A stretch of DNA of 64,000 bases from a virus (lineage: Duplodnaviria > Caudoviricetes): the IMG/VR virus record IMGVR_UViG_3300033069_001378, positions 1 to 64,000 of that record; one strand, 5' to 3'. The notes beneath the pieces were generated by a model, which did not search any database, was not told the origin of the DNA, and saw only the letters and a program-made list of their open reading frames with translations. Shown in pieces: positions 1-64,000 of the stretch (position 1 is the first letter of the stretch; each line of letters begins with the position of its first letter). The translations under genes and the position numbers were made by a program.

Positions 1-48
1 GTGCTCAACAACTCCAATGTCAACAGAGGATTGAAAAGAGAGAAAATC

Positions 49-147
49 ATGATTCCTTATCTTTGCGGATTCCTTTCGGGAATTATCTTTGTGCTAATGA
101 TTGCATCAGCAAATGATGGTGGCAATGACGATGGAGACTCACAGTAA
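49..147 (+). CDS. small hydrophobic hypothetical protein (32 aa)
   Basis: ATG49..TAA147, MIPYLCGFLSGIIFVLMIASAND...; purine-rich upstream; abuts next ATG. Confidence 0.4.
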   Translation: MIPYLCGFLSGIIFVLMIASANDGGNDDGDSQ

Positions 148-148
148 C

Positions 149-436
149 ATGAAACCTAAGCCATCGAAACGTACGTTTCTTCCCATGACAAAAGAAGAAA
201 AAGAAGCTTTTGTAAAAGAAATGCATACCAAGCTTGTTGATGTTGGTGGTTTTAAGCATTACGGAACCTATTACGTTAAGAGCGTACCTCAACCATATAA
301 GCGAACCATTTCGGTTTATTTGCATACGGATTGTTTTGAAATCCTTATTGATGAAGGTGCAGGACGAGAAGGTTGGTTTGCTCAAAAGCATGACTATCAT
401 CCAGGCTCAATGAAGCGAATCGAAGAAATCCTCTAG
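149..436 (+). CDS. hypothetical protein
   Basis: ORF 101..436; ATG149 (MKPKPSK) follows the previous stop. Confidence 0.6.
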   Translation: MKPKPSKRTFLPMTKEEKEAFVKEMHTKLVDVGGFKHYGTYYVKSVPQPYKRTISVYLHTDCFEILIDEGAGREGWFAQKHDYHPGSMKRIEEIL

Positions 437-457
437 AAATATAGGCAGAAAATAATT

Positions 458-500
458 TTTCCATAATGTTGGTTTACATTATGGAAATTTTTGCTATAAT
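458..500 (+). promoter_or_regulatory. early promoter GTTTACA-16-TATAAT with 12-bp inverted repeat around -35; leaderless
   Basis: TTTACA 473-478, TGc-TATAAT 495-500, ATG at 508; TTTCCATAATGT/ACATTATGGAAA. Confidence 0.85.
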
Positions 501-507
501 AGATGTT

Positions 508-876
508 ATGACGACGACCTTCTACTCCACCTCCGCGAATCACACTCCCACCTATTCGGAGCGTCAGTGTACGTGTACCCCGGATAGCGATTGCTATTTC
601 TGCAAGGGTGATGGATGGGTTAGCATTTGCGATGCCCCGGAGCTTTGTGTGAGCAATAGCACGGCATCCCACCTTCTCAACCTGATCGGCATCGATCCCG
701 CGCCGACTGGCAAGATTTCGCCGGATCTTATTGCCGAGCTTCGTCGCAATATCCTCAAGCTAACCAACGTTTCGACCTTGGATCCGAAGGACGACCAGGC
801 TCTTAGCTTCCTTTTCCGTCTCGATGCCATCCTCGCATACTGCCAGGAATACGGCGAGTGCTTCGCTTGGGGCTGA
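508..876 (+). CDS. hypothetical protein with Cys cluster (CTC...CYFC)
   Basis: ORF 466..876; start moved to ATG508 because the upstream part is the promoter. Confidence 0.75.
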   Translation: MTTTFYSTSANHTPTYSERQCTCTPDSDCYFCKGDGWVSICDAPELCVSNSTASHLLNLIGIDPAPTGKISPDLIAELRRNILKLTNVSTLDPKDDQALSFLFRLDAILAYCQEYGECFAWG

Positions 877-913
877 AAACAAGAAAAAGAAAGATATAAA
901 GGAAATATTCAAT

Positions 914-1117
914 ATGCATAGCGATAGAAGTTTTCAAGCATTTTTTGTTTTTGTCCTCCTAGTAATTGTAGGTGCCTGGGCATTCAATGGATATCAGTAT
1001 GTGAATCGACCAGATTGTCCGAATGGCGTTTTGATTCAGGATGATGCTGGCGTCTTCCGATGCGTAAGCAAGGATACTCCAATATTTCTTCGCGCAAATA
1101 ACTTTGGTCGTCGTTGA
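914..1117 (+). CDS. small membrane protein
   Basis: AGGA upstream of ATG914; one hydrophobic helix AFFVFVLLVIVGAWAF. Confidence 0.65.
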   Translation: MHSDRSFQAFFVFVLLVIVGAWAFNGYQYVNRPDCPNGVLIQDDAGVFRCVSKDTPIFLRANNFGRR

Positions 1118-1138
1118 TCAAAAAGAGAGAAAAGGAAA

Positions 1139-1407
1139 ATGAAGATCACAATTTCAATTAAGGATCCCGATGGCTTTTACGAGTCGATAAAGGATCATGC
1201 CGTTGCGAAGCTCCGCGAGAATGGACATGAGGATTTGTATCACGTTCTTTTGAAGATAAGTCTGCGAAGAAAGAATTCAAGCAATTGGTTGATGAAGAGT
1301 ATCAAGAGGTTGAGTCTGCTTTGAAGAAGTGGGTTCAATATGGCGAATGCTGCACCCTTGAGTTTGACACCGAGACTGGTACTGCTGTAGTTCTGCCTAT
1401 TCGTTGA
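1139..1407 (+). pseudogene. frameshifted phage hypothetical protein
   Basis: frame 1 MKITISIKDPDGFYESIKD...; the -1 frame from ~1231-1250 continues FEDKSAKKEF...KWVQYGECCTLEFDTETGTAVVLPIR* to 1407. Confidence 0.6.
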
Positions 1408-1443
1408 TGATTGACCGATAGACTGCAAAACAAGCATAAAAAC

Positions 1444-1487
1444 AATATCCAAATGTTAGTTTACATTTTGGATATTTTTGCTATAAT
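1444..1487 (+). promoter_or_regulatory. early promoter with inverted repeat; leaderless
   Basis: TTTACA 1460-1465, TATAAT 1482-1487, ATG 1495; AATATCCAAA/TTTGGATATT. Confidence 0.85.
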
Positions 1488-1494
1488 GGATCAT

Positions 1495-1785
1495 ATGAAC
1501 ACTCTTGTAAACAAGAAGACCATAGAAAAGCTTGAAGGTCAAATGACCTTTGCGTCTATGGTGAATGATAATGTTTCTGAGCGAGTGTATTCCTCTTTTG
1601 ACGGTCGAATTGTTGCAACTCTTGATCATGACAATGCGAGCGTTAAGCTGACAGCGATTTCGTGGGATCGGGTTGTTGTTTGCACTTCGATTAAGGAAGC
1701 TGCAAAGCTCTTGATTAAAGATTCGATCGAACAAAAGAAAAACTGGACCGAAAACAAGAAAAACAAAGACTTGGAGCACGCATGA
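1495..1785 (+). CDS. hypothetical protein
   Basis: ORF 1411..1785, start moved to ATG1495 after the promoter. Confidence 0.75.
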   Translation: MNTLVNKKTIEKLEGQMTFASMVNDNVSERVYSSFDGRIVATLDHDNASVKLTAISWDRVVVCTSIKEAAKLLIKDSIEQKKNWTENKKNKDLEHA

Positions 1786-3014
1786 GCTACGTTAAGCGTC
1801 GTTGGACCGTTGAGAATACTTGGACTTGCGATTCCTGCAAGGAAGTGAATCGTGGTCGCGATATGAAGTGTAAGAAGTGCGGATCTTACAAAGAGAAGCG
1901 TGAGGAGTACGACACTTCAAAGAATCTTACGTCTGCTCCGGTTACGGATCCCGAGCTTTTGAAGCTTGCAAAGGCTGGTTCGAATTGGTCTTGCGAGTTC
2001 TGCAAGAACGATGTTCGTAACCTTTATGGTGAGTGTTCGGTTTGCGGTGGTCCCAAGACGCTTGAAGCTGCAAAAGAAAAGCAGCAGGAGACTCTTGCCG
2101 ATCCTCCGGTCCAGCATGACTGGAACCGTATTCTTCGTCCTGCTATTGCCCCAAAGAATAGTGCTCCTGCTCGCGTCATTGAGCCTACTGGTTGGCTTCC
2201 TTCTACCGATGACAACAGCAACAATAAGCTCAATTCTTTTTTCAGCGATGAAGAGAAGCTTCTTTACGCAAAGATTGGTGCCGTAGTCGCTGGTCTTGGT
2301 CTTCTGGTCTTCCTTCTCTTCTGGCTTTTCTCGTATCATTCCAAGCTGGTTACGGTTACGAACACGTACTGGAGCCATCGTGCGAACCTTTCGCAGCGTT
2401 CCACGCACCATGACACGGGTTGGCAGGATGATGAGCCTGCTTCGCATTTCAACGATGTTTGCGAGACTCGCCAGCATGGCACTCACGATTGCAATCCGTA
2501 TAACTGCAATCCTCACAGTGTCTCGTACGAGTGCAACTGTCATAGCGTGAGCGATGGTGAATCCTGCCATGAGTCTTGCCATAGCAGCGGAAATGGATTT
2601 TCCGAGTGTTCTGAGACTTGCACTCCGCAGTCGCATACCGAGTGTGATTCTTGCTCGCGGACTGAGTATGACACTTGCTATGAACAGTGTCCTACGATGG
2701 AACAGTGGTGTTCGTACGATTACTATCAGTGGACGGTGATTGCTACTTCCGAGCTTCACGGTTTCAATGACCACAATCTTCGTGATCCGCAGGATCTTGT
2801 GGCACAGCGAAATGAGATTGGTCCACAGTCTCTTGAGATTGAGCGTCATTACAGTGTGACCTTCACGGATCTCAATGATGACGAGAAGCCGCATTGGGAG
2901 TACAATCCGCAGACTGGTACGGATTTCAATCGATTCAACACGAACGCACTTTGGGATATCGAAGTGAATCATGCGGGACAGATGAATGTTCTTCATGCCC
3001 ACAGTGGACATTGA
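1782..3014 (+). CDS. membrane protein with two RanBP2-like zinc fingers and a Cys-rich C-terminal domain
   Basis: WTCDSCKEVN..RDMKCKKC and WSCEFCKN...CSVC; central TM helix; many Cys after the TM. Confidence 0.75.
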   Translation: MSYVKRRWTVENTWTCDSCKEVNRGRDMKCKKCGSYKEKREEYDTSKNLTSAPVTDPELLKLAKAGSNWSCEFCKNDVRNLYGECSVCGGPKTLEAAKEKQQETLADPPVQHDWNRILRPAIAPKNSAPARVIEPTGWLPSTDDNSNNKLNSFFSDEEKLLYAKIGAVVAGLGLLVFLLFWLFSYHSKLVTVTNTYWSHRANLSQRSTHHDTGWQDDEPASHFNDVCETRQHGTHDCNPYNCNPHSVSYECNCHSVSDGESCHESCHSSGNGFSECSETCTPQSHTECDSCSRTEYDTCYEQCPTMEQWCSYDYYQWTVIATSELHGFNDHNLRDPQDLVAQRNEIGPQSLEIERHYSVTFTDLNDDEKPHWEYNPQTGTDFNRFNTNALWDIEVNHAGQMNVLHAHSGH

Positions 3015-3027
3015 GAGAAGCAACAAG

Positions 3028-3945
3028 ATGACTTACATTCGCCTCAACAAGAACGCAAATAATCTTCAAGACGTCACAACATACTATCAGGATCGTGCAA
3101 GGCAGATTTTGACAGATGGGTATATTTGGTGTCGTGAGTGCATTGAAGTCGTCGTAGATGGAAAGCCTGTCGCTGCAAAGACTTACTTCCGTAAGGCACA
3201 GAAGTCCAATCCAAACTACTTTGACCTTTTCATTTCTCTCTATATCTACGAGAGTGCTCGTGGCAAGGGAATGTTTGAGCGTGTTTCAAACATGTATGGA
3301 TTGAAGCACAACTCCAACAAGACTCCGTTTGTCACAATCGTTGACTGCAATCTTGAGCGGACGTTCACCAAGAACCGATACAGCTTTGTCCGTGCGTATC
3401 CTCTTGCAAACAAGAGCACAGAGAAGCATTACAACATCATTTCGGAAGTGTATGGCTCTAGGATTGCAGAGCGTTCTAAGATCCCTTACATGAATCACGT
3501 TGATGAGGGAATCTATATTCTTCACAACAAGCTTAAGGTAACAGACGGTGACACCGTTTCTGCTTACATGCTTCATCCAATCTTTCAGGGAGACTCGGAC
3601 CTTGCAACGTATGGCATGAAGTATGTTGATCAGATTGACAACAAGAGGGTCATTATGCTTGCGATGGAGTACCGAAACATTGCAAATGCCTATCTCTCGT
3701 TTCGCCAAGATGTAACCGAAGAGAACCTATTCTCAAGCGTGGCACTGTCTCCGATTCCCGAAGTCAATCAAATGCTGGTTGCCGACAAGATTCAAAACTA
3801 TAAGGATTTTGTTAAGGCACACAAGGGGACGCATCCAAGGTCCAACGAGCTTGAAACCTATTTTCTTAACTGGTTTAAGCGCCTTGCTGTGGATATGGAT
3901 TTTGTAACCGAGACAATCAATGAACTCCAAGCAATCGAACGATAA
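3028..3945 (+). CDS. GNAT-like plus degenerate HD-domain protein
   Basis: SLYIYESARGKG (GNAT motif A-like); IPYMNH...AYMLHP...LVADKIQN (RelA/SpoT hydrolase-like, HD to HP). Confidence 0.55.
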   Translation: MTYIRLNKNANNLQDVTTYYQDRARQILTDGYIWCRECIEVVVDGKPVAAKTYFRKAQKSNPNYFDLFISLYIYESARGKGMFERVSNMYGLKHNSNKTPFVTIVDCNLERTFTKNRYSFVRAYPLANKSTEKHYNIISEVYGSRIAERSKIPYMNHVDEGIYILHNKLKVTDGDTVSAYMLHPIFQGDSDLATYGMKYVDQIDNKRVIMLAMEYRNIANAYLSFRQDVTEENLFSSVALSPIPEVNQMLVADKIQNYKDFVKAHKGTHPRSNELETYFLNWFKRLAVDMDFVTETINELQAIER

Positions 3946-4399
3946 TATTCCAAGCCATGCAAGGTTTGGTGCTGTACGAAAGCATGATATTCATACGGGC
4001 ATTGATATCTACCTTCCTTATGGTACGAAAGTGTATCCGATTGAAGATGGGGTGGTTGTCAACGTTGAATGGTTCACGGGAACAAAGAGCAATCCTCCGA
4101 CTCCGTGGTGGAAGGACACACAAGCGGTTTGGGTACAAAGCAGCAATAGTAACAAGCTTGTCTTTGTTTATGGCGAGATTGACACGGACATTGCAATTGG
4201 CACAAAGGTTTCTGTTAATGACTGCATTGGTACTATTGCCGAAGTCTTGAAGAAAGACAAAGGGAAGAATCCAACGACCATGCTGCACTTGGAGCTTTAT
4301 TCGGATATTCCAGAACAAACCGTTATTTGGAATATTGGAGAGCCAATGCCAAATCTCTTAATGGACCCTACGGTTTACATTTCCAAAATCAAACGATAG
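3920..4399 (+). CDS. M23 peptidase family protein (degenerate HxH)
   Basis: HTGID, GTKVYPIEDGVV, VYGEI, MLHLEL. Confidence 0.75.
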   Translation: MNSKQSNDNIPSHARFGAVRKHDIHTGIDIYLPYGTKVYPIEDGVVVNVEWFTGTKSNPPTPWWKDTQAVWVQSSNSNKLVFVYGEIDTDIAIGTKVSVNDCIGTIAEVLKKDKGKNPTTMLHLELYSDIPEQTVIWNIGEPMPNLLMDPTVYISKIKR

Positions 4400-4400
4400 A

Positions 4401-4739
4401 ATGAATATTATGATGACACAGCAAAAGACACAAGACGAATCATTGCTTCCATTGTCAATAATGATAATGTTGCTCATTAGCCTTTTCTTCAACGTTGCAG
4501 GTTCAGTTGCAACTTTTACATTGAGTGCTCAACGAGATTACTACAATCAGTTGCAGTCCGAAAGGCTTGATGTGAATGAAGCCAACCGCGCTATTCAAGC
4601 AGCGTGGTGTACCGAGCATAATGGAACAATTGTTAAGATCAACAACGTCAATCGTTGCACCCAAAACAATGACTTGAACGCTTGGCTGTTTATGCCTAGA
4701 TATTACAGGCTTACTGTAGTACAGCACAATAATCAGTAA
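4401..4739 (+). CDS. membrane-anchored hypothetical protein
   Basis: N-terminal hydrophobic helix. Confidence 0.6.
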   Translation: MNIMMTQQKTQDESLLPLSIMIMLLISLFFNVAGSVATFTLSAQRDYYNQLQSERLDVNEANRAIQAAWCTEHNGTIVKINNVNRCTQNNDLNAWLFMPRYYRLTVVQHNNQ

Positions 4740-4744
4740 ACCAC

Positions 4745-4773
4745 TTTACATTTTGGATATTGTTTGGTATCTT
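4745..4773 (+). promoter_or_regulatory. early promoter; leaderless
   Basis: TTTACA 4745-4750, 17 nt, TGg-TATCTT 4768-4773, ATG 4780. Confidence 0.75.
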
Positions 4774-4779
4774 TGAACC

Positions 4780-5277
4780 ATGACCACAAATATCAACACA
4801 AACAACACTTCCAATCTCCTCGGTACTGCCATCGCGATTGCTTCCGTTGTCCACGAGACACAGAAGGATCAAGGTGGCAATGCTTATATCCTTCACCCTA
4901 TGCGAGTCATGCAGCGCCTTCGTACGACCGATGAAGAACTAATGCAGATTGCTATCATGCACGACGTTGTAGAGGATTCTGGAGGTGCTTGGACCATTGA
5001 GAAGCTTCGTGAGAACGGATTCTCTAAGCGTGTCACAGATGCTCTTGCTCTGATGACTCACGATAAGGATGAGGATTACGAGATTTACATTCGTCGAATC
5101 TCTTCGAACACCGATGCCATTCGCGTTAAGATGGAAGACTTGCGAGACAATTCCGATATCACTCGTCTCAAGGGACTGCGAGACAAGGATTTCGTTCGTA
5201 TGCAGAAGTACAACAAGGCATTCATTTTCCTCAAGAATACGCTTGAGAACATGAAGGCAGTTGGCTATTCGAAGTAA
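4780..5277 (+). CDS. HD-domain small alarmone hydrolase (Mesh1/SpoT-like)
   Basis: HETQKD..G.AYILHPMRV, MHDVVEDS, VKMEDLRDN. Confidence 0.85.
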   Translation: MTTNINTNNTSNLLGTAIAIASVVHETQKDQGGNAYILHPMRVMQRLRTTDEELMQIAIMHDVVEDSGGAWTIEKLRENGFSKRVTDALALMTHDKDEDYEIYIRRISSNTDAIRVKMEDLRDNSDITRLKGLRDKDFVRMQKYNKAFIFLKNTLENMKAVGYSK

Positions 5278-5285
5278 GGACACAA

Positions 5286-5552
5286 ATGTCACTCCGCGCA
5301 AAGTATGCCTTAAATCCAAATTTGACAAATACGCTTACTCATGCGTACGTACAAGATGGATTGGATCCAGCAGTTTTTGCTGGCAACGTAGGTTCTGTTC
5401 ATCTTGTCACTTCGTTTTTTGAAGAAGATAATGATGAAGGATTTTATCAGGTTGTCATTGGCATGTTGTCATCAGAAAAGCGTATTGCTTCAACCAGAGG
5501 CGAACTTGACAAGTTGATGGCAACTCTTCAAAACTTTTATATCCAGAGTTGA
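5286..5552 (+). CDS. hypothetical protein
   Basis: AAGGA SD, in operon. Confidence 0.65.
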   Translation: MSLRAKYALNPNLTNTLTHAYVQDGLDPAVFAGNVGSVHLVTSFFEEDNDEGFYQVVIGMLSSEKRIASTRGELDKLMATLQNFYIQS

Positions 5553-5563
5553 GATTTCTGTCG

Positions 5564-5866
5564 ATGGCGATTCGAACAAATACAAAGAACAGCCTGTTTC
5601 AGTTGGATGACCCAACTTATGAATCATTCTACAAAAAGAAGCGCAAGACTTACATTTTCTATCTTCGAACACGAATGAAGACAGTGATGCCTGCACATCC
5701 AACCCTTCACAGGTATGTACCTGACGCCGATGACAACGGAAAAGAAATACTGGTCCTTTACGACGTCCGTAAATTGATCCATTCTACCGATTCTAGTCAT
5801 CTGGCTACAATAGATCGAATTCCTAATTGTGTATGGGATGAGTACACGGACTTGTTGGGCAAGTAA
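5564..5866 (+). CDS. hypothetical protein
   Basis: ORF 5549..5866, ATG5564. Confidence 0.6.
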   Translation: MAIRTNTKNSLFQLDDPTYESFYKKKRKTYIFYLRTRMKTVMPAHPTLHRYVPDADDNGKEILVLYDVRKLIHSTDSSHLATIDRIPNCVWDEYTDLLGK

Positions 5867-5871
5867 TCATA

Positions 5872-6195
5872 ATGACCATTCGCCAGAGTCTAAACGTAAA
5901 ATACACCAAGGAATTGAAGATGCTCCGCGTTAGCAACGGAGATTTCTATCATGGCAGCGTTTGGGAATACACGAAATACTACATTCGTGTTCTTCTGTAT
6001 TCAACACACAAGGATTTGACAGGGAAAACTCTTCTCTCCAAGTGTGAAACCTTTACGTACAATAACATGATTAGAAATCCAAGTCTTGCCAGTGTCTTCT
6101 GGAAAGAGGTTGGTTTTATCAATTCGATTTGGAATCAAGTCCATCCTGAGAAAAAGAATAAGGACAAACAAATGCCTATATGGAAGATGGATTGA
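5872..6195 (+). CDS. hypothetical protein
   Basis: tiling ORF. Confidence 0.6.
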   Translation: MTIRQSLNVKYTKELKMLRVSNGDFYHGSVWEYTKYYIRVLLYSTHKDLTGKTLLSKCETFTYNNMIRNPSLASVFWKEVGFINSIWNQVHPEKKNKDKQMPIWKMD

Positions 6196-6198
6196 GAA

Positions 6199-6579
6199 AT
6201 GACCATTCGCTCAACAGTTGACTGGAAAGTTCCAAAGGGAGCAAATCTAACAAACAAGACAAAGAATGAGGGTGGTACTGCTCTTCTTTGTTTGGTACAT
6301 GCTTTCAACGGAATTCCTGTAATTTCCCTTGGTTCTTGGAATGGAATAGGAGTGCCTAGAAGTCCTCCCACACTCTTCATAAGGAACTCAGGACGCTTTG
6401 TGGTTGCAGTTTCTCCATACGTATACCAGAAAAACAAGAAGGGCTATGTATTTCAAACCATGTCTCGAAATTTCAATAACGTATCAATGTCAGAGTTTCC
6501 TAACATTGGTCCATTCTTTTGGGAATGGTATCGAAGGGAAATTGTAGAACGGAACCTAAAGCTAACGGTTTGCGACTAG
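6199..6579 (+). CDS. hypothetical protein
   Basis: tiling ORF. Confidence 0.6.
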   Translation: MTIRSTVDWKVPKGANLTNKTKNEGGTALLCLVHAFNGIPVISLGSWNGIGVPRSPPTLFIRNSGRFVVAVSPYVYQKNKKGYVFQTMSRNFNNVSMSEFPNIGPFFWEWYRREIVERNLKLTVCD

Positions 6580-6598
6580 AAAAAGAGAAGGGAGAAAA

Positions 6599-6988
6599 AT
6601 GTCAATTCGCATTACTCACTGTCACAACCTTGTCGATCATACCAAGGTAACTCTTGTGACAAAGAAGCCGGATCCTCAATTGCATGAGATTCTTATGCAA
6701 AACGTAGCGGGAATCTCTTCTCTATGTCAAGAGATTGCTAACCCCGGTCGGAATTATGGACACACGGAACTAGCTCAAATGATTAAGCGTCTTGACAATT
6801 TGCTTCGTTTGAAGAGAGTATGTGAAGAGCCTTTTGGAGCAGGAGACTACTTTTCTACGCAAATTGTTTCAATTCCCTCTTTCCCTTTTTTGAATGAGCA
6901 GACTACTGAACTTTGCTTTCATCTACGTCATGACGCCGCTGGACCAGAAGATCGAGGAATTTGGAACCGTATGGCAGAATCTTTTTGA
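6599..6988 (+). CDS. hypothetical protein
   Basis: GGGAG SD. Confidence 0.65.
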   Translation: MSIRITHCHNLVDHTKVTLVTKKPDPQLHEILMQNVAGISSLCQEIANPGRNYGHTELAQMIKRLDNLLRLKRVCEEPFGAGDYFSTQIVSIPSFPFLNEQTTELCFHLRHDAAGPEDRGIWNRMAESF

Positions 6989-7168
6989 CAGTCTCCCGAT
7001 AAGAAATTGCCTGTTCTCCTATACTTATAGAGAGTGAACAGGTATAGTTCTTTTTACCTGCAAAAAAGAAAACACAACAAGGCACTGTAAATAGCTGAAT
7101 AAGCAAAAGGTGCAGATGCCATAAAAAGAAGAACAGATAGCTTGTGTATGCAAGCAACAAGAAGTTTT

Positions 7169-7774
7169 ATGAATAGCACATTCACGACAGCAGCAAAAAC
7201 GGAAGAGAAGCACTCTATTATAGCCAAGATCTTTGATCACTCAAAGATTGATGGAAGGAAGTCTATTCCCTATAGTTTTGTGGATAGACTCTTGACAGAA
7301 GAAGAGTGCAGCAGTTTGGTCCGTCTTGTCGATAAGATGACAAACACACTTCGCGCAGAAAAAGACGGCATCGGCTTAGCCCTACCTCAACTCGGAATCT
7401 TCAACGGACAACTCTTTATCATCAACCTCCTCCCAACTGACGGGCAGCAAACAACAGAGACAGAAGCATTTTTCAATCCAAGCTACACATACAATCCAAA
7501 CTCCACAACAAAAGAATCACAAATAGAAGGCTGTCTGAGCGTGCGTAAAACCACCAGACAGCTTTTCGCTATTGAGCGTCCAGTCTCAATTCAAGCCTCA
7601 TGGTATCAACTGGACGAAACAACCCGAACATTCACAAAGCGCGAAGAAACCCTAACCGGACTTCGCGCTCGTGTTTTTATGCACGAATACGATCACCTAC
7701 AGGGTGTGTCGATTGTCACAAAGTTCAACAAACAGCAGCAACAGCAAAAAACAACAAGCAAGAGGAGTGTCTAA
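7169..7774 (+). CDS. def: peptide deformylase
   Basis: GIGLALPQLG, EGCLS, HEYDHLQG motifs; start uncertain (7148 or 7169). Confidence 0.92.
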   Translation: MNSTFTTAAKTEEKHSIIAKIFDHSKIDGRKSIPYSFVDRLLTEEECSSLVRLVDKMTNTLRAEKDGIGLALPQLGIFNGQLFIINLLPTDGQQTTETEAFFNPSYTYNPNSTTKESQIEGCLSVRKTTRQLFAIERPVSIQASWYQLDETTRTFTKREETLTGLRARVFMHEYDHLQGVSIVTKFNKQQQQQKTTSKRSV

Positions 7775-7786
7775 CAGAGATCAGCC

Positions 7787-8371
7787 ATGCCGACCCATCA
7801 TAATCAACATAACAATAAACAATCTTTAGCGGAGAAGAAAGCCAGCAGCGCGTACTATTTGGACAGTATGCAAGACTTCACGGCAAACCCATCATCATCA
7901 ATAACAGCAGATAGTCTAGAGCCAATGGCAGCAGCAACAAGAAGGAAGAAGGTAATTTCATCTTCTTCTTCTACAACAAATAGCAGTAACAGCAGTAGAA
8001 GAAGGATTGCTGTCGTAGGCTCAAGAGAGTTCAAGAGTCTAGACTTAATTTCACAATGGTTAGATTTTGCCAATGACAAGTGGGACGGGAACATTGTTCT
8101 CGTATCTGGCGGTTGCAGAGGCGTAGATAAGACAGCAGAACAATGGGCAATCGATCGCAAGATAAACCGCGATATCTTTTTACCCAACTGGAACCAACAA
8201 GGAAAGAAAGCAGGCATTCTCAGAAACAAGCAAATTGTGGAGAATGCCGATTTCATTATTGCCTTTTGGGATGAAGAAAGCTCCGGTACAGAGTTCACCT
8301 TAAACTATGCTAAAAAGCTTGGAAAGCCATGCATCATAGTGTTTGAAGACGGTTTTCACAAGAAGTGGTAG
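7787..8371 (+). CDS. SLOG superfamily (YspA/DUF2493-like) protein
   Basis: IAVVGSREF, VSGGCRGVD, GILRNKQIV, AFWDEESSGT. Confidence 0.85.
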   Translation: MPTHHNQHNNKQSLAEKKASSAYYLDSMQDFTANPSSSITADSLEPMAAATRRKKVISSSSSTTNSSNSSRRRIAVVGSREFKSLDLISQWLDFANDKWDGNIVLVSGGCRGVDKTAEQWAIDRKINRDIFLPNWNQQGKKAGILRNKQIVENADFIIAFWDEESSGTEFTLNYAKKLGKPCIIVFEDGFHKKW

Positions 8372-8484
8372 AAAATTGATAATATCTCCTATATTTAGGA
8401 CTGTAGGTTTTTCAGATACAAAAAAACAAAATACAAAGTTCTAGAACAACAAACGTACATTGAGAGAAAAAGCAAGAGCCTACA

Positions 8485-8490
8485 TACTTA
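8485..8490 (+). promoter_or_regulatory. putative late promoter TAYTTA
   Basis: TACTTA 28 nt before ATG8518; second copy TATTTA at 8392; motif recurs before structural genes. Confidence 0.5.
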
Positions 8491-8517
8491 GCTAAGAAAT
8501 AGGAGATTCAAAACATC

Positions 8518-8871
8518 ATGGCATCAATTAAAAGAGTTTACGACCCACGTATCGGCAGCTACGACGTTCTTGTAGGAACACCAAACGCAGCAGTCAAGAC
8601 AATCACATATGCAGCAGGTACAACCACCGCTTCGCTCGGAGAGACAAACTTTGTCCTTTCAGCGTCATCGGCAGTTGTAGCTCTACCAGCAATCGCTTCG
8701 GATACAGTTGGTTCAACTGTGAAGATTCTTTCCGATTCGTCATTCACAGTTACCGCTTCCAACCCATTCGTATCACCAGCAGGTGCATTCGCAGCAGTCA
8801 TTGGTGCGTTCTCTGCAAGCAACTACGTTTCGGTTTCCGGCTCCGCTGGCTACTACTGGCACGTAAGCTGA
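8518..8871 (+). CDS. putative small virion/structural protein
   Basis: AGGAG SD, Ala/Ser/Thr-rich beta-type composition, own promoter and terminator. Confidence 0.6.
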   Translation: MASIKRVYDPRIGSYDVLVGTPNAAVKTITYAAGTTTASLGETNFVLSASSAVVALPAIASDTVGSTVKILSDSSFTVTASNPFVSPAGAFAAVIGAFSASNYVSVSGSAGYYWHVS

Positions 8872-8921
8872 TATTGGCATCGCTTAGCAATATCTAAAAC
8901 ACCCTAGAAGCGAACAAAAAG

Positions 8922-8962
8922 AAAGGCAGGTATCTCGTGAAGAGAACCTGCCTTAAGCTTTT
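8922..8962. terminator. bidirectional intrinsic terminator
   Basis: AAGGCAGGT...ACCTGCCTT stem with A/T tracts between convergent genes. Confidence 0.75.
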
Positions 8963-8991
8963 CTATTTGGTTTTATTTATCCTTGTTTCAA

Positions 8992-9852
8992 TCACTCAAT
9001 CCGAATGATCTTGCTTACCCTTGGAACTCCGTATTGAGCATAGCCTGTGAGGCAGGTAAGGTTTGGATTTGCTTTATGCAATGCCTCTCCGTGAGAATGA
9101 CCGCAAAGGGTTGTGATCTCTACCTGTGGATTCTCTACAGCAAGACGAAGAAGAGCCTCGCCCATGAAGCCAGAAGAGAAATGAGGCATCCAGTCATTAT
9201 CGGATATCTTGCCGTTATACACAGCATTCTCCCTAAATGGAGGAACATGCGTAGCTATGACAAGCTTTTTGAACCCATCGTCGATTGCTTGGTTTGCTGC
9301 CTTGAACACGAAGTCGGAAGCTTCCTTTGAATACTGCTGAATCGCAGCAAACAACTCGTTGTGATAGAGCGGAGTAAACTCCGAAATGATGTGATAGTCA
9401 TTCATGTTGACCTTGCTCTTATGCCAGTCTGCATAGACTCCATCATACCAACCATCATGACCAAGGATTGCAACCGTGTCACTTACAGGAACATACTGCT
9501 TCTGATCTTCGGGCATGACAGTAAGATACGTAAGCTTCTTCTTTAGGTTAGCCGAGTATTTCAGAAATACGTTCTCTCTCGTTGTCTTGATGGAACCGTT
9601 ATAGAAATCATGGTTGCCACAAACAAAGTATACAGGACGGCAAATGTAGTCTTCAAGGATCTGTAGTTGGTCCAATAGAATTGGAGCTTCCGAAATGTCT
9701 CCGGTGAGAACAAAGAAGTCAACGTCTGCATCATCTGCAACAGACTTGCAATGAAGGAAGAAGTTCGACCAAGCGTCTTTCCCTCTTAGAAAGTTGAAGT
9801 GTGTATCGGTAAGATGACCGATTGTGATTGGCTTATGTGTTGTTGTTGTCAT
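8992..9852 (-). CDS. calcineurin-like metallophosphoesterase
   Basis: DTH, GDIS, GNHD, THVPP, GHSH motifs. Confidence 0.9.
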   Translation of the reverse strand: MTTTTHKPITIGHLTDTHFNFLRGKDAWSNFFLHCKSVADDADVDFFVLTGDISEAPILLDQLQILEDYICRPVYFVCGNHDFYNGSIKTTRENVFLKYSANLKKKLTYLTVMPEDQKQYVPVSDTVAILGHDGWYDGVYADWHKSKVNMNDYHIISEFTPLYHNELFAAIQQYSKEASDFVFKAANQAIDDGFKKLVIATHVPPFRENAVYNGKISDNDWMPHFSSGFMGEALLRLAVENPQVEITTLCGHSHGEALHKANPNLTCLTGYAQYGVPRVSKIIRIE

Positions 9853-10141
9853 TGTATTTTTCTTCTTCTTCTATGCCAAATAGAATCATTGTTATTTCTT
9901 TGTAGACCAGATCGGAGTTACAGTCGTTTACTGGTGCTGTTTGGAATCTTGCGTATTGTTTATCAAAGTATGGACTGACCATTCGGTAATCAACAAGGAA
10001 CAGATCAGGTTTGTCAGCCAAGAGAAATGAATATGCGTCGGAACCAAAAACAGAAATATGAGGGTCGTATGCCTCAAATCTTGTTATGTATGTCTGTCGA
10101 ATGGTCATGGTGGTAGATAGACTAATAGTTGTGATTGTCAT
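9833..10141 (-). CDS. hypothetical protein
   Basis: tiling ORF. Confidence 0.55.
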   Translation of the reverse strand: MTITTISLSTTMTIRQTYITRFEAYDPHISVFGSDAYSFLLADKPDLFLVDYRMVSPYFDKQYARFQTAPVNDCNSDLVYKEITMILFGIEEEEKYNDNNNT

Positions 10142-10153
10142 ATTGCTATCTTT

Positions 10154-10303
10154 TCAGGATTCTTGTGTGTACTTGAGTACCCAGGTAAGTGCATCTCCAC
10201 GTCGTCTAGCTGGACCTCCGAAGCCATACATCTCTGGATCGATCTCTGCTTCAAGAGCTTCAATAATTGCCTTGCGAACTTCCTTTGGGATCTTGATTTT
10301 CAT
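10154..10303 (-). CDS. small hypothetical protein (49 aa)
   Basis: MKIKIPKEVRKAIIEALEAEIDPEMYGFGGPARRRGDALTWVLKYTQES*, TGATG coupling with upstream gene. Confidence 0.55.
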   Translation of the reverse strand: MKIKIPKEVRKAIIEALEAEIDPEMYGFGGPARRRGDALTWVLKYTQES

Positions 10304-10632
10304 CACCAACAATAATCCCGTCCGGTCCTGCCGGCACGTTGATTCTTATCGATCAAGTCGTAAAGTGCATCAGGAATGTTCTCCCGAGCGGCAGTATCCA
10401 TCGAGGAAGCCTTTCGCGAGGCATCCTTCCACAATCCACGCTTGCAAAGCGAGAAGACCTCTCGGAGATCCTTCGCATCGCCAACAAGCATCTTGACATA
10501 AGATTCCGTATGACGGATATCCTTTCGAGCTTCGGCAACCTCGGCATGGCGGCGAGCGATTGCCTTAATCGTCCTCTCCTGAACGGAGGCAGGAACGAAA
10601 CGATTGCCGGGATCAACGATAGGATTGCGCAT
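10303..10632 (-). CDS. hypothetical protein with MDTAARENIP motif
   Basis: AAGGAAG SD; motif shared with 38372..39172. Confidence 0.7.
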   Translation of the reverse strand: MRNPIVDPGNRFVPASVQERTIKAIARRHAEVAEARKDIRHTESYVKMLVGDAKDLREVFSLCKRGLWKDASRKASSMDTAARENIPDALYDLIDKNQRAGRTGRDYCW

Positions 10633-10661
10633 GACTATTCTTCCTTTGTTTTTTCTTATTC

Positions 10662-11033
10662 TCAGCCGCCAATTCGATTTAGCTTGCGCTCAAGAATCCT
10701 CTTCTGATCCAGAAGATCCCCGATCTTCTCGTCAAGAGTCTTGATTTCCGACTTGATCTTCTTGGCTTCAAGATTCTTCTTGCTGCCAGCGGTCGGCTTG
10801 AGAATGATCGAAATGCAGTAGGCACCACGAGCCCAACGGGCATACGGAACCGTCGAACCGTGCTGCAAAGTGTGAAGACGCTTCTTAATCGAAGCCGAAA
10901 GATTGCTGTTCAGTGCCTCTTTAAGCGTGAAAGTACGCTTAAGATTGCAACGAGTAAGCTCGTTCGCAATGTTCATGTTGGACGAGCCGGGTCCGTGGAC
11001 CTTGAAGTAGAACTTGGTAGAGGCGCTGTTCAT
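10662..11033 (-). CDS. hypothetical protein with C-terminal coiled coil
   Basis: leaderless start after promoter. Confidence 0.7.
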   Translation of the reverse strand: MNSASTKFYFKVHGPGSSNMNIANELTRCNLKRTFTLKEALNSNLSASIKKRLHTLQHGSTVPYARWARGAYCISIILKPTAGSKKNLEAKKIKSEIKTLDEKIGDLLDQKRILERKLNRIGG

Positions 11034-11040
11034 ACTCTCT

Positions 11041-11084
11041 ATTATAGCAAATATTTTCCAAATGTAAACTGAATATGGAAAATT
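11041..11084 (-). promoter_or_regulatory. early promoter with inverted repeat; leaderless
   Basis: minus strand ATTTTCCA-tattca-GTTTACA-tt-TGGAAAAT...TGcTATAAT, 7 nt, ATG11033. Confidence 0.85.
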
Positions 11085-11087
11085 ATT

Positions 11088-11705
11088 TTATCCCCTATTT
11101 CTAGGGTTTTTCCGCTGCGATTCTAGTTTTACCATGACGTACTCAAGCTTTTCTTCTGTTTCAAGCTCTGAGTCGTCCGAGCGTAAGGCAACATGTTGAA
11201 CATTTTCTGGCTTTGCAATCCTTGCCTTCAAAGCGTGTGCCTTGTTTCTTGTCTGCTCAAGACTCTTGATCCTGTTGTCAAGATCGTCTTCAATCTTTCC
11301 AATCTGCTTGTCGTAAGCAGCTTCAACAATCTTGTCGAGCTTGCTCTTGTTCAAGAACGCGGCGACTTGCTTTTGTTCGCGGTCCACGAAATCGTAAACA
11401 TGACCAGACGAATGGAAAACCTTGCAATGACTGTAGTTTTCAGCCCACGTCGCACAATAATCACTGGGGACTTCCACAACATAGTCCTGCTTGTTCTTGA
11501 CCTTGCCGCTCTTTACATACTTCTCGTACTTTGTAAGCTGAAAAAGCTTTGGTTCACCATTATCCTGTGATCCGTGCCTTTCGATAACGATTCCCATTTC
11601 AAACTCAATTTTGGTTCGAGAGTTTTCCTCAGACCAAGAAAAGTAAAATGCCGTGACAACCAAACCGACAACAATCATCCCCAAAACCAAAATAATTCCA
11701 AGCAT
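11088..11705 (-). CDS. membrane-anchored coiled-coil protein (paralogue of next gene)
   Basis: N-terminal TM; LDNRIKSLEQ..LKARIA. Confidence 0.75.
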   Translation of the reverse strand: MLGIILVLGMIVVGLVVTAFYFSWSEENSRTKIEFEMGIVIERHGSQDNGEPKLFQLTKYEKYVKSGKVKNKQDYVVEVPSDYCATWAENYSHCKVFHSSGHVYDFVDREQKQVAAFLNKSKLDKIVEAAYDKQIGKIEDDLDNRIKSLEQTRNKAHALKARIAKPENVQHVALRSDDSELETEEKLEYVMVKLESQRKNPRNRG

Positions 11706-11712
11706 AAAAAAT

Positions 11713-12321
11713 TCAACCCCTTCTTACTTTTGATTTCTTTTTGTATTCGTCATCATTGAGGCAATCAAGTTCTTGCTCCATAGTTGTTGGAGAAAACGAT
11801 TCTGCAATCCGAGACTTGATTCCAATAACGCGACCTTTCTGCTGTTCAAGTTCCTTGAACTTCTTGTCAAGTTCGGACTCGTAGAGAGAAATTGCCTTTG
11901 AGTAATGCTCGTCAATCTTGTTCTTGATATATGCCCGAGACTCTTGATTGTCGATCATTGCCCTTACTGCCATAACAAAACCAGAATCGTACTTGAACCA
12001 AAGGTCGTCGCCTGTCTCAGCATCGAAGACCTTACCAGAGTCTCCAAATCCTCTTAGGTTCTCGCAGTAATACACAACCCTTTGCTCTTTTGAGGAAAAA
12101 GGCAATAGAGACTTTTTCTTGAATGTAATCAGGCAAGAATCTATCTTCCCGTCCCTCTTACTAACGATCTCAAATTCGGCAACAGGAGTCTTCTTCAAGT
12201 CCTTGGTGGACCAAATGAACGTATCCTTAAATCTACTTCGTTTATAGAAGAAATCATTGAATATCAGATATCCAAGAAATCCAAACCAAGCTACTCCGAG
12301 AATAAATACTATGATATTCAT
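11713..12321 (-). CDS. membrane-anchored coiled-coil protein
   Basis: N-terminal TM; LDKKFKELEQ..IKSRIA. Confidence 0.75.
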   Translation of the reverse strand: MNIIVFILGVAWFGFLGYLIFNDFFYKRSRFKDTFIWSTKDLKKTPVAEFEIVSKRDGKIDSCLITFKKKSLLPFSSKEQRVVYYCENLRGFGDSGKVFDAETGDDLWFKYDSGFVMAVRAMIDNQESRAYIKNKIDEHYSKAISLYESELDKKFKELEQQKGRVIGIKSRIAESFSPTTMEQELDCLNDDEYKKKSKVRRG

Positions 12322-12330
12322 AGCCGATTT

Positions 12331-12771
12331 TCACCAAGTCTGCGTCTTGAGCTTGTCGAAAGCTGCAAGCTGCTTCTTGATCACGTCTGCACCAACGGCA
12401 AGACTTCCCCGCGAGGTATCTCGACGGATTGCCTCTTCCTCGTCCACTTCAAAGATTCTGTACGTAACATCATAGCCAAGGCTGTGAAGGCGCGTAACAA
12501 GCTCTCCAAGGAACTTTGCGTTGAGGTTGGTGTCTGCTACGATTAGATTCAATCCCTGCTTTGCAGCGGCATCCAGAGCAGCGCAATGGGCATTCGTGAC
12601 CTCGCCCTCACGCTTCCAATTCCACTTCTTCCAATCAAGCTGTCCACCGGCAAGCTTGGTACGCTCATCGTCTCGACAAACGATCGTCCAGTTGTCGTTG
12701 TTTGCAACAAACTCTCGTGCCCAGGTTGACTTACCAGATGCACTGATCCCGATTGTGATAATTGCTCGCAT
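12331..12771 (-). CDS. polynucleotide kinase (stand-alone PseT-like kinase domain)
   Basis: GISASGKSTWA, CRDDER, VADTNLN, AIRRDTSR. Confidence 0.85.
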   Translation of the reverse strand: MRAIITIGISASGKSTWAREFVANNDNWTIVCRDDERTKLAGGQLDWKKWNWKREGEVTNAHCAALDAAAKQGLNLIVADTNLNAKFLGELVTRLHSLGYDVTYRIFEVDEEEAIRRDTSRGSLAVGADVIKKQLAAFDKLKTQTW

Positions 12772-12822
12772 CGTTTCTTTTCTCCTGTTTCTTTTTCTTT
12801 TTCTTTTTTTATTCTACTACTG

Positions 12823-13494
12823 TTACCAACCAGCCATCGGATTCGAAAGATAAACTTGAACCTGACGACGAAGCTCGTTGGTAGGCTTACGGTTAGTGTT
12901 CCGCGATGCTCGCGCGAACCAACGCCAACCACCGCTTACTGCTTGCGTTCCCTGGTGAATCGACTGCCAATCGAAAAAGACAACCTGATTCGTAGGTGCG
13001 CTAAAGCTTTGAAGCTTTCCATTATCAAGCAATTGAACAACATCATTGTGCCAATGCTCGTAAATCACTTCACCCTCGGGAACCTTTGGGAGATCACACT
13101 CACCGATAGCAAACTGCGTAGGACAAATATCTCCGTTCACAAGACACAAAGCGTGTTGCGAAAGATACTCAGGATGATCGTAATCCGGCTGGCTTGTAGG
13201 CGTAGCACGAGGAACGTCGTCGTGGTGGAAGCCAGGAATGCAAGGAAACCAGCCTTCCATCAACATATGGACGCGAGTGTCCAGAATGAAATCGGAAGCA
13301 TTCTTCCAGTCATCAGGAAGAGCATCAATGAATGCCTTGGTGATAGGACCACCAAGCTCCAGAGAGCTTTTCAGATCACACGAAAACAACATAGGCTCAT
13401 TCTTAACAAGAGACTCAGGGAAACTTCCCGAAAGCTTCTTGCCAAGCTGAACCTGACTGTTGAAGTGGTAATGACTGTCGGAAGCGTTGGTCAT
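12823..13494 (-). CDS. putative 2OG-Fe(II) dioxygenase
   Basis: PGFHHDD (HxD), distal SIHQG, RWFAR; start ATG13494 after promoter. Confidence 0.65.
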   Translation of the reverse strand: MTNASDSHYHFNSQVQLGKKLSGSFPESLVKNEPMLFSCDLKSSLELGGPITKAFIDALPDDWKNASDFILDTRVHMLMEGWFPCIPGFHHDDVPRATPTSQPDYDHPEYLSQHALCLVNGDICPTQFAIGECDLPKVPEGEVIYEHWHNDVVQLLDNGKLQSFSAPTNQVVFFDWQSIHQGTQAVSGGWRWFARASRNTNRKPTNELRRQVQVYLSNPMAGW

Positions 13495-13500
13495 TCTCTT

Positions 13501-13530
13501 ACAATAGCAGAGAATATCCAAAATGTAAAC
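13501..13530 (-). promoter_or_regulatory. early promoter; leaderless
   Basis: GTTTACA-17-TATTGT (TGc extension), 6 nt, ATG13494. Confidence 0.8.
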
Positions 13531-13574
13531 CACTACACTTTTTATTTCATTTTGTTCGGAAAAATAGACCGATT

Positions 13575-13886
13575 CTATGCTCCGCGTTTGAACACGGACC
13601 AGTCTTTGTTTTCGATTGCCTTTGCAATCCCTAGATCAAGCAGAAGCCACACAAGCTCTAATTCATCTTTTGCTTGAATAGAGCCGAGGCTTACTGACTT
13701 AACGTTGTGAATCGTATAAAGCTTTGCCAACGATTCTGGTAACTTGGCTAAATTTGGTGCGATTTCATAATCGCATTCTGCCAAAAGCAAATTACCATTC
13801 TGAATGTCTTCAAAAGGTACAATGACGGGCTGACCATTGGTAATGTCATAGCCCAAAACAGGAAGAAACTTATTGTCATTACTCAT
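13575..13886 (-). CDS. hypothetical protein
   Basis: ORF 13575..13934, likely start 13886. Confidence 0.6.
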   Translation of the reverse strand: MSNDNKFLPVLGYDITNGQPVIVPFEDIQNGNLLLAECDYEIAPNLAKLPESLAKLYTIHNVKSVSLGSIQAKDELELVWLLLDLGIAKAIENKDWSVFKRGA

Positions 13887-14145
13887 TTGGTTCTGCCTGT
13901 AGTGTCTTTTCGAAGTAAAAAGGCTCTGGTTCATTTGTTTCGGGGTTCAACACAAAGCTATATGGTCCCCATCCAAAATAATCGTTCATCTTCTGCAAAG
14001 CTTCGCCGAAAGAGAAAGCCTCAAAAGAATGCAGAACCTTTTCGCATTCCAAAAGCTTTTCCTTGGATTCACCAATGCCATCAGGAAGAAGGCAAGAGCC
14101 GGATGACGTTTTCCAGATGTTATACTTAGTGGCTACATATGTCAT
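13879..14145 (-). CDS. hypothetical protein
   Basis: ATGA coupling. Confidence 0.65.
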   Translation of the reverse strand: MTYVATKYNIWKTSSGSCLLPDGIGESKEKLLECEKVLHSFEAFSFGEALQKMNDYFGWGPYSFVLNPETNEPEPFYFEKTLQAEPNE

Positions 14146-14813
14146 AGAGTATCTTTCACTTTGTTGGGAACAATTGGCTGATTCAACCAGTGCTCGTTTG
14201 TTTGGACGTGGTTCTTTCGAACGTACTTTGCAACATTCTTGGCAAAGCTCTCGTACTGATAGCTAGCAGCGTTACGAATAACATAGCCTTCCATCGACTC
14301 ACGCTCAACAAGAATGGTGTTCCTGATAAGCTCTTCATCAAACTTGCCACGATACAGGACGGGAACGGTCTTAAGATCGAGGAGTTCGCACCACTCAACC
14401 GTCTCATCCCAGGAAAGACAAGTCGTATCATCCTTCCAGATTGAGAAAACAAGAAACAAGTCTTCAAGACTATCGTAGGCAATGCTATGCTTTGCGAAGC
14501 AATTCTCTCCACAAACACGCATGTTCAATGGAAGATCGTAAAGCTTTTCCGAGCGAAGCTTGTTGATATGGTCCCTGGAAGGGTGCTTTGCCAGATCCAA
14601 AGAACGGGCATGAAAGAAATCCCTGTAGATAGAGGTATTCTCTCCGTCCATCTTTTCGGTGATCACAACCTCGTCGAGATCGCAGAAGTGCTTAACCGAC
14701 TTGAGAATCTTGTCATCGTCGGTTGCACCCTCAGACCACGGTAAATGGAACGTGCGAGGATACTTGACCCTGCTTGCTGCCTTTACTGTTGTGCTATTGT
14801 CGGGGGTTTCCAT
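14142..14813 (-). CDS. RNA ligase (Rnl2-like nucleotidyltransferase)
   Basis: KYPRTFHLPWS, TEKMDGEN, CGEN, FSIW, EGYVIR, AKYVR. Confidence 0.88.
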   Translation of the reverse strand: METPDNSTTVKAASRVKYPRTFHLPWSEGATDDDKILKSVKHFCDLDEVVITEKMDGENTSIYRDFFHARSLDLAKHPSRDHINKLRSEKLYDLPLNMRVCGENCFAKHSIAYDSLEDLFLVFSIWKDDTTCLSWDETVEWCELLDLKTVPVLYRGKFDEELIRNTILVERESMEGYVIRNAASYQYESFAKNVAKYVRKNHVQTNEHWLNQPIVPNKVKDTL

Positions 14814-14822
14814 AATCCGATG

Positions 14823-14851
14823 ATTATATCAGATATTTTGGAAATGTAAAC
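14823..14851 (-). promoter_or_regulatory. early promoter; near-leaderless
   Basis: GTTTACA-16-TATAAT, 9 nt, ATG14813. Confidence 0.8.
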
Positions 14852-15313
14852 TCACATCGTTGTTAACGTTGGATTGCGCTTTGTTTTGTTGTCAAAAACA
14901 ATGATTGCACTTGGGAACGGTGCTGAGTTCTTGCTTCCGCCAAACTTCAATCTACCTTTAACAAAGATGATTTCTGATGCTTTCATCGCATAGTCACTGA
15001 ACCACTTTGTATCCGTTCTGCTAGGAACAAGACAGACAACATAATCAACCTCTGGTCTTTGACTCTCTTCATATGCCTTCTTCATCCATTGATTGATTGT
15101 TTTGCCGTAAGGTGGATTCATCCAACAGGATCCGCTCCATGATTGAGACAAGCCATTGTCTTCTTCTGAGAAGAACTTGTCACACTTCTTGTTAGATTCA
15201 TCGGCACAAACGTCAAGAGTGAACTTAAATCGCTTGTCCAACTTGTCAAAAAGATTCTGTGGAGTCTCCCAAACAATGTTCTCGCTGGAGTATAATGTTG
15301 AGCTAACGGTCAT
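14852..15313 (-). CDS. phage N6-adenine DNA methyltransferase
   Basis: WETPQ, FTLDVCA, WMNPPYG, LVPSRTDTKWF, KGRLKF. Confidence 0.9.
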   Translation of the reverse strand: MTVSSTLYSSENIVWETPQNLFDKLDKRFKFTLDVCADESNKKCDKFFSEEDNGLSQSWSGSCWMNPPYGKTINQWMKKAYEESQRPEVDYVVCLVPSRTDTKWFSDYAMKASEIIFVKGRLKFGGSKNSAPFPSAIIVFDNKTKRNPTLTTM

Positions 15314-15325
15314 GTTTTCTTTTTT

Positions 15326-15661
15326 TCAGTTACTATCGTCAGAAGATGATGCTGTTACTACTACTGCTTCTTCAACTGCTAGAGTAGCTTCTTCTCTTTG
15401 CTTTTGTGCTTGATCTAGGACAGCTTGCGCTTGCTTCTCAAGGTTGACAAGCATCTCATTGTATGCAGTCACGTAAGCTGCGCTTGGAAGTAGAGCACCT
15501 GTTTGGTCTACATCGAATCTCATTGCTCTTAGGTTATCGATAATGTTGACTCCAAGGAGCAGAGAAAGTTGAACCAAGTCTCTGATCATTCCAATTGACG
15601 TATCTGATAGTCGTGCTACGCTTTGTGTGGTTGTTGTTTGTTCTTGTGTTTCTTCGGACAT
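15326..15661 (-). CDS. hypothetical protein
   Basis: AGGAG SD before ATG15661 (MSEETQEQ). Confidence 0.75.
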   Translation of the reverse strand: MSEETQEQTTTTQSVARLSDTSIGMIRDLVQLSLLLGVNIIDNLRAMRFDVDQTGALLPSAAYVTAYNEMLVNLEKQAQAVLDQAQKQREEATLAVEEAVVVTASSSDDSN

Positions 15662-15711
15662 ATTTAACTCCTGTGAATGTATTCTAATAGAATAGGTAGC
15701 CAATGAATAAA

Positions 15712-16008
15712 ATGAATAAAAGCAAACCAGTCGATATTCGTCATCTAATAAGAGAAATCCTTAAGGAGCAACTAGGTGATCTAGATATCCCTACTTCTAC
15801 TCCCTCTTCTACTGTACTTAAGGTTCCACAGTTATCAGATATTGGGAACGACGAAGAGCAACAACAACAACAAGAACCTACAAGTTTTGATAATGAGCAA
15901 GACCCAACGGACGATGCAGAACAAATGTCAATCGAACAGATTGCAAGAACCATTGAAGACACAGTAGAAACAGAAGGCAATACAGAGAATGAGGAGCCAC
16001 AACAATGA
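15712..16008 (+). CDS. acidic protein with IRHLIREILKE leader motif (putative internal head protein)
   Basis: TATTTA at 15661; leader motif; acidic, Gln-rich body; start 15703 or 15712. Confidence 0.6.
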   Translation: MNKSKPVDIRHLIREILKEQLGDLDIPTSTPSSTVLKVPQLSDIGNDEEQQQQQEPTSFDNEQDPTDDAEQMSIEQIARTIEDTVETEGNTENEEPQQ

Positions 16009-16922
16009 GTGCTAACACAATTGGTGCAGACGTTAACGAAATCTTAACAGGCTTCTATCTCGTTGGAGGTAAGTGGTCTTCTTTTGGAAATGGTGCCGAA
16101 GCTAAGGCTCAACTTGTAGCAAGAAAAGCTCAACTTGCTCCAAACGAATATGTGGACCAAGAGGGCAGAGCAAAGGCAATGGCAAACTCTGTTCTAGCTT
16201 GGGCAGCTTCCAATGGATATGCTGGCAAGGTTGTCAAAGCTTGGTGGACAGCACGTCCCGGTGTTCTTTCAGCAGCCTATGGTCAGCCTGTAGATAGCAG
16301 AATGAACCCAACAGATATCTTACTTCAGTTCTCCGATGGACAATTCCTCGGTATTTCAGCCAAATCCACAAAGAGTTCTGGCGATATTGGATTCAAGAAT
16401 CCAGGCGCAGGAACCGTTTCCAAGGCACTTGGAATTGATCTCGACTCTTTGTTCAAGACAAGAACCGCTGTTGTCATCAAGAAGTTGAAGCTTCCAATTC
16501 CTATGCAGGAGAGAAAAGCTTATATCCGTTCCAAGCCAAAGGTACAACAGCAGACCGTCTTGGTTGGACAACAGATTCTTGCTTCCATGAGAGACAAGAT
16601 GTTTGAGAAGCTTTCAACAATGAAGCCAAAAGATTTGAGAGCTTACATTCTCAAGTATTGGATGGACGCAGACGTAATCGAGCCAAGATACATCAAGGTA
16701 ACTGGTAACGGAAAGAACGGAGCCTACGCTGCCTCTGTCATGGACCCTCTTAACAACGAGAAGCTTCAAGCTCTATCCAGCCCAAAGCTTACCGTCATGA
16801 AGGTTGGTGCTGACTCTGTTGGAATCATTGGTGGCAATAACAAGAAGATCATGAAGATGCGCTTCAAGTACGAATCCGAGAAGGTTGCTTCTTCCCTCAA
16901 GCTAAGCGGAGATCCTTGGTGA
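16005..16922 (+). CDS. putative PD-(D/E)XK restriction-like endonuclease
   Basis: DVNEIL...PTDILLQFSDGQFLGISAK. Confidence 0.6.
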   Translation: MSANTIGADVNEILTGFYLVGGKWSSFGNGAEAKAQLVARKAQLAPNEYVDQEGRAKAMANSVLAWAASNGYAGKVVKAWWTARPGVLSAAYGQPVDSRMNPTDILLQFSDGQFLGISAKSTKSSGDIGFKNPGAGTVSKALGIDLDSLFKTRTAVVIKKLKLPIPMQERKAYIRSKPKVQQQTVLVGQQILASMRDKMFEKLSTMKPKDLRAYILKYWMDADVIEPRYIKVTGNGKNGAYAASVMDPLNNEKLQALSSPKLTVMKVGADSVGIIGGNNKKIMKMRFKYESEKVASSLKLSGDPW

Positions 16923-16924
16923 CA

Positions 16925-17716
16925 ATGACAACAACAAATACTACAACAACAAAAGGTTTTGGCTTCTATCTTAGAAGACTTCCTCCTCATACCGTGAAGA
17001 ACGGTCAAGTCTTAATCACAAGACTCAAGGCAGCAAAAGCTACTTGGGTTTCTTTAATGGTTGAAGCCGAAGATGGCTATGTGTCTCCAAGATCAAATAT
17101 AAAAGATTATGGAGACGATCTTGTCTTGGCAGGGTTCGACGTATGGGTTTGGACATTCCCTGGCAGCCAGAGGGCAGCTAGCGTCCAGCAAAGCGAAGCT
17201 GCTGCCATCCTTGCTGTGGACTACTGCAAGATGGTCCGAGGCAAGGGAGTCATGCTTGATATAGAAAAGGCTTATCGTGGCAAGAAGGAATCTCTTAATG
17301 CCCTTGTAGATAAGACCATTTCTCTTGCAAAAAACAACAATAGCCAGCAACAATCTCTTTCTGTTGGCTTTGTCTCTTACCCATTGCCAACTCTTGCCAA
17401 AGACATTGACTGGACTTGTTTGAAGAAGTGTGACTTTGGTTCTCCAATGCTCTATGACACTTCAAAGACAAAAGAACTTGTTGACAGGTCGATGAAAGAA
17501 TACACCAAGTACAATAAGGTTTGGATTCCAAGTCTTGCAACTTATGATACACAAGCCCCAGGAACCGAAGAAGTTCAGCTTAAAGGTGACTTGGATAGAG
17601 TGTTTGAAGGTAACGGAGACAAGGGCATAAAAGCTGCTATATTCTGGTCTGAGTCAACAACTTCTGACAAAGAACGTAAAGTTATTGCCGACTATTCTGA
17701 TTTGTTGTTCATTTAG
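16925..17716 (+). CDS. putative GH25-like TIM-barrel glycoside hydrolase
   Basis: GFDVWVWTF, GVMLDIE (DxE), SPMLY, IFWS. Confidence 0.5.
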   Translation: MTTTNTTTTKGFGFYLRRLPPHTVKNGQVLITRLKAAKATWVSLMVEAEDGYVSPRSNIKDYGDDLVLAGFDVWVWTFPGSQRAASVQQSEAAAILAVDYCKMVRGKGVMLDIEKAYRGKKESLNALVDKTISLAKNNNSQQQSLSVGFVSYPLPTLAKDIDWTCLKKCDFGSPMLYDTSKTKELVDRSMKEYTKYNKVWIPSLATYDTQAPGTEEVQLKGDLDRVFEGNGDKGIKAAIFWSESTTSDKERKVIADYSDLLFI

Positions 17717-17740
17717 TAATATTTAGAAAAGATTAGTTAT

Positions 17741-18262
17741 ATGGCAATAGATTTGGATATTGATGTGGGAGACATTGTTCTAACTGGAAAGTTCAAGAAC
17801 AAGAGAACCGTTGTGAAGAAGATTGGAAGAGACAAAGAGCTTAACCAACCAACGGTTAACGATAAGAACTTGCTCAATATGCGAATCGAAAAAGATTTAC
17901 CGATAGACAAGCAGTCAAAGAAGACAAGAGAAAAGGAACCAAACACAGTGAAAAAGCTAACAACTGAAGAACTCAAGCAAATGATAAGAGAACAAATGCA
18001 TCCTAGAACGGGAAGACCAGATGAAGTTAAAATACTGCAAAAGCTTGGGTTTGAATTTGCAAAATATGGTGGAACTTCGTGGACCAAAGCTTTACCTAGA
18101 CCCTGGATGGGGGACATATGGATTGTTTTTGATCAAGAAAAAGATATGTGGAGTTTATCGGTTGGTGGTTATGAAGATTCTGTTTTAGAAATAAAAGATG
18201 TTTCTTTAAGAACTCTTTTGAGTATGTACAATAAATTAATTACTGATATCACAATTGGATGA
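17741..18262 (+). CDS. late protein with internal KLTTEELKQMIRE motif
   Basis: TATTTA at 17720; N-domain DIDVGDIVLTGKFKNKRTVVK. Confidence 0.7.
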   Translation: MAIDLDIDVGDIVLTGKFKNKRTVVKKIGRDKELNQPTVNDKNLLNMRIEKDLPIDKQSKKTREKEPNTVKKLTTEELKQMIREQMHPRTGRPDEVKILQKLGFEFAKYGGTSWTKALPRPWMGDIWIVFDQEKDMWSLSVGGYEDSVLEIKDVSLRTLLSMYNKLITDITIG

Positions 18263-18274
18263 AAGAAGCTTAAT

Positions 18275-18832
18275 ATGAAAATCACACAATCACAACTCAA
18301 GACTCTGTTAAGAGAAGCCTTGAAGCTCAAAGAGCAAGATAGCAACGGTACTGCACTTAGCAGTCCAATCACTTCAATGGAAGAATCTCCTGCGACTGCC
18401 TCCGGCATGGGTGGAGACGTATCGGAAGTTGAAGCAGAAGTTTGGGGAGGAAACTCACCAAGAGCCGATCGCATATTTGTCAACTTTGTACTTCCAAAAC
18501 ATGAGATTGACAACATGACCACAGAAGGTCTTGAGCAACTCTGCATCGAAAAGTTCTATGAAGATAATGGTTACGGAGACGATCCTTTCTGCAATTCTCT
18601 TACCGTTGACGGTGTAGACGTTCAAGACTTCAAAGATCAAATGCATCTCTATCAAGAAGAGTTGTATGAAGAAGTGACACCAGAACAAAAAGAAGCTGCT
18701 GCAAGAGAACTCATTCAAGATTACAAAAGAGCTAGAGCTGCTCGTTCAGAACGTGATATCAGAGTAATCTTTAGCAGAGCAAAGATGTATGGAATAGACC
18801 CAGGCTGGATCAAACTTAACGCAGGATACTGA
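18275..18832 (+). CDS. protein with MKITQSQLKTLLRE leader (putative internal head protein)
   Basis: shared leader motif. Confidence 0.7.
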   Translation: MKITQSQLKTLLREALKLKEQDSNGTALSSPITSMEESPATASGMGGDVSEVEAEVWGGNSPRADRIFVNFVLPKHEIDNMTTEGLEQLCIEKFYEDNGYGDDPFCNSLTVDGVDVQDFKDQMHLYQEELYEEVTPEQKEAAARELIQDYKRARAARSERDIRVIFSRAKMYGIDPGWIKLNAGY

Positions 18833-18833
18833 T

Positions 18834-19166
18834 ATGAGAAAAATCACCAAATCACAGATTAAGCAAATCATCAAAGAGTTTTTGCCACCAAAATCAACGT
18901 CTGCTCCTCGTCCAAGACCAACCAAGTCTCCAAGAGAAGCAATCAAGGACATTATGATCAGTCACATGATTTATCGTCATGATCATGGCACTCCACTGTC
19001 TTACTGGAATGCAAGCGAACTCATTGCAGACCTTGAAAGCGAATTGAAACTAAGCGAACAAGATTGGCTTGAGCAAGCAGAACAAAACAATCCAAGAGCA
19101 ATCAGAGACTTGTTCAATGAAGCTTTGTTGCAAGCCCAAGAAGAAGTTGATGCAGCTTGGGAGTGA
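18834..19166 (+). CDS. protein with MRKITKSQIKQIIKE leader (putative internal head protein)
   Basis: shared leader motif. Confidence 0.7.
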   Translation: MRKITKSQIKQIIKEFLPPKSTSAPRPRPTKSPREAIKDIMISHMIYRHDHGTPLSYWNASELIADLESELKLSEQDWLEQAEQNNPRAIRDLFNEALLQAQEEVDAAWE

Positions 19167-19169
19167 GAC

Positions 19170-20012
19170 TCAGTATCCCTTTGTGATAAACAACTCGATC
19201 TTCTTCTTGTTGTTTCCCTTGGACATTGAGTAACCGACTTCCACTTCGTTTATCTTGAAGCCGTCTTCTTCTTTAAACAACGCACGTATCTGCTCATTGT
19301 CGTTATAGGTAATGAGCAGTTTGTGTTTTTTGCTCTTCTTACAGTCTTCTGCAAACTTCACATGGTCAAAGCCTTTGTGCATCGAACCTCTGTTCCCATA
19401 GAGGTTGTCTGATTTTATATCGTATGGAGGATCGAGGAAGATAAAAACATCTTCACCATCTTCAAACAATAGGTCTTCATAGCTGGCAGAACGAATCTGA
19501 CAGTTTTTCAAAGTCTTGCCTACGTCTTTGATTGCGTTGATATGGTTCTCTTTGAACCTTCCATCATAAGAACCCTGAGAGTATCCACCACTCAATCCAA
19601 GTCCACTGAACGTGATTCTGTTCTGAATGAAGTAAGCCGCTGCTCTCTCAAGCAATGATGAGTCTTTATTGCCATCCTTCTTGAGAGTCTTTGCTGACTC
19701 GATGTAGAGCTTGGTCCCTGTCTTTGCTATAACCTTTTGCTTATTGATCTCGTCAACAAGGGTGTCTGGACAGCACTGGACGTGCTGCCAGAAATTGTAA
19801 AGCAAATAGAAATTATCTGATGCCTTCTTGATGACCGTGCTTGGTTGAGTCTGACAGACGTGAAGAAGATAGGAAGCTCCACCAAGAAAAGGCTCCCGAT
19901 ACTCTTTGTAAGCAGCAGGAGCCAATCGATCAATTTCTTTAACAAGCTTTGACTTGCCGCCAGGATATCTAAGTGGACTTTTCGTCTGTGTTTGTTTTTT
20001 CTTCATTATCAT
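19170..20012 (-). CDS. Dam-like (D12 class) DNA adenine methyltransferase
   Basis: SPLRYPGGKS, YREPFLGG, FLDPPY, LITYND. Confidence 0.92.
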   Translation of the reverse strand: MIMKKKQTQTKSPLRYPGGKSKLVKEIDRLAPAAYKEYREPFLGGASYLLHVCQTQPSTVIKKASDNFYLLYNFWQHVQCCPDTLVDEINKQKVIAKTGTKLYIESAKTLKKDGNKDSSLLERAAAYFIQNRITFSGLGLSGGYSQGSYDGRFKENHINAIKDVGKTLKNCQIRSASYEDLLFEDGEDVFIFLDPPYDIKSDNLYGNRGSMHKGFDHVKFAEDCKKSKKHKLLITYNDNEQIRALFKEEDGFKINEVEVGYSMSKGNNKKKIELFITKGY

Positions 20013-20184
20013 CTTTTTTCATTGGATAGCCGTTTTTTGAAACAGTGAAATCAAAACTGATGAATTGTACTGGTATCTTCAAGGCAAGCAACAGTTGCTC
20101 TTGAAAGAAAGCCAAATCTCTCTGTTCTTCAAAGAATGGAAGCTCTGGACGATCTGGATTGTATTTGTACTTTTTATTACTCAT
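19969..20184 (-). CDS. small hypothetical protein
   Basis: MSNKKYKY...DLAFFQEQLLLALKIP; fills the gap between genes. Confidence 0.5.
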   Translation of the reverse strand: MSNKKYKYNPDRPELPFFEEQRDLAFFQEQLLLALKIPVQFISFDFTVSKNGYPMKKDDNEEKTNTDEKST

Positions 20185-21772
20185 GGTCCATACACACAGA
20201 AGAGTTGTTGGCATCATCCGTGTCATCAACTTCCATAGTCGCGACAATGTTGTGGTTCTGTTCTTTTGCCTTTGCTTGAACGAGTCCTTCTGTTTGAAGA
20301 TTCATCATTTCAATGAGCTTGTCAACAACTTCATCTGGAGTAGCTTTCGAGGTGCTGGTGATCTCATACCAAGTCTTCTTCTCTGCCTCGGAACCAAACT
20401 TGATCTTTATCTGCTTCTGAGCAAAGAGTCCTTTTTCAAAGAAATCAATGGTTTGTGTTCTTCCTTGATCGTCAACGTCTTGAATAAACGCTACACCACA
20501 AGCAATCTTTAGAATCTGCCACGAAATATTTGGGAACTTCTTTGGGAATCTAACAACGTCTCCTACATCGACTTTCAATCCATTAGCTTTGTATAGGGAG
20601 CTTGTAAATGTCTGCCAAACGGTTATTTCATTTGCCGTTGGATTGCTTACATTCTCTTCAAGCCAATCCTGAATGGCAACTGCCTTCTCTTCTATTGAGT
20701 TTGGAAGAGGAACATTGGTTGCTTTCTTTTCTGACTCATTGGTTAGATTCAATCTTCCTGGCTCTTTAACGCCTTGCTTATCCATCTCTTCTTGAATGGT
20801 TGCTGTCAAGACCATAACTTCGTCTGGATTTGACAGAATGTCATTAAGAGCGTCGTAGTTAACAGCTTTCTTTATGAGAAGATATGGTCTTGCATCATAC
20901 AGAGTTTCTTCTCCCTGAGTGATCCTTGTGATCTCATCAGTCTGAATAGACGTTAATTTGCCATTAGAATACATGATATAGAGATATTGGATATCTGTTC
21001 TTGGATCCCTTCTAATGTTGTTGACTTTTACATTGTTGTAAGGAATTTCTTCAATTCTTCCAAGTCTTTCTTGTCCACGGACCCAAACTGTTACAGGAAT
21101 GAATGGACCAGACTTCGACTCATTGAGTAGCTTTTCGGCAACTTCGTCAAACTTTCTAACGGTACGACTTTGCTTTATTGCTATTTCTGTTTCCTTGTAC
21201 GGAACTGGACCATCATTCAAATGAATTGGATAAGGCTCTTCTTCTTGTTGTTCTTCCGTTGGAACTTGCTTGGCAAACTCTTCTACTTGCTTCTCTGAAA
21301 AGAATGCCTTTGAAGCATTGAGAGCAGCTTCTACTTTTATATCTCTGATTGTTTGCTCCAGATCAATGTCTGAATAAATCTTTAGATCTCTCGCGGCATC
21401 ACTTTGCTTTTTAGCGCGTATAAACTCACGAAACTCTTCTGTAGTCTTTGCTTCTGTTTTTTGTGGAGCAGTCTCTCTTTCATCCTTCTCAACGCCAAGG
21501 ATTGAGTAGCCTGCAATGTCTCTGTATGGGCTTTCTCCAAAGGCATCCTTCTTGTTGGCAATTCTCATGAGCTTGTCAAACATACGAACGGTGCAAAGAG
21601 CATCCGTGTATGCCTCAACAGGAATACCATCTGGCCAAAGAATCTTGAGGAACTCTGCTACCTTACCAAAGCTATTGCCGTATGCTGCGTTCTTCTCTTC
21701 TACAAGAGAACCGATCTCTTCACCAATTTGTTTGAATCTACCTGAGCCTGTCGTTGTTGTCATTGTCTTCAT
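20177..21772 (-). CDS. protein with N-terminal Nmad1/DUF1599-like (MazG-fold) domain
   Basis: EEKNAAYGNSF, RMFDKLMRI, ESPYRDIAGYSIL; long unrelated C-terminus; start may be 21763. Confidence 0.65.
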   Translation of the reverse strand: MKTMTTTTGSGRFKQIGEEIGSLVEEKNAAYGNSFGKVAEFLKILWPDGIPVEAYTDALCTVRMFDKLMRIANKKDAFGESPYRDIAGYSILGVEKDERETAPQKTEAKTTEEFREFIRAKKQSDAARDLKIYSDIDLEQTIRDIKVEAALNASKAFFSEKQVEEFAKQVPTEEQQEEEPYPIHLNDGPVPYKETEIAIKQSRTVRKFDEVAEKLLNESKSGPFIPVTVWVRGQERLGRIEEIPYNNVKVNNIRRDPRTDIQYLYIMYSNGKLTSIQTDEITRITQGEETLYDARPYLLIKKAVNYDALNDILSNPDEVMVLTATIQEEMDKQGVKEPGRLNLTNESEKKATNVPLPNSIEEKAVAIQDWLEENVSNPTANEITVWQTFTSSLYKANGLKVDVGDVVRFPKKFPNISWQILKIACGVAFIQDVDDQGRTQTIDFFEKGLFAQKQIKIKFGSEAEKKTWYEITSTSKATPDEVVDKLIEMMNLQTEGLVQAKAKEQNHNIVATMEVDDTDDANNSSVCMDHE

Positions 21773-21813
21773 CTCCTATCTTTCTATTTGTGTAATTTCT
21801 ATATTATAGAAGA

Positions 21814-22092
21814 CTACTTCTTTTTTGTATTTCTTGGCGCCTTTTGTTTCTCTTTTGAAGAAGAAGCTTCACCACTGTCCTTGTCAACATTTCCGCTACA
21901 TGCGGCAGCAGCTTTCTTGTTCTTGAAGTGAGCTTCGTGAGCTGCCATGGTAGCAAGATTTCTATCAAGGATCTCTTTCTCGTTGGCATCATGACAAGTC
22001 TTGTCACACCAAAAGAAGTAATCATCAAGGTTGTTCTTCTTGCCAATGTATTTTTCACAATGACGACAATGCATAATTTCGGCTGTGCTCAT
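21814..22092 (-). CDS. small zinc-ribbon-like protein
   Basis: CRHC...CDKTC. Confidence 0.6.
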   Translation of the reverse strand: MSTAEIMHCRHCEKYIGKKNNLDDYFFWCDKTCHDANEKEILDRNLATMAAHEAHFKNKKAAAACSGNVDKDSGEASSSKEKQKAPRNTKKK

Positions 22093-22553
22093 AGTAGTTG
22101 TCCTAGTTGTTCAATCATTTCTTCTAGAGAGTCCACCATAGGAATCCCGTATTTCTCACAAACAATGTCAACGTTGCCCTTGCGCCAGAATCCTTCTGGA
22201 CAACAAACAATGATAGGCTTGCCACTCTTTACGTGAAGACCAAGTTCCAAAAGAGTAATTGGTGCTTGACCCTTTGGATCAAAGCAATAGACAATGATAT
22301 CTGCCTTCTCCAAGGCATTAAGTTCCCAAGTTACTTGCTCGTTAAATGGAGCAAAGCTAATGTCTTGTTTCCAAGACGAATCCCAATCGTCTCTTCTTGG
22401 ATTCCAGAAGGTGACTCTCTTGTCTTTAGCAAAAGCTTCTTTCAGTTGCTTCTGCCAATCAATTGCCTTGCCCATATCAATAGAGCCTGCCATGAAGACG
22501 GTCTTTGAATCTTTGAGCTTGGCTAGCTTGTTTGGTGCTTTGATTTCGATCAT
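22089..22553 (-). CDS. nucleoside 2-deoxyribosyltransferase-like protein
   Basis: VFMAGSI, NPRRDDW, EQVTWEL, APITLLELG, FWRKGNV. Confidence 0.85.
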   Translation of the reverse strand: MIEIKAPNKLAKLKDSKTVFMAGSIDMGKAIDWQKQLKEAFAKDKRVTFWNPRRDDWDSSWKQDISFAPFNEQVTWELNALEKADIIVYCFDPKGQAPITLLELGLHVKSGKPIIVCCPEGFWRKGNVDIVCEKYGIPMVDSLEEMIEQLGQLL

Positions 22554-22565
22554 AACTGCTCTTTT

Positions 22566-22727
22566 CTACATTGCTAGGTGTCTGTCGCTCTTGTATTCGG
22601 TGATTACTTCTTTTGCAAGAGCAAACAATGATGGAGCTATGTGCAAGTATATGTCGTACGAACAAACCCACATAGGAACATCAAAAGATGTTGTGTCTCT
22701 ATCAAAGTAGAATCCAAATAGGTTCAT
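22566..22727 (-). CDS. small hypothetical protein (53 aa)
   Basis: MNLFGFYFDRD...HLAM*, ATGA overlap with thyX stop. Confidence 0.5.
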   Translation of the reverse strand: MNLFGFYFDRDTTSFDVPMWVCSYDIYLHIAPSLFALAKEVITEYKSDRHLAM

Positions 22728-23476
22728 TTTGACTCTTGTGGCTCGTAGGCAGGAAGGTGGAAATGATCTGTGAACGGTGCTCTAATATTTCCATTGGCAT
22801 CGGTTAGACCGAACGCTTGAAGCGTGATTGGAAACTGATTTGTTGCAACAACCTGCTCAAGCATCTTTTTTGCAATATCTCGAATCTCTTTCTGTGCATG
22901 AGTCGAGTATCTCAAGCTCAAGAAATGATAGAAGCTGCGGAAGTTGAACATAACGTCTGCTTGAATCTGATTGCCGTATGGCAGATACAGTCTTGCTGAC
23001 TCCTTGGCTCTCTTCCTGGCATCCGAAAGAGCAAAACCTTGGTCGCTTACGTATTTGGTTTGGAGGCGCTCTAAGGCATTATGGTATTCGTTGTAAGCGT
23101 TCTCCATGAACTTGACGTAGTTGGTTCTCTCTTCTTCGTCCCAATCGTTTGGAATGAAGAACTTGTCGTCTTTCAACTCTTTGTATCTGGCAGATTCACC
23201 GTTAACCGCAACACCAATTCTGTGTTTGATTATGTGAATATGGGAAGCAATGTCGGTTGTGACCAAGAAATGAATGCTTGATTTCTCAAACGGTGTATGA
23301 TGACCATCCTTGGCAAGCATTCCGAGAAGCTTTGGAATACGAGTAACCTTCTCAGGTGTCATATCTCTGCTTGTAGAGGTCCATGCAGATGATGCATGAG
23401 ATTCGTCTCCACCATAAACTCCAATGAGTTCAACTAGATTATCTTGTGGGTTTAGTGACATTTTGTTTATCTCCAT
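22724..23476 (-). CDS. thyX: flavin-dependent thymidylate synthase
   Basis: GHHTPFE, KHR...NGESARY, AKESARLYLP, NFRSF, HAQKEIR. Confidence 0.92.
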   Translation of the reverse strand: MEINKMSLNPQDNLVELIGVYGGDESHASSAWTSTSRDMTPEKVTRIPKLLGMLAKDGHHTPFEKSSIHFLVTTDIASHIHIIKHRIGVAVNGESARYKELKDDKFFIPNDWDEEERTNYVKFMENAYNEYHNALERLQTKYVSDQGFALSDARKRAKESARLYLPYGNQIQADVMFNFRSFYHFLSLRYSTHAQKEIRDIAKKMLEQVVATNQFPITLQAFGLTDANGNIRAPFTDHFHLPAYEPQESK

Positions 23477-23916
23477 TTGAATCCGGGATCTATACGTCCT
23501 GAGTCTTTCTGTACAGCGTCCATTCCTCCTCTTGGATCCACGAAATCTGGTGGAACGCTACGTGGTTTTGACTCATGAATGCCTGTGAAGTAAAGTATAT
23601 AGGTGTAATGTCTACCTTCGCCTAAGTGCGAAGCGTATGGGACCGTCGTGGCACGAAAATCAAGCTTCCATCCAGCTTTGCGGTACATTTCTTCCAACAA
23701 TTCAAGTGCTTTTGTCGATCTTTCTTTGTTGAATTGAACTACATTGGCTCCAATGAAAAGAGCATCTGCTTCTACTGACGTAATTGTTGCTCTTGCAATG
23801 TTTCCATCAAACGATTCTTCAATCCTCTTGTCAATCGAGGCAAGCACCTCTTGAGGAAACTCTATCTTGTTCTTGTCGTCGTGCTTTTGCTTTAGTTCTT
23901 TGAATGTGATTGGCAT
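23467..23916 (-). CDS. hypothetical protein
   Basis: AGGA SD, tiling. Confidence 0.7.
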   Translation of the reverse strand: MPITFKELKQKHDDKNKIEFPQEVLASIDKRIEESFDGNIARATITSVEADALFIGANVVQFNKERSTKALELLEEMYRKAGWKLDFRATTVPYASHLGEGRHYTYILYFTGIHESKPRSVPPDFVDPRGGMDAVQKDSGRIDPGFKWR

Positions 23917-23932
23917 AATATCTTTTTCCTAA

Positions 23933-24283
23933 TCAATCGCTCACTTTTATCAGTTTTCCGTAAATGTTCTTGGCAGGAGTCCAACCATTTACGTGACCAT
24001 GGTTATTGCTTATCTGAAACTGTAGTGTGTTCTTGCCTTCTTTGTTGCTCAGAACTCCCTTGATTGCTGTAACCAAATGAAGCATCTGCTTTCCGTTAAC
24101 CTTGCAAAGAACCACGTCTCCCGTTTCAATTGATTCTACACCATTCGACAATTTTGATATAGGAGTAATGGTGACTTCTTGCTTATCGAAAATGATTGGC
24201 TTCATAGAATTGCCACGAGGGCGAAAGATTACATCTTCACCCTCAAGAAGCTTTGCTACATGATGTTGTGTACCGTCACTCAT
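23933..24283 (-). CDS. S24/S26 peptidase-like protein
   Basis: RGNSMKP, GDVVLCKVNG, LHLV. Confidence 0.7.
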   Translation of the reverse strand: MSDGTQHHVAKLLEGEDVIFRPRGNSMKPIIFDKQEVTITPISKLSNGVESIETGDVVLCKVNGKQMLHLVTAIKGVLSNKEGKNTLQFQISNNHGHVNGWTPAKNIYGKLIKVSD

Positions 24284-24545
24284 TGTTGTCTTGATTCACA
24301 ATCTTTAGCGCATTTGACCAATTATGAAGCACATAGTCTTCTGTGTCTCCGACCTTGGAATAAGATCCAGGCACGGTTTTTGTGATTTCAACTTCAATAA
24401 AACCGTGATTCTCTATGTTGAGATCTTCGTATTTAGTTGCACATAAGTTTACTTCCGTAACAATGCCTTGTTCTCCCTTGGATGGAGAATTCATTATGCA
24501 TTCTACCAAGTCGCCTACTTTTGGATATTTTGGTTCGTCACGCAT
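24276..24545 (-). CDS. hypothetical protein (KOW/SH3-like)
   Basis: KVGDLVE...GEQGIVTEV. Confidence 0.6.
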   Translation of the reverse strand: MRDEPKYPKVGDLVECIMNSPSKGEQGIVTEVNLCATKYEDLNIENHGFIEVEITKTVPGSYSKVGDTEDYVLHNWSNALKIVNQDNNE

Positions 24546-24550
24546 TTATG

Positions 24551-24799
24551 CTACTTCCTCTTTCTAGCAGGATATACCATACTTGCCATATCATCCCATC
24601 TAACTTGACAAGAAACTTCTTTATCAGAATCCAGAATGACGCTTAACTCCAAATCTTCGAAATCAACGGGATATACTCCATTAAACATAAGATCGCAATA
24701 CAATTGCTCGCCTTCAACAAAGAAATCTTCTTCCCACGTTACAGGAATCTTAAATGTTTGTTTGCCACTTTGAATTGTTAGAGTTGCGTTTGTTATCAT
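24551..24799 (-). CDS. hypothetical protein
   Basis: GGAG SD. Confidence 0.6.
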   Translation of the reverse strand: MITNATLTIQSGKQTFKIPVTWEEDFFVEGEQLYCDLMFNGVYPVDFEDLELSVILDSDKEVSCQVRWDDMASMVYPARKRK

Positions 24800-24802
24800 G
24801 TT

Positions 24803-25093
24803 TTACTCTCCGTGATATTGCCAAAGATATGCGTTACAGCGACTATGAATTGCTCCAATTGTCATACCTGTATCATGATTATGATGTAAGTGTATAGGCG
24901 CATTGAAAAATCCAATCGGAAATAACTTATTGTTAATCGTCTTACCCATGACTTTCTCTGTAGCAGGTCCGCTCAATGGATTCTTGCAAAAAGCACATAA
25001 GCCATTTTGAATTCTAACATACTCTTCCCTGATGGTCTTTTTCTCATAAGGTTTGAGTTTTGTGTAATCTACTGGAAGCTTTATATCCGTCAC
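24803..25093 (-). CDS. endonuclease VII-like HNH protein
   Basis: QNGLCAFC...HLHHNHDTG...HSRCN. Confidence 0.75.
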   Translation of the reverse strand: MTDIKLPVDYTKLKPYEKKTIREEYVRIQNGLCAFCKNPLSGPATEKVMGKTINNKLFPIGFFNAPIHLHHNHDTGMTIGAIHSRCNAYLWQYHGE

Positions 25094-26223
25094 AGTTCCC
25101 TCTTCTTTGTTCCAAGGAACTTGATTGCAATCGGAAACCTTGGCTTTCCCTCTGGAGTGTAGTTCTGGTACTTCACGGTAACAAGTGTGCCAATGTACTT
25201 GTCCTTGTTTTCCAAAAGACTCTTTGTGAAAGCTTGCGTTCCTGCAATGCCTGCATCCGAAGTTCTCTCTGTACCGTCATTGAGCTTGAAAACCAAGCTC
25301 TTTGCATATCCTGCCCAATTTCCAAGACCTTCAAAAATATCAACGATCTCAAACTCTTCGTCCTTGAACTCTTTTCGCTTGATAAGTTGCTTTGAACGCT
25401 TGTTCTCGTATCCCTTGTTGTTCATGCGAACCATCTGACCCTCGTAGCCTTGGATCATATAGGCAGCATAAAGGGCATCAAGGTGCTCTTGAGACTCTGC
25501 GTGTTCTGTCTCAACAAGCTTAATGAAGTCGTTCTGTAGGTCTTTGTTGATGAGCTTGTTCAGATAAGCAAACCTAAGTCCATACTTGGTTGACTGATTG
25601 ATATCGTAAACCCAATATTGAAGCGTTGCCTTTGACTTTGCAAAGTCTGCTTCGGTTGGCTTTGACTGTCGTGCAAGAGAAATGATCTCGTTGAAGTTGT
25701 CTGCAAGCTTATCGGAATAAAGCTCGCCATCCAAGATAAGATTTGGGTCTTTCTTGAACAGAGGCATCAACGCTTCATGAATGTGAGGAGCTGACACAAT
25801 GGGCTTTCCAAGGCGCGAGAATAGCCCTTCCTTCCTCGCAATGCAACGCAAGCCATCAAGCTTCGGTTGAGAGTAAACATCGTCTCCAGACGAATATGAA
25901 TAAGCTTCTCCGTATTCCTTGGCAAGCATTGGCTTGAAGAAGTTATCGTTGGCAAGAGACTCTTCACTTAGAGTCTCTTTGTAGTTGCCCTGAGCAAGCT
26001 TCTTCTTGTAGTTCGCTTGAACCTCAAGAATGCATTGAGCGATTGCATCGGTAGCATTTGCCTTGCCAACATTCTTTGGCTCACAAAGGCTCCATCCACT
26101 TGTTACCTTTTTTCCATTTTGCAATCCATGTACGGTTCTAAACTTTGTACCAGTTGAGTCTATTTCCTGGCACCATTCAATCACAGACCCATTTTCATTT
26201 TTCTTGTATAATACTTTTTTCAT
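25090..26223 (-). CDS. ATP-dependent DNA ligase
   Basis: PMLAK, QPKLDGLR, LDGELY, YEGQMVR, KRK, GKPRFP. Confidence 0.93.
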   Translation of the reverse strand: MKKVLYKKNENGSVIEWCQEIDSTGTKFRTVHGLQNGKKVTSGWSLCEPKNVGKANATDAIAQCILEVQANYKKKLAQGNYKETLSEESLANDNFFKPMLAKEYGEAYSYSSGDDVYSQPKLDGLRCIARKEGLFSRLGKPIVSAPHIHEALMPLFKKDPNLILDGELYSDKLADNFNEIISLARQSKPTEADFAKSKATLQYWVYDINQSTKYGLRFAYLNKLINKDLQNDFIKLVETEHAESQEHLDALYAAYMIQGYEGQMVRMNNKGYENKRSKQLIKRKEFKDEEFEIVDIFEGLGNWAGYAKSLVFKLNDGTERTSDAGIAGTQAFTKSLLENKDKYIGTLVTVKYQNYTPEGKPRFPIAIKFLGTKKREL

Positions 26224-26753
26224 AGTTTGTTATATTCCACTACAGCCTTGCACATTTCGAAAAATTCTTGCATTGAGTAATTTGATTTTATCATGTTTAT
26301 GTCTTTATGAGTCCATTGAATATTATCTTTAGAATAACCTTTTGTCGAATCAATTCTATCAATTGATGCAGTTTGTTTACTTCCTGTCCCTAGGATTATT
26401 GGCTGACCAGACACGGCACATAGACCTTTTTGTGACAACCACACTTCCCAGGCTTCTTTTATCGATAGGTTGAAATCAAATCCTCGCAAACCAGCATTAC
26501 GCTTAATCTGATTAAAATATTTTCCAGAAATGTCATCATAACCTTTCCATGATTTAGATTCTTTTCCAGGTAAGGATAAACTGCATCGACAGGATGTTAC
26601 CTGTCCCATTCGCAAATGTTTAGCCAATACACTTTTTTCTCTTCCGCAAGCGCATCGACAAATCCAGTAAACGCGATCTTTTCTGGACATATCTTGTACA
26701 AGAACAGTTAGTTTTCCGAATGTTTGGTTTGTTAAGTCAATTTTTTTAGTCAT
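26220..26753 (-). mobile_element. free-standing HNH homing endonuclease gene inserted in the ligase 5' region
   Basis: FGKLTV..WICRCACG; CAVSG..SIDRIDSTKGYSKDNIQW..INMIK; AT-rich; own TTGACA-17-TACTTA promoter at 26767-26795. Confidence 0.85.
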
Positions 26754-26791
26754 GTTACCTCAACAATAAGTATGCGCAGGACATGCATTTG

Positions 26792-26932
26792 TCAAAGCTT
26801 GCCATCAATCTGTCCAGAGACAGTGCGATAAGAAGTCCCATCTTCCGAAATCTCTTGATACCAAATCTGTGTGGCACCCGTTGAAGTCTTCTTGAAGATT
26901 GTTGGAAACGTCTTGATTTGCTTCTTACTCAT
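26792..26932 (-). pseudogene. orphaned original N-terminus of DNA ligase (46 aa)
   Basis: MSKKQIKTFPTIFKKTSTGATQIWYQEISEDGTSYRTVSGQIDGKL* aligns with ligase MKKVLYKKNENGSVIEWCQEIDSTGTKFRTVHGLQNGK. Confidence 0.85.
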
Positions 26933-28352
26933 TGATCACCGGCTTGTTGTTATTATTAGCTTCTTGTTGCTGCTCAGGAAAAGTTTCTTTGTAGGTGTTC
27001 AGGATCGAATATAGATCCGCAAGACTCATTACGAACTTTCCATTCTCATTACGTGACATGGAACCTGGCTTTCGCTCTTGAAAACTCATCAATCCACGAT
27101 AGTAGTCGTCCAAGTTTTTACAATACGACACAAGCTTCGCTGGTGGATTTGGAATATGCTTTTTAAGCCAATCAAGTGCTTGTTGTTCGGTGTGAAGTTC
27201 AAACTCTTGAAGATGAAAGAGACGACCATCGCGCTTCAAGGCACTATCAACGTTAACAGAATTCGTGTTGAAAGTACAGACAACGCGAATGTTAAGAGCA
27301 TCGCCAAGCACACCGTCTGTGATATTGAGAAGCTCACTGATTGGAGAGTTCGTATTCTCCTCGCGAGAAACAATGATCTTCTCTGCCTCTTCAATGACCA
27401 GAAGACAATTCTGGAGATAGGTGAGAGCAAAGTTGATGAACTCTGGACTTCCAAACTGAGCAACATTGCTTGAGTTGACGAAGACAACCTTTGTGTTCGG
27501 AGTGACATAGGAGTCAATCATGTTACGAATGTAGGTTGTCTTGCCAGTACCAGGCTTTCCGCAAAGCAGAAGAAGCTTACCAAACAGATCACAACCATCG
27601 CTTGAAGCAAACTTCTCCAGCTTGGAATGTGCAATGGAAGGATAGTTGATTACCTTTGAATCTTCAAAGGAAGAGGATTCAAGCTTCTTGCTTGCACTTG
27701 AACGATTACCAAAGTTCAATCCCGTTAGCCGATAAGAACCAGCAGCAAACGAGATAACGTAAGACTCTGCCTTCGACTTTTTAAGGCTTTCTACAGGATA
27801 CGCTACAGACTCGGCAAACTTAACAAAAGACTTTGCGTTATTGGTTTGAAACGTCTCTCCCGCGCGAGATCGCTCAAAATTTGAGTAAAGTGAGTAGCTA
27901 AGATAGGCTTCGCGCTGCTCTAGGTTGAAGACCGCATCGTGCTTATAGGCAAGGATGGTCACAGTCTCAGGCGCAATGCGGTCGTAGCCGCGAGTTCTCG
28001 CGCTATCAACATTTGTTCGTGATTCAAGATATTCAATCGTGAACCCATTGGTTTTAAGATAACCAAACAGATCATCCAAATCGACGATGCCACCAATCGT
28101 GCCAGCATCGGCACGAACTGGTACACGAAGACGCTTTGCAGCATAGAGCAACTCAGTGTTTTCCATATCCTCTTCTGTGCCTAGAAAGGCAAGACTTGTC
28201 ATTGACTGTAGCTCGTTGCCCGACGTCCACTGTCCACCCGGCACGTCAACATGCTTGGCAAGTGCATCTTCAAGAAGTGTGAACTTGGTTCGAAAGTCGG
28301 TCTTGCTGTTAGTTGTTTTTTCTGTTGTTTCGGTAGACATAGTTGTGTTCAT
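26925..28352 (-). CDS. AAA+ ATPase
   Basis: GKPGTGKT, LVIEEAE, LLNITDG, TFN, DSALKRDGRL. Confidence 0.88.
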   Translation of the reverse strand: MNTTMSTETTEKTTNSKTDFRTKFTLLEDALAKHVDVPGGQWTSGNELQSMTSLAFLGTEEDMENTELLYAAKRLRVPVRADAGTIGGIVDLDDLFGYLKTNGFTIEYLESRTNVDSARTRGYDRIAPETVTILAYKHDAVFNLEQREAYLSYSLYSNFERSRAGETFQTNNAKSFVKFAESVAYPVESLKKSKAESYVISFAAGSYRLTGLNFGNRSSASKKLESSSFEDSKVINYPSIAHSKLEKFASSDGCDLFGKLLLLCGKPGTGKTTYIRNMIDSYVTPNTKVVFVNSSNVAQFGSPEFINFALTYLQNCLLVIEEAEKIIVSREENTNSPISELLNITDGVLGDALNIRVVCTFNTNSVNVDSALKRDGRLFHLQEFELHTEQQALDWLKKHIPNPPAKLVSYCKNLDDYYRGLMSFQERKPGSMSRNENGKFVMSLADLYSILNTYKETFPEQQQEANNNNKPVINE

Positions 28353-28747
28353 ACAATCTTTCTAATCCATTCAAGTTCACTTGCCATGAGCAAGAGCTTG
28401 CGTTCCTTTAGTGTGTTTCCGTTTGCAACCTTAACATGAGTAGCGACCTCAATAAACCATTCGTTGACAGGTTTTGGTTCTTTCCAAACACGAGTAACGA
28501 TACCCTTAACTGTGCGGCTTTCGGGAGTTTCAAACTCTCCTGCGTTAAAGCGCGTAAAGGTAGTTGACTTTGGGTTGGTAATGCCGAAATCTCGTGGATC
28601 CTTGAATTCAAGCTCCACAACATCGGACATTAGAATATCTAAACTATCGAAAGCTTGTTCGATGACTTGCTGATTTCCAAGAGGAGGCTCAGAGTCTCGT
28701 TGCTTTACGATGTTCTTGAAGAACGATTTGAGAGAGTCTATCACCAT
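28349..28747 (-). CDS. hypothetical protein
   Basis: start after promoter. Confidence 0.7.
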   Translation of the reverse strand: MVIDSLKSFFKNIVKQRDSEPPLGNQQVIEQAFDSLDILMSDVVELEFKDPRDFGITNPKSTTFTRFNAGEFETPESRTVKGIVTRVWKEPKPVNEWFIEVATHVKVANGNTLKERKLLLMASELEWIRKIV

Positions 28748-28756
28748 GATTCATAC

Positions 28757-28786
28757 ATCTTACATCAGATATGGGTAATAGTAAAC
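28757..28786 (-). promoter_or_regulatory. early promoter; near-leaderless
   Basis: GTTTACT-17-TAAGAT, 9 nt, ATG28747. Confidence 0.7.
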
Positions 28787-28815
28787 AGTCAAGTCGATTT
28801 ATCTATATTATATGA

Positions 28816-29931
28816 TCAATATTCGTCAGAAAATCGATCATCATCGACAGAAACTTCCATCAAAGTTCCATTCAGAACCAGTTGGATCAAAGCAGGTACA
28901 GCAGAACTCCAGTCAAGCTTGTTCGAAAGCATTGGCTTCGCTCCAGCGGCACGATTGACAGCAACCGTGATATGAGGCACGTTGTTAGAGCTTTGAATCT
29001 CTTGACGAGGAAGGTTAACCCCAACAGCAGCAACAAGGCTATCCTGTGCAATGTTTGTGATATGGATAGGGAAGGTCTGTCCAATCAAAGACCGATCTCC
29101 CTTGAACTTACCCAAGTTGATTGTAACGTGGTGTGCAAGGATCTCCCAACCATTCGCAAACGTATCAACATCATCCTTGACAAAGTTGACGAGCTTGTTG
29201 TGGTCAGCACGAGACAACACAAGACCCGTGTAAGAAACACTGTTCTTACCCGGACCCGGAGTTGCAGTTAGAACCGATGGAGAAGAGGAGGATTGCTCAG
29301 CAAGCGTTGGATTCATAACAAGATTCTCAATCGTCTTTTGAAGCTCTTCAAGTGCCTGTGAAGCATTTGGAGTATGATAAAGGATTGCGGTACCTCCAGC
29401 AGCGTTGAAAGGATCAACGTACTTCTCTCGATCATCGATCAAGATATTCCGAGGATCTCCCTTTGCAAACTTGAACTTGTCCTTCGTGCAGTTGAACGAC
29501 TGATACATGCCAGGGAAGTTCTTCTCCATCCATAGCTGCTTCTCTTCCGCACATTGCTTGTTGGAATCCATTGGTGCCGTCAGAATATGAGGCTTCTTGC
29601 CTGTAAGGTGCATGACACCCTCAAACAAGTCCATAGCTCCAGGCAGAACGGGAAGGTTGAGAAAGAAATGCTCAGCGTTTGCCAAAGCATACTTCCTGCT
29701 GTTCACGTTATGATAAGCAACCTTCAATGCCTTCATCTTCGGATCGGTCTGTGGACCCTTAACAATGGTCTTGATTCGGTCCATCGATAGGTTTTCATAC
29801 TGCGGACCAAAGCTAGCCAGCAGTTGTGCAAAATCCTTCTTTAGCTTCTTCAAGTAGCCATCGTGATCGATTCGACCATCAAAGTCCGCAAGAACTCCGT
29901 CCATATCGAGATAGACTTCAAAATCTGTCAT
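28816..29931 (-). CDS. HAD 5'(3')-nucleotidase fused to a 2H phosphoesterase
   Basis: LDMDGVLADF, ILTAP, LIDDR; C-terminal HHVTI and PHITV (2H, tRNA-ligase CPD-like). Confidence 0.85.
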   Translation of the reverse strand: MTDFEVYLDMDGVLADFDGRIDHDGYLKKLKKDFAQLLASFGPQYENLSMDRIKTIVKGPQTDPKMKALKVAYHNVNSRKYALANAEHFFLNLPVLPGAMDLFEGVMHLTGKKPHILTAPMDSNKQCAEEKQLWMEKNFPGMYQSFNCTKDKFKFAKGDPRNILIDDREKYVDPFNAAGGTAILYHTPNASQALEELQKTIENLVMNPTLAEQSSSSPSVLTATPGPGKNSVSYTGLVLSRADHNKLVNFVKDDVDTFANGWEILAHHVTINLGKFKGDRSLIGQTFPIHITNIAQDSLVAAVGVNLPRQEIQSSNNVPHITVAVNRAAGAKPMLSNKLDWSSAVPALIQLVLNGTLMEVSVDDDRFSDEY

Positions 29932-29970
29932 TTAGTTTTCCTGTATCTTCATTTTTGGCTGTAAAGCAAG

Positions 29971-30000
29971 ATTGTAGCAGAAGATTTCTATAATGTAAAC
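29971..30000 (-). promoter_or_regulatory. early promoter (leadered)
   Basis: GTTTACA-17-TACAAT with TGc; AGGA SD downstream. Confidence 0.8.
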
Positions 30001-30003
30001 CAT

Positions 30004-33000
30004 TCAGCCGCATTTGCTGTTGCCGCAGGACGTGCATGACAAACAGCCTTCAATATAGGCAAGATCGTCAGAGCCACAGTTCTCGCACTTCTTTCTTGTC
30101 TTGGTTCCATCTTTGATGTAGCCCTTTAGAACTCTCATGAGTCCCTTACCAAGAGAGAAGAGATTGTTATCCTTACTTGCACCCTTTTCAATTTGTTCAA
30201 CAACGTATTGAACAGGAACTCCATGACGAAGAGCAAGAGACACGGTTCTTGTGAACGCACTCTCAGAAGAGTTTTCAAATACCTTGGCAAGATCCTTTAC
30301 AATGATTTGATCGTCGCCTTCACCAATCAAAACGTTATAGGTTCCATTCTTGTGAATGATTCCCTTCTTTCTTGACTTTGGTATATGGACATATTCTGAC
30401 CGACCTGCAAAGATTTCGTATGGCTTGTCTTCATAAAGACCAACGAACGCATTCCACTTTTCTCCACCAACGGTGATATGGAAAATATCGCATTCAAGAT
30501 CTGTTGGACGCTTTGGAGCATGATGTTCGACAAACTTGCCGTTATCTCGCTCCGAATCAAGTTCAACAGGGTTTGCAACAGGCTTCTCTGTTACAAGCAC
30601 GCCATCTCTGCAACCATCTCTGTAGATTGTGACACCCTTACAGCCAGTCTCCCAACCTGTCATGTAGATATCCTTAACGGTATCCACAGTTGTTTCAGCA
30701 GGAATGTTTGTTGTGTTTGAAATGCTGTGACAAATCCAACGTTGAGCAGCAGCTTGTGCTTTTACCTTAGCGACCCAATCAATGTCATTGGCTCTTGCCT
30801 TGCAGTATGGACTATCTTCAATGGATTCCTTGCCGGATACTTCCATCCACTTCTTGTATTGATGATGATAGACCTTATATTCTTGCCACTTATCTCCAAG
30901 AGCATCAACGAAGTCAACTCTTGCATCCTTGTCATTTGGATTAATCTTCTTACGACGCTTGTAAACAACTTCAAACGCAGGCTCAATTCCAGAGGTAGTT
31001 TGAGTTAGAACGCTTACAGAACCAGCAGGAGCAGTAGTTGTGAGAGCAATGTTTCTGCGACCATAGCGTTTCCAATCTTCTTTAAGGTCTGGATCGAGGT
31101 CCATGATTCTGTTAATGAAAGGATGATCCTTCTCAAGTTCGTAATCAAAAACAGGGAATGCGCCTCTTTCTCCAGCCAATTCAACGGTTGCACGATAAGC
31201 GTTAAGGGCAAGGTACTTATAGATTTCCTCTATTTGTCCAATGGATTCCTCGGAACCATAACGAATATTGAGGGCAGCAAGTGTATCACCTATTGCGGTA
31301 ACTCCAAGACCTGTTCGACGACCATCAACGGCAGACTTACGAATCTTGTTCCATAGGTTAACTTCAATCCTTTTGACGTCATCTGGCTCTGGATCTGCTT
31401 GAATCTTGGCAAGAATCTTGTCAACGCACTCAAGTTCAAGGTCAATCATATCGTCCATGAGTCTTTGTGCGAGAATAACAACCTTTCCATAAGCATCGTA
31501 GTCAAACTTTGCTTCTGGTGTGAATGGTTTCTCTACGAAAGATAGAGTGTTCACAAGCAGCAAACGACAGCTATCGTATGGGCTAAGGGTGATTTCACCA
31601 CATTGGAATACATGTATGCCACTGTATGAAGTCTCTCCCTTGTTGTTTTGTTTTTGACTTGTAACAATTGAAACTGTATGATTGTCATCAACCGTGATGT
31701 TGTACACATCATGTAGACCTTCAAGTTCAACAACAGAAACTACTTTGTGATTGTAGTTTGTTCCTGCTTCTTGTACTTCTTTCCAATTTTGGAATCCGTA
31801 TTTTGTCTTTAGTCTGTATGACACGTTTTCTTGTTTGCAAGCTTGTTCCCATTCCTTCATCAATGGTTTACGACTAAGATCAAACTTTAGTTTTGAAAAC
31901 AATTGAGCTTGCTTGATCTTTATTGAATCAAGTTTTGCCTTATATGTTTGATTTAATGTATTTGTTCTTGCTGAGTTGATATCTTTGTTATTGTTGATAT
32001 ATACCAAAGAACACGCTTGAGAGCAGAATGAAGCTTCTCTTTGTAGATGATTAATTGAAAATGTTGAGTCACAAATCTCACAAGTTTTTTCTACAAAAAC
32101 CTGACTGTCAACAATGTTAGCCACATAGCCTTGAGATAACATATTTTGCAATGTCTTGACAACTCTTGGATCGGCATCAATGTGATCGTAGCCAAGCTCA
32201 ATGGCACATAGTTTTGCCAACTCTACTGGATTAGTTGCAAGCGTTTTCCTAAAATCAGTAAAGCTAACGGGTAGCTCATTTTCAGATGCAAACAATTCCC
32301 ATTCTTTTGCACTAAAACGTCTACCAAGTGCCTTGGTTAGCTCTATGGCTTTGCTCTTGATTTGTTCATTTGTCACAGAATATGAATTGCCGTTTGCGAA
32401 ACCTTTGCAATCGTGCTCGGCGTGATATTGTTGATGCTCTTTAAATGTCATTATTTCAAGATTATCTGGACTATTGTTAAGTCCGTTATAATCCTTATGA
32501 TGCACAACAAGTCCGCCAGTGTTTGCCCAACCAGACTTTTTCGAGTTTTCATAGACACTATTCCACTTTTCTGGATTGTTGTATTGAGCAATCAAACGAT
32601 GTTCAAAAATCTTATTGGACGCTGCGTCATTTGTATTACAGTATATACGGTAATAGCTCTTTCCACCTTGTTTAACGGGCTCAATAGCTTTTGTAAATCT
32701 TGGAAGACTATCTCCAGACAGCAAGTCTCTAGCTTGCTTTCTTGTTCCATCTTTTAACAAGAACTCGTGGTTTGGAGTAACATCTAAATGCGATCCATCA
32801 TCCAGCAACACTCTAACAAGCTTTTGATTATAACCAGTTACTCTTGGATTGCGACCCATCTTAATTTCAACCAAACCAGTAGAAGGATTCAAAGAGTACA
32901 CAGGTACGTCTTTTCCTTCATCTGCTAGTTGTTTAATGGAAACTGCATTTCTTCCGTCTGCAACAGCAATAAGTGTGTTTGCTTCAAAACAAGGATTTGT

Positions 33001-33894
33001 GCTAACTGTTTGGAATTGTTCGTAGATATCGGCAGGAGATTCTCTCTTGACCGTATCCCAAAACAACAATCCTGGCTCTGCACTGGAATGAGCGGACTCA
33101 ATGATTTGATCCCAAATGTTCTTTGCGTCAATCAAATCCGATACTTGTGGATTCTCTTTCTCATCAACAGGGAATCTAACTTGGTACTTCTCTCCACTCT
33201 TAACGGCATTCATGAACTCATCGGAAAGTCTTATGGAAATGTTTGCTCCGGTAACTTTCTTGAGATCTCTTTTGATGTTAATGAAGGTTTCAATCTCAGG
33301 ATGATGCACCGAAATAGAAAGCATCAAAGCTCCTCTACGACCACCTTGAGCAACTTCTCTACATGTATTTGAAAACCTTTCCATGAAGATTCCGATGCCA
33401 TCGGTAGTCTTGGCTGCATTGTTGGTTGCGATGCCTCTAGGACGTATTGTAGAGATATCAAAACCCACTCCACCACGACGCTTCATTAGCTGTGCTTCTT
33501 CTTGGTCTGTCTTAAGAAGACCACCATAGGAATCATATGGAGACTCAATAACGAAACAGTTAGAAAGACTCACTGTTTGATAAGGATTTCCAATGCCTGC
33601 CATTGGAGAACCCTGCGGAACAATGTACTTGAAGCCCTTGAATGATTCGTATATCTCATTCTCAGAACGTGGTCTTGGATATTTCTGTTCAATTCTGGCA
33701 AACTCTTTTGCCATTCTCTTGTGCATCTCATCAGGAGTTTCTTCAAGAATATCTCCTTCTGGAGTTGTTAATGCATACTTTCCAAGAAATACTTGTGCCG
33801 CAAGTTCGTCTCCTACAAAATATTCTTTTGACTTCTTAAGAGCTTCTTGATAGTGCTCTTTCTTTGTGTCTACATTGTTTTCCGCTAAACCCAT
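30004..33894 (-). CDS. nrdJ: class II (B12-dependent) ribonucleotide reductase with intein
   Basis: LSNCFV, GGRRGALM, TNP/CGE, RRTGLG, APAGS, SGIEP, KGVTIYRDG, C-terminal CENC..CTSC. Confidence 0.93.
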   Translation of the reverse strand: MGLAENNVDTKKEHYQEALKKSKEYFVGDELAAQVFLGKYALTTPEGDILEETPDEMHKRMAKEFARIEQKYPRPRSENEIYESFKGFKYIVPQGSPMAGIGNPYQTVSLSNCFVIESPYDSYGGLLKTDQEEAQLMKRRGGVGFDISTIRPRGIATNNAAKTTDGIGIFMERFSNTCREVAQGGRRGALMLSISVHHPEIETFINIKRDLKKVTGANISIRLSDEFMNAVKSGEKYQVRFPVDEKENPQVSDLIDAKNIWDQIIESAHSSAEPGLLFWDTVKRESPADIYEQFQTVSTNPCFEANTLIAVADGRNAVSIKQLADEGKDVPVYSLNPSTGLVEIKMGRNPRVTGYNQKLVRVLLDDGSHLDVTPNHEFLLKDGTRKQARDLLSGDSLPRFTKAIEPVKQGGKSYYRIYCNTNDAASNKIFEHRLIAQYNNPEKWNSVYENSKKSGWANTGGLVVHHKDYNGLNNSPDNLEIMTFKEHQQYHAEHDCKGFANGNSYSVTNEQIKSKAIELTKALGRRFSAKEWELFASENELPVSFTDFRKTLATNPVELAKLCAIELGYDHIDADPRVVKTLQNMLSQGYVANIVDSQVFVEKTCEICDSTFSINHLQREASFCSQACSLVYINNNKDINSARTNTLNQTYKAKLDSIKIKQAQLFSKLKFDLSRKPLMKEWEQACKQENVSYRLKTKYGFQNWKEVQEAGTNYNHKVVSVVELEGLHDVYNITVDDNHTVSIVTSQKQNNKGETSYSGIHVFQCGEITLSPYDSCRLLLVNTLSFVEKPFTPEAKFDYDAYGKVVILAQRLMDDMIDLELECVDKILAKIQADPEPDDVKRIEVNLWNKIRKSAVDGRRTGLGVTAIGDTLAALNIRYGSEESIGQIEEIYKYLALNAYRATVELAGERGAFPVFDYELEKDHPFINRIMDLDPDLKEDWKRYGRRNIALTTTAPAGSVSVLTQTTSGIEPAFEVVYKRRKKINPNDKDARVDFVDALGDKWQEYKVYHHQYKKWMEVSGKESIEDSPYCKARANDIDWVAKVKAQAAAQRWICHSISNTTNIPAETTVDTVKDIYMTGWETGCKGVTIYRDGCRDGVLVTEKPVANPVELDSERDNGKFVEHHAPKRPTDLECDIFHITVGGEKWNAFVGLYEDKPYEIFAGRSEYVHIPKSRKKGIIHKNGTYNVLIGEGDDQIIVKDLAKVFENSSESAFTRTVSLALRHGVPVQYVVEQIEKGASKDNNLFSLGKGLMRVLKGYIKDGTKTRKKCENCGSDDLAYIEGCLSCTSCGNSKCG
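31603..32991 (-). mobile_element. intein (463 aa) with HNH endonuclease, C-terminal Gln
   Basis: TNP|CFEANTLIAVADG...VTPNHEF...HHKDYNGLNNSPDNL...DVYNITVDDNH...GIHVFQ|CGE. Confidence 0.92.
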
Positions 33895-33943
33895 GGTAAG
33901 TACCTCTAATATGTGGTGTTATGTTAATCTTCTGTTGTATTTT

Positions 33944-35425
33944 TTATTGAATGATACCGTTGCTGCCAGAGGATTGCATATATTTTCTTGCGTTCATCCT
34001 TCTGATTGTGTCCAACGATTGCTCTTCTTCTTGTGTTTGTAAATCTATATCTCGGCTTGACATTTCTTCTTCTGTCAATACTCTTATTCTTGATCTTGCT
34101 GTATCTATGTGTCCGTTGAAGGTTAGACCGTCTCTACCTGCACGGTTCTTTGCAATGTGTAGAGTGCAGTATCCGCTTGATTTGATCTTTGTTGGTCTTG
34201 CAATACCAAGAATAAAGTCTGCAACGTGTGCTTGTGCAAATGCTTCTGCAAGATTTGTCATATCAATGATCTCTGCGTTTGCACCTTCTTTATTTGCTTG
34301 AAGGGCAGTCCATACAGGAACGTCGAGTTCTCCAGCGAATCCTCTTAGTTCTTCGCAGATTTTCTTCAACTCAAGGCGAAGCAACTCATAGCGTTCGGTT
34401 GAACGCATGATACCTGCATAGTCAACGATAACCAAATCTGGTCTGAAGTTCTGTGAAGCAAGCTTATCCAAATGGGAACGTAACGTAGACACGGTAGCTC
34501 CTCCGGTTGGATAATACTTGATACGAAGCTTACCAAGTGAATCTTGGTTGTCCTTGTAGAACTTTGAGATAAGGTCTTGATATTGGTAACAATCTGAGGA
34601 GTTGATATCCATAAGATGCGAGTCGAAACGAATACCTGTCATTCTCTCGTTGAGTTCCAAGGTGTAGTAAACAACGTTCTTGCCCTGCAAGAGAGCTTGC
34701 GAACCCATGTGAACGAGAGCATGTGACTTACCTACACCAGAGGCAGCAACAATGAAACCAAGCTCACCAGCACCAAGACCTCCGTTAAGGATTTCTCTTT
34801 GGTCGAGCTCTTTGATTCCTGTTGCAATGGTTCTGCGATAGGTTTCTGAGTATCTTGCAGCAATATCTTCAAACAAGTCAAGACCAACGGTGTTTTCATT
34901 ACCAGCGGAAGCTGCCTTCTTAACTTCATCAAAGATCTTGTCTTGATCTTCAAGCTTATCGGAATTTGCCAACTCAACACAACGAATCAATGCCTTATGG
35001 ATAGCAGAACGCTTGCAGAACTTAAGAGCTTGGTCTTTAACATAAGGAAGGTCTGTCAAGTCCTTGTCTGACTTGATTCTTCCAAGGAAGAACTCTTTGA
35101 CCTGATCCTTTAGAATGGAGTCAGCACCAGTCTCTTTTAGATTCTTGGCAATGATTTGAGATAATAGTTCAGCAGTTGGAAACTCTTTGTACTTCGTGTA
35201 ATAGCGTGTGTATTCGCTTGTGATAAGCTTTAGGTACGCATATTGGAAATATTCTACCTCAAGAACTTCGCAGAACTGTGATGCCCACATTCTGTCTACT
35301 ATCATGGCTTGGACAATCTTCTCTTGGAAGGATTTGTCAAATGAGAACTTCTTTGTTGTTGCTGCCGTGTCGTTCGTGTTTGTTGTTGATGATGATGATG
35401 TTTGTGTTATTGATGATGTTGTCAT
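33944..35425 (-). CDS. DnaB/gp41-like replicative helicase
   Basis: AASGVGKS, YTLEL, IVDYA, WTALQANKEG, AKNRAG. Confidence 0.92.
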   Translation of the reverse strand: MTTSSITQTSSSSTTNTNDTAATTKKFSFDKSFQEKIVQAMIVDRMWASQFCEVLEVEYFQYAYLKLITSEYTRYYTKYKEFPTAELLSQIIAKNLKETGADSILKDQVKEFFLGRIKSDKDLTDLPYVKDQALKFCKRSAIHKALIRCVELANSDKLEDQDKIFDEVKKAASAGNENTVGLDLFEDIAARYSETYRRTIATGIKELDQREILNGGLGAGELGFIVAASGVGKSHALVHMGSQALLQGKNVVYYTLELNERMTGIRFDSHLMDINSSDCYQYQDLISKFYKDNQDSLGKLRIKYYPTGGATVSTLRSHLDKLASQNFRPDLVIVDYAGIMRSTERYELLRLELKKICEELRGFAGELDVPVWTALQANKEGANAEIIDMTNLAEAFAQAHVADFILGIARPTKIKSSGYCTLHIAKNRAGRDGLTFNGHIDTARSRIRVLTEEEMSSRDIDLQTQEEEQSLDTIRRMNARKYMQSSGSNGIIQ

Positions 35426-35467
35426 GAAATTACCTATAATCTACTGCTGTTCTCTATGCTGTTGTGA

Positions 35468-35497
35468 ACCCTAACACGACGACAAAAATCTGTAAAC
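35468..35497 (-). promoter_or_regulatory. weak early-type promoter for helicase
   Basis: GTTTACA-17-TAGGGT with TG extension. Confidence 0.5.
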
Positions 35498-35674
35498 CAA
35501 CTCTTGTTAGGAATGACTTACAGACTCATGGGGTTGAGATAAAGAGTACGCTCAAAGAGAAACTTCTGTGAAAAAGTTTATCTAAATTCACTTTTCTTGA
35601 AATGAAGAATCTGCCTATTTTATAGGCAGAAAATAATGAAAAAAATGTTATGAAAAACTGTCTACAAGATCTAA

Positions 35675-36817
35675 TTAGCTCGTTGCTGTGGCACCAAGTT
35701 GTTGAAGCTCAAGAGCGAAACGATTGATATCGAAATCGAAGTTGATTCCTTCTTGGACCAAGAACTTCATAAGAGCAAGCTGATCTCTGTGTGGTGTGTA
35801 GTTCTCAACAATGTTGTCAATCTTTTGGATTTGGTCCCAACTCATGATGGAACTGTTCAAATACATAAGCTTCCAGTTTCTCTTAACGATTTCTTCACAA
35901 GAAAGAACGTCTTTGTAGATTCTTGGTGCCTTCTTCTTCTTTACCTTAACCTCTACAATTGCCTTCTTCTTGTTGACCTTGCGCTCTTCGACCATAAGGA
36001 AATCTTTGTTGGTCTGACACTCGGTCATGATATCGTCAATGGTTAGGTCCACATCTTGTCGTTTAAGGCTCGTGAAGCGCCCTGCAAGGCTCTTGAACCC
36101 TACGCCCGGTACGCCTGGTATGTTGTCGCTGTCATCGCCTACAATGGCTTTTGCGAGGCAGTAATTGCGTGCCGAGATATCATAGGTTTCCAAAACGGTC
36201 TTATGGTCAATGAATGCTTTCTTTGCTGGATCAAAGATGACAACGTTTGGATCGTCGAGTAACTGATAATAGTCCTTGTCTGTTGAGACAATGACCTTGC
36301 GGTAGTTCTCATAAGGGGTCTTCTTACCATACTTCTCCTTTGCGAGATAACCGATAATGTCATCGCCTTCAACGTCCTTAACAAATACCTGGCACACAGG
36401 CATGGTCTTAAGGATTCCCGTTAGAAGAACAAGCTGCTTTACCTTTGTGTCTTCATCATACTTCAAGCCATCCTTGATTGACTTTGAAGTTGAAGTATGC
36501 TTCATGGTGCTTGCCAAGTCCTTCATCTTCATTCGGTTGGCTTTATAGCCTGGGAATATGTGCTTTCTTCTTGGTGAGCCTCCACCCATTTCAAAAGCTG
36601 TTATTACCTTAACGGGTCTTGTTAGGTTGACAACCATTCTAAGGCTCTTGAGGAATCCTACGGTGCCTCCGATTGGTTCTGACTTGTTGTTTATGGACTC
36701 GTTGACCATATAGCTTCGAATGAACATGTTCATTGAATCGACAAGCAATATGGTTTTCTGTCCGTTGAGATTTACATTTGGTTCTGGAATTGTTGTTTTT
36801 GACAAAGTATTGATCAT
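35675..36817 (-). CDS. 5'-3' exonuclease / flap endonuclease (Pol I N-terminal, T4 RNase H-like)
   Basis: LLVDSMN, YKANR, EGDDIIG, STDKDYYQL, GDDSDNIPGVPGVG. Confidence 0.92.
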   Translation of the reverse strand: MINTLSKTTIPEPNVNLNGQKTILLVDSMNMFIRSYMVNESINNKSEPIGGTVGFLKSLRMVVNLTRPVKVITAFEMGGGSPRRKHIFPGYKANRMKMKDLASTMKHTSTSKSIKDGLKYDEDTKVKQLVLLTGILKTMPVCQVFVKDVEGDDIIGYLAKEKYGKKTPYENYRKVIVSTDKDYYQLLDDPNVVIFDPAKKAFIDHKTVLETYDISARNYCLAKAIVGDDSDNIPGVPGVGFKSLAGRFTSLKRQDVDLTIDDIMTECQTNKDFLMVEERKVNKKKAIVEVKVKKKKAPRIYKDVLSCEEIVKRNWKLMYLNSSIMSWDQIQKIDNIVENYTPHRDQLALMKFLVQEGINFDFDINRFALELQQLGATATS

Positions 36818-36837
36818 AATAGACAAGTATAGGACAA

Positions 36838-36869
36838 AGAAAAAAGGTTGGACCGTTCAAGTCCAACCT
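36838..36869 (-). terminator. intrinsic terminator
   Basis: AGGTTGGAC/GTCCAACCT stem followed by a T-run on the minus strand. Confidence 0.75.
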
Positions 36870-36910
36870 CATTTTAATCTATATTTTTAGAGTATTTCTT
36901 ATTCTCTTTT

Positions 36911-37114
36911 TCAGTCTTCGCCAACTACCTTAACGATTACTTTCTTGTGAAGGACTGCGCCAACTAGAGCACCAACGAATGCAAGTCCTACTGCCTTGTA
37001 ATCAATGGCAGAAAGGCTTCCACCAACAACCAACGGAGCAAGAGCAGCGGAAGCTGCAACGGTAACTGGACCAACTACATGTGCCTTAACGAAACTAACG
37101 AACTTATTTGACAT
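36911..37114 (-). CDS. small two-TM protein, holin-like
   Basis: GAGGA SD, TACTTA at 37180-37185, two hydrophobic segments, basic tail. Confidence 0.5.
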   Translation of the reverse strand: MSNKFVSFVKAHVVGPVTVAASAALAPLVVGGSLSAIDYKAVGLAFVGALVGAVLHKKVIVKVVGED

Positions 37115-37204
37115 AATATCCTCTTTTACTTTCTATGCGCTTCTTACTTAAGCCATTGCTTGTTTGGAAGCGTTAAGAATAAGTATAGTCATCGAGGACA
37201 AATT

Positions 37205-37480
37205 TTAACAAGTCAAGACTGTTTGAGGATGGAACAAAGGATGGTCTATAGGAGAACAATAGGTTCGATCTAGCAATGATGGTTGATATGGTACTTGTTG
37301 CTTTTCTGTAGTAACAGGAGCAACTGGCACTGGAGGAGCTACCGTCCTGTCTGGAGTCTTCTTCTCAAAGACAAGCTTGAGATGATCCTTGATTATCTGA
37401 ACTTGTTCCTTTGAGAGTTCGGAAGCGTTTGAAAGTTCTACATATCCCTGTAGCCAATAACAAAATTGAGTCTCATCCAT
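37205..37480 (-). CDS. conserved phage hypothetical protein
   Basis: FCYWLQGYVEL...QIIKDHLKLVF.K.TP. Confidence 0.75.
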   Translation of the reverse strand: MDETQFCYWLQGYVELSNASELSKEQVQIIKDHLKLVFEKKTPDRTVAPPVPVAPVTTEKQQVPYQPSLLDRTYCSPIDHPLFHPQTVLTC

Positions 37481-37844
37481 TTAACACCGTTCTTTCTGAT
37501 TGCTGTATTCTGTCGCTTTCTCCATCTATTATGACGGCAACGACATTCTTTAAATCCATTACTATGTATGTTTCTGAATCAATAGTAAGGTTCACTTCAA
37601 ATCCTTTTCTGTATATAACAACCTCACCTGGACCGTACCATTGTGGACTGTTGCCAGTGTTTGCATAGACAACCTTACCTGCTGCCAGTGCCTCAATTCG
37701 TCCTGCTGACTTTGGAATGATTATTCCATTACTGCTCTGTTCATTCTCTTCACTTGTAGCAAGAGACTCCATATCTACAGGAAGTAGTATCAAGTTGTTT
37801 GGTGTTGGAATAGGGACTCTTTTTTTTGTTATTTTGTTAGTCAT
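37473..37844 (-). CDS. groES: GroES-like co-chaperonin
   Basis: PTPNNLIL, SSNGIIIP mobile loop, GKVVYA, GEVVIY, YIVMDLKNVVAVI. Confidence 0.75.
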   Translation of the reverse strand: MTNKITKKRVPIPTPNNLILLPVDMESLATSEENEQSSNGIIIPKSAGRIEALAAGKVVYANTGNSPQWYGPGEVVIYRKGFEVNLTIDSETYIVMDLKNVVAVIIDGESDRIQQSERTVLNG

Positions 37845-37854
37845 AAGAAGAAAC

Positions 37855-38301
37855 TCACTTTACTCCAGAGGAGCCAAAGCCTCCATCCGATCTTGTTGTA
37901 TCTACAAGCTCCTCTACTTCTACAAAGTTGAAATGCTCCACTTGTCTTGGAATAAGCTGTACTGCTCTAACTGGTCCTTCTGCTAGGATATCAGGTTTTA
38001 GGTTGTCAATCTTGATCAAAGGAACCATAACCTCACCTGTGTACTCATGGTCAATGACTCCAACGGAGTTGGCTAGAATATAGCCTGTTTTGATAAGAGA
38101 GCTTCTTGGCACCATATCAAAATACCAACCTGGGTTTGTATGCTGTACTGCAATGCCTGTTGAGTACATCTCTACCTTGCCATTTGTCTTAACAAGCTCA
38201 AGTAGGGTTAGATCAAAACCAGAATCAGACTCTCTAGCTTTGAATGGGGCAACTGCGTCAGGTCTTGTTTTCTTGAATCTTACGGTTTTTGTATCTGTCA
38301 T
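37855..38301 (-). CDS. dut: trimeric dUTPase
   Basis: DSGFDL, PRSS, GVIDHEYTGE, QLI, RSDGGFGSSG; start ATG38301. Confidence 0.93.
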   Translation of the reverse strand: MTDTKTVRFKKTRPDAVAPFKARESDSGFDLTLLELVKTNGKVEMYSTGIAVQHTNPGWYFDMVPRSSLIKTGYILANSVGVIDHEYTGEVMVPLIKIDNLKPDILAEGPVRAVQLIPRQVEHFNFVEVEELVDTTRSDGGFGSSGVK

Positions 38302-38371
38302 TTCGGTTTCCTTTGAATATTTATGTTCCATCTAGACTATCACAAAGAAGAATAAAGGTATAGGAAACACT

Positions 38372-39172
38372 ATGTCATCGACCAACAAAAAACAACAAAA
38401 GAAGGTCTTATCAGCAAAAGACCAAATCAAATTGATAATCAAAGAACACATAGACAACCTAGAAGATCCAAACACCATCATATCTTCTGGCGCGGAAGGA
38501 CCAATCGATACCACACAAGAGCGTGAGATTCTAAAAGAGCTTCAGGCAGACATTGAGAATCTAGAGAACACAAACTTTGAATCCCTTTCAAAGAAAGTTG
38601 AACTCATCGCTCATCATCTCATGGACCTCGGTGATATTGGTGCAGAGAACGCAGGAAGTTCTTTGTTTCAGGTTGCAGAACTTTTGACAAAGCCAAACGC
38701 AATCATGTACAGAACACAACTATCCAACTTGATTGATGATATCATTCAAGAGCTAGACGTTTCAAATGGATCTATGGAAGAACAAGTTGGTGGAATGACA
38801 CCACCTTCATCAAGCATGGAAGAAGCACCTGGACAACCTAGACCAGCATATCGAGGCGTTGCTTACGGTATTGACATAAAGAAGCTAGTCAAAGACTTAG
38901 ATAAAGCAGCAGCTTCTTATTTCGTCAATGACATTTGGGGCGATTTTGATCAAGAAGCTATGAACATTGGATTTGAAGATCTAAAGAAGATGGCAATGGT
39001 CAGAGTAGCATTAGCTAATGCATACAATTATCAATCGGTTGATAAAGCTCTTGATGTCTACAGAAAGTGTGATACGGGATGCAGAGATAAGTTTCCTCCT
39101 CTTATGTGGAAGCTCTCAGAGAATCAATGGAAAGAATCACAGAACAAAAGACTAGGAGTGCCAGCGAGATGA
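38372..39172 (+). CDS. late protein with DQIKLIIKE leader variant and C-terminal CDTGCRDKFP domain
   Basis: TATTTA at 38318, AGGA SD; leader motif. Confidence 0.7.
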   Translation: MSSTNKKQQKKVLSAKDQIKLIIKEHIDNLEDPNTIISSGAEGPIDTTQEREILKELQADIENLENTNFESLSKKVELIAHHLMDLGDIGAENAGSSLFQVAELLTKPNAIMYRTQLSNLIDDIIQELDVSNGSMEEQVGGMTPPSSSMEEAPGQPRPAYRGVAYGIDIKKLVKDLDKAAASYFVNDIWGDFDQEAMNIGFEDLKKMAMVRVALANAYNYQSVDKALDVYRKCDTGCRDKFPPLMWKLSENQWKESQNKRLGVPAR

Positions 39173-39705
39173 AACTAACAACCAAAGTTCTTAAACAGAT
39201 CATAAGAGAACAGCTTGAAGAAGTTGGCTCTTCTGGTACAGGAGGACAAGACTTGGCTCAAAGAATCAAGGACTTCTTTGAATCTATAAGAGACGAAGCT
39301 GTTTCTCTTGGAACCGATATTAGTCTCGAAGATGTTCAAGCTATGAGTGGTGCTGCTCAAGATTTTCTTAATACCGTAGCTACAGCAAGAAGAAAAGCTC
39401 GTGCTGCTCAAAGAGATCCAGAAGCAAAAAGACTTGCTGCACAAAAAGGTCTTGCCACAAGAGCAAAGAACAAGCAAGAAGACGAGCTAGCTTCAAAGAG
39501 AAGAAGAGCAGAAGACGAAAAAGAAGAGAAGCGCATAGCTGCTGGTGGGATGCCAAAGACCATGAGCGACTATAGTGGAACTCCAGATCCACAATACTAT
39601 GAGTTCGATTATGCAGACCCTAGAAGTGGAATAAACATGTACCGTCTAAAGGGCGAAAAGGATTACTACGCTCCAGCAGAGAAGCCAATCATAAGAATGA
39701 AGTGA
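39169..39705 (+). CDS. protein with MKLTTKVLKQIIREQLEE leader (putative internal head protein)
   Basis: AGGAG SD, ATGA coupling at 39169. Confidence 0.75.
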   Translation: MKLTTKVLKQIIREQLEEVGSSGTGGQDLAQRIKDFFESIRDEAVSLGTDISLEDVQAMSGAAQDFLNTVATARRKARAAQRDPEAKRLAAQKGLATRAKNKQEDELASKRRRAEDEKEEKRIAAGGMPKTMSDYSGTPDPQYYEFDYADPRSGINMYRLKGEKDYYAPAEKPIIRMK

Positions 39706-39731
39706 AGAAAGCAAACAAGGACCAATAGAAC

Positions 39732-40103
39732 ATGAAACTAACAACCAAACAACTTAAACAGATGATAAGAGAGCAACTTGAAGAACAACCACAAAAACGT
39801 GTTGTAACAAGAAGGGACTTGATGCACGCAGGCACTCTCGACGATGCTATGCGAGACATAGAGCCTATGTTTGAAACCTATGCAGAAAATGGCGATCCAG
39901 AGTCTCAAACAATAGCAAGTGAATTGCACGATATCATAAGCAAATTATCCGATATGGTCAAAAAGCTAAGAGGAAATCCATCAGCAACACAAATAGCACA
40001 AAAAGAAAAACGTGCAGCAGCTCGAAGGGCGAAGATGACACAAAAAGATGTGCAATATTATGAAATGGGTCGTGATCGCCATCCTATGAATCAACCACGA
40101 TGA
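39732..40103 (+). CDS. protein with MKLTTKQLKQMIREQLEE leader (putative internal head protein)
   Basis: AAGGA SD; 5' 54 nt nearly identical to 39169 gene. Confidence 0.75.
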   Translation: MKLTTKQLKQMIREQLEEQPQKRVVTRRDLMHAGTLDDAMRDIEPMFETYAENGDPESQTIASELHDIISKLSDMVKKLRGNPSATQIAQKEKRAAARRAKMTQKDVQYYEMGRDRHPMNQPR

Positions 40104-40104
40104 C

Positions 40105-40140
40105 AAAAAGAAAAGCCCACCTAAACAGTGGGCTTTCTTC
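40105..40140. terminator. bidirectional intrinsic terminator
   Basis: AAAGCCCAC/GTGGGCTTT between convergent genes. Confidence 0.8.
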
Positions 40141-40158
40141 ATTCTATGAATAGACTAT

Positions 40159-41397
40159 TCAGTTTATGCCAATAGCACTTGTCTCAATCTCTGATGCATA
40201 GGTTGGATGATTCTTGTCATTCTCTGTCTTCATTCTGAATGCTTGTTCAAAGAACGCATCAACGTACTTGATATACTTTGGATTGCTTAGAACCTTGTCT
40301 CCAAACTCTGCCTTGTAGAACTTTACTTCGTCAAGCTCAGAACCATTCTTGTCGATGATTGTGAAAGTCTTCCAAGCTCCTGCACCTGCGATAAACATTC
40401 TCTCTCCTGTATCAATGCCTTCAACTATAACAGGTACTCCCTTTGGATGCTTCTCTGTGTATTCACGGAATTGGTCAAAGACGTTTTCGTGTTCGACGAT
40501 ACCTTTACCAAAGTGGATCTGGAAATGAACCTTGCGGAATGGGAATCCAACCTTGTTCTTGATGAGCTTGGCTTGAACTTCGATGCCGTAAACCATATCG
40601 TTCTTGTCTTTAAGCTGAGTGCCTGGAGATAGTTCGATTCTTGTTGAACAAGCGTATGGAACCGCAAGACCACCGGGAGTGGTTGTTGGTGAGCCGAATG
40701 TCACACCAACCTTTTGACGCTGTTGGTTGATGATAATGAACGTAACGTTCTTGTTTGCAATCAGATTAACGATCTTACGAAGACCCTTACCTACGACTCT
40801 TGCTTGAAGACCGATTGTGTTTTGATCGTAGTCACCTTCAAGTTCTGCCTTTGGAGCAGATGCAGCAAGAGAGTCCCATACAACGACAACAGGAACATCT
40901 TTGGTCATGTTGCGTGTCTTGAGAATAGCAGACTCAGCAATTTGGAATACTTCTTCTGTGCAAGCGGTCTGTGCGAAGACGAAACGCTTTGTTACGTCAA
41001 CTCCCATGTTTGCAAGGTTCTCAGGGTTGGTTGCGTTCTCTGTGTCAATGTAGACAGCGATGCCTCCCATTCTTTGAGCAGAAGCGCAGCAAAGAGAAGC
41101 GAGGGTTGACTTACCTGCACCGTAGTTAGCAGATATTTCGATAATGCGTCCTTCTGGTAGACCGCCTCTGCCTGCATTTGCAATGATGCAATCTAACTGC
41201 CTTGAGCCTGTTGGAATCCAACGCTTAACCGATGTTGGAGCATTGCCATCTCCAAGGTTGAAAGCAACCGTGTCTCCGTGTTCTTTGTTGATTTGCTTGA
41301 TCAACTCGCTTGCAAAGTCTTCGCCGTCGTCCATTGATGAGTTTTGTGAGGATGATGAATTACTGGTGTTTGTTGTATTTTTTGGTTTTGGTGCCAT
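40159..41397 (-). CDS. recA: RecA/UvsX recombinase
   Basis: IPTGS, GLPEGRIIEI..GAGKST, YIDTE, WDSLAA, INQQR, TTPGG, KNKV. Confidence 0.93.
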   Translation of the reverse strand: MAPKPKNTTNTSNSSSSQNSSMDDGEDFASELIKQINKEHGDTVAFNLGDGNAPTSVKRWIPTGSRQLDCIIANAGRGGLPEGRIIEISANYGAGKSTLASLCCASAQRMGGIAVYIDTENATNPENLANMGVDVTKRFVFAQTACTEEVFQIAESAILKTRNMTKDVPVVVVWDSLAASAPKAELEGDYDQNTIGLQARVVGKGLRKIVNLIANKNVTFIIINQQRQKVGVTFGSPTTTPGGLAVPYACSTRIELSPGTQLKDKNDMVYGIEVQAKLIKNKVGFPFRKVHFQIHFGKGIVEHENVFDQFREYTEKHPKGVPVIVEGIDTGERMFIAGAGAWKTFTIIDKNGSELDEVKFYKAEFGDKVLSNPKYIKYVDAFFEQAFRMKTENDKNHPTYASEIETSAIGIN

Positions 41398-41475
41398 TTG
41401 ATGTGTCTCCGTTTGTCTGTATGGATAGTTTAGTCACCAAATATTTTCCCGTATTCAACATTTTCATCATTCCAC

Positions 41476-41510
41476 AAAAGAAAAAACCACCTATTTCTAG
41501 GTGGTTTTCT
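41476..41510 (-). terminator. intrinsic terminator after SSB
   Basis: AAAACCACCTA/TAGGTGGTTTT with a T-run on the minus strand. Confidence 0.8.
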
Positions 41511-41537
41511 CGTCACACTTGCTTAATAACTTCTATC

Positions 41538-42389
41538 TCAGTCGAGATCAGCGAATGCGTCTTCAAGTGCCTTCTTACGGCTGCCTGCTAGTTTGATTTC
41601 GCCAGCATCTTCTTCTGTGTCACGGCTTGTTCCACCGGACTCTTCGGAAGAGTTTGTGCTTGCGCCACCAGCTAGAGCATTGTCAAGCATTTCCTTGATC
41701 TTCGCGCTGCCCTTGATGTATTGCTTGAAGAAAGCCTTAACATCAGGAATCGAGTCAACCAAAAGTTGTGCTTCTGCTGCATTCTTCATGAGCTTGCTTG
41801 GCTTCTTACGTGGAGAGATTGTCCATTCGATAACTGTGTTACCGTTGAACTTCTTGCCTGCGTCTGTTCCTGTCACGGTAAGATCATATCCCTTATCCAA
41901 ATCTGTGAGATCTTCCTCTTCATAATCTGGATGAGCGAAAGTTGCCGAGTAAACCTTTTGGAGATTTCTCTCGTTGAGTTCCCAAAACATTACACCTTCA
42001 TCTTCACGACCACGAACGATGATTGGGAAGTAGTAGCTTGGCTTTGCCTTGAACTGCATAAGTGTCTTGAAGACAGACTTATCGAGGCGTGGACCTGTGC
42101 TAAGGTTAACAAGCATTTCGTTGATTGGGTCGTCCATACCGAATTGATATGGAGCAACGAAACGTCTATCCGCTAGGAGCTTGCTATCGTAATAGAGAAG
42201 CTCTTGAACAGGTTGTCCGTTTCCGTCATTGAATGGAAGAATACGGATATCTGTGTTTCCTTCGGTTGGTTTCCAATACTTGAGGCGTGGCTTATTTGCG
42301 TCCTCTTCTTTGCCCTTACCACCGAAACGGTTGTTCTTGTTTGCAATGTTGCTGAGTTTCTGTTTGATTGCGTCTAAATTGTATGCCAT
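41538..42389 (-). CDS. gp32-like single-stranded DNA-binding protein
   Basis: YWKPTEG..IRILP, DDPI, VRGREDEGV.FW, DLTD..KGYDL, acidic tail AFADLD. Confidence 0.85.
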   Translation of the reverse strand: MAYNLDAIKQKLSNIANKNNRFGGKGKEEDANKPRLKYWKPTEGNTDIRILPFNDGNGQPVQELLYYDSKLLADRRFVAPYQFGMDDPINEMLVNLSTGPRLDKSVFKTLMQFKAKPSYYFPIIVRGREDEGVMFWELNERNLQKVYSATFAHPDYEEEDLTDLDKGYDLTVTGTDAGKKFNGNTVIEWTISPRKKPSKLMKNAAEAQLLVDSIPDVKAFFKQYIKGSAKIKEMLDNALAGGASTNSSEESGGTSRDTEEDAGEIKLAGSRKKALEDAFADLD

Positions 42390-42501
42390 TTGAATTACCT
42401 GTGTTTTCTATTTACAAAATTGTATTACGTTATCTGTTTTCTTACGCCAAGAATTCTTGTTTCTTGGTCTAGATAAGTATGTGTCTAAATGGGTTTTTTG
42501 T

Positions 42502-42642
42502 CTAAGATTTAAGACAGATTCCTACAATTGCACCCAAGGTTAACATGATATACATAAGAGCCAAAACAGCTACGGTTCTGTCCTCAGATTTTATCTTGTC
42601 GTCAATCTTTTGACCGGGTGTCGTCTTGTAGTTTCTCTTCAT
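42502..42642 (-). CDS. small membrane protein (46 aa)
   Basis: MKRNYK...VAVLALMYIMLTLGAIVGICLKS*. Confidence 0.45.
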   Translation of the reverse strand: MKRNYKTTPGQKIDDKIKSEDRTVAVLALMYIMLTLGAIVGICLKS

Positions 42643-42660
42643 CGAATCTTTCTTTTTTTC

Positions 42661-43380
42661 TCAAGCGTCGAGGACCGACTTCTTGTTTGCGTTGCTTGCT
42701 TGTGAACAGACAAGTCTAAAAGCAGTTTGAAGCAAGATTGCTAGCGAAGGTGCTTTGTAAACGTCTGTGCTGTAGGCAGTTTGATGCCCTGTTAGGTTGG
42801 AGAGGCTTGTGATTGCGTAGATAACGTCTTCCGAAAGTGGAACTCCAGCGTTGTTCAACCACCAGATTGAACGAATGTTTGGTGGAAGAATGTCTCCAAG
42901 CTCGTCGTTGACCTTGAACATTTGACCAAGGTTGTTACGATGCCACTCAGATTCTTGAACGATGTAGTATTCCTTGTCAGCCGAGCCAATCTTACCGATA
43001 TGGAAGAAAAGACCTGCGAGGATGAGATCATCGCTCGATACATTGGTTCCGAGTGCTTCGTTGGCTTGAATCATTGCCTTCAAGACTTGAAGCGAAGTCT
43101 TAACAAGACCTCCACCGTATGCTCCGGCAAACTCGGTTTTGGTTGCAGCAGGAGCTACTGCAAAGCGCGATTTTACTTCCTTGCAGAGCAGTAGAAGAGG
43201 CTCGCGGACCTTAACGTTCTCAACCTTAGAAACCAAGTCGAGAACCTTATCGAAATTCTTATCAATCTGTTGAACTTCCTGCATACTCAGTGAGCCAGGA
43301 GAAGTCTGTTGTGTTTGTTGTTGCTGTTTGTTGCCCCAACCATTTTTCTTATAGGTTGAATTACTGTTGTATGATGACAT
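42661..43380 (-). CDS. degenerate HD-fold protein
   Basis: APAA..GAYGGGLVKTSL, LFFHIGKIG (HD residues altered). Confidence 0.7.
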   Translation of the reverse strand: MSSYNSNSTYKKNGWGNKQQQQTQQTSPGSLSMQEVQQIDKNFDKVLDLVSKVENVKVREPLLLLCKEVKSRFAVAPAATKTEFAGAYGGGLVKTSLQVLKAMIQANEALGTNVSSDDLILAGLFFHIGKIGSADKEYYIVQESEWHRNNLGQMFKVNDELGDILPPNIRSIWWLNNAGVPLSEDVIYAITSLSNLTGHQTAYSTDVYKAPSLAILLQTAFRLVCSQASNANKKSVLDA

Positions 43381-43413
43381 TTTGATTTACCTTTGTGTGA
43401 AAGCTATTCATCA

Positions 43414-43442
43414 AACATAGCAGAACGAAAATATAAGTAAAC
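43414..43442 (-). promoter_or_regulatory. early promoter (leadered)
   Basis: GTTTACT-16-TATGTT with TGc; AGGT SD. Confidence 0.65.
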
Positions 43443-43445
43443 CAC

Positions 43446-44822
43446 TCATATTTTCGATATGTCGATTGGGAAGGAACAATGCTCAAACTTTGGTATGTTG
43501 CCCTTCTTGCCTGCATGATTGGCTAACTTCTCAAGTGCAAAAACATAATCGTTGTGAACGTCTAGAAACAAAGCGTCATGAAGAACGAAAAGAGGAACAA
43601 TGCTGTTCATGGTTCTTGTCTCGTGAATTTTGTTTATTATGTTTGCAAATCCAAAGAGTGCTACATCTACAGCAGTTGATTGAATGAAGTAGTTGATAAG
43701 CTTGTAGTCGTCAATGCCTTCCACAAGCATTGGTCTACCGTAGTAGTTATAGATTCTGTTCAGATTGTCAGGGACAAGATACTGTTGAGAAGAGATCAGA
43801 TCGATTCCAAAAGCATCCTGATGCACAAAGCGGTATATCTTTTTTGCAACCGAGACGTCTTCAATCTTCTCTTGCTCTCTTAGCTTTTCTATAACTGCTT
43901 GTTCTTTCGCACCATAGATAACCATAAGAATGGCAAGCTTGACAGCAGATCTTGGAATATGTTTTATCCCAAGGTTATCGATAACGGTCTGGTATATGTC
44001 ATAACTATCCTGTGGAACCTTAAGTACAACAGAAGAGAGAGAAGAAGAACGTGTATATGAAGTCTCTAGAAGAACAGAGAGAAGTACCCTTGGTTCAAGG
44101 GATTTGAAGTCAAGGTAATAGATTCCTCCATTGCCTTTTCCAAATCTTGACTCACCAAGGATCTCATTTCTCATATCCCTTGAGAGCAAAAGAATATTCG
44201 GGCTTCCATCTCTTATCTTTAACCTGCCTGTAGCTGTGTCATTGCGAAGGTACTCCACAGGCTTTGTATAACCCGCTGGAGCCTCTTGAGGAGCAAAGGT
44301 AGACAAGATATCCTTTGACACCGTTGACGGGCTTGTGATGGCTTTTAGAAACGTTCCAGGGCATACCTTGGCAGGCTGCAAGGAGTTGAAGACGATGTTG
44401 TGCTTCTTGTAGACGTTTTTGAAATACCAACCTTCATCCTTGATTAAGGAAATCTGCTCTTTCAAGTTCCTAACAAATTCTGCCAGTTCCTTTTTGAATA
44501 TATGCGCAGGCATACACTTATCCCAGGAAGGGACAAAGAAGCTATCATCTGCATTTCTTCCTATGGAATCGTTCTTTTCCAGGAGAGTCTGATAGCTTCT
44601 TTGGAACCTGATTGAAGGGAATGGTTTAACGTTCAACCTGTATACGTTGCACAAATCTTGAAAGTCTTCCGTTCCAACAACGAGGTTTCCCATGGTTGAA
44701 GTAAAGACTTCATCTACCGATTCAGGCTTTTCTTTCAGATCCTCCATGTTTCTAAAACAATAGAAACCAGAAAGTTCGCTTAAGGTTCCATGAACCAGTT
44801 GTTTTGGTATAAAGAGCTTCAT
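43446..44822 (-). CDS. minimal family-A DNA polymerase
   Basis: TATGRL, PNIL, LDFKSLEPR (A), K..ILMVIYG (B), NYFIQSTAVD, LHDA (C). Confidence 0.85.
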   Translation of the reverse strand: MKLFIPKQLVHGTLSELSGFYCFRNMEDLKEKPESVDEVFTSTMGNLVVGTEDFQDLCNVYRLNVKPFPSIRFQRSYQTLLEKNDSIGRNADDSFFVPSWDKCMPAHIFKKELAEFVRNLKEQISLIKDEGWYFKNVYKKHNIVFNSLQPAKVCPGTFLKAITSPSTVSKDILSTFAPQEAPAGYTKPVEYLRNDTATGRLKIRDGSPNILLLSRDMRNEILGESRFGKGNGGIYYLDFKSLEPRVLLSVLLETSYTRSSSLSSVVLKVPQDSYDIYQTVIDNLGIKHIPRSAVKLAILMVIYGAKEQAVIEKLREQEKIEDVSVAKKIYRFVHQDAFGIDLISSQQYLVPDNLNRIYNYYGRPMLVEGIDDYKLINYFIQSTAVDVALFGFANIINKIHETRTMNSIVPLFVLHDALFLDVHNDYVFALEKLANHAGKKGNIPKFEHCSFPIDISKI

Positions 44823-44830
44823 AACCGTTT

Positions 44831-44860
44831 AGCTTAACAACTTATTCATTTTTGGTAAAC
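44831..44860 (-). promoter_or_regulatory. early promoter; leaderless
   Basis: GTTTACC-17-TAAGCT (TGt), 8 nt, ATG44822. Confidence 0.75.
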
Positions 44861-44863
44861 AGC

Positions 44864-47800
44864 TTAGGAACCGGTAGTATTTCTTCCAGCTTCTTTCGCA
44901 GCTACCACAGCAGCTTGAGCTTCTTGATCGGTTTGAATTCCGTTAAGCTCTCCTCTGAAGTTATTGATTTGGTTCATGATGTTGATGTATTGACCATAGC
45001 CGTCTGTTGGTGCCATCTTGACTCTTGTATCAAAACTTCCTGGACCTATGCTATAGGTTGCTCCAACAACTGAGTAGAAGTTATCGATTGTGGTTCCTGT
45101 GTTAAAGTCCATGAAGAAAGTTTGACCAACGTTGAAGAACGGACAGCCAAGCATTTCAAGTTCAAGTTGAGCAGGAATAACCTGCATAGGAAGTCCGCCA
45201 GGATTTTCTCCGTTCGGCTCAAGAGGTGAAGCTGTATGGGATCTCAAGAAATTGACTGTGGTTAGTCTTGAATCTTGAAGAGAACTCAAGCTTGCATTCT
45301 TGATAATGCTTCCAGCACTTCCATAAATCATATATGGAGCAACGGTGTAGAAGAACTCTTTGAGATTCCTTGCAGAGTTTGGTCCACCTTTCAATCTGTA
45401 TCTCACAGGGTTTGAGTTAGGGATTAGCTCGAGAATTTCTGCTGCAACAGCTCTCTGAATGTTCTCGTTGTACTGTGCCATCGAGATATCAAGTGTATTG
45501 CGTCTCGTTGTGTTTTGTTGAATCTGCTGCGCAGTAAGTCTTCTTCCGTTGTTTGCTTCTGTTGTAATCTCTTGTTGAGCCTGTGCAGCGTTGTGTGTCG
45601 TAACTGCTGTACCGATGCTTGAGATAACATTATCTCTTGTCGAGCGGTTGATTTGTTGAACACTCTCGTAAGGAGAGTTGAGTCTGTCGAACACATGAAT
45701 CTTCAACACAGTTTTTGTGTCGTCAATATCTTGATTTGTTGGATCTTTTGCAGGAAGAGACTCGATATAGAACTCTATCTGTGGAACTCTAAACTCTCCA
45801 TTTGGAGTAAGGTTGGTCAAGGTGTCGTTCAATGCTTGCATGAAGTTAGCTTCACGGTCGCTCACTCCAGTTGTACCTCTAGCCTCTCGACCAGCAGCAA
45901 TGTTTGGTTCTACTCCAACGCCATTCTCTTCCGTAAACACTCTTCTGTAGAGAGGAGCACTTCTTCCATGATTTGTTTGTGTCTTCAACCCATAGACTTC
46001 CGAGACTGGATCGTCAAAGAATGTAGCAGCAAGCCATTGAATGAACTCTCTAAGGTTCACGTTTGATGATTGTCCAAGACTTCCGAGTCTCCATTGCATG
46101 AACTTAAGCATGAACAAGTCTGCATTGATTACAAACTCTCCTGTGTTTATTCTGTTTGCTTGTGCAGCATTAACGTTAAATGGATAGAAATAGAACTGAA
46201 CATCATGATACTTGTCTGTTTGAATCAATGGAATTCCTACAAACAAAAGCAAAAGCTTTGCCAATGAGAAGCTTCCATTCACTCTGTCGTTAGCTGTATA
46301 TCCAATTGATTGCAAGAAGTTGTTGAAATTTGTTTGAGTTCCGTTAACCACAATTCTGTCGTCAAGTGTGTTATCGATAGAGATTCCTAGCTTTACCAAT
46401 GCACCATCTTTGATTGGATCTGGTGAGTTGGTTAGAATCTGTAGCTTCTTTCTCAACATGCTTGCCAAAGAAGTTTGTGCGCTTCTTACGTTTGTTTCAT
46501 AGTTGTTCAAAGCTGTAACAAGTTGAGATACGTCGTTTCCTCTTTGACCTGTTCTTCTTACGTTTCCAAGGAATCTTCTCATTTGTTCAAGAGAAGTTCT
46601 AAGCTCTCTGGTTAAAAGAAGATGATTGACTCCATCGCCTGCTGCATCAAGAATCTGAGTTCCTCTAATCTCTCTGCTTCCAAAGCTTGAGTTGTTATCT
46701 CCAAAGACTGCTCTTCTTAGGTCAACGATGGTGCTTTGAAGCTCTTGGATTGCTCTCATGGAGTTCGAGATGTTCTCGTCGTCAGTTAGAATGCTTTCTG
46801 TTTCAAAGTCGTTTGCACCTTTCATAGAGACTCTGAGTTCAAGGGTAACTTCACCATTCTCTGTCATGCTGTAACTTGCATTGACAATTTGATATTTCTC
46901 TTGGACTCTCATTCCGTTGAGAAGATCTCCATAGAAGTTTCTATCGGTAGAATTTCCGATGGTAAGTTTTTCACCATCTGGATGAAACCATCCATATTCG
47001 AGAACAACTTCGTTTGCTCCGTAGTATTCTGGACGAATGAACTCTGCAATGTCTGCAAGTCTTGAGCGGTCATGAAGCTTGATCTTAATGGTTCCTGTCT
47101 TGTTGCTCATAAGACCACGAGTAGGAACAACATTGAGTTCTACACCCTCAAGGCTCATGAATGGAAGGAACTTGTCGAGAATCTTTTGGGAATGAAGCGT
47201 TGGGTTATCGGTGTAGTTTCCGTTAACCAAACTCTGAGGAGACGTAAACATCTCCATTCCAGCACTCGTATAGAACTCTGGTGTGATTGCTGACGTACTT
47301 GTTGTGGTTGGATTTGCTCTACCTGCGCTTCCGGCACCAGTGGTAGGTCGATCGGTTTTGTTTGCCATAACAAGTGCTCTTGTTACGCTATTCTTTTCAA
47401 TACTAGCTGCTCCATTTATGAACTTAACCAAGGACATTCCATTGATAACTTCTTTGTTATCTCTGGTTGTTGTTGGAGTTCTTGGTGTGTTGAAACGAAC
47501 TTCAAGATAAGGAGAGATTCTGTTAATCTCAATGTTTGGAATAGAGTTGGCAAACAATCCAATAATGTTGTTGTTTCTCTGTGTGAAAGAGACTCTTGCT
47601 GTATTGATAAGGAAAGCGGATAGATGCCTTTCTGAACCAGGGGCATTGATGAGTTCCTTTGCTGAATATCCAATAGGCACAGCAGCACCTTCGCCAACAG
47701 TTGCTTTGCTCATCGCATTTGTTTGCTGTCTGCCTGCTCTTCTTCCTGTAACTGGACCAGTTTGAATTGGAGTATCAAACATATCAAGAACATTTCCTTT

Positions 47801-48214
47801 GATGAAATGGTTCTCGCTTGAGTTTGCATAGTAGATATCAACAGACTCAGTAAACTTGCTGTTTAGTTCTGTGGCTTCTGTTGTTAGAATTTCATTTAGA
47901 TAACGAACAAGATCAGGGATTGTTCTTGCCCCAAGAGAATCGTCAAGAAGTGCTTCCATTACCCTCTGTTCTGGGTCATTCTGGGATCTGACCCTATCCT
48001 CTGGTCTTGTAGCGGTAACAGCACTCACTCTTGGAGTTGGAGGATTGGTAGCACCCGTCGATGCAACAGAAGGGTTTGACCTGTTTATTGTTGTATTCAC
48101 CATGTCAAGTCTTGAGATCAAGTCTCTTGTTGTGCCAGTTCCAAAGTAAGGAGATAGCTTGGAAATAGCTTGATTCATCAAGAACTTCTTACGTTGTGGG
48201 CTCATGTTTGACAT
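44864..48214 (-). CDS. large tail/baseplate hub-like protein
   Basis: LEYGW, C-terminal LEMLGCP...FFMDFNTGTTIDNFYSVVG...FDTRVK; tail-module context. Confidence 0.65.
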   Translation of the reverse strand: MSNMSPQRKKFLMNQAISKLSPYFGTGTTRDLISRLDMVNTTINRSNPSVASTGATNPPTPRVSAVTATRPEDRVRSQNDPEQRVMEALLDDSLGARTIPDLVRYLNEILTTEATELNSKFTESVDIYYANSSENHFIKGNVLDMFDTPIQTGPVTGRRAGRQQTNAMSKATVGEGAAVPIGYSAKELINAPGSERHLSAFLINTARVSFTQRNNNIIGLFANSIPNIEINRISPYLEVRFNTPRTPTTTRDNKEVINGMSLVKFINGAASIEKNSVTRALVMANKTDRPTTGAGSAGRANPTTTSTSAITPEFYTSAGMEMFTSPQSLVNGNYTDNPTLHSQKILDKFLPFMSLEGVELNVVPTRGLMSNKTGTIKIKLHDRSRLADIAEFIRPEYYGANEVVLEYGWFHPDGEKLTIGNSTDRNFYGDLLNGMRVQEKYQIVNASYSMTENGEVTLELRVSMKGANDFETESILTDDENISNSMRAIQELQSTIVDLRRAVFGDNNSSFGSREIRGTQILDAAGDGVNHLLLTRELRTSLEQMRRFLGNVRRTGQRGNDVSQLVTALNNYETNVRSAQTSLASMLRKKLQILTNSPDPIKDGALVKLGISIDNTLDDRIVVNGTQTNFNNFLQSIGYTANDRVNGSFSLAKLLLLFVGIPLIQTDKYHDVQFYFYPFNVNAAQANRINTGEFVINADLFMLKFMQWRLGSLGQSSNVNLREFIQWLAATFFDDPVSEVYGLKTQTNHGRSAPLYRRVFTEENGVGVEPNIAAGREARGTTGVSDREANFMQALNDTLTNLTPNGEFRVPQIEFYIESLPAKDPTNQDIDDTKTVLKIHVFDRLNSPYESVQQINRSTRDNVISSIGTAVTTHNAAQAQQEITTEANNGRRLTAQQIQQNTTRRNTLDISMAQYNENIQRAVAAEILELIPNSNPVRYRLKGGPNSARNLKEFFYTVAPYMIYGSAGSIIKNASLSSLQDSRLTTVNFLRSHTASPLEPNGENPGGLPMQVIPAQLELEMLGCPFFNVGQTFFMDFNTGTTIDNFYSVVGATYSIGPGSFDTRVKMAPTDGYGQYINIMNQINNFRGELNGIQTDQEAQAAVVAAKEAGRNTTGS

Positions 48215-48247
48215 AGATTTTTTGCTTTATTCTCGTCTAAGTTCAAA

Positions 48248-48550
48248 TCAAACGTACTTTGAAACGTCTGACATATCTGGTATTCTGATTATAGTTCCTG
48301 GAAGAATGCCCAATCCATAACCAACATTAGAAGCAGCGGCAATGATCCACCATAGAGTTCCATCTCCGTACTCAATTCCTGCAAGAGTATCCAGTCTGAT
48401 TGCTTCTTTTATCACAATCTCTCTGTAACGAATGTTTCCATTCTGCATGTTTTCTCTAATGGCTGGAATGGCATAAGATGTTCCGTAGTAACGGTTCAAT
48501 CCTATCACTGGAGTATTTGAATATCTTTTGATTGCTGAAGTTGTTGACAT
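48248..48550 (-). CDS. baseplate wedge / tail-X (LysM-like) protein
   Basis: RLDTLAGIEYGDGTLWWIIAAAS...GTIIRIP. Confidence 0.8.
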   Translation of the reverse strand: MSTTSAIKRYSNTPVIGLNRYYGTSYAIPAIRENMQNGNIRYREIVIKEAIRLDTLAGIEYGDGTLWWIIAAASNVGYGLGILPGTIIRIPDMSDVSKYV

Positions 48551-48560
48551 TATCTAGTGC

Positions 48561-51500
48561 TCACTGTTGTCCACCCTGTTGTGGAGTTCCGTTGCCATTG
48601 GGATCTTTGAGATTCTTCATTATAGAACCAACTCTGTATGGAGCACCAATCATGAATCCAGACGAATCAATGCCAGGGTTAATATCAAACACAGGCAAGA
48701 AGTCAATCGAAACTGGCATCATTGTAGGAGCTTTTCTATCTTGGTCAACTCCCCAAATGGTAGACTCATCCCAATCAAACTGAACATTCTTAATGAAGCC
48801 TGCCATACCTTCTCCCTTTGTTGATTCAAAGCCTTTGAAGATAGGGTTTTCTTGTTCACTTAAGAACTTGGAAATTGTTGTATTTGAATTTGTTGTGTTG
48901 TTGTTTTGATTTGCAAGTTGATTGATCTTTTGAACACTTGGCTTTACAAGACTTGCAGGCATTCCGTTGAATATGAATGTGCCTTTGTCAAATTTGAATT
49001 CGCCCGAAGGAGTAACTGATTCAAATGTTATATCTTCGCCCGCTGGAATGATAGACATTGGCTTATCTACATTTTGGTTTATGTTTGGACTTGTAGGCAT
49101 TGGTCTGTATACAGTTCCATTATACGAGAAGAAATCTTGTTGGAGTGTGTATGCTGTTCTGACAGCAAATGGACTATCAGAGGAGTTGTTTAGTTGAGTA
49201 AACAAACTTTCAATTGCAGAATAGTTTGTGTCAACCATTGCTAAATCGCTTTGAGTTCCTGTTGCATCTGTTGATGATCCTTCAACGTTGAACATGCTTT
49301 GGTTTCCAATTCCGAACATTCTTGCCAAATCAAACTTGGAATAGTTTGTTGTAAACAAGTCGCCAAGTCTCATTCTAACCATTGGAGATGCGGCAGGAAG
49401 CTGTGAGAAAGGTTGAGCAAAGCTGACGTTTGCTCCATTGACTTCTGTTTGAAGCTTTCTTCCTTCTGTATATTGTGGCATTGTGAAAGACACAAGTTTG
49501 TTTATCTTGAACCACATTTCGTCAAAGTCTTGTGGGCTTGTAGAAACTAGCATGAATCCAAGACCAACAGAACGGTTTGTGTTCTTCCACTTGTAGATCT
49601 TTCCTAAGCGTCCATAAGCTTCTGTTTCTGAGTAGTCTGCGTCGAATGAATCCTTAACGGAAGTCAAGAAGGCATGAAACGAAATGATCTCGTTTGTTCT
49701 CAAGTCGTGGAAGTAGAATGGCATGTATGTGCCAGCAAGCTCAGCTTCTAAAGCAGTAACTTGTTCCTGGGAAAGTCTATTGACCGTTCCAGGCTTATGG
49801 AAATAGTTTTGCTTTGTAAGTTGTGACACAGCATTGTAGTTGTTCAAATAGAGTCTTGAACCAATCTCAATTTCCTTCGGACGAATATACATTGAGGCAA
49901 TTGTGTTGGATGCCCATGAAGTGCCACCTGCACCCTTGGAGACTCCACTTGAAAGTCTTCCCTTTTTGTGGAAGTTTTTGAGGTTGATTCTTGAAGGAAC
50001 AACGTTTCTTACACCTTGGCTTGACATAGAGTCAAGCATTAACGGATTTGCAGCTTCATCCATGTATGTATACATTTTGTCACCAGCCAGCACAGCATCG
50101 CCAAGCATTGCCATGATGTTGACAAAGCGAATCATACGATTCTCTCTTAGTTGTCCAATCATTCTGAAAGAAGCCTCAACGGTTCCAGCAGCATTTCTTG
50201 AATCTTCGTTGGTCCACGAGTTCACTTCAAGAGAACCCTTAACGTTATCGTTGCCTGCAAGATTTGCAATACCAAGACCAACGTCAACCAAATCTCTGGT
50301 GATACTTCTTAAGATTGTGTTTGCATAGTTTGGAGATGTGAGAATGATGTTTCGTGAATCTCTGTTTGTTGGATCAAAGAAAGTCTTCAGACCTATTCTA
50401 ACGCATTCTTTGAAGTCGTTCTTTGTAGCAACAAGTCCAAGAATATTCTCTGTGTCTCCAACGATTCCACCAATCAGATTGCCTGGTCCCTGATCGTTCT
50501 GTTTTGGAATCTTGACTCCAAGTGAGTTTTGACCAAGATGACTTACATGGTAGTTATAGGTATTGTTAGCCCCACCATCTGTGTTTGTTGTTCTTCTAAC
50601 GAAGCTCTGAATCTTATCAGAACCAAAAAGCGCAGACAATGCCAAGGCTACACCTGAAATAGCTGCTGCCATAGCACCGGCAGAAACGATTGCTGCTCCG
50701 TCTGAGATAAAGCCATCGAAAGGAAGTACAGGATTGTATGGAGAACCAAAGCTTTTCTTCTTTGGTCCATTGTTCTCAAGCCCAGGAAGCTCTGTCTTGT
50801 TGTAGTTTGGATTTACCTTATCCATTATGGTTGATGGTTTAAAGTCATCATAGTTGACTCTCTGACCAATTCTTGCCAAGCCCGGAGCCAATGTGCTACC
50901 AAGAGACTTGAACGACTCGCCAGAACCTTCATCCTTTGGAATGTAGTATTCACCAGATGCCTTCAACATGGTTTGGATGCCAAGGTTCTTAAGCTGGTCT
51001 ACAGTGATTGTAAAACCCTGTGAAGCCTCGTTGTTGCCACGACCCAAGAATCCTGGCGGATAAGGTGAATGAAGTCCAGGAACGTTTTGTATAATGAAAT
51101 CCTTGGTTCCCGAGTTGCCTTCTGTCTCTGTTCCGTTGGAAGTGAGATATGGTTTCTCTGGATTGAACCTTGTTGTTTGTTCCATTCTTTTGAAAACGGT
51201 GTCGGATACAATGTTTCCGTTTACTTGGTTTTCGTTAAAGATAAGCTCATCAAGCGTTAGAGACTTACCATTCTTCTTGTTCTGCTTGCCTTTGACAACG
51301 TTCAGACCAAGGTTCTCACCTTCCATATCAAACATGCCTGTGTCTGAGTTCCTGTTGAACTTAGAGATAGCTTCTTGTGAGGTTGGACCTAGAGTATCTG
51401 AAAAGAATGTGCCTTCTGTTTGTCCCATCCCTGTATTGATAACGGCAGGCTTTCCATCAAACGAACGTATACCCAGTTCAATCACGGTTGGGTTGGTTGG

Positions 51501-51683
51501 CTTGTACTCTTGGTTGTTGCTTGAATCGTTGGATATCTCTACCAAATGATTTGCAGCAATTTGTTTATCTTCTGGAATGACGTCATCTTGCTCGAAATGA
51601 ACAAGAGGATCTGTGTCCTTGCGAAGATAGTTCTCAAGAGTTATAAACCTGAGTTTTGTATTGTTTGAAGAGGATGGAGGCAT
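48561..51683 (-). CDS. tail/baseplate protein with tube-initiator-like domain
   Basis: PFYFHDLRTNEIISFHAFLTS.KDSF...YGR...RS..LGF...PMVRMRLGDL. Confidence 0.65.
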   Translation of the reverse strand: MPPSSSNNTKLRFITLENYLRKDTDPLVHFEQDDVIPEDKQIAANHLVEISNDSSNNQEYKPTNPTVIELGIRSFDGKPAVINTGMGQTEGTFFSDTLGPTSQEAISKFNRNSDTGMFDMEGENLGLNVVKGKQNKKNGKSLTLDELIFNENQVNGNIVSDTVFKRMEQTTRFNPEKPYLTSNGTETEGNSGTKDFIIQNVPGLHSPYPPGFLGRGNNEASQGFTITVDQLKNLGIQTMLKASGEYYIPKDEGSGESFKSLGSTLAPGLARIGQRVNYDDFKPSTIMDKVNPNYNKTELPGLENNGPKKKSFGSPYNPVLPFDGFISDGAAIVSAGAMAAAISGVALALSALFGSDKIQSFVRRTTNTDGGANNTYNYHVSHLGQNSLGVKIPKQNDQGPGNLIGGIVGDTENILGLVATKNDFKECVRIGLKTFFDPTNRDSRNIILTSPNYANTILRSITRDLVDVGLGIANLAGNDNVKGSLEVNSWTNEDSRNAAGTVEASFRMIGQLRENRMIRFVNIMAMLGDAVLAGDKMYTYMDEAANPLMLDSMSSQGVRNVVPSRINLKNFHKKGRLSSGVSKGAGGTSWASNTIASMYIRPKEIEIGSRLYLNNYNAVSQLTKQNYFHKPGTVNRLSQEQVTALEAELAGTYMPFYFHDLRTNEIISFHAFLTSVKDSFDADYSETEAYGRLGKIYKWKNTNRSVGLGFMLVSTSPQDFDEMWFKINKLVSFTMPQYTEGRKLQTEVNGANVSFAQPFSQLPAASPMVRMRLGDLFTTNYSKFDLARMFGIGNQSMFNVEGSSTDATGTQSDLAMVDTNYSAIESLFTQLNNSSDSPFAVRTAYTLQQDFFSYNGTVYRPMPTSPNINQNVDKPMSIIPAGEDITFESVTPSGEFKFDKGTFIFNGMPASLVKPSVQKINQLANQNNNTTNSNTTISKFLSEQENPIFKGFESTKGEGMAGFIKNVQFDWDESTIWGVDQDRKAPTMMPVSIDFLPVFDINPGIDSSGFMIGAPYRVGSIMKNLKDPNGNGTPQQGGQQ

Positions 51684-51698
51684 ATAGCTAAATACGCA

Positions 51699-51902
51699 TC
51701 ACTTAGATTCTTTGGAGGATTCTTCGATAGCTTTTTCTATTGGTAGGACTATTTGAGTCTCTACACTTGAGATGATGCCATCAATTGCCTTTTGAATAAG
51801 AACCTTTTGATCGATAGGGAGTTGAGAAAGAAAGTCATTGATTGCGTCACCAGACTCTTCGTTAACCATTTCTCTGAATGTTTTATTGTTATTGTTGTCC
51901 AT
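51699..51902 (-). CDS. hypothetical protein
   Basis: tiling ORF between tail genes. Confidence 0.65.
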   Translation of the reverse strand: MDNNNNKTFREMVNEESGDAINDFLSQLPIDQKVLIQKAIDGIISSVETQIVLPIEKAIEESSKESK

Positions 51903-51911
51903 AGACTTCTA

Positions 51912-54900
51912 TCAACCTCCACCAGATACAACAGGCGTTCCTGCGTTGCCGACAGTTGCCACTTGAGCAGTAGCATATCCTGGCTGATCGCTATGTCTAA
52001 CGCTGCCTGGACCATTTGTGATAATGAATGTAGAACCACCGGGTCTTGTAGCGATTGCAGCTTCAATGTCGTCAACAGCAAGATTAACGGTTACATTGAT
52101 TGTAACGCTCACAGCGCCAACAGTTAGTGAACTTTGTTGTCTACCGGACAAGCCAAGTCTATCTCTTGTTCTCTGAAGAGCAACGGTAAGATTGTTCGAC
52201 TTGTTAGAAATGTTCCTTAGATCACCGTTGAGCGAGTCAACGAGTGTAGAATAGTCGTGGATTACGCCAGCAATTCTTGTGATTGTTGCGCTCTTTACAG
52301 ACTCAATGTTTGCCACCATCGACTCACTGGTAAGACCACCTACTCTTGTAAGTAGATTTTGAAGGGTTTCGGCGAAACCTCCTGCGTTTCTAGCAATATC
52401 TGTCATTGCTGTCGTAGCGTTAAAGAGAGTGCCAAGAGTTCTGACCTTGCCTGAGATTTGAGATACTTGGTCTGCTGGAATTGCGTTAAGACCTTCGAGA
52501 AGTTTTGGAATCATGGTTCCCAAGGCACTTGTGAATCCTGTAGATAGGGCATCAAGAGCTTTCTTCATTCCATTAATCTTCGCTTGAATCTCTGTAGCAC
52601 TTCCACTGATCATCTCTGGACCTATGTGACCAACAACTCGCAATATTGAACCGATTGCCTCAAGCATTGGACCAAGTATTCTTGAAATGTTATATAGATT
52701 TGCTGATTGAGCAGGGTTTAGATTTGCACTAGATGAAATTTGTTGGATAACCTGTCCGATCGCGGTGAAGAAGTTATTGTCTCCAGAGGACAAAGAACGT
52801 ACGATTGTTCCGAATAGGTTGCCAAGTTGAGTCATTCTGGTTGCAACTGTTGAGCTTGCAAGGATTTCTCTTATTGCTTGGCTTCTAAGAATTGTACCAA
52901 ACATGTTGGCAATTCCACCAAGAACCGTTGTTATTCCTGTGGATATTGCTGCAACGTTGCCTGCCTTTGCTGGATCAAGAGTACCAGCACTTGAAACGAT
53001 GGCATTAACCAATATTGCGCTTCTTCCAATCAAAGTAACCATGTGGTCTTTGATTCTCATGAAGAAGTCACCAGCAGCACGAATAGTTTCTGTGTCTGCA
53101 TCTCTTGGAATAGCTCTTGAGATATTACCAATCAACTGCCCAACAGAGCCAAGAACTTGTACGATTGACTGTGCTCTTGCAAGCTCAGCTTGTCCACCTT
53201 GAACCGATGAGATTGCTCTGAGGATTGATTGAACCATTACAGGAATCTGCAAGGAGATCATTGAAATGAATCCAACCATGGAACCAATTTGATTTGATAC
53301 TGTATCACCAGCAATGACAGACAATACACTTGTATTACTTAGAACTCCTCCAACGTTTCTAATGAATCCTCCAACTGCCGATAGAAGTTGGGTTACTATT
53401 TGAACCTTTCCTTCAACCCCTGCTCCAGTTGGGATGTTTGTTAGGCTTGCAATTATGACAGTTGCAGCAGTACCAATCGCTGTGGCAAACTGTGTAACGA
53501 GTCCAAAACCTTGATTGAGGATTGTTCTAATGCCTGGAAGTAGGCTTAAAAGTCCTGCTGCCATTATACCTGCGCCAACTGCAAGGACCGATAGAATGGT
53601 CACAGAAGCACTTCTGATCTTAGCTTCGGTTGCATTGAGCAATCCTGTTGAAAGAGTGGAGAACACGCCAGCTATTGCGAATGAAGCTACTGCCATTGCT
53701 GTTGCAAACGCTGTAACTGCTAAGACACCTGCAATCAACAATGGAACTCCAAGAGAAGCAACACCTGCTGCCATCAATGCAGCACCACCAAGGATAGCAG
53801 CACCAATAAGCAATACAGCACTACCAACAAGTGCCATTGTCATGAGAAGATCTCCCATTGAGATACCAGATGATTTAACAACCATTGTCAATCCAATGAG
53901 AGCCAAAACGATAACTCCAAGTCCTGCAAGTAACAAGGCTGCTGGACCGATTGCAGCGGTAGCACCTGGAGCCAATGGAGCAACGCCCATCAACTCAACC
54001 GCTACAAGTCCAACGATTCCAAGGACTACTGCTGCGGCAATGAACACACCTGATGACTTGGCAAGACTTGCTGCCGAGATGTTATGTCTTTGAATGTATC
54101 CTGCAAGCAAGACGATTCCTGCAATGATTGCGATCAAGCCAATGGTAATAAATGCAGCGATTGCAAGTGCCTTTGGAATCATTGAGGCACTAACTGGAGA
54201 ACCTGCAACTGCTGGACCAACTGCCGAAGCACCCTCTGTTGCTGCTAGAGCTGCTCCACCTGCACCTGCAACGGCAGATGGATTTGGAACGGGTGCAGAC
54301 GCAAGTGTTGAACCTGCTTGGCTTAGAATGTCTGTAGCACCCCTTGCTACTTGTTGTGAACCTCTTCTTGTACTTCTGTCAATGATTGCACCAAGCATAG
54401 AGCCAAAGAGTCTTGCAAAGATTGTCATGAATCCTGTTGAAGCAAGGCTGAAAGCACCAGACAATGCTGCTGGAGCAAACATTACTCTAAAGATGGTTGG
54501 AAGCCATTCCATAACCTTTGGAAGAAGCTTTGCCTTTGCCTTATCCCATAGAGTATGAAGAAGAGTTCCTAGAGCAGCCAACAAAGGAGGACCAGCTTCT
54601 CTCAAAGCATCAATAAGAGGAATGACGAAACTTGTCATTACGAAACCACCAATGCCAGAAGCACCAGATGCTCCGCTGCGCATTCTTGCCATAGCAGCAG
54701 CAGGGTTTTGTATAAAGCTTGTAAGGGCAGTAACGCCTCTTGTCACAGACTGCATAGCAAACTTCAAGCCACTCACAAAGATGGTTGCAAATGCCGTTAG
54801 GAAGCTTCTAAGACCATTTAGGAATCGTTGTCCACCTGGGGATGAAGGATTAAAGAGATCAGCGAAGTGCTGTCTGAAGTTCTGAACAAAGTTTCCAAAA

Positions 54901-56636
54901 GCTGTGCTTCTTGTACGAGGATCTCCAAGCTCTCTGAAGAATGTTCTGAACATGACAGACACAGCTTGAATTCTTGCTCTCCACATAGAAGGGTTAAAGA
55001 TTTCTCTCAATCCTCCAAGCATCTCTCTTACTCCAGGGAAAGCTTCAACGAAAGCACGACCAACTTGTCTTCCTTCTTGGAAAACAATTCTCATATCTCG
55101 CCTTAAATCTCGCATTAACCCTCGAAATTCTCGAGATCGCATGATTCCAGCAGTAAATCCATCCAAGAATATCTTGAAGAAACCTCCTTGAAGACCTTGA
55201 CCGGACTTAACCATTCTCTCAATTGAGTTGGCTAACTTCTCCATTGCTTCTGCTTGAGAAAGTTGTTTCTTCTTTGTAGCTTCGGATTGTTTCTGTATGT
55301 CTGCGTAGGAAGTAGCCTGGCTCTTTTGTGCAAAGACCAACGAAAGAGTCTCTTGATCAAGACCTGTTTGTTCTGCCAACAATGCTCTTTCTTGGCGTGT
55401 CATGTTCTCAACAGAACGACCAGCAGCAAAGAACGCTTTTCTCAATTGTTCAATTCTTGCTGCCGGATCCTGTTCCTGAATCATTTGGAACGCATCGATG
55501 TTAAGACCAAATGCTTGAGACAACTGTGCTGCGCCCTCGGCTGCCTTTTCGAAATCATCAAAGCTTGTGATTGCTCCCTTTAGCTTTTCAACTTCAACAC
55601 CGAGCTTACGAGCGAATACAGAAACGTTTGTGAGAGTTTGAATCGATAGATTACCAAAGCTATCGAAGTCATGCATCATCTTTCCAACGTCCCTGGATAT
55701 CTCTTTGCCGTTAATTCCGAAGGCTTCACCCATTCCATAAGCAAAGGTTGTTATCTCTCTACCAAGCTCATTGATATCTCTACCTGTTGTGATAGACATT
55801 CTTGCAATGCCTCTTTGAGCTTCTGCGGTATCAAGACCAAGACCCTTAAGGTATGCACCAAATCTTTGAGCAGCTAATCCACTTTCGGTAAGCTGACCGC
55901 TGATCATGTTGAAGATTGGACCCATGTTATGAGCAACTTCTTGGAAGGTCTTCAAGGCTTCTGCCAAGTTTCCAAAGATTCTTCTTCCTGCTAAGCCAGT
56001 TTCGGCAAGTGGTCCTCTCATACTTCTGGAAATGTCAATGATCGCAGCAGAGGCTCCGGTACGTAAGTCACCGAATTCTTTACGAATATCTTCAAGTGCT
56101 TGTCTTAGGCTGTTGTCTCCACCGCCCTGTTGTGCCATGTTCATGAGTCCGTTTAGAATCTTGAACGGAAACGATATGACGCTCAAGGCAAAGTGTCCCA
56201 ACGACGCTGCCACATTCTTTGTGATATTCCACATGGAGCCCATTACGTTGACAGAAAGCTTCAAACCTTTCCAGAAGCCGTTAAGACCAGATGCCATGGT
56301 TGCCCATATCATTCCTCGCTTACCAATCTTCTCAAGGTCATTATACATCCCAAACATTAGCTTTTGGGTTGTTGACAACGATTGGTTCATCTGCTCGAAC
56401 GCTTCTTTCGAAGTGTCACCATAACGCTCAACACGCTCAGCAGAGGTTTCCATGAGGCTGTTTAGGTTCTCATAGAAGTCTGTAGTCTCATCGGAAGTCA
56501 TGTTGTCCATTGCTTTGGACATTTGTTGCATTATGGCAAGGCTTCCGCGAAGATTGCTGTTCATCTTCTCAAAGAAGCTTGCTCTCTTTTCGAACATTGC
56601 TTGAAGTTCTACTTCTTGTTCATAGGTATTTGCCAT
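51912..56636 (-). CDS. tail tape measure protein
   Basis: 1574 aa, helical, Ala/Gly/Leu-rich with a long hydrophobic segment; upstream of baseplate genes. Confidence 0.85.
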   Translation of the reverse strand: MANTYEQEVELQAMFEKRASFFEKMNSNLRGSLAIMQQMSKAMDNMTSDETTDFYENLNSLMETSAERVERYGDTSKEAFEQMNQSLSTTQKLMFGMYNDLEKIGKRGMIWATMASGLNGFWKGLKLSVNVMGSMWNITKNVAASLGHFALSVISFPFKILNGLMNMAQQGGGDNSLRQALEDIRKEFGDLRTGASAAIIDISRSMRGPLAETGLAGRRIFGNLAEALKTFQEVAHNMGPIFNMISGQLTESGLAAQRFGAYLKGLGLDTAEAQRGIARMSITTGRDINELGREITTFAYGMGEAFGINGKEISRDVGKMMHDFDSFGNLSIQTLTNVSVFARKLGVEVEKLKGAITSFDDFEKAAEGAAQLSQAFGLNIDAFQMIQEQDPAARIEQLRKAFFAAGRSVENMTRQERALLAEQTGLDQETLSLVFAQKSQATSYADIQKQSEATKKKQLSQAEAMEKLANSIERMVKSGQGLQGGFFKIFLDGFTAGIMRSREFRGLMRDLRRDMRIVFQEGRQVGRAFVEAFPGVREMLGGLREIFNPSMWRARIQAVSVMFRTFFRELGDPRTRSTAFGNFVQNFRQHFADLFNPSSPGGQRFLNGLRSFLTAFATIFVSGLKFAMQSVTRGVTALTSFIQNPAAAMARMRSGASGASGIGGFVMTSFVIPLIDALREAGPPLLAALGTLLHTLWDKAKAKLLPKVMEWLPTIFRVMFAPAALSGAFSLASTGFMTIFARLFGSMLGAIIDRSTRRGSQQVARGATDILSQAGSTLASAPVPNPSAVAGAGGAALAATEGASAVGPAVAGSPVSASMIPKALAIAAFITIGLIAIIAGIVLLAGYIQRHNISAASLAKSSGVFIAAAVVLGIVGLVAVELMGVAPLAPGATAAIGPAALLLAGLGVIVLALIGLTMVVKSSGISMGDLLMTMALVGSAVLLIGAAILGGAALMAAGVASLGVPLLIAGVLAVTAFATAMAVASFAIAGVFSTLSTGLLNATEAKIRSASVTILSVLAVGAGIMAAGLLSLLPGIRTILNQGFGLVTQFATAIGTAATVIIASLTNIPTGAGVEGKVQIVTQLLSAVGGFIRNVGGVLSNTSVLSVIAGDTVSNQIGSMVGFISMISLQIPVMVQSILRAISSVQGGQAELARAQSIVQVLGSVGQLIGNISRAIPRDADTETIRAAGDFFMRIKDHMVTLIGRSAILVNAIVSSAGTLDPAKAGNVAAISTGITTVLGGIANMFGTILRSQAIREILASSTVATRMTQLGNLFGTIVRSLSSGDNNFFTAIGQVIQQISSSANLNPAQSANLYNISRILGPMLEAIGSILRVVGHIGPEMISGSATEIQAKINGMKKALDALSTGFTSALGTMIPKLLEGLNAIPADQVSQISGKVRTLGTLFNATTAMTDIARNAGGFAETLQNLLTRVGGLTSESMVANIESVKSATITRIAGVIHDYSTLVDSLNGDLRNISNKSNNLTVALQRTRDRLGLSGRQQSSLTVGAVSVTINVTVNLAVDDIEAAIATRPGGSTFIITNGPGSVRHSDQPGYATAQVATVGNAGTPVVSGGG

Positions 56637-56673
56637 AATATGCTACAAAGATTTCCGGTAATATGTCAGCAGA

Positions 56674-56716
56674 TAAATAGAATCTAAATCGAAATATGAC
56701 TACTTACTATAAGTAG
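56674..56716. promoter_or_regulatory. divergent putative late promoters (TAYTTA on both strands)
   Basis: TAAATA 56674; palindrome CTACTTA-cta-TAAGTAG 56700-56716 between divergent genes. Confidence 0.55.
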
Positions 56717-56755
56717 CAAACAAATAAATCTTAACAGGAGCTAAGAAAGAAACAT

Positions 56756-57238
56756 ATGACCTTGCCAATAATCGTAAAAGAATCTACCAGCAGCAATTCG
56801 CAAACAGCAACAACAACAATGACAGAAGAAGTTGTTATCACTGATCCTGTTCTTTCAAAAATCCTTTCCGAGAGCGTAAGTGACGACGAGAAACTAAAGC
56901 TCATCAGAGAAGCTTATACATTCAAGTATAATCAAGAAGTCAAGCCAGAAGAGCTTGATTCTCTTAATGAATGGAACCTTTCTTGGTCAGGTAAGCTATT
57001 CTTTGCTGCCGCCGCAGCTTACATCGCTGGAAAAGTTATCAAGAACATGCCACTTAAGATCAAAGGAACCAAGGATCAACTAAAAGCAATCTCAGATGCT
57101 ATCGTTGCTTCCAAGTCATTTCAAGACGAACTAAAGAAGCCATCGGCATCAATCGAGTCGGTTGTGAAGAAGCTTAATCTCAAAAATATGACAAGAGAAC
57201 GCTTTAAACAATTAACTCATCGTGATTTTCCACTATGA
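56756..57238 (+). CDS. hypothetical late protein
   Basis: AGGAG upstream; divergent from tape measure. Confidence 0.75.
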   Translation: MTLPIIVKESTSSNSQTATTTMTEEVVITDPVLSKILSESVSDDEKLKLIREAYTFKYNQEVKPEELDSLNEWNLSWSGKLFFAAAAAYIAGKVIKNMPLKIKGTKDQLKAISDAIVASKSFQDELKKPSASIESVVKKLNLKNMTRERFKQLTHRDFPL

Positions 57239-57251
57239 AATAGGCACTTTT

Positions 57252-57289
57252 TGATTTTGGTTTACTTTTTCCAAAATCACTGATATAGT
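57252..57289 (+). promoter_or_regulatory. early promoter with inverted repeat; near-leaderless
   Basis: TGATTTTGG-TTTACTtttt-CCAAAATCA, TATAGT, 9 nt, ATG57299. Confidence 0.8.
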
Positions 57290-57298
57290 TCTGAAACT

Positions 57299-58546
57299 AT
57301 GTCGAACAGCAACAACAAGCTACAGCCTCTTCTAGACTATTTGAACTCCCACTCTCTTGCAGAGCTTCGGGAGTTTCATGCTGTCCGTTACAAGGTTGTA
57401 GACCACCTTGTTACTCTTGCCTATCATCAGTTTGAGGCAAAGAACGATAACGAGATCACGAACTTGTGTCGTGGTTTGGTGATTGCTCGTGAGGATGGCT
57501 CGACGAACATCGACGAGAATGCTGTGTTTGGACCGGCAAAGGTTCTCGCATTTCCGTTCGTTCGTTTCTTCAACTATGGGCAGAACGCTTCTGTTGATGG
57601 TTCCCTTAAGCCTGTTCGTATCTACAACAAGCTTGATGGTACGTTGATTATCGTCTATTTCGATCCTTTCAAGGACTGCTGGAACGTTGCAACCCGTAAT
57701 GTCCCTGTCGGTTCTAACTTTGCGGATAACGCAACCCATTCTTTCCGTGAGCTTTTCGAGAAGGCAGTCTTGGAGTCGTATCCTTTCCTCAAGGATTGGG
57801 ATGGCTTTGGTTCGCGTCTTACGAAGGGAGTTACGTACGTCTTCGAGCTTATGACGCCTGAGAACATTGTTGTTATCAAGCATTCTGCTTACAAGGCAGC
57901 ATTGATTGGTGTTCGCGATGCAGATGGCAACGAGAAGTTTGCAGAGGACGTTGCCTTCGGTCTTGGCTTCGATTCTGCTGAGATTCATCATGATTTGCTT
58001 CGTGATTTCAAGAGTTTTGATGATCTCGTCAAGACTGCGAACACGCTCGATCCCTTGGTTCAGGAGGGTTATGTAATTCTTGCTGCTAACTGGCAGCGTC
58101 TTAAGATCAAGTCGGAGAAGTATTGTACCTTCAACAAGGTCCACGACTTCACGAAGTACGATATTCTCAACTATATCCTCACCGGGGAGATTGATGACCT
58201 GTATCCTATGATGCAGAATGAGTATCACCGTAACCTTACCCGCGATATTGCTGATAAGGTTGTTCTTTGGTCGAAGAACCTTGGGCATGAGCTTCATGCT
58301 TTGAATCAGATGACCTTTGATTCTCGTAAGGATCTTGCTCTCTTTCTTAATGGAAAAAATGGTAAGAATGCGTTGTACGCACCTTACGCTCGCGATATCT
58401 TCAATTCGTATATTGCCAACAACAATAACGGTAAGATCGGTATCGTTGAGGATGCTCAGGAGCTTGTGAAGCGGTTCCGCGATCCGAACACGGGTCGATA
58501 TCAGGATTCGTTCCTTCGAAACCTCTTCAATATGCCTGGATTCTGA
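57299..58546 (+). CDS. RNA ligase (T4 Rnl1-like)
   Basis: CRGLV, FPFVRFFNYGQ, KLDGTL, ATR, FEL..PEN, EGYV, RLKIKS. Confidence 0.88.
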   Translation: MSNSNNKLQPLLDYLNSHSLAELREFHAVRYKVVDHLVTLAYHQFEAKNDNEITNLCRGLVIAREDGSTNIDENAVFGPAKVLAFPFVRFFNYGQNASVDGSLKPVRIYNKLDGTLIIVYFDPFKDCWNVATRNVPVGSNFADNATHSFRELFEKAVLESYPFLKDWDGFGSRLTKGVTYVFELMTPENIVVIKHSAYKAALIGVRDADGNEKFAEDVAFGLGFDSAEIHHDLLRDFKSFDDLVKTANTLDPLVQEGYVILAANWQRLKIKSEKYCTFNKVHDFTKYDILNYILTGEIDDLYPMMQNEYHRNLTRDIADKVVLWSKNLGHELHALNQMTFDSRKDLALFLNGKNGKNALYAPYARDIFNSYIANNNNGKIGIVEDAQELVKRFRDPNTGRYQDSFLRNLFNMPGF

Positions 58547-58599
58547 GGAGAAAATATTTTCTCCGACTTGGTTTACATTTTCTAAAATTTAGGTATAAT
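58547..58599 (+). promoter_or_regulatory. early promoter with upstream 18-bp palindrome; leaderless
   Basis: GGAGAAAATATTTTCTCC, GTTTACA-16-TATAAT, 7 nt, ATG58607. Confidence 0.85.
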
Positions 58600-58606
58600 G
58601 AATCCT

Positions 58607-58789
58607 ATGCCAAACACAAACAGCCATTACCATGTTTACGGCGTCAATAGTGCTTGTTACAATTACGAGCATTTTGAGGAGGTTTTGGTAGCAACTTTTG
58701 CCTCCATTTATGAGGCAGAAGAGTATATTGCGGTTAACTGTAATACTGGAAAGTTCGACGAACTTTTTGTGAGAACTAAAAATGGCTGA
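58607..58789 (+). CDS. hypothetical protein
   Basis: start after promoter. Confidence 0.65.
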   Translation: MPNTNSHYHVYGVNSACYNYEHFEEVLVATFASIYEAEEYIAVNCNTGKFDELFVRTKNG

Positions 58790-59012
58790 ACCTCTATTCC
58801 CAAAGGCGTCTGTAAAGGAAATTGAAGAAGAGCGTAAGGACGCTATCTTCTACAAGAACCCTTACATGTACGATGTTTGCGAGCTTGCCCTTCTAGGCTT
58901 GCTTGCCAAGGAATTGCTTGAAAAGCGCGTGTTTGCTGGCGAGCTTGTTGAAAAGCTTGCCGAACTACAGGCAAAGCAGGAAGCCCGATCGGCAGAGAAG
59001 CCCCAAAAGTAG
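58782..59012 (+). CDS. hypothetical protein
   Basis: tiling ORF. Confidence 0.65.
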   Translation: MAEPLFPKASVKEIEEERKDAIFYKNPYMYDVCELALLGLLAKELLEKRVFAGELVEKLAELQAKQEARSAEKPQK

Positions 59013-59024
59013 GATCAAAAAGAA

Positions 59025-59207
59025 ATGTCCCAGACCAAAGAAGATCGAATTCGTAAGCAATACAAGGCACTTTGGCGACAAGCTACAAGTGAGTGGTCGA
59101 AGTCTTATATCATTTTCTTGCTTGCCCGACAGTGGAAAATGTCGTGTGGTGATATTCGATTCGCTCTAGAGCTTGAGCGTGAGCAACGTACTGGACGCCG
59201 AAAGTAA
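59025..59207 (+). CDS. small basic hypothetical protein
   Basis: AGGA SD. Confidence 0.6.
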   Translation: MSQTKEDRIRKQYKALWRQATSEWSKSYIIFLLARQWKMSCGDIRFALELEREQRTGRRK

Positions 59208-59217
59208 GGAAAAGACC

Positions 59218-59403
59218 ATGGATCTAAAGATTGTCGAGAAGCTGTTTCTGCTCTTGGTTAAGAGCCAGATTCGTCAGTGGGATTACGTTCTGGCTTCGAA
59301 TGAGAAGCTGCTCGATCGTTTCGAGCATGATCGTGAGTCTCGTGAGCTTTACGAGGAGCTAAAGGATAAGGTTAAGTACCTTGAGGATCGGATTAAGGCA
59401 TAG
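59218..59403 (+). CDS. small coiled-coil protein
   Basis: AAGGA SD before ATG59218. Confidence 0.65.
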   Translation: MDLKIVEKLFLLLVKSQIRQWDYVLASNEKLLDRFEHDRESRELYEELKDKVKYLEDRIKA

Positions 59404-59408
59404 TAGTC

Positions 59409-59744
59409 ATGGTAGCAAATCTAAAGAATAAGCTAAGTTCTGAGCCAGTTAAGCTCAGCCCTGAGCAAGTAGCAGAAATCGTACTGGCTTTAAAGGCTAG
59501 ATATGAGCTAATCTCCAATGCAGAGGAGTCACTTTATCACAAGATGAAGGATGTTGCAGACCGCAAGGTAAAGGCAACCGCTCTTGTTTCGCAGGAAAAT
59601 CGCGGCGCTGTAGCTGCTTTGTTTGAGCTTGAAGAGAAGAAGGCGGAAGCTTTGTATCTTGAGCACACGAATAAGGTTTATGCACTGGAAGACTTGCGAA
59701 GCTTGTTTGAGCGAGCTTCAAGCGTGGAAATCGCTAAAAAGTAG
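59409..59744 (+). CDS. helical hypothetical protein
   Basis: tiling ORF. Confidence 0.65.
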   Translation: MVANLKNKLSSEPVKLSPEQVAEIVLALKARYELISNAEESLYHKMKDVADRKVKATALVSQENRGAVAALFELEEKKAEALYLEHTNKVYALEDLRSLFERASSVEIAKK

Positions 59745-59755
59745 AGCAAAAAGAT

Positions 59756-59797
59756 TTTATCCATAACGGTTTACATTATGGATAAATTTGCTATAAT
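59756..59797 (+). promoter_or_regulatory. early promoter with 11-bp inverted repeat; leaderless
   Basis: TTTATCCATAA-cgGTTTACA-TTATGGATAAA, TGcTATAAT, 6 nt, ATG59804. Confidence 0.88.
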
Positions 59798-59803
59798 GGT
59801 TCT

Positions 59804-60088
59804 ATGTCCAACACTACCGCACCACTCTTCACCACTCTCGCTGATCCTTCGAACGACACCAACCCGGAGAGTGTCTTTTTCGGAATTTCCATTCTTCCCA
59901 TCGACGCTTTTTATGATTGGAAGAATTGGTCCGAGCCGCAACGGGCAGTTTACCTTGTGCGTTTGCAAAACTACGAAATGCATCGCGCTTTGCAGGAGGA
60001 TCGGTTCAATCTCAACGAGACGATCAACAAGTGCATCGAAGTTCGCGATCGGTTCGCTGCAATCTATCTTGCCAGTAAGTCTGCCTGA
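59804..60088 (+). CDS. hypothetical protein
   Basis: start after promoter. Confidence 0.7.
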   Translation: MSNTTAPLFTTLADPSNDTNPESVFFGISILPIDAFYDWKNWSEPQRAVYLVRLQNYEMHRALQEDRFNLNETINKCIEVRDRFAAIYLASKSA

Positions 60089-60110
60089 AAATACAGGAAG
60101 AAAATAAATC

Positions 60111-60152
60111 TTCCATATCTCGGTTTACATTTTGGAAATTGTCTGGTAGTAT
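60111..60152 (+). promoter_or_regulatory. early promoter (leadered)
   Basis: TTCCA...GTTTACA...TGGAA, 17 nt, TGg-TAGTAT. Confidence 0.75.
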
Positions 60153-60187
60153 CTAAGAACAATCAAAAGAGAGCAAGAGAGCCAAGA

Positions 60188-60589
60188 ATGAGTTTCCAAA
60201 AGAACATTGTCGCTGCCCTTTCCAATCTCACCGAGAATGGTCTTACGATCAAGAGCGTGGATTGGCAGACTGGTGAAATCCGCTGCGTCGTGAAGAGCGA
60301 CAACGGTTTCACGTATGAGACTCCGAGCAACGTCCCGGCTGATGAACCGTTCGATCCGCGTATCATCGGTCCCACTCGCAAGCATGGCTTTGCCCCTTCT
60401 GGAAACAATTGGGGACGTGAAACTGGTCCGCTGACTCTTGAAGAGTACAAGGTTTGCGCGAGCAACGTCCAAGGTCGATCTGCAAAGATTGAAGCAATCA
60501 AGTTTGTCCGACGGGAGCGCGGCATCGGGCTAGGCGAGGCAAAGCGATTCGTGGAAGCGAACTACGACTTTCCCACTCACACTTATTGA
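60188..60589 (+). CDS. protein with C-terminal ribosomal L7/L12-CTD-like motif
   Basis: KIEAIKFVRRERGIGLGEAKRFVE. Confidence 0.7.
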   Translation: MSFQKNIVAALSNLTENGLTIKSVDWQTGEIRCVVKSDNGFTYETPSNVPADEPFDPRIIGPTRKHGFAPSGNNWGRETGPLTLEEYKVCASNVQGRSAKIEAIKFVRRERGIGLGEAKRFVEANYDFPTHTY

Positions 60590-60621
60590 TTTTACTCCAC
60601 GACGAAAGAAAGACAACAATC

Positions 60622-60981
60622 ATGGCAAATTCCCTTTTCGAGAAGATTGAGTCGGATGCCCTGTCGAAGATCGACGCCATCGATGCCGAGTTTGAGAAGT
60701 TCTCGGCACTGGAAAAGGAAGTCAACGAGATTTGTGATCTCTATCTTGATGGAACCTCTTTCCGTAACGGAGAAGAGTTCGACCTTGCACTAGCTCGGGC
60801 TTACGAGCGGTTTGGTGTGACCGAGGCTGATTTTCAAATCTGGTGCCAACGCCAGGATCAAGCGGAGCTTGATGATCTAGAGCGAGATCGAATCCTCTCG
60901 CAACAGGAACTTTCGGATTTCGCGCAGGACGATGATGTTTTCGCGCGTGGAGATTACGACGCTTTCGATGGATGGGATTGA
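60622..60981 (+). CDS. acidic hypothetical protein
   Basis: ATG60622; very acidic C-terminus. Confidence 0.7.
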   Translation: MANSLFEKIESDALSKIDAIDAEFEKFSALEKEVNEICDLYLDGTSFRNGEEFDLALARAYERFGVTEADFQIWCQRQDQAELDDLERDRILSQQELSDFAQDDDVFARGDYDAFDGWD

Positions 60982-60987
60982 TTCATT

Positions 60988-61269
60988 ATGAAGAATAAGA
61001 TTTTTGGTTTTTTCATTGCGTGTTTGCTTCTTACGCTGCCACTTTCGGCAGGTTGTGAGCCAGCTCCGATGATCGCGCAGCGCGTCCTCGAAGACGAGGG
61101 GTTTGTGAATATCCAGTTGACCGGATATGAGTTTGCTTCCTGTTCCGATTCGGATGGTACAAACACAGGATTTACGGCAACTCGCATTATGCCCGATGGC
61201 ACTCGTCGAAATGTTTCTGGTGTCGTTTGTTGTGGTTTGTTTTTGAAGGCTTGCACTGTTCGACACTGA
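60988..61269 (+). CDS. putative phage lipoprotein
   Basis: signal peptide with LSAGC lipobox; TGY...CS..D...TGF.A...SGVVCCG. Confidence 0.75.
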   Translation: MKNKIFGFFIACLLLTLPLSAGCEPAPMIAQRVLEDEGFVNIQLTGYEFASCSDSDGTNTGFTATRIMPDGTRRNVSGVVCCGLFLKACTVRH

Positions 61270-61280
61270 GAAAGACTTTT

Positions 61281-61547
61281 ATGAAAAAGTACACGGAAGT
61301 CTATTTGGAGCGGAAGCAGGTTCAATGCATTCTTGTTGAATCGGATGTTGATGCAACAGAGCAAGAAGTTCTAGAAACTGCTGAATTGTACGTCAATGCA
61401 TCGATCTCGTATCCTCAAGTTCAATATTCTGCCGTGGGACGCGGCAACAGCCAACTTACTAGCAATCCAGATAAGTTCATTCCAGATTTCAAAAATTGGA
61501 TACTAGCCAAGACTCTTTCTGCGGAAGAGAAAAGGGCTAAAGAATGA
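61281..61547 (+). CDS. hypothetical protein
   Basis: ATG61281. Confidence 0.6.
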   Translation: MKKYTEVYLERKQVQCILVESDVDATEQEVLETAELYVNASISYPQVQYSAVGRGNSQLTSNPDKFIPDFKNWILAKTLSAEEKRAKE

Positions 61548-61825
61548 GTAACTCTTATTCTCACTGGAACTATCGCGTACTCCAGCGCATTGATTCTAAA
61601 AGCGGAGAGCCATCTTTCGGAGTGCATGAGGTTTACTACGATAGCGTTACCGGACTTCCATCGTCATACTCAAGTGAACCGATAGATCCTTATGGCTCTA
61701 CTCTTGAAGAGCTACAAGCAGAATTGGAAAGATTTCAAAAGGCACTTTCCTTGCCGGTACTAACTGCCGAAAATCCTTTTCGCAAACAAGCTTCTTACCT
61801 TAACGAAAGGGAAATAGGCGACTAG
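61544..61825 (+). CDS. conserved phage hypothetical protein
   Basis: HWNYRV...GVHEVYYD...TLEELQAEL...PVL. Confidence 0.75.
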   Translation: MSNSYSHWNYRVLQRIDSKSGEPSFGVHEVYYDSVTGLPSSYSSEPIDPYGSTLEELQAELERFQKALSLPVLTAENPFRKQASYLNEREIGD

Positions 61826-61881
61826 CAGAGCTTTGACACGTTTTGCTAGGCGATCAAAAACAAATATATAAGAAAAGTGAC

Positions 61882-62046
61882 GCCAACATACCAGTGGTTT
61901 GATTCCACTCCCCGTAAATGGGTATTGATCTTGTAGTGCTTGGCTAACTTACACAATCGAAAATATTTGATTTTTGGTTTTACAACAGAGCCCTTCTACT
62001 GGCATAGCGGGGTCAAAAAGTAAGGGGCATATGCCAGTATGCCCTT
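61882..62046 (+). other. structured intergenic region (candidate ncRNA or switch)
   Basis: nested stems GCCAA/TTGGC, ATACC/GGTAT, AGTGG-TTTGATT-CCACT; alternative stems TACTGGCATA/TATGCCAGTA and GGGCATA/TATGCCC. Confidence 0.35.
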
Positions 62047-62086
62047 TTCGCCTATTTTTGTAGGGGAAAAAATCTTCTCCGATTTG

Positions 62087-62115
62087 GTTTACATATCGAA
62101 AATATTTGCTATAAT
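62087..62115 (+). promoter_or_regulatory. early promoter (leadered)
   Basis: GTTTACA-16-TATAAT with TGc; GAGGG SD before ATG62147. Confidence 0.85.
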
Positions 62116-62146
62116 GAGTGTATACCGAAGAGAGGGAATCCAACCG

Positions 62147-62518
62147 ATGCCTGCCAACATTGCCAAGCTCAACCAGACCGTTTTTGTTTCCGTCTATGGG
62201 CAGCCTGTGACGTGGCACGGCACCGTGATTAAGGTTACAAAGCGTGCCTTGACGGTTGAATGGTTTGGCTTCCGCGACGAGCGAAATGTTGCGGATTTCA
62301 CCCTCCGTGCCGATGGCAGGTACGAGTATACCAAAAAGCGCGGCAAGGCAACGAATTATCGTTTTGCCACTTCGTATACCTTGAAGTTCCGTAAGGAACG
62401 AATCACTCCGACCATTGCCAATCTAAAGCAGAAAATTTCTGTTCTAGAGGCAGAAAATGCTAAGCTCAAGGAAGAGCTTAAGCGAGCAAACTTTTTTGCT
62501 CAAGCTAACGTTCGCTGA
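62147..62518 (+). CDS. hypothetical protein with coiled-coil tail
   Basis: ORF 62039..62518, start moved to ATG62147. Confidence 0.7.
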   Translation: MPANIAKLNQTVFVSVYGQPVTWHGTVIKVTKRALTVEWFGFRDERNVADFTLRADGRYEYTKKRGKATNYRFATSYTLKFRKERITPTIANLKQKISVLEAENAKLKEELKRANFFAQANVR

Positions 62519-62539
62519 ATTTAGAAAGGTACAGAGAAA

Positions 62540-62887
62540 ATGCCCTGCACGTATTTTGAGACTGCCGAAGAGAAGGCTGAGAACGCTCGCAAGGATCGTG
62601 CGAAGACGATCAAGCCTTTGAAGGATCAAGTCAATACCCTTACTGCCCTGCTTTGCGAGGCTACCAAGGTGCTTGCTGACACTCCCGCAACGGATGAGGA
62701 CGGCAAGTTTTACGGAAACGTCAAGCTGCTCGACAAGTGTAGTGCCAATCTTCGCGGCTGGCACAAGAACCATGCCAAGGCTGATGTTGAGCGAAAGCAG
62801 GCTGCAACCGAGAAGCTGATTCAGGCTGCGCAGGATCTTGGCTACAATATCGACGATGCTCGCGTCCTTCGCAACCTCTTGAAGTGA
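62540..62887 (+). CDS. conserved phage hypothetical protein
   Basis: MPC...LTALLCEA...WHKNHAKAD. Confidence 0.75.
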   Translation: MPCTYFETAEEKAENARKDRAKTIKPLKDQVNTLTALLCEATKVLADTPATDEDGKFYGNVKLLDKCSANLRGWHKNHAKADVERKQAATEKLIQAAQDLGYNIDDARVLRNLLK

Positions 62888-62896
62888 GATAACATT

Positions 62897-63124
62897 ATGG
62901 AACATCTATTCGCGCTCGTCATTGCTGTCCTAGCTGCCATTTTCGGTATTCAGGCAGCATTCGGTCTTCTGTTTAGCCTTGTCATTCTTGGCATTTTTGC
63001 CTTCAACGTTGATGGAGGAAAGCTTTTCTCCGCTCCCATTGCCTTGCTTGTCTTCCTTGTCGAAGGTGGAATTGTTTGTACGGCATGGTACGTCTTCAAT
63101 GAGTGCCTGCCTTACTTGTCCTGA
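62897..63124 (+). CDS. small membrane protein
   Basis: two hydrophobic helices. Confidence 0.65.
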   Translation: MEHLFALVIAVLAAIFGIQAAFGLLFSLVILGIFAFNVDGGKLFSAPIALLVFLVEGGIVCTAWYVFNECLPYLS

Positions 63125-63148
63125 CAAAAAAGAATAATCCAACAAGCA

Positions 63149-63178
63149 GTTTACATAACCGTATCATCCGTATAAGAT
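63149..63178 (+). promoter_or_regulatory. early promoter; leaderless
   Basis: GTTTACA-17-TAAGAT, 7 nt, ATG63186. Confidence 0.8.
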
Positions 63179-63185
63179 AAACAGT

Positions 63186-63392
63186 ATGTCAATCAAGCCT
63201 ACCGACAAGTACAGCGTTACCAAGTTCTACACCCGTGAGGATGACGAGGATGACTATTCTTCCTCGTCTCAGGGAAGCAAGTTCTCAAGTAACGACCGTG
63301 ATTTCTATAACCGTTCTAAGGACCGCAAGGGACGAGGGCGACAGAACGACCGACGTAACCGAAGGAATGCCAAGGAAAGCTTCCTGGGCTGA
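63186..63392 (+). CDS. small charged, disordered protein
   Basis: acidic patch then Arg-rich tail. Confidence 0.7.
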   Translation: MSIKPTDKYSVTKFYTREDDEDDYSSSSQGSKFSSNDRDFYNRSKDRKGRGRQNDRRNRRNAKESFLG

Positions 63393-63398
63393 TTAAAC

Positions 63399-63509
63399 AT
63401 GCTTCTAGATTCCGTTATTACATTCGACGCAAACAAAGCAATCGACTCCGTGTGTCTATTGTTTACTATCTTGGGAATGTTCTTGTTTTACTACAAGCTA
63501 TCAGAGTGA
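63399..63509 (+). CDS. small membrane peptide (36 aa)
   Basis: MLLDSVITFDANKAIDSVCLLFTILGMFLFYYKLSE*. Confidence 0.4.
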   Translation: MLLDSVITFDANKAIDSVCLLFTILGMFLFYYKLSE

Positions 63510-63521
63510 GGCACAAACAAA

Positions 63522-63776
63522 ATGACCGTACAAGACTTTTCCGTCTTCTTCCTGTTTTGTTTCGTTTACATTGTTTTGGCTTATGGTCGAGGCAAGCGAA
63601 ACTACTTTGCCGAAGTCGTTACTGATTTTCTTCTTGTAATAATTATCGGTTCTTTCCTTACCCACTACTCTCCATCCGTTTCGGATACACTACACGGCGT
63701 AGTTTTGTCACTTACCCTTGGAGTAGGTATGGTTGTTCGCCTTGTCGTTTCTGACCAAGAGGAAAAGTGCCGCTGA
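63522..63776 (+). CDS. membrane protein
   Basis: GAGG SD, three hydrophobic segments. Confidence 0.65.
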   Translation: MTVQDFSVFFLFCFVYIVLAYGRGKRNYFAEVVTDFLLVIIIGSFLTHYSPSVSDTLHGVVLSLTLGVGMVVRLVVSDQEEKCR

Positions 63777-64000
63777 TGACAACAACCTCCGCAAAGGATA
63801 TTCTCGTAACTGCCAAGTCTCTTCTCGAAGAGAAGGGTTGGACTCAAGGTTATTACGCACGAGATATTTACAATGATCGGCTTGCACCTTGGAAGCAAGA
63901 GGCAGTCTGTTTCTGCACCGTTGGAGCCTTGATTCGCGTTTCCGGTGAACTCCGCTTTCAGATTGCTCACGGCAACGAGACAAAGAATCTCTCTTTGTTT
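63776..64000 (+). CDS. DUF6197-like phage protein (partial, runs off window)
   Basis: MTTTSAKDILVTAKSLLEEKGWTQGYY...CFCTVGAL. Confidence 0.6.
   Translation, partial: MTTTSAKDILVTAKSLLEEKGWTQGYYARDIYNDRLAPWKQEAVCFCTVGALIRVSGELRFQIAHGNETKNLSLF

Follow-up and report, generated by a model that had tools for sequence, protein, structure and literature searches.

Leader-directed packaging in described phages

The closest described parallel is found in phage T4, where the internal proteins IPI, IPII, and IPIII, and also Alt, carry a capsid-targeting sequence (CTS) that is removed by gp21. The T4 CTS reads MKTYQEFIAE (PMC8442874); the cleavage rule for gp21 is L/I-X-E, and mutagenesis has tied CTS residues 4 and 7 to targeting and residues 8 and 10 to processing (PMC9026906). 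The internal proteins of T-even phages are diverse, with only the CTS in common; IPI and IPIII, at least, act against the defences of the host (PMC3012670, PMC9391042).

In phage P1, an N-terminal segment of DarB suffices to load DarB itself or a reporter into the capsid, and the route serves to deliver an anti-restriction cargo (PMC9024508). The giant phages phiKZ, 201phi2-1, and SPN3US have a gp21-related protease that cuts after Glu, and SPN3US gp53 and gp54 are paralogous head proteins with identical N termini, whose propeptide is thought to target the head (PMC5694885, PMC9026906). A further shared unit is the PeSL of T4-type phages, a promoter block before ORFans that may supply homology for shuffling; it comprises early sigma70-like promoters and a stem-loop terminator, and does not reach into a conserved leader in the coding sequence (PMC2839356).

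Two islands of plus-strand genes

The window (the whole stretch of DNA analyzed, 64,000 nucleotides) is part of a 183-kb viral contig. The initial annotation had placed two plus-strand islands inside minus-strand gene runs, with a TAYTTA before each. Both islands were borne out, at 15703-19166 and 38372-40103, with ATATTTA at 15660 and 38317 and a third copy at 17719. The features are as follows.

15660..15667, plus strand: ATATTTAA promoter-like box, 43 nt before the island 1 ATG at 15703; no -35 element
15703..16008, plus strand: gene A, an ORF with an acidic product of 101 aa; a basic N-terminal extension precedes HLIRE (residues 15-19), which weakly resembles the leader
16005..16922, plus strand: gene B, 305 aa, no leader; start overlaps the gene A stop
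16916..17716, plus strand: gene C, 266 aa, no leader; overlaps gene B
17719..17725, plus strand: ATATTTA box, 16 nt before the ATG of the gene at 17741
17741..18262, plus strand: gene D, 173 aa; internal leader VKKLTTEELKQMIREQ encoded from 17948; leader HMM E = 0.002
18275..18832, plus strand: gene E, 185 aa; leader MKITQSQLKTLLRE, then linker and cargo; HMM E = 0.003
18834..19166, plus strand: gene F, 110 aa; leader MRKITKSQIKQIIKE, with a one-residue insertion after Met
38317..38323, plus strand: ATATTTA box, 55 nt before island 2 (38372); no -35 element
38372..39172, plus strand: gene G, 266 aa; QIKLIIKE (residues 19-26) weakly resembles the leader; HMM score 9 bits, E about 1
39169..39705, plus strand: gene H, 178 aa; leader MKLTTKVLKQIIREQLEE; start overlaps the gene G stop (ATGA); HMM E = 6e-6
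39732..40103, plus strand: gene I, 123 aa; leader MKLTTKQLKQMIREQLEE; HMM E = 1.3e-6

The minus-strand genes flanking the islands serve replication and nucleotide metabolism, and encode an intein-containing RNR, DnaB, a 5'-3' exonuclease, RecA/UvsX, dUTPase, SSB, and methyltransferases. Both islands, like many of those in relatives, have dUTPase/exonuclease/DnaB genes on one side and RecA/SSB genes on the other. The label "late," given earlier to the island proteins, is an assumption of the initial annotation.

A conserved N-terminal leader

A common leader had been reported on seven island proteins. Five of them (17741, 18275, 18834, 39169, and 39732) carry it, with the sequence MK(I/L)TxxQLKx(L/I)I(R/K)E. 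The E values listed above are from a leader HMM that was built from relatives only and scored over 292 contig ORFs, among which four window copies were significant (E = 1.3e-6 to 0.003). Gene F gave the top score with the seed HMM and a weak one with the relatives-only HMM, owing to its register shift. A further leader copy lies on the same contig after the tail tube gene (contig 54257-54844).

The other two proteins were rejected as leader copies. Those encoded at 15703 (DIRHLIREILKE) and 38372 (KDQIKLIIKE) each gave an HMM E value of about 1, and have in common with the leader only a hydrophobic-[LI]-[RK]-E tetrapeptide, LIRE and IIKE, respectively. A tetrapeptide of the form [LIVM][LI][RK]E is expected by chance within the first 25 residues of ~4/292 proteins.

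Over their first 54 nt, 39169 and 39732 are nearly identical (48/54), as had been noted; the genes do not then "diverge completely," since the proteins align over ~105 residues with 30% identity (E = 1.5e-7), which identifies them as diverged paralogs. The pair is therefore no evidence of cassette shuffling between unrelated genes, for which it had been taken. Within the pair, the leader is homogenised at synonymous sites, with 13/15 identical codons versus 8/30 in the cargo (p = 3e-4). The whole gene I protein gave no homologue beyond itself.

The leader copy in gene D is internal. The GTG at 17948 is preceded by AGAGAAAAGGAA, similar to the RBS region of leader genes in relatives, and an internal start at this codon is possible; it would give a 104-aa, leader-first product. 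In the closest relative (L004), the orthologue of gene D also has an internal leader copy, without a start codon. A single-sequence AF2 model of gene E, of low overall confidence, places a helix at residues 5-23, followed by ~30 residues of coil and a confident C-terminal helical part; the AF2 model of gene H has a helix at residues 5-21, a Gly/Ser break, and then long helices.

Related loci totalling 1.72 Mb gave 138 leader HMM matches of ≥12 bits. In 131 of them the match opens at Met; in 3 others it opens at a Val codon that may be a GTG start, and GTG is confirmed for one or more of these (window 17948). The leader is present on 104 unique proteins with a median length of 116 aa. In IMG/VR, 51 stretches match the leader pattern after back-translation (about 48 bits), and the leader is carried by 100 or more further small proteins in a database of 5.8e9 proteins, down to E = 1e-11. 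Its recurrence is far beyond chance. Across the clade the leader is an amphipathic helix, MKIT(V/K)(R/K)QLK(Q/R)(L/I)I(R/K)E, with hydrophobic residues at positions 1, 5, 8, 11/12, 16, and 19, a heptad-like spacing. Column information is high over positions 1-14 (M1, L8, I12, and E14 at ~100%) and drops right after E14, conservation being restricted to residues 1-14(18); I/V/L12-x-E14 is present in 102/102 copies. Synonymous codons in the leader vary freely clade-wide (CGT/AGA for Arg, five Leu codons), with the amino acids fixed, and we therefore conclude that selection acts on the leader peptide, not on a DNA cassette.

What follows the leader is highly variable. A set of 101 leader proteins falls into 68 unrelated cargo clusters, for which no Pfam or PHROG family was matched and no recognisable function, enzymatic domain, or inhibitor domain was found. 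The cargo is mostly acidic (median pI 5.0; 76/101 below 6), and many cargos are predicted to be helical or disordered. Leader genes number from 0 to about 11 per locus, with tandem arrays of up to 9-11 genes, and their turnover between close relatives is high. Among loci found by the leader pattern alone, ~17/46 have leader genes beside MCP/adaptor, sheath/tube, or portal genes. No leader copy was found in a distant relative whose genome is 93% complete and encodes the same protease family, and the exact leader is absent from the nearest cultured phages, Flavobacterium phage immuto and Microcystis phage Mel-JY01.

Head machinery of the source phage

Judged by its genes, the source is an uncultured giant (jumbo) T4-like phage, distantly related to T4. 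Pfam profile searches of the contig matched Portal_T4 (PF07230, gp20 portal; 236 bits), Peptidase_S77 (PF03420, gp21-type serine prohead protease; 91 bits), and Gp23 (PF07068, capsid protein; 263 bits), and the three genes stand in T4 gene order. A 700-aa protein with a long coiled coil, encoded before the MCP gene, is putatively scaffold-like from its position only.

Residue 70 of the capsid protein aligns with residue 12 of mature T4 gp23. The only L/I-x-E site near the expected maturation position is MLRE64/S, which is conserved in relatives as [LV]L[RK]E/[ST] (the slash marks the bond), and we infer that the capsid protein is cut here, after E64; T4 gp23 is cut after E65. Directly after the prohead protease gene lies that of protein J, a conserved family with the N terminus MKxxKxEFKxxVKE. 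In hhalign, this N terminus and the leader line up in register from Met1 onward (probability 76%, E = 2e-5); at a probability of only 76%, the likeness could be partly compositional, both being Lys/Glu-rich amphipathic helices.

A promoter-like box shared with virion genes

The extended box ATAYTTAA has three sites only in the 183-kb contig, before the MCP gene, the protein J gene, and island 1, and ATAYTTA stands before adaptor, sheath, tube, and scaffold-like genes as well as both islands. It is also found before SSB and homing-endonuclease genes, and thus is not virion-specific. A TTGACA-like -35 element was absent at 44/45 TAYTTA sites that stand before genes, the three of the islands among them. 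Transcription of the islands probably accompanies that of virion genes, from ATAYTTA promoters that have no -35 element. In relatives, ATATTTAA occurs upstream of 29% of leader genes versus 2% of other ORFs, and a conserved block of ~45 nt (CAATATTTAAAGCTAACCATTAGTTCTC...AGAGAAAGGAA) lies upstream of many leader genes; the block is absent in this contig, though the leader peptide is retained.

A candidate capsid-targeting and processing leader

We propose, with a probability of about 0.55, that the shared peptide is a T4-type capsid-targeting and processing leader. The initial annotation had likened it to the T4 CTS as an address tag; T4-type head machinery, the I-x-E14 ending, the N terminus of protein J, and the box common to virion genes uphold that comparison as the best-supported reading, whereas two of its copies and the shuffling argument fell away. 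The leader's I12-x-E14 satisfies the gp21 rule, L/I-X-E. Counted back from the putative cut, L8, L11, I12, and E14 of the leader occupy P7, P4, P3, and P1, as do Y4, F7, I8, and E10 of the T4 CTS, and both peptides begin with MK; the match is positional only, homology not being demonstrable at such length.

In the proposed mechanism, the leader helix would bind the scaffolding core during head assembly, so that tagged proteins are enclosed as the shell forms; its partner may be the same as that of protein J, encoded next to the protease. The prohead protease would then cut after I-(R/K)-E14, and perhaps again after (V/I/L)-E-E18, in parallel with the putative capsid protein cut after M-L-R-E64, and the cargo would be freed inside the head. 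More tentatively, the cargo may exit with the DNA at infection and act as first-wave, host-specific proteins such as anti-defence factors; such a role would explain the rapid turnover and the tandem arrays of up to 9-11 genes. That leader proteins are packaged, cleaved, injected, and act as effectors is what we infer throughout.

Several observations weigh against a capsid reading. As a cleavage motif, the tetrapeptide [LIVM][LI][RK]E is short and common (0.58 per 1000 residues), a mostly acidic cargo is odd beside co-packaged DNA, and replication gene clusters house many leader genes, those of both window islands included. To these may be added the distant relative with the same protease family and no leader, the missing exact leader in the nearest cultured phages, the internal leader in gene 17741 and its closest orthologue, and the ATAYTTA box before SSB and homing-endonuclease genes.

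An unlikely alternative is that the helix has nothing to do with the capsid and serves as a shared module for docking or oligomerisation: a coiled-coil-like N terminus would bind one phage or host partner, e.g., a host hub protein or the replication/recombination machinery whose genes surround the islands, with the variable remainder giving specificity. The heptad-like spacing of the leader, the position of the islands between dUTPase/exonuclease/DnaB and RecA/SSB, the acidity of the cargo, a trait of many cytoplasmic phage inhibitors, and a leader that can be internal (gene 17741) would all suit such a module. It leaves unexplained, however, why conservation ends at a hydrophobic-x-Glu that fits both the protease rule and the putative capsid site, why the head-module protein J has a similar N terminus, and why leader genes share a box with virion genes and have copies beside capsid and tail genes.

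We regard it as improbable that leader proteins are accessories of the prohead core or scaffold, targeted and cleaved, and then degraded, expelled, or kept as DNA-organising filler, rather than injected. A structural component of the core is, as a rule, conserved and present in a single copy, unlike the 68 unrelated clusters and 0 to about 11 copies per locus found here, and such turnover is typical of accessory arms-race genes, like those for the T-even internal proteins (PMC3012670). The likeness to protein J, which is conserved and in a core position, the lack of a recognisable enzymatic or inhibitor domain in the cargo, and the many helical or disordered predictions fit a core role nonetheless; T4 core proteins are also gp21 substrates (PMC9026906), and degradation or expulsion would resemble the T4 gp67/gp68/gp22 fragments.

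It is very improbable that the conserved start is mainly a DNA- or RNA-level cassette (promoter, RBS, and first codons), spread by recombination or gene conversion, which aids expression of new ORFs and has a peptide without a targeting role. The ~45-nt block in relatives would speak for such a cassette, yet it is missing from this contig, where the peptide is kept. Leaders of one locus agree more in their codons (identity 0.64) than leaders of different loci (0.53), and in the 39169/39732 pair codons are more often identical in the leader than in the cargo, but synonymous sites vary clade-wide under fixed amino acids, and the hydrophobic periodicity and invariant Glu point to a constraint on the peptide. 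PeSL provides a precedent in T4-type phages (PMC2839356), although the box here is without the -35 element of PeSL early promoters.

A leader that serves as the recognition sequence of a modifying enzyme, with RiPP-like logic (e.g., a radical-SAM), is hardly credible: a peptide common to the N termini of many unrelated small proteins is a signature of leader-guided modification too, but there is no Cys/Ser/Thr-rich core, no radical-SAM (PF04055) or radical-SAM/SPASM maturase gene was found in this contig or in two large leader-bearing relatives (260 kb and 241 kb), all of them incomplete records, and the sole radical-SAM match comes from a 320-kb record, also incomplete, where it lies ~190 kb from the two leader matches, both weak.

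Comparison with known systems

Like the T4 CTS, the candidate capsid-targeting leader is a short, putative N-terminal propeptide on small, unrelated, fast-evolving proteins, and ends in hydrophobic-x-Glu with hydrophobic P7, P4, and P3, in a genome that encodes gp20, gp21, and gp23 homologues. T4 internal proteins fall in a size range similar to that of the cargo here (median 116 aa), and in both systems some of the genes are clustered in variable loci. The leader is longer, at 14-18 residues versus 10, and cargo families are far more numerous: 101 proteins make up 68 clusters, the database adds >100 others, and an array can hold up to about 11 genes. Unlike in the T4 system, copies are also dispersed in replication clusters besides the structural module, the cargo is mostly acidic, and packaging, cleavage, and injection are predicted.

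P1 DarB is a single very large cargo with a stepwise Dar assembly and without a leader common to many proteins; P1 has no T4-type scaffold, and no protease-motif logic is described for it (PMC9024508), unlike the leader system here. Propeptides of the phiKZ type are mostly at least 100 residues long, end in S/A/G-X-E or A-X-E, and precede cargo that includes the virion RNA polymerase. An ejection or inner-body propeptide of this type, with a gp175-type protease, was ruled out by the short leader (14-18 residues), its I-(R/K)-E ending, and a protease and capsid protein that match T4 families. The ~45-nt block of the relatives recalls the promoter block of PeSL. A PeSL-type mobile regulatory cassette was rejected on the 44/45 TAYTTA sites without a TTGACA-like -35; unlike PeSL, the conserved unit here is a box without a -35 element plus 14 codons under peptide-level selection.

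Leaderless genes of island 1

Island 1 includes two leaderless genes (16005 and 16916). Gene B (305 aa) had no Pfam match; its ESM Atlas feature score of 0.97 to RE_HaeIII clusters, with a structural TM of 0.69-0.86, offers a lead toward a HaeIII-family restriction endonuclease. Gene C scored 0.96-0.97 in the ESM Atlas to unnamed clusters and to a "GTA TIM-barrel-like" cluster, and 0.88 to GH18, a lead toward a TIM-barrel glycoside hydrolase.

Two plus-strand islands among replication genes

The window corresponds to bases 57609-121608, reverse strand, of an IMG/VR viral contig of 182,849 bases, which CheckV scores as about 48% complete, so the source is a jumbo phage. As the initial annotation had described, two plus-strand runs lie within long minus-strand gene runs: island 1 (15703-19166, six genes) and island 2 (38372-40103, three genes). 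The surrounding genes are not late genes; they belong to replication and nucleotide metabolism, encoding an intein-bearing ribonucleotide reductase, a DnaB-like helicase, a 5'-3' exonuclease, a RecA/UvsX recombinase, a dUTPase, a gp32-like single-stranded DNA-binding protein (SSB), and methyltransferases. The reductase gene (30004-33894, minus strand) encodes a large subunit split by an intein with an HNH endonuclease (Pfam Intein_splicing and HNH_3). A tRNA scan found no tRNA genes in the window, and megablast of the island region against cultured phages gave no match.

Five island genes, named by their start in the window, carry the peptide MK(I/L)TxxQLKx(L/I)I(R/K)E, here called the leader; the remainder of each protein is its cargo.

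Leader copies in the islands
18275, plus strand, N-terminal leader, MKITQSQLKTLLRE
18834, plus strand, N-terminal leader, MRKITKSQIKQIIKE
39169, plus strand, N-terminal leader, MKLTTKVLKQIIREQLEE
39732, plus strand, N-terminal leader, MKLTTKQLKQMIREQLEE
17741, plus strand, internal leader at residue 70, VKKLTTEELKQMIREQ

With an HMM built only from the copies of other genomes, 39732, 39169, 17741, and 18275 ranked as the top four among the contig's 292 ORFs, with E values of 1e-6 to 3e-3, and the score of 18834 was lowered solely by a one-residue insertion. The motif had been assigned to seven proteins; sequence and HMM sustain it for these five, but not for 15703 and 38372, which gave no significant match to the leader HMMs (E about 1). 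All that the latter two have in common with the leader is a tetrapeptide, hydrophobic-[LI]-[RK]-E, within the N-terminal region; 9 such tetrapeptides were observed among 292 proteins, against about 4 expected by chance, and five of the nine belong to island proteins. The products of 39169 and 39732 had been called unrelated after the leader, but they align with each other at 30% identity along some 105 residues (E = 1.5e-7), and by this alignment they are diverged tandem paralogs. A whole-protein homologue search with 39732 returned only itself.

The internal leader of 17741-18262 begins at a GTG codon (position 17948) preceded by AGAGAAAAGGAA, which is close to the conserved ribosome-binding region of relatives' leader genes. 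The gene may yield two nested products, of 173 and 104 aa, or it may have arisen by recent fusion of a leader gene to an ORF of 69 codons upstream; in the closest relative, L004, the internal leader is present and lacks a start codon. Beyond the window, the same contig has three small neighbouring genes (167579-168845, minus strand) with diverged leader-like N-termini (MTNRKLTAEDIRKLVKQV, MKIKEKEVRAIIREALIE, and ..KAKFLLKEMVKATI), for which the HMM match was not significant; this trio may be a third, older island.

Single-sequence AF2 models of 18275 and 39169, of low confidence (pLDDT of 50 and 69), place a separate N-terminal helix before a break. Amphipathicity is not significant on its own, as 8% of shuffles reach a hydrophobic moment as high as that of the leader. 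A signal peptide or membrane anchor was rejected by inspection, the leader being highly charged.

The leader recurs on unrelated cargos in related phages

A scan of the genome and its relatives with a motif HMM, a check named in the initial annotation, recovered the leader in the contig and across related loci. For this, 54 related viral loci were collected through the RecA gene adjoining island 2. In a six-frame scan, dozens of ORFs begin MKITVKQLKQLIREQVEE, several per locus and, as in the window, nearly all on the strand opposite to RecA. The HMM gave 138 matches of at least 12 bits in 1.72 Mb of related loci; 131 start with Met and three further matches with a Val codon, at least one of them (window 17948) a confirmed GTG. 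The back-translated leader pattern carries ~48 bits, with essentially no chance matches expected, and 51 stretches in IMG/VR match it. A profile search of 5.8 billion proteins added 114 leader proteins at E ≤ 1 (best 1e-11), all of 71 to 256 aa, none with a Pfam domain, and all but two named hypothetical.

The related loci encode 104 unique leader proteins, 116 aa in median length. Their cargos, mostly acidic (median pI 5.0), fall into 68 clusters without detectable mutual similarity (BLASTP, E < 1e-4). Pfam and PHROGs assigned no family to 103 leader proteins, save one isolated match per library, and returned nothing usable for the nine island proteins. Tandem arrays reach 9 to 11 genes, as in L127 (IMGVR_UViG_3300020438_006626, about 2957-9187, minus strand); together with L120, L124, and L137 it carries arrays of 5 to ~11 leader genes, with mutually unrelated cargos, one of 455 aa. 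In a 93%-complete distant relative, within the sensitivity that the prefilter allows, we found neither leader copies nor paralogous N-termini on its own J-like or adjacent head proteins.

Across 102 unique proteins, positions 1 to 14 are highly informative, with M1, L8, I12, and E14 at about 100% and K2, I3, T4, Q7, and K9 at 80% or more. From position 15 the information declines, to background by about position 20, so the conserved unit ends at the invariant Glu, with Ile at P3.

A T4-type head module and its predicted cleavage sites

The contig carries a head module of T4 type, with genes in T4 order.

Head module (contig coordinates)
27191-29404, portal (PF07230)
29478-30398, 306-aa protein, no family
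30382-30993, gp21-type prohead protease (PF03420, Peptidase_S77)
31009-31524, plus strand, outside the window, protein J, no family
31664-32194, 176-aa protein, no family
32326-34428, 700-aa coiled-coil, scaffold-like protein (scaffold role from position only)
34505-36400, gp23 capsid protein (PF07068)

The T4 capsid protein is cut after Glu65. Residue 70 of the contig's major capsid protein (MCP) aligns with residue 12 of mature T4 gp23*, and close to the projected start of the mature protein the sole L/I-X-E site is M-L-R-E64/S (slash, predicted cut), which relatives keep as [LV]-L-[RK]-E/[ST]. Since the leader ends I-x-E14, this putative capsid site resembles the leader site. T4 gp21 cleaves after L/I-X-E, and mutagenesis of the T4 capsid-targeting sequence (CTS) assigned residues 4 and 7 to targeting and residues 8 and 10 to processing (PMC9026906). 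Counted back from the Glu, the CTS, MKTYQEFIAE (PMC8442874), has Y at P7, F at P4, I at P3, and E at P1; the leader has L8, L11, I12, and E14 there, its hydrophobic or most conserved positions.

Protein J, encoded directly after the protease, belongs to an unannotated family that matched nothing in Pfam or PHROG; relatives keep the gene in this place (L063-L075, L089, and L093). It has an N-terminal helix, MK(L/I)xKxEF(K/R)xx(I/V)KEC..EL..EGAF (also written MKxxKxEFKxxVKECxxELIxEGAF), a Gln/Pro-rich middle, an IFADTAxTTLP motif, and a conserved WAxLAF near the C-terminus. In a profile-profile comparison by hhalign, the island leader and the start of J align in register from Met1, with a probability of 76% and E = 2e-5. 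This likeness suggests that the two share a contact in the prohead; we weight it moderately because both are Lys/Glu-rich helices.

A promoter-like box precedes virion and leader genes

The claim that TAYTTA precedes each island was confirmed: ATAYTTA lies ahead of 15703 and 38372, as well as 17741. In the contig this box is almost wholly intergenic, standing 20 to 110 nt upstream of the genes for J, the 176-aa protein, the scaffold-like protein, MCP, head-tail adaptor, tail sheath, and tail tube, and ahead of an extra leader gene after the tube gene (54257-54844). The longer ATAYTTAA occurs three times, upstream of the MCP gene, J, and island 1. A -35 element is absent at 44 of 45 TAYTTA sites upstream of genes, in which they resemble T4 late promoters. 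The reading of TAYTTA as a late-specific signal was upheld only in part; SSB and homing-endonuclease genes also have the box upstream, and it is thus not virion-specific.

Among relatives, ATATTTAA stands upstream of 29% of leader genes versus 2% of other ORFs. In loci found by the leader pattern alone, leader genes sit in the replication cluster or in the structural module by MCP/adaptor, sheath/tube, or portal genes, the latter in about 17 of 46 loci. Ahead of many leader genes, by about 20 to 70 nt, a ~45-nt block, CAATATTTAAAGCTAACCATTAGTTCTC...AGAGAAAGGAA, spanning box, 5' UTR, and ribosome-binding site, is conserved as DNA (L005, L009, L012, L014, L016, L043, and others). It is absent in that form from the window's contig, and is possibly a recombination or regulatory cassette.

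A candidate system for loading and injecting small proteins

The initial annotation had proposed that the leader is an address tag loading interchangeable effectors into the head for injection. The textbook example of proteins injected alongside phage DNA is the set of three or four internal proteins of T4. The leader system shares with this closest known system its head machinery, architecture, and (as predicted) cleavage logic, and differs in leader length and sequence, scale, genomic dispersal, and cargo charge; judged from sequence, it is probably of the same kind. At least two T4 internal proteins disarm host defences (PMC3012670, PMC9391042).

Gaining the 14-residue leader would be enough to load a small protein onto the prohead core, by the contact that the conserved core protein J would also use; the prohead protease would free the cargo at I-(R/K)-E, and the cargo would be injected together with the phage DNA. 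That such plug-in delivery operates clade-wide, in uncultured T4-like jumbo phages of freshwater and marine origin, is a tentative reading to which we give a probability of roughly 0.3. Were it true, 100 or more unrelated cargo families would be an unexploited source of first-wave proteins for anti-defence or host takeover, and the leader would be a packaging tag that could be transferred to phages of non-model hosts.

A generic docking or oligomerisation helix accounts for part of the data, namely the heptad-like spacing and the replication-cluster context, but leaves unexplained why conservation ends at the protease motif, why the leader resembles J, and why copies lie in structural modules. 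Degraded core filler, a possible but less likely reading, sits badly with the 68 unrelated clusters and the varying copy number.

Conservation of the leader as DNA is contradicted by its synonymous sites. Amino acids are fixed and codons vary across copies (Lys AAG/AAA; Leu CTT/CTA/CTC/TTA/TTG; Arg CGT/AGA; Ile ATC/ATT; Gln CAA/CAG), which points to selection on the peptide. The proposed shuffling of DNA cassettes thus fails as a general cause, given clade-wide synonymous variation, and survives as a secondary, local effect: 39169 and 39732 use identical codons at 13 of 15 identical leader residues versus 8 of 30 identical cargo residues (Fisher p = 3e-4), so by codon usage the leader DNA is locally homogenised in this pair. 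Leader codon identity is 0.64 within loci and 0.53 between loci. A recognition tag for a radical-SAM enzyme was rejected, as neither the contig nor two large leader-bearing relatives encode such an enzyme.

If the leader works as in T4, the internal-protein principle would extend to a large uncultured giant-phage clade at much larger scale, with cargo families numbering in the dozens, as many as about 11 genes in an array, and strong turnover. The N-terminal MKITxxQLKxLIRE would then be a handle for mining metagenomes for candidate injected proteins with testable functions, [LIV]-[LI]-[RK]-E the predicted specificity of a distant gp21-type protease, protein J a possible core-binding component, and the leader a candidate packaging tag for engineering phages of Bacteroidota-like hosts.

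The exact leader is absent from the closest phages in culture, Flavobacterium phage vB_FspM_immuto (47% MCP identity; MCP site IVSE/A) and Microcystis phage Mel-JY01. In vB_FspM_immuto_3-5A (L143), a 73-aa hypothetical head-module protein between portal and protease (immuto35A_198, 5460-5681) begins MKKSQIVKAVQEVLEE/MSTTG, a shorter leader-like N-terminus. This phage is in culture and offers a possible experimental entry point.

Leaderless island genes and other observations

The leaderless product of 16005-16922 (plus strand) resembles HaeIII-family restriction endonucleases (ESM Atlas 0.97; structural TM up to 0.86), and Pfam is silent on it. DNA methyltransferase-like genes, one with an NPPY-type and the other with a DPPY-type motif, flank island 1 on the opposite strand (14852-15313 and 19170-20012, both minus). 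Nuclease and methyltransferases may together make up a restriction-modification arrangement carried by the phage, in which the nuclease lies under the late-like box. The adjacent 16916-17716 (plus strand, 266 aa) is probably cotranscribed with the leader genes. Its product is similar to glycoside hydrolases of TIM-barrel type and to a "GTA TIM-barrel-like" cluster (Atlas 0.96 to 0.97), and may be a wall or capsule hydrolase associated with the virion.

Beside the SSB and RecA genes, three minus-strand genes (44864-48214, 48561-51683, and 51912-56636) encode giant proteins of 1116, 1040, and 1574 aa with zero Pfam or PHROG matches; TAYTTA boxes lie upstream of two of the three.
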